Shown here: in pieces, positions 1 to 64,000 of the stretch
Position numbering within the stretch: the first letter of the stretch is position 1
How the letters are laid out: each line of letters starts with the position of its first letter
Assembly (NCBI GenBank): GCA_964400015.1
Contig: CAYNRR010000002.1
Coordinates: forward strand, 38,751 to 102,750
DNA from: an uncultured Eubacteriales bacterium
Lineage (GTDB): Bacteria; Bacillota; Clostridia; TANB77; UBA1234
DNA: 64,000 nt
Direction: 5' to 3'
Position numbers and translations under genes: made by a program
Notes under the pieces: generated by a model
The model's input: only the letters and a program-made list of their open reading frames with translations
What the model was told of the DNA's origin: nothing
Databases searched by the model: none

Positions 1-8800: not shown

Positions 8801-9834
8801 CTAAACATATCATCGTATTCAGTTGGATAGTATTCTTTATATATTTCTTTTAATAATTTTAAATCTGCTTTATGTTTTTCATATTTTTTTATAAATGCAT
8901 AAGAAATATTAACTGGTTCTCCTTCTGCTACTTCTACAATGCTTTGTAAAATCACCCAGCTATAAATATTTTTCATTGCTTCATATATTTCAACATTTTC
9001 TTTTAATTCATTTATGATGCTATCTTCATCAGCAATATCCGAAGCAAAAGTAAGAGAAGTTTCTTTTTCCATATCGAAAATTTGAGAAAGTTTAAACTTA
9101 GAACCTACAATTGCTTTTGCAGTATTATCTATAACGCTTTTATATTCTTTATCGAAAGAAAAAAGTTTCTTTAATTCATCTTCTTTTTCTTTTTTAGTTA
9201 GTCCTTTTGTTTTTAATATTTCTAATATAGGATTTAAATTTTCGTAAATATATTCAATTTCGTAGGTATCTTTTAAGAATTCGATAAGTACTTCCAAAGA
9301 TTTTTTTACTTCTTCGGTATTATTTGTAAAGTCTCCTTCGTATAAGAAGTTACCACGATATTTAATTATATGATGTAATGCAAGATAAACCATTCTAAAG
9401 TCTTGTTTACCAGGATTCGTTACAAGTTCATGTCTTAAATGATATATTGTTGGAAATCTGGTGTAATATCCCTCATCTGTTAAGTATTCATCATCAAATA
9501 AGTTATAGTTATTATTAAATATGTCTTTGCTTTTATCACTGTATACTAATGAAGAATTTCTTAGTCTTGGGAAAAAGTTTGGATATAATTGCTCCATATC
9601 GTCTTGTAACAAACTTTGTAACATATTTATACGTTCTTTTCTTCTTTCAATTCTTCTTCTAGCACTTCTTAGCATTCTTCTGTTGACTGCAGTATTAGCT
9701 TCTGAAAATATCCTTGAGCCCCATAAATTTTTGTTTTGTCTTTTTATTAGATTTCCGTTTGTATCAGTTACAGCCCAACCAACTGAGCCTACACCTATGT
9801 CTAATCCAATATTATATTCTTTAGAATTATTCAC
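5857..9834 (-). CDS. cas9: Cas9 (type II-A), 1325 aa, with a GTG start and an AGGAAAG RBS
   Basis: The RuvC-I motif IGLDIGVGSVGWAV, the HNH motif IDHIMPQSY...DNKALV and the RuvC-III motif HHAHDAYL are all present. The gene has the expected size and sits upstream of cas1. Its last 29 nt overlap cas1. Confidence 0.97.
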   Translation of the reverse strand: MNNSKEYNIGLDIGVGSVGWAVTDTNGNLIKRQNKNLWGSRIFSEANTAVNRRMLRSARRRIERRKERINMLQSLLQDDMEQLYPNFFPRLRNSSLVYSDKSKDIFNNNYNLFDDEYLTDEGYYTRFPTIYHLRHELVTNPGKQDFRMVYLALHHIIKYRGNFLYEGDFTNNTEEVKKSLEVLIEFLKDTYEIEYIYENLNPILEILKTKGLTKKEKEDELKKLFSFDKEYKSVIDNTAKAIVGSKFKLSQIFDMEKETSLTFASDIADEDSIINELKENVEIYEAMKNIYSWVILQSIVEVAEGEPVNISYAFIKKYEKHKADLKLLKEIYKEYYPTEYDDMFRNNSADNYVSFRGKTLKNQELAKCNQENFYNNIKKKIEKLPDSYSYKEMILRDLQSDNFLRKLNTTDNGAIPHQLHLKELDTIIENQSKYYKTLAENKKEIRSIFTFRIPYYVGPLSSKDNKGSFSWVKRISDEKIRPWNIEDIIDKDSTAEEFIRRMTNNCTYLLNEEVLPKYSLLYSKFCVLNELNNIQILVNGQKSSHLDQKTKKGIMDDVFMKYKTVNKKQVINYLKTQNIPCDDISGLPDKNNFMSNLASHIDMKNIFAETYTTLNEEMYEKLIYYITIFEDKKILKDKIKKEYNLSDEIIKKLVSKRYSGWSRLSKQLLVGIKSNKGESIMEILENRNMNFMQIINDTELGFDKIIEEQLVKYDDRKINYKEDIEPLQTSPANKRAIWQSIQIVEELTRVMKCEPKKIYIEFARSEGEKKKLKDKRAIQLLKKYNNFAERNEEVYEHLKAVQKDKNITEKMYLYFIQNGKCMYSGETLYIDKLNLYEIDHIMPQSYIKDDSIDNKALVIRKSNQDKKANLLLKDSIIDDRISYWKMLLDNDLITQTKFSRLIKREILETDDQKVKFVNRQLVETSQITKLVTNLLKNHYKDTELFAIRAGVVSGVRKRFEFYKNRNVNDYHHAHDAYLLCVVGTIIDKELQYKEQFEYGKYVKKYIQEIRDEKLKNPNGKDKNQYGLLVGLVVKHIDDKKVRKVLDYKDCYISKMLEEGTGEFYNQTLQKKKAGLIPKKAGLPTEVYGGYTSRQKAYMTIYKYIDENNEEQYKIVAIPIKISADIKNKKTTLEDFIKAEFLKDVQYKDFKIVKRKMLLQQQYIDADGFLMSFISESEIKISAPLILDDNLNKFINLINKKEEKLDERDKEYISNNYEIVYDKLVQILDLKYPILKSSVKKLIANKEKYMNLEEKSKKVVINEIINLLSGKTGRLKIIGMSDATGRLNSRTFDTEKLKSMTFVDKSITGIYERRYKIDGVEDNTSK

Positions 9835-9863
9835 TTGACATCTTTCCTTTCGACTGTTATTAT
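9835..9863 (+). promoter_or_regulatory. sigma-A-type promoter for the tracrRNA (TTGACA, 17 nt, TATTAT), divergent from and overlapping the cas9 start region
   Basis: TTGACA at 9835-9840, a 17-nt spacer and TATTAT at 9858-9863. The predicted transcription start is near 9870. Confidence 0.6.
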
Positions 9864-9869
9864 TAAGTT

Positions 9870-9993
9870 GCTATTAGCAATTACTATCTAAAATAGCATA
9901 CCGAGTTAAAATAAGGCTTTGACCTTAAATACTGATTTTAATCAGGCCTACTTATGTGGGATTTAAAAGTTCTAGTTCGCTAGAACTTTTTTT
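9870..9993 (+). ncRNA. tracrRNA: tracrRNA. The anti-repeat is at 9880-9902, the nexus-like AAGTTAAAATAAGGC at about 9903-9918, an internal hairpin CTGATTTTAATCAG at 9931-9944, and the terminator hairpin GTTCTAG-TTCG-CTAGAAC plus U7 at 9969-9993
   Basis: ATTACTATCTAAAATAGCATACC matches the array repeat ATTACTACCTAAAATAACATACC at 21 of 23 positions, and in tracrRNA orientation it is complementary to the crRNA repeat. It is followed by an S. pyogenes-like AGTTAAAATAAGGCT motif and an intrinsic terminator. Confidence 0.85.
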
Positions 9994-10099
9994 ATTGTAT
10001 GATTATATTATCATACTTTTATTTTGCAGACAATAATTAACAATGCAAATATGCACCCGCATATATATAACCGAAAAAAATGTCGAAAAGTGACAAAAA

Positions 10100-10140
10100 A
10101 AGAGTATGTATTTTAAAAATAACATACTCTTTTATAATCT
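10100..10140. terminator. bidirectional hairpin AGAGTATGT...ACATACTCT flanked by A-runs and T-runs
   Basis: 9-bp inverted repeat between the tracrRNA end and the stop of the 10144..10476 gene. Confidence 0.5.
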
Positions 10141-10143
10141 TTA

Positions 10144-10476
10144 TTATTTTTTCTTTTTATCTGGCTTTTTGTCTATAATCATATGCAATGTTACAATTGA
10201 AAGAATTGCTATTGTAAGAATTGCTACAAGTGGTGGAAGTTGTGGACTTAGTTCATATAATGACGTATATGCAGTATTAAATAGTGTGCCAAACAATCCT
10301 TTTACCATGCCTGTTGTCTCACCAGGTTTAATTTCTTTTCCATATTTTATAAAATCAGGGATTACTGTTTTTGGTGCTGATAACTTTAATATAGCTATTA
10401 GTGCTAAAGTAACGTATCCCAATATTCTTAATATTTTCATCCAATTAGTTGCTATGTATGATTTATCTAATTTCAA
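10144..10476 (-). CDS. small membrane protein (110 aa), with a TTG start and a GGAGAGGAG RBS
   Basis: ORF-track ORF. The protein is hydrophobic with a lysine-rich C-terminal tail, and an RBS is visible upstream. Confidence 0.5.
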   Translation of the reverse strand: MKLDKSYIATNWMKILRILGYVTLALIAILKLSAPKTVIPDFIKYGKEIKPGETTGMVKGLFGTLFNTAYTSLYELSPQLPPLVAILTIAILSIVTLHMIIDKKPDKKKK

Positions 10477-10691
10477 TGTTTATTCTCCTCTCCCTCACAG
10501 GATATCTACGAAACAATTATAATCCAGATTACATAATTTAACAAGCCTTTTTAGATAAATTTTCCTTTTCTTTTCAAATAAAAAACCTATTACAATTATC
10601 ACTAAGTATAGCGAGTTTATTGTAATAGGTTTGGTTTAAGCGTAACTTACGTTGTATTATTTGATTGCTTTAAGCCACATTATAGGCTTTA

Positions 10692-11249
10692 TTACCAGCC
10701 TACATCGATTTGGCAAGCAACCATTGTCTGTAATGCAGCGTCGTGTCCTTGAAGACCTGCACAACATTTTCTGTCGACGCTGATAGGAATTTCAGGAAAC
10801 TGGGCTTTAAGGATGAGTGCGTTGGAAATTACACAAATTTCAGTACATACACCGATGATTTCGATTTCATCGGCATCAGGGATCAAATACTGCCATTCAG
10901 TGTACCCAAAAGTAGACTTCTTAATGGTAATGGGGCCAACATATTCGGGCATTTCAGCCGATTCGTTTTTCTTTTCATAAGCCTGTTTGGCTTCTTCCAA
11001 AAGATTTCCGTAAATTTCCCAGCCATGTGTGCCTTCAATGCAATGCTTGACAGGCAGTTTCTTGCCTTCGGCCGTGTTGGAATAATTTTCATCGTGCGTG
11101 TCATACGTAAAGATAACTTGCCAACCTTCGGCAATACGCTCAAGAAGCTTCTTCTTAATGTTAGGGTAAATCATCTGGGCATGTGCTGTTCCAAGGGGAC
11201 CTTCTACGAAATCGTTTTGATAATCCACCAAAATTAAATATTTTGCCAT
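10692..11249 (-). CDS. pncA: isochorismatase-family cysteine hydrolase, nicotinamidase/pyrazinamidase-like
   Basis: LILVDYQNDFV and a later Cys-containing active-site region are typical of the PncA/isochorismatase fold. Confidence 0.7.
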   Translation of the reverse strand: MAKYLILVDYQNDFVEGPLGTAHAQMIYPNIKKKLLERIAEGWQVIFTYDTHDENYSNTAEGKKLPVKHCIEGTHGWEIYGNLLEEAKQAYEKKNESAEMPEYVGPITIKKSTFGYTEWQYLIPDADEIEIIGVCTEICVISNALILKAQFPEIPISVDRKCCAGLQGHDAALQTMVACQIDVGW

Positions 11250-11418
11250 AAAAATTCCTCCTTAATACTCGAATAAAATTATTTTTTCTTACTAATAATA
11301 TTTTCATGCGTTCCAATTATATATCTTGTAAATACATTTTGTCAACTAGTTCCATGTTTGCCCTAAAATTCCAAGCTTTTTTTGAAAGTTTTGGGAAATA
11401 TATATATGAGGTGTTATT

Positions 11419-12105
11419 ATGAAAGTTTCAAAATTATTTTTCGTAATTTCTATAATTTTTATTACAGGCTGTAGTAATCAAAAGCAAGAACCGTCCTCAA
11501 TGGCTCAGAATTCATTCCCTACTCCACAAGCATCTGTTCCCTCTGCTGATAGAGTGGCATATACTGAAGATGCTAAGCGATTGCTTTTAGGCGATATACT
11601 TTCTGGTGAAAATAATGAAAGCCATCAATTTCAAGAAAATGATTTGTCCAAAATTTCAACTTATACGACGAAAATATTGACGAATGATGAAAATAGATAT
11701 AACAATATTAAAATTGTTGCAGATAAGCTAAATGGCTATATATTAGAACCTGGCAATACGTTTTCTTTTAATGATGAACTTGGCCCATACGGCAAAGATG
11801 ATGGCTTCCTGGAAGCTAAGATTTTATTAAGCAACGGCGAAGAATCTACTGGCTACGGTGGTGGAGTTTGCCAACTTTCCAGCACTTTATATAATGCTAT
11901 TAAAGACTTAGAAAATATTCAAATAACGGAGCATCATCATCATAGTTCTCCAGTAGCGTACGTTCCTAAAAATCAAGATGCAACTGTGAGTTTGCAAAGT
12001 GGCTTAGACTTCAAATTCATAAATAATTATGATTTTCCTCTTAGATTTGAAACTTCGCATAATCCCAATAGTTTGAGCGTTACAGTTTATAATTCCAGTT
12101 ATTAA
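11419..12105 (+). CDS. VanW-family lipoprotein
   Basis: A lipobox ...FITGCSN sits at the N-terminus. The VanW signature YGGGVCQLSSTLYNA is present. Confidence 0.7.
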   Translation: MKVSKLFFVISIIFITGCSNQKQEPSSMAQNSFPTPQASVPSADRVAYTEDAKRLLLGDILSGENNESHQFQENDLSKISTYTTKILTNDENRYNNIKIVADKLNGYILEPGNTFSFNDELGPYGKDDGFLEAKILLSNGEESTGYGGGVCQLSSTLYNAIKDLENIQITEHHHHSSPVAYVPKNQDATVSLQSGLDFKFINNYDFPLRFETSHNPNSLSVTVYNSSY

Positions 12106-12136
12106 AAAGGCTAGCCTGTAAGGACTAGCTTTAAAT

Positions 12137-13159
12137 TTAATATTTAGGTATTTTTCTTCGTGCATCTAATTTGTGAAGCATTTCTTCATTTTCCAAAGCT
12201 TTTCCTGTGCCTAATGCAACACAAGATACTGATTCTTCTGCTATCATTACATTTATTCCAGTACGTTTTTGAATAAGCTTATCAAAACCATAAACAAGGC
12301 AGCCTCCACCAGTCATATATATGCCTCTATCACTAATATCTGCTGATAATTCTGGAGGTGTACGTTCAAGTACAGACATAACAGCTTCTAAGACTTGACT
12401 TGCTGGTTCTTGAAGAGCTTCCAACATATCATCCGAATTAACTGTTAAATTTACTGGTAATCCAGTACCAAGGTGTCTTCCTCTTACGTCCATTTCTAAT
12501 TTTTGCATTCTTGGAAATACACAACCAATATTTATTTTTAGATCTTCGGCTGTTCTATCACCAATAATTACATTATACTTCTTCTTAATATACTTAATTA
12601 TATATTCATCAAACTTATTTCCTGCAACTTTAATTGAAGCACTAACAACTGCACCACCAAGAGAAATTACTGCGATATCAGTTGTTCCGCCACCCATATC
12701 AACAACCATGCTACCACAAGCCTTGTTAATATCAATGCCTGCTCCAATAGCAGCAGCGATAGGTTCCTCAATTAAATGAACTTTTCTAGCACCAGCCTGC
12801 ATAGAAGCATCAATGACGGCTTTTTTCTCAACTTCTGTAACACCAGATGGTACGCAAACCATTATAGTTGGAGCCATTACAAACTTACCACAAACTTTTC
12901 TAATAAAATATTTAAGCATTTTTTCAGTTACCGAATAATCTGAAATAACCCCATCTTTTAATGGCCTAATTGCAACAATATTACCAGGAGTTCTGCCAAG
13001 CATTCTTCTAGCCTCTTCCCCAACCGAAACAGCTTCTCCTGTATTTCTATCAATAGCAACGACTGAAGGTTCTCTAAGCACAATCCCTTTTCCTTTAACA
13101 TGGACAAGAACAGTAGCAGTTCCCAAATCTATTCCAATGGATTGATCAAATCCGAACAT
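12137..13159 (-). CDS. mreB: rod-shape-determining protein MreB/Mbl
   Basis: MFGFDQSIGIDLGTATVLVHV...REPSVVA... and full-length actin-like ATPase motifs. Confidence 0.92.
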   Translation of the reverse strand: MFGFDQSIGIDLGTATVLVHVKGKGIVLREPSVVAIDRNTGEAVSVGEEARRMLGRTPGNIVAIRPLKDGVISDYSVTEKMLKYFIRKVCGKFVMAPTIMVCVPSGVTEVEKKAVIDASMQAGARKVHLIEEPIAAAIGAGIDINKACGSMVVDMGGGTTDIAVISLGGAVVSASIKVAGNKFDEYIIKYIKKKYNVIIGDRTAEDLKINIGCVFPRMQKLEMDVRGRHLGTGLPVNLTVNSDDMLEALQEPASQVLEAVMSVLERTPPELSADISDRGIYMTGGGCLVYGFDKLIQKRTGINVMIAEESVSCVALGTGKALENEEMLHKLDARRKIPKY

Positions 13160-13244
13160 GTCATCATCACTCGCTTTCTTACATCATTCTTACTTTTCTG
13201 TTACGATTATATTACAAGCCCATACAAATATCAAACCCTTTTTT

Positions 13245-13372
13245 CGACACATCGGGGACGTCCGTTAAATGTCTCAAAATTTCCATTATTTAGGAAATTA
13301 CGGTTTTTTCAAGGACAAATTTACAAATTTTGTTAAAAATGAGACATTTAACGGACGTCCCCGGTGTGTCAG
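13245..13372. repeat. palindromic intergenic element, copy A. The terminal inverted repeats are CGACACATCGGGGACGTCCGTTAAATGTCTCA and its reverse complement. The internal 62 nt begin AAATTTCCA
   Basis: Perfect inverted repeat of about 30 bp read directly from the sequence. The right arm contains the TGA stop of addA. Confidence 0.85.
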
Positions 13373-16300
13373 ACGATGATTGCTTGGTTTAGGTGGAATG
13401 AGTAGATGTATGTTTGTGTTACTTGTTTGCCGGTTATTTGTGTTAGTGCTTTTTTGTAGTATTCTAGTTGCTTTGCGTAGCGTTCTATGAATTCTTGCGG
13501 TGTGTTTAGTTTGTCACTTTTGTAGTCTACTATTGTTATTCCTTCTGGGGTTTCGTAGTATAAGTCTATGATTCCTTGCACCATTATAGTATCGTCTTTT
13601 GATTTTTCTTCGAATTTGAATATATCTTTTGCTGATATTGATAGATTGAATGGTACTTCTCTATATATTTTTTTGCTGTTTTTTATTTGCGTATATAGTG
13701 AACTGTTTATAAATGTTTGTAGGTCTTTTCTTAGTTTTTCTTTTGTTATTCCCTCTTCTAGATCGTTTAGTAATTTTTCTATGTTTTCTCCCTCTTCATT
13801 TTTCCCTTTTGTAGTATAGTCGAGTCTTTCCATTTTACTATGTAATAGTGTACCGTATGATGCTCCTACTATTGCGTTTTCTTTTATAAAGTTTGGAGTT
13901 TCTACGTTTCTTATTTTTTGTATTAGCGATGGCTCTTGTAAGTTGTGTAGACGTTTTAGTTCGCTTACTGAGAGTTTTGATGGTATTTTTGTTGATAGTG
14001 AGTATGAGTATTTCCAATCGAAACGTTGCTGTATGAATGGTGTTTCGTCTTTTTCTATTGTTTGCGTATTTTCTATTAGTGCTTTGGGTATTTCCCAGCT
14101 TCCTGATATAAATGTTTCAATATCTTCAAATGCTGCTTCTGCGTAGCTCCATGGTTTTACTAACCAATCGTTTTTAGTTGATAGTACTGCATTACATATC
14201 CAATCTGAAAATGATTTTGCTGAAGATATTCTATATTTGCTCATTGGTGCTTCGTATTCTATCATTTTCTTTTCTACGTTTTGCATTAGTGATGTTATGA
14301 TAAGTTTTTCTTTTGCTCTTGTCATTGCTACATATAGAATTCTCATTTCTTCTGCAATCATTTCTTGTTGATTTTGCAGACTAAGTGCAAGCTTTGGTAC
14401 ACTTTCATATGTTATGCGAAGTTTTGGGTCTACTATATCGAATCCGAATCCTAAGTCTTGATGCATTATAACTGGTTTCTTTAGATCCATATCATTAAAT
14501 TTTTTACTTGTTCCTGAGATAAATACTATAGGAAATTCCAATCCTTTACTCTTATGAATACTCATTATTCTAACTACGTCATCATTTTCGGAAATTTGAC
14601 TTGGTGCATCCATATCGCCTGAACTTATTTTTACGTTATCTATAAAGGTTAAGAAGTTATATAATCCTTTAAAGCTTGATCTTTCAAAGTCTGTTGCTTT
14701 TTTTAGTAAGACTTTTAAATTGCTTTGTCTTGCGTCTCCATTTGGAAGTAATGAGACAAAATAATAGTAATTGGTATCATCATACAAATATGATATGAAT
14801 TCATCTATTACCATGTAACGTGATTTTTGTCTCCATATGTTTAAACGCTCTATAAAATTTTTTGATTTTTCGTTGCCTTGTGATGCTGCTATTAGCATTG
14901 CGTCGTAAAATGATGATTTTTTATTGTATAGTCGTATTTGAGTTAATTCATTTACGTCGAAATTGCCTATTGGAGATTTTAAAACTGCTAGTAATGGTAT
15001 GTCTTGATAAGGGTTGTCTATTATTTTTAATAGTGATAAAAATATTTGGACTTCTGTATTATCAAAGTAACCTGATTTTATGTCTGCATATGTTGGTATA
15101 TTTCTTTTTGCTAGTTCTTCACTAAATGTTTCTGTGATTCCTTTAGTTGCACGTAATAGTATTACGATATCTGAATATTTTGCTTTTCTTTTTGATTTGG
15201 TATGTTTGTCGTATACTTCAAAGTTCCCAACTAGTTCTTCTATTCTCTTAGCCACAACTCGGGCTTCTAATTGCAGTTTTTCTTCTATCTCATCTTCAAA
15301 TTCTTCGATTTCTTCTTCTGTATTTTTCTTTTCAATTAAATGTAATTCTGCTGGTTCACCATCATATTCATAATATGTTGCTCCATATTTTAGATATTCT
15401 ATTTCGTCATATTCGATTTCTGCTACATCACTATGCATGATGTTTTTGAATATAAAGTTTACTTGTTCTATTATGTTTTCATTGCTTCTAAAGTTTTTAA
15501 ATAATAGAATTTTGTTTTCTGGTGAAGAGGGATCTTTTTGCTCACGTGTTGCGTAGTTTGTGTATGTATGATATTTTTCAAGAAATAATTCTGGACGTGC
15601 TTGTCTGAATTTGTAGATGCTTTGTTTTACATCTCCAACCATGAAAACATTTCCTTTAGAAATTTTATTTAAAATAGTTTCTTGTATAAGGTTGCTATCT
15701 TGATATTCATCAATTAGAATTTCTTCATATTTGTTTTTGAAGTCTTCTAATACATCTTCATTCTTTTCAAATAATTGTAAGCAAAGATGCTCGATATCGC
15801 TGAAGTCTAACAAGTTTTTATCCGATTTTTTCTTTTTGAATCTTTCGTCGAATAGATATATTATCTTTTTTATTCCATTCGCATGGGCGAACGCTTGTTT
15901 TAAATCTTCTAATATTTCTGCCGATGAAGATATAAATATTTTGTCTCTTAAATATTCACCTACTAGTTTTTTCATTTTGTCTCGAGTAGATTTTACTTGT
16001 ATTTTTAATTCTTCATCCATTTTAGGTGCATTTTTTAAAGAAGAAAAACTTATATATTTGAATTCGTTATAGTAATCGTCCCATGTTAGTTTATTTTTAC
16101 GAATTGCGTCTAACTTAAATATATCGTCTTGTATTGTTGCTAAATAATTTTTTGAATTTGGATCTTCTAAAAGGTCAAGTTCTATGTCTTTTAATTCTTT
16201 TGAAATCTCTTCTATTAGTTCTCTAGTATATTTAAGAATTTTCTTTCCCCATATAGTTTTTGAAAAATCGCTTTCCTCGACATTGTACATATTACATTTT

Positions 16301-16869
16301 TCTTCGAGCCATTCTAATGGATTTGGACAGCTTTGTATGAAACGATAAATTGATAAAATTAAGTTTATTAAGCCTTCATCGGACTTGTTGCTTGAGTACG
16401 CATCCATTACATCTATTATTTCTTCATCATTAGACTCATATAATTCTTCAAGGACTTCGTCAATTGCTTCTAATTTTAAAAGCTCGCCTTCTGTTGAATC
16501 GACAATTTTAAAGTTTGGATCAATATCTAGTTTATAGAAATAGTCTTTTATAGATTTTTTACAGAATGCATCGATTGTCATTATGCTTGATCTATTCAAA
16601 TATAAAATTTGTTTTTGTAACGAATGATTGGTACTAATTTCTTCATATAGTCGACTACGTATACGTTCTTTCATTTCACTTGCTGCTGCATTCGTAAATG
16701 TAACAATAAGCATTTTGTCTATATCAACACCATCATCAATAATTTTACGGATAATCCTTTCTACAAGAACAGCTGTTTTACCACTACCTGCACCTGCAGC
16801 TACGAGCGTTTTAGAATTACGAATGTCTATTGCGCTTTTTTGCTCCGGTGTCCATTTTACATCTCCCAT
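13369..16869 (-). CDS. addA: ATP-dependent helicase/nuclease subunit A (AddA)
   Basis: UvrD-type Walker A motif AAGAGSGKT at the N-terminus. The protein is 1166 aa and lies downstream of addB. Confidence 0.9.
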   Translation of the reverse strand: MGDVKWTPEQKSAIDIRNSKTLVAAGAGSGKTAVLVERIIRKIIDDGVDIDKMLIVTFTNAAASEMKERIRSRLYEEISTNHSLQKQILYLNRSSIMTIDAFCKKSIKDYFYKLDIDPNFKIVDSTEGELLKLEAIDEVLEELYESNDEEIIDVMDAYSSNKSDEGLINLILSIYRFIQSCPNPLEWLEEKCNMYNVEESDFSKTIWGKKILKYTRELIEEISKELKDIELDLLEDPNSKNYLATIQDDIFKLDAIRKNKLTWDDYYNEFKYISFSSLKNAPKMDEELKIQVKSTRDKMKKLVGEYLRDKIFISSSAEILEDLKQAFAHANGIKKIIYLFDERFKKKKSDKNLLDFSDIEHLCLQLFEKNEDVLEDFKNKYEEILIDEYQDSNLIQETILNKISKGNVFMVGDVKQSIYKFRQARPELFLEKYHTYTNYATREQKDPSSPENKILLFKNFRSNENIIEQVNFIFKNIMHSDVAEIEYDEIEYLKYGATYYEYDGEPAELHLIEKKNTEEEIEEFEDEIEEKLQLEARVVAKRIEELVGNFEVYDKHTKSKRKAKYSDIVILLRATKGITETFSEELAKRNIPTYADIKSGYFDNTEVQIFLSLLKIIDNPYQDIPLLAVLKSPIGNFDVNELTQIRLYNKKSSFYDAMLIAASQGNEKSKNFIERLNIWRQKSRYMVIDEFISYLYDDTNYYYFVSLLPNGDARQSNLKVLLKKATDFERSSFKGLYNFLTFIDNVKISSGDMDAPSQISENDDVVRIMSIHKSKGLEFPIVFISGTSKKFNDMDLKKPVIMHQDLGFGFDIVDPKLRITYESVPKLALSLQNQQEMIAEEMRILYVAMTRAKEKLIITSLMQNVEKKMIEYEAPMSKYRISSAKSFSDWICNAVLSTKNDWLVKPWSYAEAAFEDIETFISGSWEIPKALIENTQTIEKDETPFIQQRFDWKYSYSLSTKIPSKLSVSELKRLHNLQEPSLIQKIRNVETPNFIKENAIVGASYGTLLHSKMERLDYTTKGKNEEGENIEKLLNDLEEGITKEKLRKDLQTFINSSLYTQIKNSKKIYREVPFNLSISAKDIFKFEEKSKDDTIMVQGIIDLYYETPEGITIVDYKSDKLNTPQEFIERYAKQLEYYKKALTQITGKQVTQTYIYSFHLNQAIIV

Positions 16870-16884
16870 AAAATTTACTCCTTA

Positions 16885-19800
16885 TTAAAATAATTTTGTT
16901 TGTTCAAATACTGTTTCATTATCTAAAGTTGATATTTGCTTGAATCGATTGCCTAGTTCTCTATCAAAATTGCATATTTCTTTATATGCACAGTAGTCAC
17001 ATGGCGTTTCTTTTTTTATTCGTGCTGGTTTGATTTCTACATTACCTGATAATATTTCTTCTGCAAATTTTTTTAGAATTGATTTTGTATGTTTACAAAG
17101 TCCTTTTAACTCATCTAGTGTTGCTGTTGGCACTTTTGAGTAGGTGCCATCTCTTTTTAGAGATAAGTTTAGATTTTTTGATTCTTTTACCATTTCTGTG
17201 TCCATGGCTTGCACTAGACGTACATCGGATAATATAATTCCATCCATTTTTAGTTTTTCACGGATTTGTTCTTCTACTTCTTCTGGTGTTAATTTCTTTT
17301 TTGATTTTACTATTGGATCATCTAGCTTTAAGTATAATGCACCACCAGGAATAAATTCTTCTTGCTTGTTTTCTGTTGCTACATCTAGATACGTTATTAG
17401 CTGTAATTGTAAGCCATAATATACTTTTGATAGATTTATTGATTTTGCTGATGATTTATAGTCTATTATTCGAATGTATTTTCCGTCTTCTGTTTTAGCT
17501 ATGTCCATTCGGTCTATTTTGCCGTTTAAAACAAGTTTATTGCCTTCATCAAGTTCTATCTCGATTGGAGGATAATTTCCTTTTTCGCCGAATGTCATCT
17601 CACTGCCTAAAACATCAAATTCACTGTTTTTTATATGCAATGTTATAATCCATAGAACTCTTTTTACAACACGTTTTAATTTTATACTTAAAAATTTTAA
17701 TCTGTTGTTACTAGAAAAAATATTGTACCTGCGTTCTGAAAGTAATGAGTCGATTATGTTTGAAGCTATAGTATCTATTTCGCCTTTAGTTATATCTCTC
17801 CATTTTAAATTGTTTCTTTCTAAGTGTTTTGAAAATTTGTCTAATATATCATGCATAAACACTCCAACGTCTGGGGTTTCTAGTTTGTATAATTTACGTT
17901 CTTTTACATTTAAACCATATTGCAAATAAAATTTAAATGGACATGAAGCGTATGATTCCATTTTTGATACACTTGATTTTATTGTATTTCCGTATAATTC
18001 TGTTGCGTTTCTTTTTTCAAGTCTTCCTACGTTGTTGTTGAAGCTTAATCCTGATTTTATTAGAGCAATGAATTCAGGATTGTTTTTTTCAAACCATTTA
18101 TATACAAAGTTCCATTTTGGATTTATAGTTTCTTTTTCTTTTTTTTCACGAATTGTATTTGCCAAATGTACGAATGTTGATTTCTTCGTATTTATTAACT
18201 CTTCCCATTCAAAAGTTTGCGTTAAATAATCGTTTTCTTTTAATTTAGGGAATATATTTTTTAATTCATTTATTACTGAAGAGGGACGTAATGTTGTCCC
18301 CTCTTCATCTGTTATCGGATATGATATATGTAACTCGCATTTAGGAACTGTCAATGTTTTATATATATTAAAGTTTTCTTCTAACAATAACATTTTTGTG
18401 TCTTTAGCTATTTCAAGGTTATTTTCTAATAGCAAGTTACGTTCGTTATCGTTTAAAAAACCTTCTGTGGTATATTGCATTGGGAAAAGTCCATCGTTGA
18501 CTCCTACAATATAAAGAATATCTATGTGAGAATTGCGAGAACGTGCAATATCTCCTATTATAACTTCGTCTTTACTTGTTGGAATAAGTCCTATTTGCTG
18601 AGTTAATATTCCTTCTTTTAAAATTGATTGATATTTATCAAAGGAAACGTTTTCATCGCCCATTGTGTTTACTAGTTCATCAAGTAAATTAACAAATATA
18701 TTCCAAACTTGTACATATGCATTTGCAAACATTATGTCTGAACTTAAAATATCCTCTTTTGAATTTATTTCTTCTAATAAGTTTTTTATATTCTCTTCTA
18801 CATTTATTTTTATTAGAAAATCATATAATGCACGTGTTATATCTCGCACCGTTTTTTTGCCGGTTAATTCGTTTTTAAATTCAAATATAGGAGTGATGAT
18901 TTGTGCACGTATACTATTTATTTGTTCGTTAACTTCGTCAGTATCATAATGCCATTCTTCTAGCCATTTAGAACCTTTTATCCCGTATTTTAAAACGTAA
19001 TTTTCTATTCGGTCTATATCATTTACATCTTCGATATTCGATAATCCAGTTTTTAGATACGTTATGATTGAATCAGTCTGATAATTCTTACTGCATATTT
19101 CTAATAATGACATTACTAGACAAATAAGTGGTTGAAGTGATAATTCCGATTTTGTATCTAAGAAATATGGAATATTGTATCTTTCAAATATCATTTTGAA
19201 AATTGATTCATATGTTTCAACGTTTCGCGATGCAATCATTATGTTGTTATAGCGATATCCTTCGTCACGAACTTTTTTTAGAATGTCACATGCAATCTTT
19301 TCGACTTCTGTATATAAATTAGGCATTATGCTTAAATCAACAAATTTTGTTTCTTCTTCGTATTTTTCTGCAGGAAATTTGTTAAAATTCTTTTCGAGAT
19401 GGGATAACTCAGCGTTTAAAAATCTTCTTGGTGTTTCAAGATAAACGACATCAACATTCGTAAATTTCTTTATTTTATCAATAGTTTTTTTATTTAGTAA
19501 GAATAACTCGCTATTTTCTTCATCATTTGAAATCGCAATTGTTACGTCTGCAATTTTATTTAGTGCTTTTATAACTTCTAATTCTTGAGGAGTAAATCCA
19601 TCAAACCCATCAATCCATATTTTCGCTCCTGAAATTATCTTTGATTTTGATATGTAATTCATGACAATTTTCAAATCATCATCGCTATCTATAAACTTGC
19701 CATCTATACGCTTTTCATATTCTGCATATATATACGCAAGTTCTCTTAGCTTATTAGATAATCTTTCGTTTTGAGTATTTGTATTAGATAACATTTCCGG

Positions 19801-20196
19801 AGTGACATTGTATCTTTTGAATTCAGAAATCAAGTCGCACACTGTAGTTACAAGTCCTGGTTTTCTATCTACTCCTTTTAAAAGGATTAACTCTTTTTCT
19901 AAATCTTTCATTATCGAATATACGATCATTGCTTTCGCAGATTTTGATATGGTAGCACTTTTGTAACCAAATTCATTATATATACGATAACATAAACGTT
20001 TAAATGACATTACGTCAACTTCCAAGATACCTCCTCTTCCTATTACGTTTGAGATATCATATTCGGCTGTCAACGAAAATTGTTCTGGTACAATATATAT
20101 AAGAGAACCCTCATATTCATCTATAAGGTTTTCTTTAATTTCATTCATACAATAAACGCTCTTTCCAGAGCCAGCTCGACCTAAAACAAGTTTCAT
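16885..20196 (-). CDS. addB: ATP-dependent helicase/nuclease subunit B (AddB)
   Basis: GRAGSGKS Walker A motif. A C-terminal cysteine cluster CDYCAYKEIC is typical of AddB Fe-S nucleases. 1103 aa. Confidence 0.9.
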   Translation of the reverse strand: MKLVLGRAGSGKSVYCMNEIKENLIDEYEGSLIYIVPEQFSLTAEYDISNVIGRGGILEVDVMSFKRLCYRIYNEFGYKSATISKSAKAMIVYSIMKDLEKELILLKGVDRKPGLVTTVCDLISEFKRYNVTPEMLSNTNTQNERLSNKLRELAYIYAEYEKRIDGKFIDSDDDLKIVMNYISKSKIISGAKIWIDGFDGFTPQELEVIKALNKIADVTIAISNDEENSELFLLNKKTIDKIKKFTNVDVVYLETPRRFLNAELSHLEKNFNKFPAEKYEEETKFVDLSIMPNLYTEVEKIACDILKKVRDEGYRYNNIMIASRNVETYESIFKMIFERYNIPYFLDTKSELSLQPLICLVMSLLEICSKNYQTDSIITYLKTGLSNIEDVNDIDRIENYVLKYGIKGSKWLEEWHYDTDEVNEQINSIRAQIITPIFEFKNELTGKKTVRDITRALYDFLIKINVEENIKNLLEEINSKEDILSSDIMFANAYVQVWNIFVNLLDELVNTMGDENVSFDKYQSILKEGILTQQIGLIPTSKDEVIIGDIARSRNSHIDILYIVGVNDGLFPMQYTTEGFLNDNERNLLLENNLEIAKDTKMLLLEENFNIYKTLTVPKCELHISYPITDEEGTTLRPSSVINELKNIFPKLKENDYLTQTFEWEELINTKKSTFVHLANTIREKKEKETINPKWNFVYKWFEKNNPEFIALIKSGLSFNNNVGRLEKRNATELYGNTIKSSVSKMESYASCPFKFYLQYGLNVKERKLYKLETPDVGVFMHDILDKFSKHLERNNLKWRDITKGEIDTIASNIIDSLLSERRYNIFSSNNRLKFLSIKLKRVVKRVLWIITLHIKNSEFDVLGSEMTFGEKGNYPPIEIELDEGNKLVLNGKIDRMDIAKTEDGKYIRIIDYKSSAKSINLSKVYYGLQLQLITYLDVATENKQEEFIPGGALYLKLDDPIVKSKKKLTPEEVEEQIREKLKMDGIILSDVRLVQAMDTEMVKESKNLNLSLKRDGTYSKVPTATLDELKGLCKHTKSILKKFAEEILSGNVEIKPARIKKETPCDYCAYKEICNFDRELGNRFKQISTLDNETVFEQTKLF

Positions 20197-20300
20197 AGTT
20201 TCGCTCCTTTCTATTCAAAATACTATCATACTTTTTTATGAAGAGCAATGGAGAGTGACATTGAGTAATAATCCCATTGCCACTCTCCACAGTAATTTTT

Positions 20301-20549
20301 TTAATTCTGAGTTAGAAATTTTTCCTTTGCGCAATCAATTTTATTTTGCTCTGCATATTCGGTTTTGTACCAGCCTCTTTCAACCATCAAATTATAAATT
20401 TTATTTTGAATATTTAGCGATTCGTTTAAAGCTTCTTTAAAAGCATTATGAACCTCTGCAGTAGACGATTCCAATACACCATGAAGATATAAATCGCTAA
20501 CACCTTTCATTAAAAGCAATTCTTTTTCCATCAATTCTCTATCTTCCAT
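20301..20549 (-). CDS. Coat F-domain (spore coat protein F-like) small protein
   Basis: ...QNKIYNLMVERGWY... resembles the Coat_F motif ...RGWY. Confidence 0.5.
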   Translation of the reverse strand: MEDRELMEKELLLMKGVSDLYLHGVLESSTAEVHNAFKEALNESLNIQNKIYNLMVERGWYKTEYAEQNKIDCAKEKFLTQN

Positions 20550-20563
20550 AGATTTTACACTCC

Positions 20564-20746
20564 CTATAACAAATTAAAAAATTTTTCATATATTTCAGAA
20601 TGTTTTTGTTCCAATTCTGTAATATACATAGCTAACGTTGCGTCTTTTAAAGTTTTTCCAGTTTTCTTACTACTATCTTGCAAAAATTTTTCATGTCCTA
20701 ACGCATCTTCAACATATAAAAGTTCTTTGCCTGTCATTTTTATCAC
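20564..20746 (-). CDS. small protein, probably a partner of the Coat F-like gene
   Basis: Adjacent to and co-directional with the Coat F-like gene. Its own RBS, GGGAGTG, lies upstream of the next ORF. Confidence 0.35.
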   Translation of the reverse strand: MIKMTGKELLYVEDALGHEKFLQDSSKKTGKTLKDATLAMYITELEQKHSEIYEKFFNLL

Positions 20747-20822
20747 CTCTTAAAGTAATATTTCCGTACTTACGGATTTTTATTCAAAATTTCTTTATGA
20801 AGAGGGAGAATATGATATAATT

Positions 20823-21851
20823 ATGAAAATTGTAAGTATAGGAGTTTTTATGATGAAAAATAGAATTTTTTATATTGAATTATTGCGAATAATAGCTTGT
20901 TTTGCAGTAATTGTCCTTCATTCGATAAATAATATCCTGCCTAATGCTTTAATTTATGGTACTAGCACTTGGAAATTAGCGAATTTTATAAATGTTATTA
21001 CTCGTTTTGCAGTTCCCGTATTTTTCATGATTAGTGGTTACTTAGCTTTTAGTTCCACAAAAGAATATTCAATAAAAGATTTCCTAAAAAGTAAGTTCAT
21101 AACGTTAGTCGTACCATTATTTGCATATAGCCTTTTTTACTACATTTTTCTTAACACATCTGGTATACTTTCTATTTCAGATTTTTTATTTAAATTTATT
21201 TCTATGGACGTGCAATATCATCTGTGGTTTATGTATGCACTAATTGGACTCGAATTACTTGTTCCGGTATTAAAAAAAGCTGTACAATCATTAGACAATA
21301 AAGAATTATTTTATTTTTGGTTAATTTCAATATTTCCAACTACCCTAGGACCGTTTTTAAATAAAGTCTTTAAAATATGGTTATTTAGATATGAGCCACT
21401 CATTTTCGGATACTTTGGATATTTTTTGTTAGGATATATTGTTGGGAAAATAGATATATCCAAGAAAAACAGAATTTTAATATATTTAAATGGACTTGTT
21501 TGGACTCTTATAAGTTACTTTGGAACTATATATTTATCTTCGTCAGAAAGAATAGACTTATTTTTCAATGGTGGATATCAAATAAATTCTTATTTTATAG
21601 CAATAGCAATTTTTGTATTTGCCAAATATAATTTTAAAGAAACTAAAAATAATTTTTTAAATAATGCAGTACTAAAAATAGCAAGACTTACATTTGATGT
21701 TTATCTTATTCACGCATTTGTATTAAGTTTGCTACAAACCTATACAAATGCAGGTCATATAATTAGTCTTACGTTGTTGTCAATTCCAACATTCTTAATA
21801 AGTCTAGTCCTTGCTTTTGGAATACATATCATAAAAGAAAAATGCCAATGA
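20823..21851 (+). CDS. acyltransferase family 3 (OatA-like) integral membrane protein
   Basis: About 10 TM segments. The N-terminal ...LRIIACFAVIVLHS... is typical of Acyl_transf_3. Confidence 0.7.
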   Translation: MKIVSIGVFMMKNRIFYIELLRIIACFAVIVLHSINNILPNALIYGTSTWKLANFINVITRFAVPVFFMISGYLAFSSTKEYSIKDFLKSKFITLVVPLFAYSLFYYIFLNTSGILSISDFLFKFISMDVQYHLWFMYALIGLELLVPVLKKAVQSLDNKELFYFWLISIFPTTLGPFLNKVFKIWLFRYEPLIFGYFGYFLLGYIVGKIDISKKNRILIYLNGLVWTLISYFGTIYLSSSERIDLFFNGGYQINSYFIAIAIFVFAKYNFKETKNNFLNNAVLKIARLTFDVYLIHAFVLSLLQTYTNAGHIISLTLLSIPTFLISLVLAFGIHIIKEKCQ

Positions 21852-21920
21852 GGATTATTCCTCATTGGCTATATTATTGTCTTCACTATTTCCTTCAGTA
21901 TTTTTATTCTCTTCGATTTG

Positions 21921-22475
21921 CTAGTCTATTTTCAATTGACCGTCGTCTTCACCTAAAGCGTCTTTAATAGTTGGCAATTCTGGCAATTCTTTTAATGAAG
22001 TGTAACCAAACATTTTTAAAAAGTCTTCTGTAGTTTTATACATCATTGGACGACCCGGAGCATTCATTTTTCCGGCTTCTTCTACTAAATTATATTCCAA
22101 TAATTTATTTAACGCACTATCAGATGAAACACCTCTTATTTTTTCTATTTCGGCACGTGTAGTGCATTGATTATATGCAACTATAGATAGCACCTCCAAA
22201 GCGGCTTGTGAAAGCGTTGGCTTTGGTCTGTTATCTAACATTTTACATATGTATGAATAAAACTTTTCTAGTGTTGCAAACTGATACTCATTGTTTACTT
22301 TTACAATTTGTATTCCACTATTATGCTCAATCAAATTGCTCTTTAAAGTTTCTATTGCGTTTTCAACTTCTTTTGTTTCTACTTCTAATATTTCCGATAT
22401 TATTTTTGCACTAACAGGTCTTCCGCTAGCAAATAGCATAGCTTCGACAGCTTGTACAAGTTCATCTTTTTCCAT
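21921..22475 (-). CDS. scpB: segregation and condensation protein B (ScpB)
   Basis: ...VEAMLFASGRPVS... and two winged-helix halves; 184 aa. Confidence 0.85.
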   Translation of the reverse strand: MEKDELVQAVEAMLFASGRPVSAKIISEILEVETKEVENAIETLKSNLIEHNSGIQIVKVNNEYQFATLEKFYSYICKMLDNRPKPTLSQAALEVLSIVAYNQCTTRAEIEKIRGVSSDSALNKLLEYNLVEEAGKMNAPGRPMMYKTTEDFLKMFGYTSLKELPELPTIKDALGEDDGQLKID

Positions 22476-22488
22476 TAGAATTCCTCCA

Positions 22489-23241
22489 TTACTTTTTCTT
22501 ATTTAAACGTTGTCTTAAAGCTTCAAATACAACAATTCCTCCAGATACACTTGCATTTAAGGATGTTATTTTTCCCATCATTGGTATTTTAACTAGGAAA
22601 TCACAGTTTTTCATAGTCAATGTACCCATTCCTCTTCCTTCGCTACCAATCACGATTGCTATAGGTCCTGTCAAATCTTGTTCAGTATAAAGTGTTTTAG
22701 CAGAACCATCTGTTCCTACAATCCATACGCCTCTATCTTGTAATTCTTTAATTGTTTCGTTTATATTATTTACTCTAACTATTGGAACATATTCAGTTGC
22801 ACCTACTGCTGTTTTAGCAACAACTTCAGTTACTCCAACAGCACGTCTTTTTGGAATTATTACACCATGGCATCCAGCACATTCTGCTGTTCTTATAAGA
22901 GCACCTAAATTATGTGGATCCTCAATTTCATCAGCAATCATAATAAATGGATCTTCATTTCTTTCACTTGCAAGTGCAAAAATATCGTCTATAGTTTTAT
23001 ACTCAACTGCTGAAACAAAGGCAATTACGCCTTGATGATGTTTTGTATCAGAAAGCATATCTAATTTTGACTTTTCAACCTCTGAAATCAAATTGTTATT
23101 CTTTTTAGCAAGTTTGATAATTTCATTTATAGAACCTTGTCTTTCACCTTTTTGTATAAATACCTTATTTACAGGCTTTCCCGACTTTAAAAGTTCGATA
23201 ACAGCATTTCTTCCCTCTACTTTAAAATCTTCACTTTTCAT
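22489..23241 (-). CDS. rlmB: TrmH-family (SpoU) 23S rRNA 2'-O-methyltransferase RlmB
   Basis: SpoU methylase motifs (...IVIGSEGRGM..., ...SLNASVSGGIVVFE...). The start was moved to the ATG at 23241, which has an AAGGAG RBS. The ORF-track extension back to 23283 runs into repeat element B. Confidence 0.85.
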   Translation of the reverse strand: MKSEDFKVEGRNAVIELLKSGKPVNKVFIQKGERQGSINEIIKLAKKNNNLISEVEKSKLDMLSDTKHHQGVIAFVSAVEYKTIDDIFALASERNEDPFIMIADEIEDPHNLGALIRTAECAGCHGVIIPKRRAVGVTEVVAKTAVGATEYVPIVRVNNINETIKELQDRGVWIVGTDGSAKTLYTEQDLTGPIAIVIGSEGRGMGTLTMKNCDFLVKIPMMGKITSLNASVSGGIVVFEALRQRLNKKK

Positions 23242-23254
23242 CTCAATTCTCCTT

Positions 23255-23337
23255 TTCTTAGGGACGTCCGTTAAATGTCTCACTTTTGCCTTTTACTGGA
23301 AATTTTGGAACATTTAACGGACGTCCCTCGTGTGTCA
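23255..23337. repeat. palindromic intergenic element, copy B. Its arms are AGGGACGTCCGTTAAATGTCTCA and the reverse complement. Its core is inverted relative to copies A and C
   Basis: Inverted repeat read directly from the sequence. The right arm ...CGTGTGTCA supplies the TGA stop of lepA. The left arm abuts the rlmB RBS. Confidence 0.85.
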
Positions 23338-25143
23338 TTCTTCATCTAATTTTAGTATTGATAAGAATGCTTCTTGTGGTACATCTACTGTACCTAATTG
23401 TCTCATTTTCTTTTTGCCTTCTTTTTGTTTTTCTAATAATTTCTTCTTACGTGTGATGTCTCCTCCGTAACATTTGGCTAGTACGTCTTTGCGCATTGCT
23501 GATATTGTTTCTCTTGCAATTACTTTTCCTCCGATAGAGGCTTGGATTGGTATTTCAAACATTTGTCTTGGAATTGTTGTTTTTAGTTTTTCTGCCATTT
23601 TTCTACCACGTGCATACGCTTTGTCTTTATGTACTATCATTGAGAATGCATCTATTAAGTCGCCGTTTAACAATATATCTAGTTTTACAAGGTCTGATTC
23701 TCGATATCCTATTATTTCGTAATCGAATGATGCGTAGCCTTTTGTTCTTGATTTTAGGGCATCAAAGAAGTCATAGATGATTTCGTTAAGTGGCATTTCG
23801 TAAGTTAGTATGACTCTTGTTTCATCAAGATATTTCATGTCTTTGTAGATACCTCTTCTATCTTGGCATAATTCCATTATGTTTCCAACATATTGCTTTG
23901 GAAGCATTATATCTGCTTTTACAATTGGTTCTTCCATTTTTGACACTTCTTGCATTGGTGGAAGTTCTGTTGGATTGTATAGATCGAACTTAGTTCCGTC
24001 TGTTTTTATTACTTTATAAATAACACTTGGTGATGTTGTGATTACGTTTAGATTATATTCTCTGTCTATACGTTCTTGTATTATTTCCATATGTAGTAAT
24101 CCTAGGAATCCACATCTAAAACCAAATCCAAGTGCAACAGATGTTTCTGGTTCCCAAAATAGTGAAGCATCATTTAATGAAAGTTTTTCTAACGCTGCTT
24201 TTAAATCTTCATATTCACTGCCATCTGCAGGATAGATTCCACAGTAAACCATTGGCATTATTTTTTTGTATCCTGGTAATGGTTCCGCGGCAGGTGCATT
24301 TTTTGTTGTTATAGTATCACCAACATTGATATCTGATACATTTTTTATACTAGCAGCTACGTATCCAACTTCGCCAGCTAAAAGTGTATCTGTTGGTATA
24401 TAAGTTCCTGCACCAAAATATCCAACTTCTGCAACCGTATATGTTTTATTTGTTGCCATGAATTTTATTTCATCGCCTACTTTAATTTTCCCTTCTTTAA
24501 TTCTTACATATGCGACAGCACCTTTGTAGTTATCGTAATAAGAATCGAATATTAAGGCTTTGGTTGGATTGTTTGCATCACCACTTGGAGCTGGAATTGA
24601 AGTAACTATTTTTTCTAAAACTTGTTCTACGTTTAATCCTGTTTTGGCTGAAACTCTAGGGGCATCTTGTGCTTCTATCCCTATTACGTTTTCAATTTCA
24701 TCAATAACCATTTCTGGATTAGCACTTGGTAAGTCTATTTTATTTAATACTGGTATGATTTCAAGATTGTTATCTAGTGCTAAATATACATTTGCAAGTG
24801 TTTGAGCCTCAATTCCTTGTGAAGCATCTACAACTAAGATTGCTCCTTCACAAGCTGCTAAGCTCCTTGAAACCTCGTAAGTAAAGTCAACATGTCCAGG
24901 TGTATCTATTAAATTCAATATATATTCTTTGCCATCATTAGCTTTATATACAGTTCTAACAGACTGCAATTTAATCGTAATTCCTCTTTCTCGCTCTAAA
25001 TCCATATTATCGAGTACTTGTTCTTGCATTTCGCGTTTCGTAAGAACTCCTGTAAGCTCGATCAATCTATCTGCAAGAGTAGATTTCCCATGGTCTATAT
25101 GTGCAATTATACAAAAATTTCTAATGTTTTCTTGATTTGTCAC
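23335..25143 (-). CDS. lepA: elongation factor 4 (LepA)
   Basis: [21 protein letters not shown]... GTPase N-terminus; the 602-aa length matches LepA. Confidence 0.95.
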
Positions 25144-25264
25144 TATATAAGCCCTCCTTTAACCTCATAATAATATACTAAAAACGGCAAAAAGTAAACT
25201 AAAAACATTATTCTTGCATATTCTTATTTAATATTTTAGAATGTTTTTTGGAGGTTGATGCTTT

Positions 25265-25918
25265 ATGACATCTTTTGGACTAAAGTTGCTAGCACTAATT
25301 ACAATGGCAATTGACCATATGGGATATGTACTTTTTCAAAATAATTTGGTATTTAGAATCATTGGAAGACTAGCTTTTCCAATCTTTGCATTTCAGCTTT
25401 CTGTTGGATATACACATACAAAAAATAAAGAAAAACATATTTTCAAAATGATACTTTTCGCAATTATATCGCAGATTCCATTTATGATATTTAACGGGAT
25501 GGCTTCTGACTACGAACACTTTTTGAATATTGGCTTTACATTTTCTTTAGCACTTCTATGTATGTATATTATAGAGAATGTTAATGACTTCATATATAAA
25601 ACTTTTTTGTTATCTACGGTTCTTCTTTTATGTTGCTTTATTCCAATAGATTATGGAGTTTGGGGCGTTCTGCTTTGTGTTTCGTTTTACATTTTTAGAA
25701 ATCATAAATATTTAAATTTGCTAAGTGCAGGAATAATTATGATTTTTAAGATTCTTATTAGTGGAAATGCGGCTTATTCAGCAATGTTATATGCTTTATA
25801 CCCTATATGCTTATACAATGATAAAAAAGGATTAGATAATAAATTTAGCAAGTATTGTTTTTATATTTTTTATCCTGCTCATATGATTTTATTTGCTCTT
25901 ATAAAGTTGTTTATATAA
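25265..25918 (+). CDS. TraX-family membrane protein
   Basis: LKLLALITMAIDHMGYV... is the TraX signature. Confidence 0.65.
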   Translation: MTSFGLKLLALITMAIDHMGYVLFQNNLVFRIIGRLAFPIFAFQLSVGYTHTKNKEKHIFKMILFAIISQIPFMIFNGMASDYEHFLNIGFTFSLALLCMYIIENVNDFIYKTFLLSTVLLLCCFIPIDYGVWGVLLCVSFYIFRNHKYLNLLSAGIIMIFKILISGNAAYSAMLYALYPICLYNDKKGLDNKFSKYCFYIFYPAHMILFALIKLFI

Positions 25919-25970
25919 AATTTAAAAGCTCGAAGTTGTGTATACTCTACACTCTCGAGCTTTTTCTTAT

Positions 25971-28900
25971 TTATTTTGTGCTTTTTGCTTTTTTCTTAGT
26001 TTTTTTATTTTCGTTCATTGTGTCTTTAGCCACTGACATTAGTAGTTTGATACGGTTTGTTTGATTTGCTTCACTTGCACCAGGATCATAATCTACTGCT
26101 ACTATGTTTGCCATCGGATAATGTTCTCGTATAGCTTTTATTACGCCTTTTCCAACGACATGGTTTGGTAAACAAGCAAATGGTTGTACACAAACTATAT
26201 TTGGTGCACCGTCTTTAATTAGTTCTATCATTTCAGCTGTCAAGAACCAGCCTTCACCAGTTTGGTTGCCGACTGAAAGTATTTCTCCTACCTGATTTCT
26301 CAACTTCCAAATATCGCAAGGTTCTCTATATGACTTTTTAGCTTTTGCTAATGTTTCTTTTATAAATGCTTCTTGAGCATCTAGTAGATTTATAAGCTTA
26401 CCATATACATATCCTTTAAATTTTTCTATTTTCATAAGTTTGCTATCATTGTATGTACCTATAACAACATATTTTACAAATCCCATGAAGTCTGGTGATA
26501 AAACTTCAGCACCTTCTGCTTCTAGTTGCTCTATTATATTATGGTTTCCAAAAGGATGATATTTAATTAAAATTTCTCCAACAACACCAACTTTTGGCTT
26601 TACTTCATTTGATATTTTTATCTTATCAAAATCAGCTACCATGTTTACTATACCTTCTTTATATTTTTCAGTATTGTTTAATCTTATTAAATCTCTTCCT
26701 TGCTTTACCCATTTTTCGTATAAAGCATTTGACTCACCTTTATTTAATTCATATGGTCTATTTCTAAGCAATAGTCTGTTTAATAAATCGCCAAGTACTA
26801 CTGCTTTCAAAAGTTTACTTGCCATTGGTAATGTAATTTTAAATCCAGGCATTTTTTCAAGACCACTGAAGTTAAATGATATAACTGGTACATCTTTAAA
26901 ACCTGCATCAGCTAGGGCTTTTCTTAAAAATCCAATATAATTTGTTGCTCTACATCCTCCACCTGTTTGCGAAATAATTACAGCAGTGGTATCTATGTCA
27001 TATTCGCCAGATTGTAAAGCTTCTATTAGCTGACCTATTACAAGTAATGATGGATAACAAGCATCGTTATTAACATACTTCAAGCCTATTTCAACAGTTT
27101 TTTCTGTGCACTCACGAAGTAATTTTAATTTGTAACCTGAGCTATCTAATGCTGCTTCTAAAAATTCAAAGTGTACTGGAGATAATTGTGGGCACAATAT
27201 GGTATGTGTCTTTCTCATCTCTTTTGTAAATGGTACTTTGTTTGCTGCATATGAAGGTGTTTTTTCAATAGGACATATTCCTTCTTCTTCACGTTTTTTC
27301 ATCGCAGCTAAAAGCGATCTTATTCTAATTCTGATTGCTCCTAGATTGTTTACTTCATCTATTTTTATTAAAGTATACATTTTACCGAATTTAGTTAGTA
27401 TTTCTTCAACTTGGTCTGTTGTTACAGCATCGATTCCACAACCAAATGAATTTAATTGTACAAGTTCAAGGTAATCTTTTCTTCCAACTACATCCGCAGC
27501 TGCATATAGTCTTGAATGATACATCCATTGGTCAACAACTCTTAAAGGTCTTTCTAATTCGCTTAAATGTGCAATTGAATCTTCTGTAAGTACTGCCATT
27601 CCTAAGCCTGTAATCATAGTATCGATACCATGATTTATTTCTCCATCTATATGATAAGGTCTTCCCGAAAGTACAATTCCCTTTAGATGATTTTCTTCTA
27701 AATATTTTAATGTTTCTTCGCCTTTTCTTCTAATGTCTTCTCTATATCTATTATATTCAGCTTGAGCTTTCTTAGCTGCTCTTGCTATTTCTGATTTCTT
27801 CAAATTGTATTCTTTAAATTCTTCAAGTTCACTGATAACTTCAACCAATGCTTTTGTTTCAAATGGCAAGAATGGATTTATAAATTTTATTTTCTTTTCA
27901 GCTAAGTCTTCAACGTTATTTTTTATAACTTCCGAATACGAAATTACAATTGGACAGTTGTAATGATTTTCTGCATGTTTTTGCTCTTCACGTTCATATG
28001 GTATACATGGATGAAAAATAGTTGTAACTCCTTGCTCAATCAAACTCATTATATGTCCATGAGTAATTTTAGCTGGATAACACACTGATTCAGATGGAAT
28101 TGATTCCATACCTTTTTCGTATGTTTTTCTAGTTGTTTTTTCAGATAACACTACACTGAATTTTAGTTCTGTAAAGAATGTATGCCAAAATGGATAGTTT
28201 TCATACATATTTAAGACTCTAGGAATACCTATTTTACCACGTTTAGCTTCGCTTTCTTTTAACGGAACATAGTCGAATGTTCTTTCATATTTATATTTAT
28301 ATAAATTTGGTAATTCAACTTTCGTTTTTACAGATGGCTCAGTGCCTGCACCTTTTTCACATCTATTTCCTGTTACAAGTTTTTTGCCATTACTAAATTT
28401 GTTTATTGATAATAAACAATGATTTTCGCAGCCTTTACATCTTATATGTGTTGTTTTAAAACTTAAATTTTTCAATTCGTCATATGATAACATTGTTGAT
28501 TTTTCAGGCAATATTTTCTTTGCATTTTTATATTTGTCTTTACACAATAATGCCATACCATATGCTCCCATAAGTCCAGAAATATCAGGTCTTATAACTT
28601 CTTTGCCGATTATAAGTTCAAAAGCTCTTAAAACTGCATCATTAGAAAATGTTCCACCTTGGACTATAATATGTTCACCTAACTTACTTGTATCACGAAT
28701 TTTCATAACTTTTTGTAAAGCGTTCTTTACAACTGAATAAGATAATCCAGCAGAAATATCTCCAATATTTGCTCCCTCTTTTTGTGCTTGTTTAATCTTT
28801 GAATTCATAAAAACAGTACATCTTGAACCTAAATCAACAGGTGCTTTAGCAAGAATTGCTTCTCTTACAAATTCATCTAATGAAATATTCAAATTACTTG

Positions 28901-30269
28901 CGAATGTTTGTAAGAATGAACCACAACCTGATGAGCATGCCTCGTTTAGCATAATGTTATCTATTGTTCCTTCTTTTAATCTGATATATTTCATATCTTG
29001 ACCACCAATGTCCACGATAGATTCAACATCTGGCATAAAATGATTTGCAGCTCTTGTATGTGCAATAGTTTCTATTTCACTCATATCTGCGTTGATAGCT
29101 GTCTTGATTAAATTTTCTCCATATCCTGTCGTTCCTACAAGCCTTATTTTTGCTTTTTTAGGAAGAGCATGATAAACATCCTTTATCATTTCAGAAACAG
29201 TATTTAAAGGGCTTCCTTCGTTACTTCTGTAATCTGAATAAAGTATTGCACCTCTATCATCTATAAGTGCAAGTTTTGATGTGGTAGAGCCTGCATCTAT
29301 TCCAAGAAAAGCATTTCCAGAATAATTTTCTATTTTTGCTCGTGGAGCTTTAAACTTTGCGTGTCTTTTCTTAAAAGCTGACAGCTCTGCAATAGTATTG
29401 AAAAGTGGTGGCAAAGCTGGATTTTCATCACCTTTATATTCTTTTAAAATTTCCAAATATTCTTTTAATTTATTATATGAAATTAGTTCTTCAGTGGCTG
29501 AATCTAATGCAGCTCCTTTAGCTACAAGTAAATGGCCCTCTGCTGGAATAATTACATCTTCATCACTTAGATTCAATGTTTCTATAAATCTTTTTCTCAA
29601 TTCTGGTAAATATGTAAGAGGTCCTCCTAGGAAAGCAACCTTTCCTCTTATTGGTCTTCCACAAGCAAGTCCACTTATAGTCTGATTTACCACAGCTTGT
29701 AAAATAGAAACAGCGATATCGTTTCTGCTAGCTCCCTCATTTATCAATGGTTGCACGTCTGTCTTAGCAAAAACACCACATCTAGAAGCTATTGGATATA
29801 TAATTTTATAATCTTTCGCAAGTTCATTTAAACCAGTTGGATCTGTATTCAAAAGTGTAGCCATTTGGTCTATAAATGCTCCCGTACCACCTGCACAGCT
29901 TCCGTTCATTCGTTGCTCTATAAATTTATCAAAATAAATTATTTTTGCATCTTCTCCACCAAGCTCAATTGCTACATCTGTTTGTGGAATATATTTTTTT
30001 ACTGCATTTTTACAAGCAATAACTTCTTGTATGAATTTACAATTTAATACTTTGGCGATAGACATACTACCCGAACCTGTAAAACAAATTCTGTATGAAT
30101 AGTCCTTATATTTTTCTGTAACTTCAGCTAAAAGGTTATATACTGCAGTCTTCGTATCAGAAAAATGCCTCCTATATGACGTATAAATTGGTTCTTCCTT
30201 TTCATTTAATACTACGATTTTGACCGTAGTAGAGCCAATATCCAAACCAAGATATAATTCTTTCTTCAT
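25971..30269 (-). CDS. large fusion protein (1432 aa) with two BadF/BadG/BcrA/BcrD-type (acyl-CoA dehydratase activase) ATPase domains fused to a 2-hydroxyacyl-CoA dehydratase (HgdB/D-component)-like domain
   Basis: Two actin-like ATPase starts, LGLDIGSTTVK and LGIDAGSTTSK, and a Cys-rich region CKGCENHC; about 1400 aa. Confidence 0.7.
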   Translation of the reverse strand: MKKELYLGLDIGSTTVKIVVLNEKEEPIYTSYRRHFSDTKTAVYNLLAEVTEKYKDYSYRICFTGSGSMSIAKVLNCKFIQEVIACKNAVKKYIPQTDVAIELGGEDAKIIYFDKFIEQRMNGSCAGGTGAFIDQMATLLNTDPTGLNELAKDYKIIYPIASRCGVFAKTDVQPLINEGASRNDIAVSILQAVVNQTISGLACGRPIRGKVAFLGGPLTYLPELRKRFIETLNLSDEDVIIPAEGHLLVAKGAALDSATEELISYNKLKEYLEILKEYKGDENPALPPLFNTIAELSAFKKRHAKFKAPRAKIENYSGNAFLGIDAGSTTSKLALIDDRGAILYSDYRSNEGSPLNTVSEMIKDVYHALPKKAKIRLVGTTGYGENLIKTAINADMSEIETIAHTRAANHFMPDVESIVDIGGQDMKYIRLKEGTIDNIMLNEACSSGCGSFLQTFASNLNISLDEFVREAILAKAPVDLGSRCTVFMNSKIKQAQKEGANIGDISAGLSYSVVKNALQKVMKIRDTSKLGEHIIVQGGTFSNDAVLRAFELIIGKEVIRPDISGLMGAYGMALLCKDKYKNAKKILPEKSTMLSYDELKNLSFKTTHIRCKGCENHCLLSINKFSNGKKLVTGNRCEKGAGTEPSVKTKVELPNLYKYKYERTFDYVPLKESEAKRGKIGIPRVLNMYENYPFWHTFFTELKFSVVLSEKTTRKTYEKGMESIPSESVCYPAKITHGHIMSLIEQGVTTIFHPCIPYEREEQKHAENHYNCPIVISYSEVIKNNVEDLAEKKIKFINPFLPFETKALVEVISELEEFKEYNLKKSEIARAAKKAQAEYNRYREDIRRKGEETLKYLEENHLKGIVLSGRPYHIDGEINHGIDTMITGLGMAVLTEDSIAHLSELERPLRVVDQWMYHSRLYAAADVVGRKDYLELVQLNSFGCGIDAVTTDQVEEILTKFGKMYTLIKIDEVNNLGAIRIRIRSLLAAMKKREEEGICPIEKTPSYAANKVPFTKEMRKTHTILCPQLSPVHFEFLEAALDSSGYKLKLLRECTEKTVEIGLKYVNNDACYPSLLVIGQLIEALQSGEYDIDTTAVIISQTGGGCRATNYIGFLRKALADAGFKDVPVISFNFSGLEKMPGFKITLPMASKLLKAVVLGDLLNRLLLRNRPYELNKGESNALYEKWVKQGRDLIRLNNTEKYKEGIVNMVADFDKIKISNEVKPKVGVVGEILIKYHPFGNHNIIEQLEAEGAEVLSPDFMGFVKYVVIGTYNDSKLMKIEKFKGYVYGKLINLLDAQEAFIKETLAKAKKSYREPCDIWKLRNQVGEILSVGNQTGEGWFLTAEMIELIKDGAPNIVCVQPFACLPNHVVGKGVIKAIREHYPMANIVAVDYDPGASEANQTNRIKLLMSVAKDTMNENKKTKKKAKSTK

Positions 30270-30406
30270 AAAAACCTCCTATAAATAAAGCATTATTACT
30301 ATTTTACAAGCACCTGTCGAAAATTGCAAGTTTTGGTCGCTTTTCATACAAAATTCACAATTTGTTGTATAAAAAACAGCCTAGCTCTATGGCTAGACTG
30401 TCATTT

Positions 30407-31690
30407 CTATTTTATTACAATTACGGGTCTATAATAATAGCTAGATGAAGAAGTGACCGAATCGAAATCAAAGTAACTAGATTTAAATAATCTAACAATT
30501 ACAGATTGATTTGCAATTGGGAAAGTAGCAGTGTATCTATCCCAGTTAGTCTCAGTCATTGCATCTCCATATTTATCTGCAATCCCAGTTGGCGAATTTT
30601 CATCATTTTGATATAAGTCTGCATAATCCAGCCCGGCTAGTATTGTATTTTTTTCATTACCCGCAGCGACAAATTCATCTTTTAATGTGAAATCTATTTC
30701 ATCAAGACAATTATATGCATACATCAAATATATGGCAGCTGAATATTCCATGTTACTCATAAGATGACTTTCAAATTTCGCATTATTGCCAACAAGATCT
30801 TTAGAATTATTAACTGCATTCGCTAATGTAGTGCTTGATGCTGATGTATTCATTGCAATCCATATCCCAGACTTCTCTACACCACCTGTTTTAAAAGCAG
30901 GATGTACTTTATACCCAGTTGGTAAAGATTCATTATTAACCATGTAGTCTGTTTCCTCCCTTAAGAAAACTATTTTCATGGCTGATGATGGAACTTGTGT
31001 AAAAGGTCTTAAAGGATCGTTTAAGCCATTATAAAACTCTTGGATTGAGTATGCATATCTAGGTATCCATACAAAAACAAGACTTTCGTCAGCAACACTT
31101 CCGTCGCCATCAGAATCATATTTCATTTTTGCAAATGAAGGAGCTGCTGCGTTGTAATTATACCAAGTATCTGTATATATATCCTCTACTAAGCCTGACA
31201 TATCACTTTTTACAGCATACATTCCATCAAGCAAAACAGGTCTATTTATATTATTTGCTTCATCAAAACTAGTTCCATATGTGTTTTTTTCTAAAGATTT
31301 TTCTATCGTAAATTCTTCGTTTGCATATAAATCTTTCATATCTTCGCCATCATACATTTTTAAAACATATCTTGTTATCTTTTTGGTTGGTTCTACTGTA
31401 AAAGTTTTTTCCACAATAACAGGATAATCTTCATCGTAATATTCTTTTAAATCTAAAGAAATGTAATCTTGCTCTGTTAAGACAGCGTCTCCTGATATGA
31501 AATCAAGAAATTCATCACCTTTTCTAAGTGAATTACATATGGTAGCAAGCTTATCTGTTGCTGATTTTTTTCGAGCATCTTTTATAACGTTTACGCCGTT
31601 ATATGTTGTAATAGAAGTAATGATTAGCATTACGATTACAGTTATAGCAAGCACTAAAACAGATATTCCTCTATCACTTTTCATTTGCAC
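30407..31690 (-). CDS. hypothetical N-terminally membrane-anchored protein, 427 aa
   Basis: One N-terminal TM helix (ISVLVLAITVIVMLIIT). No recognisable catalytic motifs. A terminator hairpin lies at 30375-30400. Confidence 0.5.
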   Translation of the reverse strand: MQMKSDRGISVLVLAITVIVMLIITSITTYNGVNVIKDARKKSATDKLATICNSLRKGDEFLDFISGDAVLTEQDYISLDLKEYYDEDYPVIVEKTFTVEPTKKITRYVLKMYDGEDMKDLYANEEFTIEKSLEKNTYGTSFDEANNINRPVLLDGMYAVKSDMSGLVEDIYTDTWYNYNAAAPSFAKMKYDSDGDGSVADESLVFVWIPRYAYSIQEFYNGLNDPLRPFTQVPSSAMKIVFLREETDYMVNNESLPTGYKVHPAFKTGGVEKSGIWIAMNTSASSTTLANAVNNSKDLVGNNAKFESHLMSNMEYSAAIYLMYAYNCLDEIDFTLKDEFVAAGNEKNTILAGLDYADLYQNDENSPTGIADKYGDAMTETNWDRYTATFPIANQSVIVRLFKSSYFDFDSVTSSSSYYYRPVIVIK

Positions 31691-31710
31691 TCCTCCACTC
31701 TTTTGTGAAA

Positions 31711-32640
31711 TTATATTTTATCATTGCAACCTAATACATCTACAATTTTATGTTTTACCATTTCTCTAATTGCATCTCTTCCTGCACCTAAATAACTTCT
31801 TGGGTCAAATTCGCCAGGATTTGTTACAAAAGTTTCTCTAATTGCACTTGTCATAGCAAGTCTTAAATCTGTATCTATGTTTATTTTGCATACACCATGT
31901 CTAGCAGCTTCTCTAAGCATATCTTCTGGAACACCTTTTGCACCTGGAATATTTCCTCCAAATTTATTGCATTTTTCTACGAATTCTGGAATAACCGTTG
32001 AAGCACCATGTAATACAATTGGGTAACCTGGCATTGCAGCTGTTATTTTGTCTAATATATCAAATCTTAGTTTTGGTTCTCCCTTGAATTTGTATGCACC
32101 ATGACTTGTTCCGATTGCAATTGCTAAAGAATCACATCCTGTTCTTTCTACAAACTCAACTGCTTGATCTGGATCTGTGTATGAACTGTCTTCTGCACTA
32201 ACTTTTACATCATCTTCTACACCTGCAAGTTTTCCAAGTTCTGCTTCTACTACAACACCGTGTTCATGTGCATAATCTACTACTTTTCTTGTTAACTCTA
32301 TATTTTCTTCAAAGTTATATTTTGAACCATCTATCATAACTGATGTAAAGCCACCATCTATACATTTTTTACAAATATCAAAATCTGCACCATGATCTAG
32401 ATGAATTGCTATTGGCAAATCTGTGTCTTCTACTGCTGCTTGAATTAAATGAATCAAATAATTATGTTTAGCATATTTTCTAGCACCTGCTGAAACTTGT
32501 AATATAAGTGGACTGTTTACTTCCTTTGCTGCTTCTGTTATACCTTGAATTATTTCCATATTATTTACATTAAAGGCACCTATTGCATAGCCACCTTTAC
32601 TAGCTTTTTCAAACATTTCTTTTGTCGTTACTATACCCAT
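31711..32640 (-). CDS. fba: class II fructose/tagatose-bisphosphate aldolase
   Basis: ...GGYAIGAFNVNN...ILQVS.GA... class II aldolase motifs; 309 aa. Confidence 0.85.
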   Translation of the reverse strand: MGIVTTKEMFEKASKGGYAIGAFNVNNMEIIQGITEAAKEVNSPLILQVSAGARKYAKHNYLIHLIQAAVEDTDLPIAIHLDHGADFDICKKCIDGGFTSVMIDGSKYNFEENIELTRKVVDYAHEHGVVVEAELGKLAGVEDDVKVSAEDSSYTDPDQAVEFVERTGCDSLAIAIGTSHGAYKFKGEPKLRFDILDKITAAMPGYPIVLHGASTVIPEFVEKCNKFGGNIPGAKGVPEDMLREAARHGVCKINIDTDLRLAMTSAIRETFVTNPGEFDPRSYLGAGRDAIREMVKHKIVDVLGCNDKI

Positions 32641-32817
32641 AACTAAAACACTCCTTTAAAATTTCAAATTTTCTATATAGACTTTATCACATTTTGTATT
32701 CATTGGACAACTTATTTCATTTATTTTTTTGTTTATGAATATTATTTTCTTTTTTGAAAATAATATTAGTGTACAATTTAATTATTGTACCTAGTTTTTA
32801 TTTTGGAGTGATTTAAA

Positions 32818-32979
32818 ATGGCTAAAATAAAATGTAGTGTTTGCTCATGCGCTTATAATTTAGCAGAAAAAAGTGAGTGTACTTTAAATGCAATACAAGT
32901 GTGTCCTTGTAAAAATCATAAGAAAGGTACGCCTGAAGATGAAACATGTTGCAGCTCTTATATTGAGAATCATAAATAA
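32818..32979 (+). CDS. DUF1540-like small Cys-rich protein (53 aa: MAKIKCSVCSCAYNLAEKSECTLNAIQVCPCKNHKK...); not in the ORF track
   Basis: An ATG with a GGAGTGA RBS. The KCSV.SC.YN....C.A..I.V cysteine pattern is typical of DUF1540. Confidence 0.5.
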   Translation: MAKIKCSVCSCAYNLAEKSECTLNAIQVCPCKNHKKGTPEDETCCSSYIENHK

Positions 32980-33081
32980 TAGTTTTTATGATTAACTATA
33001 GTTTACTTTTTAAATTGAAAAGTCAGTTTAATTTGCGAACAAAAAATACACCTTGAAAAAGGTGTATTTTTATTTTTATAT

Positions 33082-34308
33082 TCATTTTATTTTATAAAAA
33101 GCTTTATAAAGTTTTATTGCTGTTTCTGGTGATTCGTCTCCTTCTTTGTTTTTTATTGGGGCGAATTCTTCGTCTTTTTCTCCTCTGTATACAATTATAT
33201 CATCAGACATACTATATCCATCAAATATAAAAGCCTCATATTTGTATGTTTGCATTTCTTCTTGAATTCCGAATTCATTTAATCCTACATTTTTCTTTAA
33301 AGCTGCATGAATAGGCAATTTTTCTGTTACTATTTTTTCTAGCAAATCTATTCCAAAATAATTACAGCCATAATGCGCATCGCCATATATCAAATCGCCC
33401 TCTTCATTTCGAGCTTCAAGTAGTTCTCTCGGTGTTTCAGTATATTCAATAACTCGTGGCTTTCCATTGACTCTACAAAATACTCCCCACTTACCTTCTG
33501 GTGATGGTTTCATAAAAGATCTTGAAAGAAGAGATATATTTTTTTCTTCCATTAAAGCAACCGGAATAGGATCAATCATCTGAATCAAAATATTGTCTAT
33601 ATTTCCTATAGCTAAATATTTGATTTTATTAAGTTTCATGTGATCGATTATTCCTCTATTACCTAAAGCATTAAATATTCCACCGTTTCCGTCTGGTGCC
33701 ATAAATATAGTTGCTTTATCTTTCATTACAATCTTTCCATTTGTATCTAATAATGGAAGTTCACCTTGCTTGAAAAATATTACGTGATTTTTATCGTATC
33801 CGAAAAAATTATTTTGAGTAAAGAAGTCTTGCGTTTCTTCATCATTTTGCTCGCTAGTCATTATATACCAATATATTAAAACTCCATATTCTTCGTATGC
33901 TTTTTTTAATTTCATTGCATTTGTTTCAAATATTGAAGTTGGTTTATCCAAATCTAACATCAACGTGCCTTTTGGTCCACTATGTCCTAGTCTAGAGCCT
34001 TGACCACCTGCCATAGAGCAGATCGCAAGTTCTCCATTTTTTATTTTCTTATCTCCGATTTTTTTATATTTTTCTAAGTCTATTTTTTTCTTTTCAGTTG
34101 CTGGAACATTAGTGATTTTGTTTTCACCTATATTAAATTCATGTTTTTCATGAAATAACTCGTTTATATATCCGAAATCAATCTTTTTAATTTGTTCAAT
34201 CAAAAGATTTTTTTGTGCATCAGATAATTCGTCGTAATATTTAAACACGTGTTCTTGATTATATTTTTCTAAAACTTTCAAAATTTCGTTATAAGATTCC
34301 ATATGCAA
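33082..34308 (-). CDS. UDPGP-family (UTP-hexose-1-phosphate / UDP-GlcNAc pyrophosphorylase-like) nucleotidyltransferase
   Basis: ...ICSMAGGQGSRLG... nucleotide-binding loop; 408 aa. Confidence 0.6.
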   Translation of the reverse strand: MHMESYNEILKVLEKYNQEHVFKYYDELSDAQKNLLIEQIKKIDFGYINELFHEKHEFNIGENKITNVPATEKKKIDLEKYKKIGDKKIKNGELAICSMAGGQGSRLGHSGPKGTLMLDLDKPTSIFETNAMKLKKAYEEYGVLIYWYIMTSEQNDEETQDFFTQNNFFGYDKNHVIFFKQGELPLLDTNGKIVMKDKATIFMAPDGNGGIFNALGNRGIIDHMKLNKIKYLAIGNIDNILIQMIDPIPVALMEEKNISLLSRSFMKPSPEGKWGVFCRVNGKPRVIEYTETPRELLEARNEEGDLIYGDAHYGCNYFGIDLLEKIVTEKLPIHAALKKNVGLNEFGIQEEMQTYKYEAFIFDGYSMSDDIIVYRGEKDEEFAPIKNKEGDESPETAIKLYKAFYKIK

Positions 34309-34323
34309 ACCTCCAATATAAAT

Positions 34324-36024
34324 TTACATTTTTTCTGGTGATTTTATTCCAAGTAATGCAAGACCATTTTTAATTGTTGTTCCAACTGCTTTTGTAAGTG
34401 CAACTCTAGCCTTCTTTGTTTCTTCATCATCGCAAATAATTTGATGTTCGTTATAGAATCTACTAAAGCTTTGTGCCAAGTCAATTAAATGTCTAGAAAT
34501 AATTGAAGGTTCATTTTTATTTACTGCATTTAAAACAATATCAGGATATTCAGACAAGTTTTTAATAACTTCTATTGCTTCTTTATCTAATAGTTTATCT
34601 GTATTTACATTACTTAAATCTACATTTGCATTTTTCATTATACTGTTTGTTCTAACGTATGTATATTGAAGATATGGTCCTGTTTCACCTGTGAAATTTA
34701 ATAGTTGATTCCAATCAAATATTTCATCTTTTATTCTGTTGTTAGCCAAATCATTGAATATAATAGCTCCAACACCAACCATTTTAGCAACTTCTTCTTT
34801 ATTCTCAAGTGTTGGATTCTTTTCTTCTATTATTTGAAGAGACTTTTCAATTGATTCATTTAAGATTTCTTCAAGTGTAGGAAGCTTTCCACCTTTACGT
34901 GAACCAATTTTTTCACCATTTTCATCTAATACTAAACCAAAAGGAATATGCTCGCACACAGCTGCATATTTTTCATATCCCATAAGTTCAAGTGTTTTAA
35001 ATACTTGCTTAAAGTGAAGCGATTGTTCACTGCCAACCACATATAAAGCTTTATCAAAATTATAATTATCAATTCTATACAAAAGTGCGGCTAAATCTCT
35101 AGTAGCATAAATTGTTGTACCAGCAGAAGTTATTATTATACATGGTGGCATATTTTCTTCTGGCATTTCGACAACTTTTGCACCTTCACTATCTTTCAAT
35201 ATACCTTTTGCTTCAAGTTCTCTTACGACTCTTTCCATCTTGTCATTATAGAAAGCTTCACCGTTAAAAGAATCAAATTCACTACCAAGTAAAGCATAGA
35301 CTTTATTATAATTTTCTAAACTAATATCTATAATCCATTTCCAAAGCTTAGTTGTTTCTTCATCATGCTTTTCTAATCTGATTAAGACATCACGAGCTTT
35401 ATCAGTCATTGTAGGATCTTCTTTTTCTAATTTGTTAAATCTTACATATATCGCCAATATTGAATAAATAGCGTTGTCATCAAAAGTATATTCGTCTTTC
35501 CACATTTCATAACCAGCTATTGATTTAGAAATACCCATTCCCCAGTCTCCAAGATGATTTATACCAACCACATTATATCCAATAGCTTTATACATCTTGT
35601 AAAGTGCTCCACCTATAACAGTTGTACGTAAATGTCCAATATGAAAAGGTTTTGCAATGTTAGGTGACGAATAATCAATGACAACAGTTTTTCCGTTGCC
35701 AATGTCACTTTTTCCATAATCTTCGCCCTTTGCTAAAACATCGTTTAAAACAGTTTTTACAAATTCAGACTTGTTAATAAAAAAGTTAAGATATCCACCA
35801 ACAACATCAATTTTAGAAATAACTTCATCTTCCGATAATTTTTCTTTTAATTCATTTGCAATAATTGGTGGCGCTTTTCTTAGTTCTTTAGCCAATTTAA
35901 AACAAGGGAACGCAAAATCACCAAGTTCTGTGTTTGGTGGTATTTCAATATATTCTTCGAGAGAAGAAACGTCCACATTTGTAACAGCGTTTATTCTTTT
36001 TGCAATTTCGTTTTTATAATTCAT
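34324..36024 (-). CDS. argS: arginine--tRNA ligase
   Basis: The class I HIGH motif region ...SPNIAKPFHIGHLRTTVIG... and the C-terminal DALK/anticodon-binding domain end in ...KM; 566 aa. Confidence 0.93.
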   Translation of the reverse strand: MNYKNEIAKRINAVTNVDVSSLEEYIEIPPNTELGDFAFPCFKLAKELRKAPPIIANELKEKLSEDEVISKIDVVGGYLNFFINKSEFVKTVLNDVLAKGEDYGKSDIGNGKTVVIDYSSPNIAKPFHIGHLRTTVIGGALYKMYKAIGYNVVGINHLGDWGMGISKSIAGYEMWKDEYTFDDNAIYSILAIYVRFNKLEKEDPTMTDKARDVLIRLEKHDEETTKLWKWIIDISLENYNKVYALLGSEFDSFNGEAFYNDKMERVVRELEAKGILKDSEGAKVVEMPEENMPPCIIITSAGTTIYATRDLAALLYRIDNYNFDKALYVVGSEQSLHFKQVFKTLELMGYEKYAAVCEHIPFGLVLDENGEKIGSRKGGKLPTLEEILNESIEKSLQIIEEKNPTLENKEEVAKMVGVGAIIFNDLANNRIKDEIFDWNQLLNFTGETGPYLQYTYVRTNSIMKNANVDLSNVNTDKLLDKEAIEVIKNLSEYPDIVLNAVNKNEPSIISRHLIDLAQSFSRFYNEHQIICDDEETKKARVALTKAVGTTIKNGLALLGIKSPEKM

Positions 36025-37252
36025 TCGATAGCACTCCTTTTAACCAATTTATTCGTTCTAATCTTAATTTTTCCTTTATTATATTATAATCCATGTCTTT
36101 TGGATATAATTTCGCATTTATTTTTTTCATCATTTCATTGCCAATCTGTGCAAAATATATTTCTGTATCTTTAGTATTATCAGCGTTTGCCAATATTTCC
36201 ATTCCGTCAAGTGTTAAAGCAGACTTGCTTATACGTTCTATAAAATCTACTTTTTTAGGTATACGCATATTATAAAAAATACCCGCACGCATATGTTCTT
36301 CGCAGGCTGTAATACCAGCTTTTCTATATTTATTAGGAAGCTTTAGCCTATCACATAATTTGTTAACAAGCTGCACACCAGCTTCTTCATGACCTATATG
36401 GCTCGGTCTTTTTTCAATAGGAGTTAGTGCTTTACCTAAATCATGCACCAATCCAGCAAAAATCATATACGGCACATGTGTTTTAATAGACATTTTATCT
36501 ATAACATTCATAGTATGATTATAAGCATCACCTTCAGGATGATACTCCTCTGGTTGTATCACTCCAATCAAATCAAAAACTTCTTTAAAATGAATATCTA
36601 AAACATCAGCTTTTTTTAGCGTATCAAAAAACAAACTTGGCTTTTGTGCTTTAAGAGCTTTATCAAGTTCAACAAAAACTCTTTCTGGCGAAAGAAAATC
36701 AAGTTCATCTCTAGTTTTCTTCATGAGTTCAATTGTATAATTATCTACTTTAAAACCAAATTGACTAGCAAATCTAGCAACACGATACGTTCTAAGAGGG
36801 TCTTCAACAAAAGCATCAGAAGTAGCTCTTATAACTTTTTCATCGATATCATTTTTTCCATTAAACGGATCGATAATTTCTTTAGAAAGAACATCAATAG
36901 CAATACTATTTAAAGTAATATCTCGTCTTTTCAAATCTTCAATAATCGAAATACTTTTGTTGCAAATCATTTCAAAACCTTTGTGCCCAGTAGACCTTTT
37001 AACTTCTTGTCTAGCAAAAGCAAACTCACATCCATGATAATCAAAAACAGGGAAACACTTTCCTCTAGCCTTTGCATCTGGAACAAGCTTTTGAAAATCT
37101 TTAATATCAATACCTGTGACACAAAAATCAAAATCATGAGGCACTCTATTCATCAAGAAATCACGAACAGCACCACCAACCAAATACAATCTGCCACCAG
37201 CATCAGAAATTTTGCTAGCCAGCTCAAACACCCAGTCCACACAATCACCCAT
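36014..37252 (-). CDS. cca: CCA-adding tRNA nucleotidyltransferase with an HD domain
   Basis: ...GGRLYLVGGAVRDFLM... polymerase-beta head, followed by an HD domain ...GLVHDLGK... Confidence 0.9.
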   Translation of the reverse strand: MGDCVDWVFELASKISDAGGRLYLVGGAVRDFLMNRVPHDFDFCVTGIDIKDFQKLVPDAKARGKCFPVFDYHGCEFAFARQEVKRSTGHKGFEMICNKSISIIEDLKRRDITLNSIAIDVLSKEIIDPFNGKNDIDEKVIRATSDAFVEDPLRTYRVARFASQFGFKVDNYTIELMKKTRDELDFLSPERVFVELDKALKAQKPSLFFDTLKKADVLDIHFKEVFDLIGVIQPEEYHPEGDAYNHTMNVIDKMSIKTHVPYMIFAGLVHDLGKALTPIEKRPSHIGHEEAGVQLVNKLCDRLKLPNKYRKAGITACEEHMRAGIFYNMRIPKKVDFIERISKSALTLDGMEILANADNTKDTEIYFAQIGNEMMKKINAKLYPKDMDYNIIKEKLRLERINWLKGVLSNEL

Positions 37253-37284
37253 TGCAAATTATACCACACCCCTCCCCAAAAGTA

Positions 37285-37366
37285 AACACGAGGGACGTCC
37301 GTTAAATGTGTCAAAATTTCCAGTAAAAGGCAAAAAATGAACATTTAACGGACGTCCCTCGTGTTC
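37285..37366. repeat. palindromic intergenic element, copy C, with arms AAACACGAGGGACGTCCGTTAAATGTGTCA and the reverse complement; it lies in the divergent cca/clpE promoter region
   Basis: Inverted repeat read directly from the sequence. Its core AAATTTCCAGTAAAAGGCAAAAAAT is the reverse complement of the copy B core. Confidence 0.85.
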
Positions 37367-37434
37367 CCTTTTGACATTTGGCAAAGCTTGTTGTAGTATG
37401 TATTATTGAGACTTATATGAAAGGAGTTTTGTAA

Positions 37435-39768
37435 ATGTCACTTTGCTCAGTTTGTAAGAAAAATACTGCTGTAGTGTTTGTTAATAGAATTATTGATGGA
37501 AAGCCGAAGCTTGAAGGACTTTGTCTTGCTTGTGCTAAGGAAAGAGGTATAAATCCTTTGGCTTCTATGATGAAACAATATGGAGCATCTGAAGAAGATA
37601 TTGCTAATTTGAATGAACAGTTTGATGAGATTGTTTCTTCTTTGTCTTCTGATGATATGGATATTCCTGAAGAACTTATTGAGGAAATGGGAAAAATGGA
37701 TAACCCGGAGGCTTTTTCTTCGATGCTTTCTAATATTTTCCCTAATGCGACTAATAATTGCGAAGCAAAGCACTCACCTTTTAAGGATAATTCAAAAGTT
37801 TCGTCTAAAACAAGTAAGGATAAGAAAAAAGATAAAAAGAAAAAAACTTTGGATGCTTTTGGTGTTAATTTGACTGCTAAAGCTATTGATGGAAAAATTG
37901 ATAAGCTAATTGGTAGAGATGTTGAAATTGAAAGAATTACTCAAATTTTAAATCGTCGCACTAAGAATAATCCTGTACTTATTGGCGAACCTGGTGTTGG
38001 TAAAACAGCTATTGCACAAGGTTTAGCTCTTAAAATTGCGAATAAAGATGTTCCTGCTAAACTTTTGGGTTGCGAAATTTATCAAATTGATATGACGTCA
38101 ATGATTGCTGGTACTCAATTTAGAGGACAATTCGAGTCTAGAATGAAGTCTTTAATTGAAGAGTGTCGCGAGTTAGGAAATATTATTTTGGTTATAGATG
38201 AACTTCACAATATAATGGGTGCAGGTGGCGACGTTGATCATACTATGAATGCTGCCAATATTTTAAAACCTGCTCTTTCTAACGGAGATATTCAAGTTAT
38301 TGGTACTACAACTTTAAAGGAATACAGAAAACATATCGAAAAGGATGCTGCTTTGGAAAGACGTTTTCAACCTGTTTTTGTTGAAGAACCTAAAATTGCA
38401 GATACTATTGAAATTATGCTTGGCATAAAGGATTATTATGAGAATTATCATCATGTTAAAGTTTCTGATACTTTAATTAAACAAATTGTTGTTATGTCAG
38501 AAAAATATATACATGACAGATTTTTGCCTGATAAAGCAATCGATATTTTAGATGAAGCTTGTTCAAAGGTTAATCTTACAAATAAAGTGTTGGCTCAGCT
38601 TCAAATATTGAAGGAAGAACTTGATAAGGTTCGTGAAGAGAAATCTTTCCTTGAAGATATTGAAATTATTGATGCAAACACTGAACCTGATTATGAGAAA
38701 ATTGCTAAACTAAAATCTCATGAGACCGCTTTAATAAATCAAATCGCCGATATTTCTCAAGGAAATCTAGAACTTGAATTAACAATTGATGATGTCGCTG
38801 CCGTTATTGAAAATTGGACTAAAATCCCTGCTTCTAAGATTTCTGAAACTGAAGCTGAAAAATTGTTAAATCTTGAAAAGAATATTCATAAAAAATTGAT
38901 TGGTCAAGATAAAGCTGTTTCAGCTGTTTCTAACGCTATTAGAAGAAATCGTGCAGGATTAAGAAACAAAAAACGTCCACCTTCATTTATTTTTGTTGGA
39001 CCAACAGGTGTTGGAAAAACTGAACTTGCTAAATGTATTGCTAACGAATTATATGGGAATGAAGAATCTATAATCAGAATAGATATGTCTGAATACATGG
39101 AAAGCCATTCTGTTTCTAAGTTGATTGGCTCACCTCCTGGCTATGTAGGATATGATGATGCTGGTCAATTAACAGAAAAAGTTAGAAGAAATCCATATTC
39201 GCTTATCCTTTTTGACGAAATCGAAAAGGCTCATTCCGATGTGTTTAATTTGTTATTGCAAATATTAGATGATGGAAGGCTTACAGATGCACAAGGCAGA
39301 ACTGTTAACTTTGATAATACTATAATCATTATGACTTCTAATGCTGGTTCTAATTTAAATAACAACGGAATCGGTTTTAACAGAAATGATGCTCCACTTG
39401 TGGAAGCAAGAGTTATGGAAGCCTTGAAATCGTCTTTCAGACCAGAATTTTTAAATAGAGTCGATGAAATTATCGTATTTAACACATTAACTAAAGACGA
39501 GCTATTAAAAATTATCGAGTTAATGCTAAATGAAATTTCTGACGAATTACTAGAAAAAAATATTCATATTGAATTTAGTTCAGAAGTTAAAAATTATATT
39601 TTAGAAAAAGGATATGAAGAAAAATACGGTGCTAGACCTCTTCGTAGAGCGATTCAAAAATATGTTGAAAATGAACTTGCTGAATGCTTACTTAAAAATG
39701 AACTTTTACCAAATGACACTGTAATTTTGAATTTAGTAGATGATAAAGTTATTGTATCTCATACATAA
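37435..39768 (+). CDS. clpE: ATP-dependent Clp protease ATP-binding subunit ClpE (N-terminal zinc ribbon plus two AAA+ modules)
   Basis: N-terminal CSVCKK...CLAC zinc finger; two Walker A motifs, GEPGVGKT and GPTGVGKT; 777 aa. A TTGACA-17-TAGTAT promoter is upstream, and a CCCCAAAGCG..CGCTTTGGGG terminator at 39775-39805. Confidence 0.9.
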
Positions 39769-39810
39769 AAAGAGTAATCCCCAAAGCGCATTTCGCTTTG
39801 GGGATGTCTT

Positions 39811-40005
39811 TTACTCCTTGGTCGTGATATACACCCGATAGCCCTCCGACTTGTTGGGATCGAGCTCAATCACCGCCGCGTTCCACTTAGACTGCGATGT
39901 GCCGACGCCATAGGTCTGGTTCACCTTCGTGAGTTTAATCATAGCTTCCTGGTAAGTGTAGCCTACTTTGGGATCGCCATAATTTTTACTAAAGTACAGT
40001 TTCAT
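39811..40005 (-). CDS. 64-aa hypothetical protein encoded in a roughly 50% GC islet (MKLYFSKNYGDPKVGYTYQEAMIKLTKVNQTYGVGTSQSKWNAAVIELDPNKSEGYRVYITTKE); probably acquired horizontally
   Basis: AGGAGGAAAATTTCCATG RBS plus start at 40005. The GC content is far above that of the flanks. It contains an in-frame CGG (Arg) codon. The ORF-track 105-aa version is over-extended upstream. Confidence 0.5.
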   Translation of the reverse strand: MKLYFSKNYGDPKVGYTYQEAMIKLTKVNQTYGVGTSQSKWNAAVIELDPNKSEGYRVYITTKE

Positions 40006-40108
40006 GGAAATTTTCCTCCTAAAAAAATAAGATGGTTTTGTACAATATTTAACGTACACATATATTATAGCACAATTTGCACTTATTTGCCATAATAATT
40101 CAGGAAAT

Positions 40109-40765
40109 TTACGAAATATAGTTTTCAACCAAATTATTTAGCTCTTCATCACCGTATACTTCTACTCCCTGTTTCAATTTGGCGATTTCTAAACTAGGTA
40201 ATAGCTCTAGTTCTATGTTAACTTCATCTACATAAGTTGCTTTGTCCTCGGTTAATTGATTAAATATTTTCAATTTATTATCTTCTATTTTTAATACATA
40301 ATGCTCTTCGCAATTAGCTTCTATATCTTTACTTAAAATTAACTCTTCTTGAGTAAACTTTTCAATTTCCCATCCTAGGTACTTTTTCGCAATATCTTCT
40401 TTTGTATAATTTACTAATTCTCTAGGTATTTGCATTCTGTTTACAGATGTATGCCCACATAAAGCAAAGTTCTTTTTTATTACCATTTCTGCATTTGGAG
40501 ATAATTTAACTTCGTCTATTGAAACCGTTATTGCATCTTCATTCTCTCCAGAGAATACATCTTTCGCTATTTCTTGTTCCTCCAACTTTTCTAGATTATA
40601 TTCTTGTTGGATTTTTTCAATAACTATATCCTGAACACTTTTAGCAATATTAGCTTCTGTAGCTTTAGTTATTTTCCCAGTAAAATCTGTCGCAGAATAC
40701 AAACCCACCGTAATACCTATAACAAAGGTTAATAATAAAAAAATATATTCCACAATTTTTGGCAT
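40109..40765 (-). CDS. hypothetical membrane-anchored protein, 218 aa
   Basis: One N-terminal TM helix; lies downstream of comEC; no motif recognised. Confidence 0.45.
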   Translation of the reverse strand: MPKIVEYIFLLLTFVIGITVGLYSATDFTGKITKATEANIAKSVQDIVIEKIQQEYNLEKLEEQEIAKDVFSGENEDAITVSIDEVKLSPNAEMVIKKNFALCGHTSVNRMQIPRELVNYTKEDIAKKYLGWEIEKFTQEELILSKDIEANCEEHYVLKIEDNKLKIFNQLTEDKATYVDEVNIELELLPSLEIAKLKQGVEVYGDEELNNLVENYIS

Positions 40766-40816
40766 GATTATCTCTCCCCTCTTTAAAGGTATTATTTACC
40801 GAATTTAGAAATATAT

Positions 40817-43141
40817 TCATTCCAATTTTGTTTTAATTTTTATCATGCCGCCATCATATATCTTTATATTTATTTCACCCAATTCACTGGTCATTAGCAC
40901 CTTGCTAACTTCCATGAGTCTTTCAACTACATCTTTATTAGGATGACCATAACTATTGTTTTTGGCGACACTTACAAGTGAAATTTTAGGTAAAACAATC
41001 TTTATAAATTCTGATGATGATGAAGTTTTGGCACCATGATGCCCGACTTTTAAAATATCTGCATTTAACTGCTCTTTAGTATATTTTTTTAATAAAGTTT
41101 CTTCTACTTCCTTTTCGGCATCTCCAGTGAATAAAATACTTCTATCATTACAAGTTGCCTTTATAATTGCAGATAAGTTATTTACGTTGCTTTCTTGTAT
41201 ATTGTCAGCTGGATACAGAATTTCAAATTTAATATCATCTATTTTTAAAATATCCCCCTCGCTAACAAACTTTATTGCTATATTTTTATCGTTTGCAATT
41301 TTCTTCAATTCGTTTATTTTTTCGTCATTTTCAAGATAAGTACTTATAAAAACTTTTCCCACCTTAAAATTTTTCAAGATAGTAAATATTCCATCTATAT
41401 GATCTGCATGTGCATGAGAAACAAATATATAATCAATTTTCAGATATCCACGATTTAGCAAATATGGCATCAGTATATTTTGCCCAACGTCATAATCACT
41501 AGTTTCACTGCCTCCTCCATCAATTAAAATTCTCTTTCCTCTTTCAGTAACAAGTAAAAATGAATCACCTTGTCCAACATCTATTGCCGTTAATTCTACG
41601 TAGTTCTTAGGCCAAATCTTTAAAATAGTTGATAATATTACTAAAAGAAAAAATATTAAGTACGTACACTTTTTTAATTTAGCTTTCAATAAATTTTTAG
41701 GACGATTACTTACCTGTAATAAATAAATTTGTTTTTTATTTATGTAATTGTCGTATTCTAAAAATATTAGTATATAAAATATGGTAATAAGCCAAGGAGA
41801 TGGCGTTGGAAGAATTAGATTTAAAAAATCAAATTTTGAGAAAAATTCCGACATTACTAATATGTATTTCAATATTGGATTTACTAAAATAACAAATACA
41901 TTAGCTATCTTAGTAGATATAAATGTAATTATTAAAAGTGCTATTCCTAGAAATGTTAAAATGCTTGTCACTGGGACGATAAATATATTAGCTATGATTC
42001 CGATTATAGAAAAGGTATTGAAAAAATACAAACTTATCGGAGCAATAATTATTTGTGCCGATAAATTTAAAGCTATGTTTTCGGAAACAAAATCGATTTT
42101 TATGTATTTAGATATAATCTCTTGCATTTCTTTTGAAAAAACTAAAATCCCTACAGTTCCTGCAAATGACAGCAAAAAACCTATATTCAAAAGTGCAAGT
42201 GGATTAACAATCAGAATAAAAAATGCCGATGATATAAGATTAGTAATACTATCTGATTTTCTTAAAATTATATTTGCTATCAGATTTAAAATCGCCATTA
42301 TGCCAGCCCTTAGAACTGATGGCGAAGCACCAGAAATTAAAACAAAAAGTATTACGAAAATAATTGAAATAAAATCACTGTATCTTTTTCCAAAAAGTTT
42401 AATAATTATTAAATTTGAAAAAGCTATAATCAGTGCAACGTTTGAACCGGATACTGCAAGCAAATGACTAATTCCTGAATCTCTAAAATCCTCTTTTGTT
42501 TTGTTTGAAATATCTGTCGTTTCTCCAATTAGCATTCCACTTAAAACACCTGCATATTCCTTTTTCAAGACTTTTTTAAAGTTATCATGTATAACATTTT
42601 GAATACTATAAATCACTGATTTAAATGACGTTTCACAATCATAATTTTCAAATGATTCTACCATAATTGTTCCATAAATGTTATTTGAATTTAAGTACCT
42701 TCTATAATCAAACCCACCTTTATTACGTGCAACATTTGGCAAAGAAAAAGTTCCATTTATGGATACTCTATCTCCAATTTTAAATACACTATTTTCTCTT
42801 TTCTTAAAATAAATTATAAATTTATCACCACTTTCATTTTCACAATTATACTTATATGTATAATCACTTTCTTGCAAATGCGAAAGTATAGTGATATTCC
42901 CTATTATCGACGAATCATCTATATATTTTGTATCAAACTTCATCAAGGTGTTTTTAGTGTAAATGTTTGAAAATATAATGATTACAAATAAAATTAAACT
43001 TATAAATTTTAATTTTTTATTAAACACTAGTATATAAAAATATAAAAAAATGAGAGCTATAATCAGAAACTTTGTTTCTAAATATAACCCCCACAGTATT
43101 CCTATAATTAACGCTAGTGTTATCTCAACAATTGATAACAT
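40817..43141 (-). CDS. comEC: DNA internalization competence protein ComEC/Rec2
   Basis: Polytopic membrane domain plus a C-terminal metallo-beta-lactamase domain (...SHAHADHIDG...); 774 aa. Confidence 0.9.
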   Translation of the reverse strand: MLSIVEITLALIIGILWGLYLETKFLIIALIFLYFYILVFNKKLKFISLILFVIIIFSNIYTKNTLMKFDTKYIDDSSIIGNITILSHLQESDYTYKYNCENESGDKFIIYFKKRENSVFKIGDRVSINGTFSLPNVARNKGGFDYRRYLNSNNIYGTIMVESFENYDCETSFKSVIYSIQNVIHDNFKKVLKKEYAGVLSGMLIGETTDISNKTKEDFRDSGISHLLAVSGSNVALIIAFSNLIIIKLFGKRYSDFISIIFVILFVLISGASPSVLRAGIMAILNLIANIILRKSDSITNLISSAFFILIVNPLALLNIGFLLSFAGTVGILVFSKEMQEIISKYIKIDFVSENIALNLSAQIIIAPISLYFFNTFSIIGIIANIFIVPVTSILTFLGIALLIITFISTKIANVFVILVNPILKYILVMSEFFSKFDFLNLILPTPSPWLITIFYILIFLEYDNYINKKQIYLLQVSNRPKNLLKAKLKKCTYLIFFLLVILSTILKIWPKNYVELTAIDVGQGDSFLLVTERGKRILIDGGGSETSDYDVGQNILMPYLLNRGYLKIDYIFVSHAHADHIDGIFTILKNFKVGKVFISTYLENDEKINELKKIANDKNIAIKFVSEGDILKIDDIKFEILYPADNIQESNVNNLSAIIKATCNDRSILFTGDAEKEVEETLLKKYTKEQLNADILKVGHHGAKTSSSSEFIKIVLPKISLVSVAKNNSYGHPNKDVVERLMEVSKVLMTSELGEINIKIYDGGMIKIKTKLE

Positions 43142-43156
43142 ATAACTCCAATCTTT

Positions 43157-43840
43157 TTATTTTACGTAGTCGCTTGAAACCCATCCAGTACGACCATTAA
43201 CTGTAATTTTGTGCCATCCATTTGTGCTTTCTTCAATAACAACAGTTTCACCTTTGTTCACTTTTGTAATGATTTCAGCAGTAGTAGAAGGGCTTAGTCT
43301 AACATTTAAATATGGTTCTGCAGTAACTACACCTGTTGCTTTTGTTGTATTAACATTTAATTCATTATCTTCTGGAAATGATATATTATCTGTTTTTACC
43401 CAACCTGAAATATTGATACCTTTTGAATCTACGCCTGTCACTTGTGACCAACCACCAGAATACTTTTGAGCTGTTACTTTTGTATACTTTTCAATTGTTC
43501 CAAGTCTTTCAGACGTTACATCAGTAGTTGTATGAACATCTGCAAGTACTGATTTTATTTCAGCATTTGTATATAACTTACTAATCGGTTGTGGCTTATC
43601 TGAAAAGCTTTCGCCAGAAGTACTTGAGGTATTGTCATCTAAATCATTTGAGTCACCAGAATATACTCCATTGTCATCTGGATATACAACACCTGGATCA
43701 ATTGAAACCAATACATCATTATTTGTACCTTTTTTATCATCGACAGTGTCTTCTGCCCAGATACTTTTTAATATTACTACACATATAACTATTGGTATAA
43801 CAAAAACTGCAATTAAAATAACTTTCTCTAATCCCTTCAT
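43157..43840 (-). CDS. SH3b-domain-containing membrane-anchored protein
   Basis: N-terminal TM helix. C-terminal SH3_3-like repeats (...GWSQVTG...ISGWVK..., ...GWHKITVNGRTGWVSSDYV). The start was set to the ATG at 43840, after a GGGGG RBS. Confidence 0.55.
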   Translation of the reverse strand: MKGLEKVILIAVFVIPIVICVVILKSIWAEDTVDDKKGTNNDVLVSIDPGVVYPDDNGVYSGDSNDLDDNTSSTSGESFSDKPQPISKLYTNAEIKSVLADVHTTTDVTSERLGTIEKYTKVTAQKYSGGWSQVTGVDSKGINISGWVKTDNISFPEDNELNVNTTKATGVVTAEPYLNVRLSPSTTAEIITKVNKGETVVIEESTNGWHKITVNGRTGWVSSDYVK

Positions 43841-43864
43841 ATTAAAAACCCCCATAATTAAATA

Positions 43865-44965
43865 TTACATGTAATCCTTTAATTTTTTACTTCTACTTGG
43901 ATGTCTTAATTTTCTTAAAGCTTTAGCTTCGATTTGTCTAATTCTTTCTCTAGTAACTTGGAATTCTTTTCCGACTTCTTCTAGAGTTCTAGCTTTACCA
44001 TCATCAAGACCAAATCTCAATCTTAAAACTTTAGCCTCTCTAGGTGTTAAGGTTTCTATAATCTCATCTAATTGCTCTCTTAAAAGTGTGTATGCTGCAA
44101 GTTCTGATGGAGAAGGTGCATCATCGTCAGGAATGAAATCTCCTAAATGACTATCTTCTTCTTCGCCAATTGGTGTTTCAAGAGAAACTGGTTCTTGTGC
44201 AACTTTCTTAATCTCTTTTACTCTTTCAACTGGCATTTCCATTTCAGCTGCAATCTCTTCGATAGTTGGTTCACGACCTAATTGTTGTAATAAGTGTCTT
44301 GAAGTTCTAATCAATTTATTTATTGTTTCAACCATATGAACTGGTATTCTTATTGTTCTAGCTTGGTCCGCAATAGCTCTTGTTATAGCTTGTCTAATCC
44401 ACCATGTAGCATATGTTGAGAACTTATAACCTTTTCTGTAGTCGAACTTTTCAACGGCTTTAATTAAACCTAAATTACCTTCTTGAATTAAATCAAGGAA
44501 TAACATTCCACGTCCAACATATTTTTTAGCTATACTTACAACAAGTCTTAAGTTTGCTTCTGATAATTTTTTTCTTGCTTCTTCGTCGCCTTCCATCATT
44601 CTGCTTGCATATTCAATTTCTTGTTCTGCTGTTAATAGTGGGATTTTACCGATTTCTTTTAGATATAATCTAACGGGATCATCAACACTAACTGAATCAG
44701 GGACATCCATTTTTTCAATATCTTCAAGTTTGATATTTTCTTCTTCAATGTCCTCTAATTCTTCAAAATCTGGTTCGTCATTGTCTTCAATAATTTCAAT
44801 ATTAGCAGTTTCTAATATCTCATAAATTTTTTCGACTTGTCCAGCATCTAATTGATGCTTTTCAAGTATATCAATGATTTCTTTATACGTGATGCAACCT
44901 TTTTTACCAGCAGCTTCAACTAATTGCTTGCTGATCTCTTTTATGTCTTTCTTCTCTTCACTCAT
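43865..44965 (-). CDS. rpoD: RNA polymerase sigma factor RpoD/SigA
   Basis: Sigma-70 regions 1.2 to 4: ...[16 protein letters not shown]..., ...[13 protein letters not shown]..., and the region 4 HTH. Confidence 0.95.
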
Positions 44966-45001
44966 TTTACTACCTCATTCCTTCCTAACACATTTTTAAG
45001 A

Positions 45002-46819
45002 TTATTTTTTGGCAAGCTTGCTGATAATTTCTTGAAGTTGGCTACCTAGTAATCTTTTTTCATCTTCTGTAAGATCATCATTTTGAAGCTTTTTCAAAAC
45101 TTCTTTCTTCTCATTTTGTAATTTTTCAATTTTAATGTTACGAATAATTTCTTTAGCAAATTTATCTGTATCATCTCTAATGTTGTTTTTCATCATTGCC
45201 TCAGAAAGTATGCTTTTTTCATAATCAGTATCACAAACACTCATTATGTCTTTATCTTCAATATTTCCAGTTTCATAAAAATCATATAATTTTGAAATCA
45301 ATGATTTATTTATAGAACTTTCAATATCTTTAATCGTATATACGTCTTTTAGCATTTGAAATATTTCTTGTTTATGTAGTGTTAATAAATAAATTATCAT
45401 TTTCTCTCTTTGATTTTTAGCTTTTTCAGTAGCAGTTTCATCAACATTTAATACAACTGGCTTTGGTTGTTGCCATTTATTGTTTTGATAAGAACTCCTA
45501 ATAGTTCGCTTTTCAATTTCTGCGATAATTGCTTCTTTACCAACATTTAATTCTTGTGAATATTTATCTACATACACATCACGTTCTATCGTATTTTCAA
45601 CTTTTGAAAGAACTTCTGCCATTTTTGTTAAAAAATTGATTTTATCTGAAATATCATCTAAATTGTACTCTGATTTTAGCAAATCAATTTTGTATTCTGC
45701 AGGTGAAATGCTATTATCTATCAACTTTTCAAATCTTTCTGGTCCATATTTTAAAACGTATTCATCTGGGTCTTTTGCACCATCCATTTTTAAAATTTTT
45801 ACTGGCACACCTAACGATTGCATGATTTCAATTCCTCTTTGAATTGCTTTTTGCCCAGCTGCATCTGAGTCATATGAAAGCACTACTTCATCTGCATACT
45901 GACGTAAAAGCCTTCCTTGTTGCTCTGTAAGTGCAGTACCTAATGATGCAACTACATTAGTAATTCCTGCTTGATGAGGTGATATAACATCCATATATCC
46001 TTCAACAACTAAAAGCCTTTTCATTTTTTCATTAGAACTTTTAGCAACATTTAAACCATATAGGTGCCTACCTTTTGAATAAATCAAGTTTTCTGGTGAA
46101 TTCACATATTTAGGTATACCTTTTGCTTTCATTACATCAGACGGTTCCAAGGTTCTGCCACCAAAAGCTATCAATCTTTTTCTTACATCAAAAATTGGAA
46201 ACATGAATCGGTTTTTAAACTTATCGTACATATAACCTTTTTCTGTTTTTCCAACAAGTCCTGTTGCAAGAATATTTTCTTCCTTAAAATTTTTAGATTG
46301 TAGCAATTTTGTAAGACCATTATCATCTAGTGCAAATCCGAGTCCGTATTTAGCAACAGTCTTTTTGTCGATTTGCCTTTTTATAATATAGTCTTGGGCC
46401 ATCTTAGACTTTTCTATATTGTCATAAAAAAACCTACCTGCAATTTTATTGATTTCGTACATCTCTGCTTTATTAGCTTCTCTTAATCGAAGCTCTTCTT
46501 GCGATACGTCTAAATCATAATTGCTCACAGGCAAGGTTATATTAACACGTTCTGCTAAAAATTCTATTGCTTCTGGAAAACTAATGTTTTCTACCTTCAT
46601 AATAAAGTGAATTACATTTCCTCCTGCACCACAACCAAAGCAATGAAATATTTGCTTATCTGCAGCTACCGAAAATGAAGGTGTTTTTTCACGATGAAAT
46701 GGACATAAGCCGAAATAACTGTTTCCTTTACGTTGTAAACTAACGTAACGTGATATTACATCAACGATATCATTTGATGCTCTAACTTCTTCAATTACTT
46801 CATCAGAATAAAACGCCAT
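45002..46819 (-). CDS. dnaG: DNA primase DnaG
   Basis: Zinc-binding N-terminus ...CPFHREKTPSFSV...HCFGCGAGGN; TOPRIM domain ...VVEGYMDVIS... Confidence 0.95.
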   Translation of the reverse strand: MAFYSDEVIEEVRASNDIVDVISRYVSLQRKGNSYFGLCPFHREKTPSFSVAADKQIFHCFGCGAGGNVIHFIMKVENISFPEAIEFLAERVNITLPVSNYDLDVSQEELRLREANKAEMYEINKIAGRFFYDNIEKSKMAQDYIIKRQIDKKTVAKYGLGFALDDNGLTKLLQSKNFKEENILATGLVGKTEKGYMYDKFKNRFMFPIFDVRKRLIAFGGRTLEPSDVMKAKGIPKYVNSPENLIYSKGRHLYGLNVAKSSNEKMKRLLVVEGYMDVISPHQAGITNVVASLGTALTEQQGRLLRQYADEVVLSYDSDAAGQKAIQRGIEIMQSLGVPVKILKMDGAKDPDEYVLKYGPERFEKLIDNSISPAEYKIDLLKSEYNLDDISDKINFLTKMAEVLSKVENTIERDVYVDKYSQELNVGKEAIIAEIEKRTIRSSYQNNKWQQPKPVVLNVDETATEKAKNQREKMIIYLLTLHKQEIFQMLKDVYTIKDIESSINKSLISKLYDFYETGNIEDKDIMSVCDTDYEKSILSEAMMKNNIRDDTDKFAKEIIRNIKIEKLQNEKKEVLKKLQNDDLTEDEKRLLGSQLQEIISKLAKK

Positions 46820-46993
46820 TTTCCTCTCCCTTTATTTTTCGTTTTTTTCTTGCTATTATTCATGTTACAGCAAGAACGGTAAAAAATTTTCAATATTTTA
46901 GCAATATTTTTGGAATTTATCAACCCATATTTATAATAATTCGACCTATTTTTAAAAAATCCTGCTTAAGTTTACCATAAATTTATTTTTCAT

Positions 46994-49042
46994 CTATAAA
47001 GCTATCTTTTCTTTAAATAATTTATCTATTTTTGTAAGTAATTTCTCGTTTTCTGGTAGTAATAAATCTGGATCTTTTTCAATTATTAAGTTAGCAACCT
47101 CTTGTGCCTTCTTTAATATTGGAATATCTACAAAAAGATTCGCCACTTTAAATTCTGGAATACCATGTTGTTTAGTTCCAAAAAAATCACCTGGTCCTCT
47201 AAGTTCTAAATCTTTTTCAGATATGACAAAACCGTCATTGCTTTTTTGCATGATTTCCATTCTTTGCTTTACCACATCCGATTTACTGTCGTATTTTAAT
47301 ATACAATATGATTTAAACTTCCCTCTTCCGACTCTACCTCTAAGTTGGTGTAACTGTGCAAGTCCAAATCTTTCGGCATTTTCAATAATCATTATTGTAG
47401 CATTCGGTACATCAACTCCAACTTCGATTACTGTTGTCGAAATTAAAATATCAATCTCTTTATTTTTGAATTTTGCCATTATTTCATCTTTTTCTTTAGG
47501 TCTCATCTTTCCATGAAGCATTTCCACTTTGAAATCTTTAAAAACTTTTTTGTAATATTCTAACTGTTCCACCACTGACTTTACGCCATCCATACTTTCA
47601 GACTCTTCTACTAGTGGACAAACAATATATGCTTGACGGCCTGCTGATAATTCTTTTATAACAAAATTATTAACACGTTCTTCTAAATTTCGTCTAACAG
47701 CATATGTATCTATTTTTTGTCGTCCTGGTGGCAATTCATCAATTATCGATATATCTAGATCACCATATAATATTATGGCAAGCGTTCGTGGGATTGGAGT
47801 TGCTGTCATTACCAATGTATCAACCTTTTCACCTTTTGCTGAAAGAATTCCTCTTTGTCTAACGCCGAATCTATGTTGCTCATCAGTTATTACAATTCCA
47901 ACATTTTTGAAAACAACATTTTCTTCAATGAGAGCATGAGTGCCTACAATCATATCGATTTCACCATTTTTAAGTTCTTCTAGTATACGCTCTTTATTTT
48001 TCTTGGTAACATCTCCTGTAAGAAGTTCAACTTTTATATCAAATATTTCCATCATACCTTTTATACCTTGACAATGCTGTTTAGCAAGAATTGCTGTTGG
48101 AGCCATTAATACGGCTTGATATCCATTTCTTACTGCTTTGAACATTGCCATTGTTGCAACTACTGTTTTACCAGAACCAACATCTCCTTGAACTAGTCTA
48201 TTCATAGACTTTTCAGATTTCATATCTTTGTCAATTTCGCTCCAAACTCGAGCTTGTGCCCCTGTCAATTTATATGGCAATGTTTCCAAAAATTCGTTTA
48301 TATTTTCATCTTTTTCAAACGAAATTCCTTTGTGGCTTTCTTGTCCTTTTTCTTTAAACCTCAAAAGTCCCAATTGCATAACTAATAATTCTTCAAACGC
48401 AAGTCTATATCTTGCCTTGTCAAAATCTTCTAAACATGTAGGAAAATGAATGTTGTATATTGCTTCTTTTATATCATTTAAACCATATTTTTCTCTAATC
48501 CAATTTGGAAGATTTTCAATTAACAAATCTTTTGATGCGCTCACTGCATTTTCAACTATTCCTCTAAAGACATTCTGCGTAATCCCTGCTGTTAATGGAT
48601 ATATAGGGATTATCTTTCCTGTATTTTTGTAATTTTCTTCATTATCAAATACTGGTGACTGCATTTCTATTCGTCCCAATGTGTTTTTTACTTTTCCATA
48701 AAAAGAATACTCATTTCCAACTCTAAGTTGCTTTTTTATGTATGGTTGATTAAACCAAGTAAAAATGATATTTCCTGTTTCATCTTTTCCTATTGCCTTA
48801 TAAATCGTCATGTTACGTCTAATACGTGTTTCACTGACGTTAGACGCAATTACTGCTTTCACTGCCGTAGTTTCCCCATCTTGCAATTCTTGAATTTTTT
48901 TATAATTTCCCCTGTCTTCATGCTCACGTGGAAAATAGTTAATTATATCTTCAACTGTGAAAAGCCCTAATTTATTTAATATTTCAATTCTCGCAGGTCC
49001 AACACCTTTAAGAAAGCGTAAATCCATATTCAAATCAGTCAT
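46994..49042 (-). CDS. recG: ATP-dependent DNA helicase RecG
   Basis: Wedge domain plus SF2 helicase motifs (GDVGSGKT, DEQHRFG); 682 aa. Confidence 0.9.
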   Translation of the reverse strand: MTDLNMDLRFLKGVGPARIEILNKLGLFTVEDIINYFPREHEDRGNYKKIQELQDGETTAVKAVIASNVSETRIRRNMTIYKAIGKDETGNIIFTWFNQPYIKKQLRVGNEYSFYGKVKNTLGRIEMQSPVFDNEENYKNTGKIIPIYPLTAGITQNVFRGIVENAVSASKDLLIENLPNWIREKYGLNDIKEAIYNIHFPTCLEDFDKARYRLAFEELLVMQLGLLRFKEKGQESHKGISFEKDENINEFLETLPYKLTGAQARVWSEIDKDMKSEKSMNRLVQGDVGSGKTVVATMAMFKAVRNGYQAVLMAPTAILAKQHCQGIKGMMEIFDIKVELLTGDVTKKNKERILEELKNGEIDMIVGTHALIEENVVFKNVGIVITDEQHRFGVRQRGILSAKGEKVDTLVMTATPIPRTLAIILYGDLDISIIDELPPGRQKIDTYAVRRNLEERVNNFVIKELSAGRQAYIVCPLVEESESMDGVKSVVEQLEYYKKVFKDFKVEMLHGKMRPKEKDEIMAKFKNKEIDILISTTVIEVGVDVPNATIMIIENAERFGLAQLHQLRGRVGRGKFKSYCILKYDSKSDVVKQRMEIMQKSNDGFVISEKDLELRGPGDFFGTKQHGIPEFKVANLFVDIPILKKAQEVANLIIEKDPDLLLPENEKLLTKIDKLFKEKIAL

Positions 49043-49160
49043 ATTAAGTCCTCCATCTACGCATTTAATTATCGCAAACTTTTGTTCTCAAGTCAATAAT
49101 CTTGAAGATTTCAAGAAATTATGTTATCATACATTCGAAATTGCCTAGAAAGGAGTTTTG

Positions 49161-64000: not shown

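What the first reader, a model, noticed from the sequence alone, without database searches (positions are those of the whole stretch)
13245..37366. Family of palindromic intergenic elements (GGGACGTCCGTTAAATGT arms) present in three copies, two of which donate the host gene's stop codon
Copies at 13245-13372, 23255-23337 and 37285-37366 share inverted-repeat arms of about 25-30 bp with the consensus (T)GACACACGAGGGACGTCCGTTAAATGTNTCA. They also share an AAATTTCCA...AAAGGCAAAA core. Copy B is inverted relative to copies A and C, as expected for a mobile MITE- or REP-like element.

In copies A and B the outer arm ...GTGTGTCA overlaps the last base pairs of addA and lepA and provides their TGA stops. 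Copy B also abuts the rlmB RBS, and copy C sits in the divergent cca/clpE promoter region.

When transcribed, each copy would form a hairpin with a stem of roughly 28 bp. Such a hairpin could act as an mRNA stabiliser, a terminator or attenuator, or an RNase III site. I do not recognise the element as a described Firmicute repeat family.
Basis: seen in the sequence. Interest (0 to 1): 0.65.

Follow-up and report, generated by a model that had tools for sequence, protein, structure and literature searches.

The report
Nested-palindrome intergenic repeat family (REP/REPIN-like)
The three hairpin-forming sequences are real copies of an undescribed family of small palindromic intergenic repeats that is scattered, gained, lost and decaying in a group of uncultured gut Clostridia, so it is most likely a non-coding mobile element like the REP/REPIN repeats of Proteobacteria and not a gene-specific regulator.

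Summary
GGGACGTCCGTTAAATGT occurs six times in the window, as three inverted pairs, against 0.01 expected. The pairs would fold into hairpins of -37 to -63 kcal/mol.

No Rfam family, paper, plasmid, phage or viral contig matches. The same core occurs in related uncultured Clostridia MAGs and gut metagenome contigs: at least 46 units over about 25 loci.

Anatomy:
- Each arm is itself a stem-loop. A roughly 7-bp stem covaries around an almost invariant core of about 18 nt.
- Two inverted units with a spacer of 29-32 nt (31 in most), or 71 nt, form the doublet seen in the window.
- Singletons, decayed copies and two doublets with a small gene in the spacer also exist.
- No target-site duplication was found.

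Occupancy differs between sister species:
- Site A is empty in three of the four relatives examined.
- Site B is empty in one relative and filled in another.
- Site C is filled or decayed in relatives.
- The closest relative has copies where the window has none.

The TGA stops of addA and lepA do lie in the element's terminal TGA(A/C)ACAC consensus. Relatives stop at the same codon, so the proteins are unchanged. Copy C lies between two divergent -35 boxes and is probably not transcribed.

Best reading: a REP/REPIN-like selfish repeat mobilised in trans. The enzyme was not found. This is a new member of a known kind, of moderate interest.

The parts
13246..13370 (.). Copy A, long form. Outer stem part 13246-13254; core 13255-13272; 71-nt A/T-rich spacer 13273-13343; inverted core 13344-13361; outer stem part 13362-13370. 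The addA stop TGA (minus strand) is 13369-13371.
   Evidence: The site is empty in relatives L028, L029 and L037. A decayed copy follows the addA stop in L038. The 71-nt spacer form recurs in L035.
23260..23337 (.). Copy B, short form, spacer inverted relative to A and C. Core 23261-23278; 31-nt spacer 23279-23309; inverted core 23310-23327; outer part TCGTGTGTCA 23328-23337, which contains the lepA stop (23335-23337, minus strand). There is no outer part on the rlmB side.
   Evidence: Empty in L014-L016. Occupied by another subfamily in L033/L034.
37277..37373 (.). Copy C, short form. Outer inverted repeat 37277-37291; core 37292-37309; 31-nt spacer 37310-37340; inverted core 37341-37358; outer inverted repeat 37359-37373.
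   Evidence: The orthologous site holds an intact long-form copy in L035/L036 and decayed remnants in L030 and L031.
13206..13234 (-). mreB promoter-like site (TTGATA, 17 nt, TATAAT; 11 of 12 matches), 11 nt from the end of copy A. It is conserved in relatives that lack the element.
37258..37286 (-). cca promoter-like site (TTTACT, 17 nt, TG-TATAAT). Its -35 hexamer overlaps the outer arm of copy C.
37371..37399 (+). Promoter-like site of the Clp ATPase gene (TTGACA, 17 nt, TAGTAT). Its -35 hexamer overlaps the last 3 nt of the outer inverted repeat of copy C.

Best explanation
The three loci are copies of a non-coding, non-autonomous repeat family with nested palindromes.

Anatomy:
- The basic unit is about 32 nt. 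It is a 5-9-bp stem of variable, covarying sequence enclosing an almost invariant core, (C)NN-GGGACGTCC-GTTAAA, closed by ACA/TGT.
- Two units in inverted orientation, separated by an A/T-rich spacer of 29-32 nt (31 in most; short form) or 71 nt (long form), make the doublet seen in the window.
- As single-stranded DNA or RNA the doublet folds into one long hairpin.

Proposed mechanism:
- The family spreads and turns over in intergenic DNA of a clade of uncultured gut and rumen Clostridia.
- The core is kept constant by sequence, without compensatory change. I infer that it is the recognition or cleavage site of a trans-acting enzyme that copies the hairpin.
- The most likely enzyme is a single-strand-specific HUH/Y1-type nuclease, as for REP/REPIN with RAYT, or for the loop nick sites of rolling-circle Rep proteins.

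Effects on neighbours:
- Copies survive only where they do no harm: between a stop codon and the next promoter or ribosome-binding site, or between divergent -35 boxes.
- This explains the overlaps with the addA and lepA stops and with the cca/clpE promoters.
- Effects on neighbouring genes (a stable 3' hairpin on the addA and lepA transcripts) are probably incidental.

Shown: family membership, structure, covariation, site polymorphism, decay, and absence of target-site duplication. Inferred: mobility in trans and the type of enzyme.
For: 1. Repetition far above chance. The same core is found in two GTDB MAGs (GCA_949283575.1, eight loci; RGIG4047, two loci), in gut metagenome contigs, and in every related contig set fetched apart from L014-L016 and L029.

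2. Presence/absence at orthologous sites:
- Site A is empty in L028 (AddA 83% identical), L029 and L037, although the mreB promoter is conserved.
- Site B is empty in L014-L016.
- L028 has a copy at the addB|addA junction, where the window has only 15 nt. It also has two more copies within 14 kb.

3. All stages of decay are seen. Arms carry 1-7 mismatches, some have internal deletions (L019-L021), and collapsed remnants sit at site C in L030 and L031.

4. Unit-level stem (46 units): 81% of cells paired against 62% in shuffles; 72 cells changed on both sides against 29; covariation score 0.497 against 0.175 (0 of 500 shuffles reach it). Sliding the partner by 1-3 columns drops pairing to 22-40%.

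5. In the long hairpin, the 17 core pairs show 0 compensatory changes and 13 broken cells, while the flanking pairs covary. The core is therefore constrained as sequence, not as a helix.

6. L025 and L027 share the same asymmetric arm (GTTATTTGT opposite ACATTTAAC) at different loci, which suggests the doublet is copied as a unit.

7. No target-site duplication at any complete doublet. Singletons exist. Contigs L035 and L036 end inside the element, as expected at an assembly break in repeated DNA.

8. Neighbouring genes share no function, and units occur in both orientations relative to transcription.

9. The REPIN definition (two inverted REPs plus a spacer, mobilised by a RAYT) comes from the abstracts listed. 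Group 1 RAYTs occur in Clostridia (PMC5581495).
Against: - No transposase of any kind was found next to or within the roughly 360 kb held. This was a weak test: tblastn with IS200 TnpA and E. coli RAYT sequences recalled from memory.
- No clean filled/empty pair at strain-level divergence could be obtained, so insertion boundaries are not exact.
- Sites B and C are also occupied in other species, with near-perfect cores although lepA third codon positions are only about 65% identical. Purifying selection for a host function would also produce this.
- The exact 18-mer is found at only eight loci in GCA_949283575.1, far below classical REPIN numbers.
- A large conserved loop on a variable stem is not the classical REP anatomy.
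Confidence: 0.6

Rival explanations
1. It is a host-selected DNA motif. The core GGGACGTCCGTTAAA, containing the 8-bp palindrome GGACGTCC, would be the binding site of a chromosomal protein (a nucleoid, insulator or regulatory factor). Copies would be kept at particular intergenic positions because they serve the host, and the hairpin potential would be secondary.
For: - The core is invariant across genomes whose lepA DNA is only 84-86% identical.
- Sites B and C are occupied in more than one species.
- Changes in the core are never compensated.
- Several copies lie 10-12 nt upstream of a -35 box: window copy C, L024 and L006.
Against: - Site A and the three L028 sites are lineage-specific.
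- Orthologous copies at site C have decayed to near nothing in L030 and L031 without loss of the promoters.
- Neighbouring genes share no function.
- Copies occur after stop codons, between convergent genes and between divergent genes alike.
- The covarying unit stems have no role in binding to double-stranded DNA.
Confidence: 0.15
2. It is a classical MITE: an internally deleted insertion sequence whose terminal inverted repeats (TGAAACACGAGGGACGTCCGTTAAATGT) are bound by a DDE transposase encoded elsewhere, inserting with a target-site duplication.
For: Long terminal inverted repeats, small size (80-125 bp), intergenic location, and site polymorphism.
Against: - No direct repeat flanks any of the complete doublets.
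- The ends are ragged. One outer part is often missing, as in copy B and L007.
- True singletons with their own stem are common.
- No longer element with the same ends and a transposase gene was seen. The two long copies carry a 79-aa membrane ORF and a 125-aa ORF with no Pfam match.
Confidence: 0.1
3. It is primarily an RNA element: a 3'-UTR or intercistronic hairpin selected as an mRNA stabiliser, an RNase III processing site or a terminator.
For: - Copies A and B are almost certainly transcribed with addA and lepA, and would form hairpins of 20-34 bp.
- The consensus scan flags a weak stem plus T-run inside the arm.
Against: - No T-tract follows the long hairpin.
- Copy C lies between two divergent -35 boxes.
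- Spacer orientation flips between species at the same site.
- Singletons occur in both orientations relative to transcription.
- No Rfam family matches beyond generic hairpin scores far below the gathering thresholds.
Confidence: 0.08

Closest known systems
REP / REPIN elements with RAYT transposases (Proteobacteria; Bertels and Rainey 2011, PMC3116915; PMC3337134)
   Same: - A short palindromic unit.
- Inverted doublets with a spacer that fold into a larger hairpin.
- Singletons as remnants.
- Strictly extragenic location, often just after genes.
- No target-site duplication.
- Long persistence, with some copies at orthologous sites.
   Different: - The host is a low-GC Clostridia lineage.
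- The conserved part is an 18-nt loop on a variable stem, not a conserved stem with a 5' GTAG tag.
- No RAYT was found.
- Copy number appears to be tens per genome, not hundreds.
- Two doublets carry unrelated small genes in the spacer.
CGTC-tagged REPs (Di Nocera et al. 2013, PMC3733652)
   Same: They contain CGTC, are organised mostly as head-to-head dimers, and have no dedicated transposase known.
   Different: By that paper's definition, CGTC is an unpaired terminal tag followed by an 8-9-bp stem that starts with A/T pairs, a 4-5-nt loop and a CCA tail. Here CGTC is internal to the conserved core, the loop is 18 nt, and there is no CCA tail. No Firmicutes are listed in that paper.
MITEs such as Correia/NEMIS, RUP and BOX
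   Same: Size of about 80-150 bp, terminal inverted repeats, intergenic location, and occasional contribution of promoter or stop signals.
   Different: There is no target-site duplication, no related IS, and the unit is itself a stem-loop that also exists alone.
Nick sites of HUH Rep proteins (rolling-circle plasmids, CRESS-DNA viruses). This is recalled knowledge, not tested here.
   Same: A conserved loop sequence presented on a stem whose sequence covaries.
   Different: Those loops are 9-13 nt and lie at a single replication origin. Here there are many chromosomal copies, and no Rep gene was seen.

Membership tests
REPIN / REP-RAYT system | A short imperfect palindromic unit (REP) able to form a stem-loop | tested here: met
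   Unit stem of 7 pairs: 81% paired against 62% in shuffles, covariation 0.497 against 0.175, 0 of 500 shuffles reach it. Singleton hairpins fold with up to 16 bp of stem.
REPIN / REP-RAYT system | Two units in inverted orientation with a spacer of fixed length, plus singletons | tested here: met
   13 doublets have spacers of 29-32 nt (31 in most); a second size class has 71 nt (window A, L035). Searches list 11 and 19 units with no nearby partner; some of these are decayed or cargo-bearing doublets..
REPIN / REP-RAYT system | A single-copy RAYT (Y1 HUH transposase) gene flanked by the units | tested here: inconclusive
   tblastn with recalled IS200 TnpA and E. coli RAYT sequences against all DNA then held (about 280 kb) found nothing better than E=5. 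No whole genome of the clade could be scanned. The two genes flanked by inverted units are not transposases.
REPIN / REP-RAYT system | A conserved 5' GTAG tetranucleotide at the foot of the hairpin | tested here: not met
   No GTAG at the unit ends. The conserved part is the loop GGGACGTCCGTTAAA.
REPIN / REP-RAYT system | High copy number, restricted to extragenic space | tested here: inconclusive
   All copies seen are extragenic. Density is 3 per 64 kb in the window and 3 per 14 kb in L028, but the exact 18-mer is found at only eight loci in MAG GCA_949283575.1.
CGTC-tagged REP | Terminal unpaired CGTC, an 8-9-bp stem starting with A/T, a 4-5-nt loop and a CCA tail | tested here: not met
   The definition was read. 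The unit anatomy seen does not fit it.
MITE (DDE-transposase dependent) | Target-site duplication flanking the terminal inverted repeats | tested here: not met
   No direct repeats at the ends of window A and C or of L005, L022, L024, L025 and L027. Filled and empty sites show no duplication. The pairs compared are about 85% diverged, so the boundaries are approximate.
MITE (DDE-transposase dependent) | A full-length IS with the same terminal repeats | tested here: inconclusive
   None in the DNA held. There is no match in plasmids, phages or viral contigs. Whole genomes were not available.
Any Rfam RNA family | A score at or above the family's gathering threshold | tested here: not met
   Nothing at the elements in the gathering run. 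The E-value runs give only miRNA-precursor-type hairpin hits of 20-45 bits against thresholds of 44-250.

The most novel reading that the evidence does not exclude
This would be the first REPIN-like sequence population described in Clostridia, with an unusual anatomy: an invariant 18-nt loop on a covarying stem. That anatomy points to a loop-nicking HUH enzyme, or to a host protein that reads the loop. The population would be maintained for long periods at some orthologous sites, and it would be able to take up or flank small cargo genes in its spacer (L024, L028). In that case it would be a domesticated or symbiotic element-enzyme pair, not simple junk.
Probability: 0.25. Interest if true: 0.6.

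Novelty: new member of a known kind. Interest (0 to 1): 0.4.

Why it matters
Small palindromic repeats of the REP/REPIN type are well documented in Proteobacteria but hardly at all in Firmicutes.

What this family offers:
- A family in uncultured gut Clostridia with a clearly defined unit, subfamilies and site turnover would extend the host range of such repeats.
- Its conserved loop gives a concrete handle for finding the enzyme that copies it.

Practical points:
- The elements break metagenome assemblies. Contigs L035 and L036 end inside one.
- They can mislead gene callers. The longest ORF for rlmB starts at a GTG inside copy B.
- They overlap stop codons and -35 boxes, so they matter for annotating this clade.

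Tried and rejected
Known families and collections:
- Rfam at gathering thresholds found nothing at the elements. At E-value thresholds it gave only generic hairpin (miRNA-precursor) scores.
- A literature search by sequence string found 0 papers. A search for MITE, Clostridia, palindromic and intergenic found nothing relevant.
- blastn of copy C against plasmids and phages gave no match.
- The 18-mer has 0 hits in viral contigs. The 16-mer has 13 hits, but all are unrelated: ten are the start of a phage gene (MGRPLNKKYFG) and three are other chance matches. None has the unit stem.

Look-ups that failed:
- The window's own RlmB and LepA proteins are not on record in the look-up of encoding contigs, so the rest of the source genome could not be fetched.

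Ideas considered and dropped:
- Integron attC site. GTTAAAT and ATTTAAC fit the GTTRRRY and RYYYAAC motifs, but they are in the wrong order and position, and there is no cassette array.
- dif/Xer site. Only a 7-nt resemblance (GTTAAAT).
- DNA uptake sequence. Copies are intergenic only and too sparse.
- An 8-bp GGACGTCC target duplication around a smaller element. Singletons carry the contiguous core, which argues against it.
- Restriction-site avoidance. GACGTC occurs 3 times outside the elements against about 4 expected.
- CRISPR targeting. None of the 19 spacers of the window's array matches the element.
- L005's PDDEXK_2 (Rpn-like) gene as the mobiliser. It is next to an element in one case only, and there is no homologue elsewhere in the DNA held.
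Full report
**1. Observation**

The 18-mer GGGACGTCCGTTAAATGT occurs six times in the 64-kb window, always as inverted pairs: 13255/13344, 23261/23310 and 37292/37341. Shuffles give a mean of 0.01 matches. The repeat finder ranks copies A and C as the two longest inverted repeats in the window.

- The spacer between the cores is 71 nt in A and 31 nt in B and C.
- Predicted hairpins are very stable: -36.6 to -62.8 kcal/mol, z-scores -8.7 to -13.6.
- The spacer of B is the reverse complement of that of C. A shares only the first roughly 13 nt of the spacer.
- The window has about 31% G+C, so the core is markedly G+C-rich for this genome.

**2. Not a known RNA or a known repeat**

- Rfam at gathering thresholds finds nothing at the elements.
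- At permissive thresholds only miRNA-precursor models score, far below their cut-offs, which is what any long hairpin does.
- The sequence is in no paper of the library, no plasmid or phage record and no viral contig. The 16-mer hits in viral contigs are unrelated, most of them the start of a phage gene.

**3. A dispersed family in a clade of uncultured Clostridia**

- A scan of one genome per species found the exact 18-mer in two MAGs: 'uncultured Eubacteriales bacterium' GCA_949283575.1 (eight loci on five contigs) and 'Clostridia bacterium RGIG4047' from roe-deer caecum (two loci). Three further hits in G+C-rich genomes are chance matches.
- Metagenome contigs gave ten more loci.
- Contigs of sister species, fetched through LepA, AddA and Cca homologues, gave further copies.
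- The window's genome is not in the species collection. Its closest relatives have AddA 83% and Cca 75% identical, and lepA DNA 84-86% identical.

**4. Anatomy**

I aligned 46 units. Each arm is itself a stem-loop:

- an outer stem part ending in ...ACA;
- two or three variable bases;
- the invariant GGGACGTCCGTTAAA;
- then TGT plus bases complementary to the outer part.

The stem sequence differs between subfamilies but stays complementary. Examples are CCGGACA/TGTCCGG, TGTCCCA/TGGGACA, TGTCACA/TGTGACA, GGTGCACA/TGTGCACC, GAGCA/TGCTC, TCGTCC/GGACGA and GAAACA/TGTTTC.

Formal counts for the unit stem:

| Measure | Observed | Shuffled mean |
|---|---|---|
| Cells forming a standard pair | 81% | 62% |
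| Cells changed on both sides | 72 | 29 |
| Covariation score | 0.497 | 0.175 |

None of the 500 shuffles reaches the observed value for any of these three measures. Sliding the 3' partner by 1-3 columns drops pairing to 22-40%.

In the long hairpin of the doublets the picture is different. The 17 core pairs show no compensatory change and 13 broken cells, while the outer and inner flanking pairs covary. The core is therefore conserved as a sequence and the flanks as a helix.

Arrangements seen:

- 13 doublets have spacers of 29-32 nt, 31 in most.
- A second size class has a 71-nt spacer (window A; site C in L035).
- There are true singletons.
- There are doublets with one decayed or partly deleted arm.
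- Two doublets have a spacer holding a small gene with its own promoter and terminator: a 125-aa ORF in L024 and a 79-aa membrane ORF in L028. Neither has a Pfam match.

When oriented alike, the spacers share a loose consensus of a T-run followed by G-Y-M ... TGGAAATTT. The element therefore has a polarity even though the arms are symmetric.

**5. Turnover at orthologous sites**

| Site | Window | Relatives |
|---|---|---|
| A (addA\|mreB) | filled, long form | empty in L028, L029, L037, with the mreB promoter conserved; L038 has a decayed copy right after its addA stop, in different synteny |
| B (lepA\|rlmB) | filled, short form | empty in L014-L016 (GCA_949283575.1 species); filled in L033/L034 by another subfamily, in the opposite spacer orientation |
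| C (clpE<>cca) | filled, short form | intact long-form copy in the opposite orientation in L035/L036; short degenerate palindromes at the same place in L030 and L031 |
| addB\|addA | empty (15 nt) | filled in L028, with one arm carrying five mismatches; L028 has two more copies within 14 kb |

lepA third codon positions are only 60-66% identical between these genomes. The spacers at site B have diverged to near-random similarity, yet the cores differ by only one or two bases. Three explanations remain open: repeated insertion at permissive hot spots, homogenisation between copies, or selection on the core. I cannot separate them with the data available.

No direct repeat flanks any complete copy. 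L025 and L027 share the same asymmetric arm at different loci, as expected if a doublet is copied whole. Contigs L035 and L036 end inside the element.

**6. The stop-codon claim**

The outer consensus of the main subfamily is TGA(A/C)ACACNA-GGGACG, so TGA is part of the element. In A and B this TGA is in frame and is the stop of addA and lepA.

Relatives without the element stop at the same codon:

- TAG in L028 for addA, whose tail aligns codon for codon with the window's;
- TAA in L015 for lepA.

In L033 the lepA stop is TAG, immediately before the element. LepA is 602 aa in all these genomes. The element therefore replaced or abutted the stop without changing the protein.

The intergenic gaps in the empty sites between co-directional genes are very short: 15 nt at addB|addA in the window, 18 nt from the addA stop to the mreB -35 in L028, and 21 nt at lepA|rlmB in L015. 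Almost any tolerated insertion there must touch a stop, a ribosome-binding site or a -35 box.

The loss of the basic N-terminal extension of RlmB in the window is a separate in-frame deletion.

**7. Function**

- Copy C lies between the -35-like hexamers of two divergent promoters, so it is probably not transcribed.
- No T-tract follows the long hairpins.
- Orientation flips between species.
- Singletons occur in either orientation relative to transcription.
- Neighbouring genes are functionally unrelated.

A gene-specific regulatory role, at the RNA or DNA level, is therefore unlikely to explain the family. Hairpins on the addA and lepA transcripts may still have incidental effects.

**8. Mechanism and classification**

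The combination is that of REP/REPIN elements as defined in the abstracts: a palindromic unit, inverted doublets of fixed spacing, singletons, extragenic location, no target-site duplication, decay and persistence.

Two defining features are not met or not shown:

- There is no GTAG tag.
- No RAYT was found. The test was weak: recalled query sequences against the DNA then held, about 280 kb.

The CGTC-REP definition is not met. A DDE-type MITE is disfavoured by the lack of duplications and of a parent IS.

An invariant loop on a covarying stem recalls the nick sites of HUH Rep proteins (recalled knowledge, not tested here). It fits mobilisation through single-stranded DNA. That step is inference.

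Group 1 RAYTs do occur in Clostridia (PMC5581495), so a RAYT-like partner is plausible.

**9. Verdict**

This is a real, previously undescribed family of nested-palindrome intergenic repeats. It works most probably like REP/REPIN, but its membership in that system is unproven. It is a new member of a known kind, of moderate interest.

Noticed in passing
window 2675-9834: A type II-A CRISPR-Cas locus. The array has 20 copies of the 36-nt repeat GTTTCATTACTACCTAAAATAACATACCTCTAAAAC with 30-nt spacers (2675-3966). Next to it on the minus strand are csn2 (4031-4711), cas1 (5018-5752) and cas9 (5857-9834). No spacer matches the palindromic element or any fetched locus.
   Followed up: partly
window 1075-1164 (-): Rfam tRNA match of 36.5 bits over 90 nt. 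ARAGORN does not call it. It lies in a gene-poor, A/T-rich stretch upstream of the CRISPR array.
   Followed up: no
window 23190-23232 compared with L015 4212-4430: RlmB of the window lacks the basic N-terminal extension of about 68 aa found in the sister species (shorter in L033). This looks like an in-frame deletion between two DFK-coding repeats, independent of the element. The longest ORF (GTG at 23283) wrongly starts inside copy B.
   Followed up: partly
L024 249-881; L028 1862-2357: Two doublets whose spacer (597 and 460 nt) holds a small gene with its own promoter and terminator. The ORFs are 125 aa (higher G+C than the flanks, judged by eye, not computed) and 79 aa (membrane protein by eye). 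Neither has a Pfam match. They may be cargo capture or an insertion into the spacer.
   Followed up: partly
L005 670-1596: A PDDEXK_2 (Rpn-like 'PD-(D/E)XK nuclease family transposase', E=1.5e-40) gene ends 62 nt before an intact doublet. This is a single case, and no homologue occurs in the other DNA held.
   Followed up: partly
L035 101-122: Tandem duplication of the element's outer part (CGGTGTTTCG CCGGTGTTTCG) beside the site-C copy of the closest relative. It may be the trace of an older copy at the same site.
   Followed up: no
L015 9956-10921; L029 199-1164; L037 4226-5194; L038 1745-2725: Relatives carry an AcrVA2-like (PF26125) gene and a serpin gene between scpB and addB. These are absent from the corresponding stretch of the window.
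   Followed up: no
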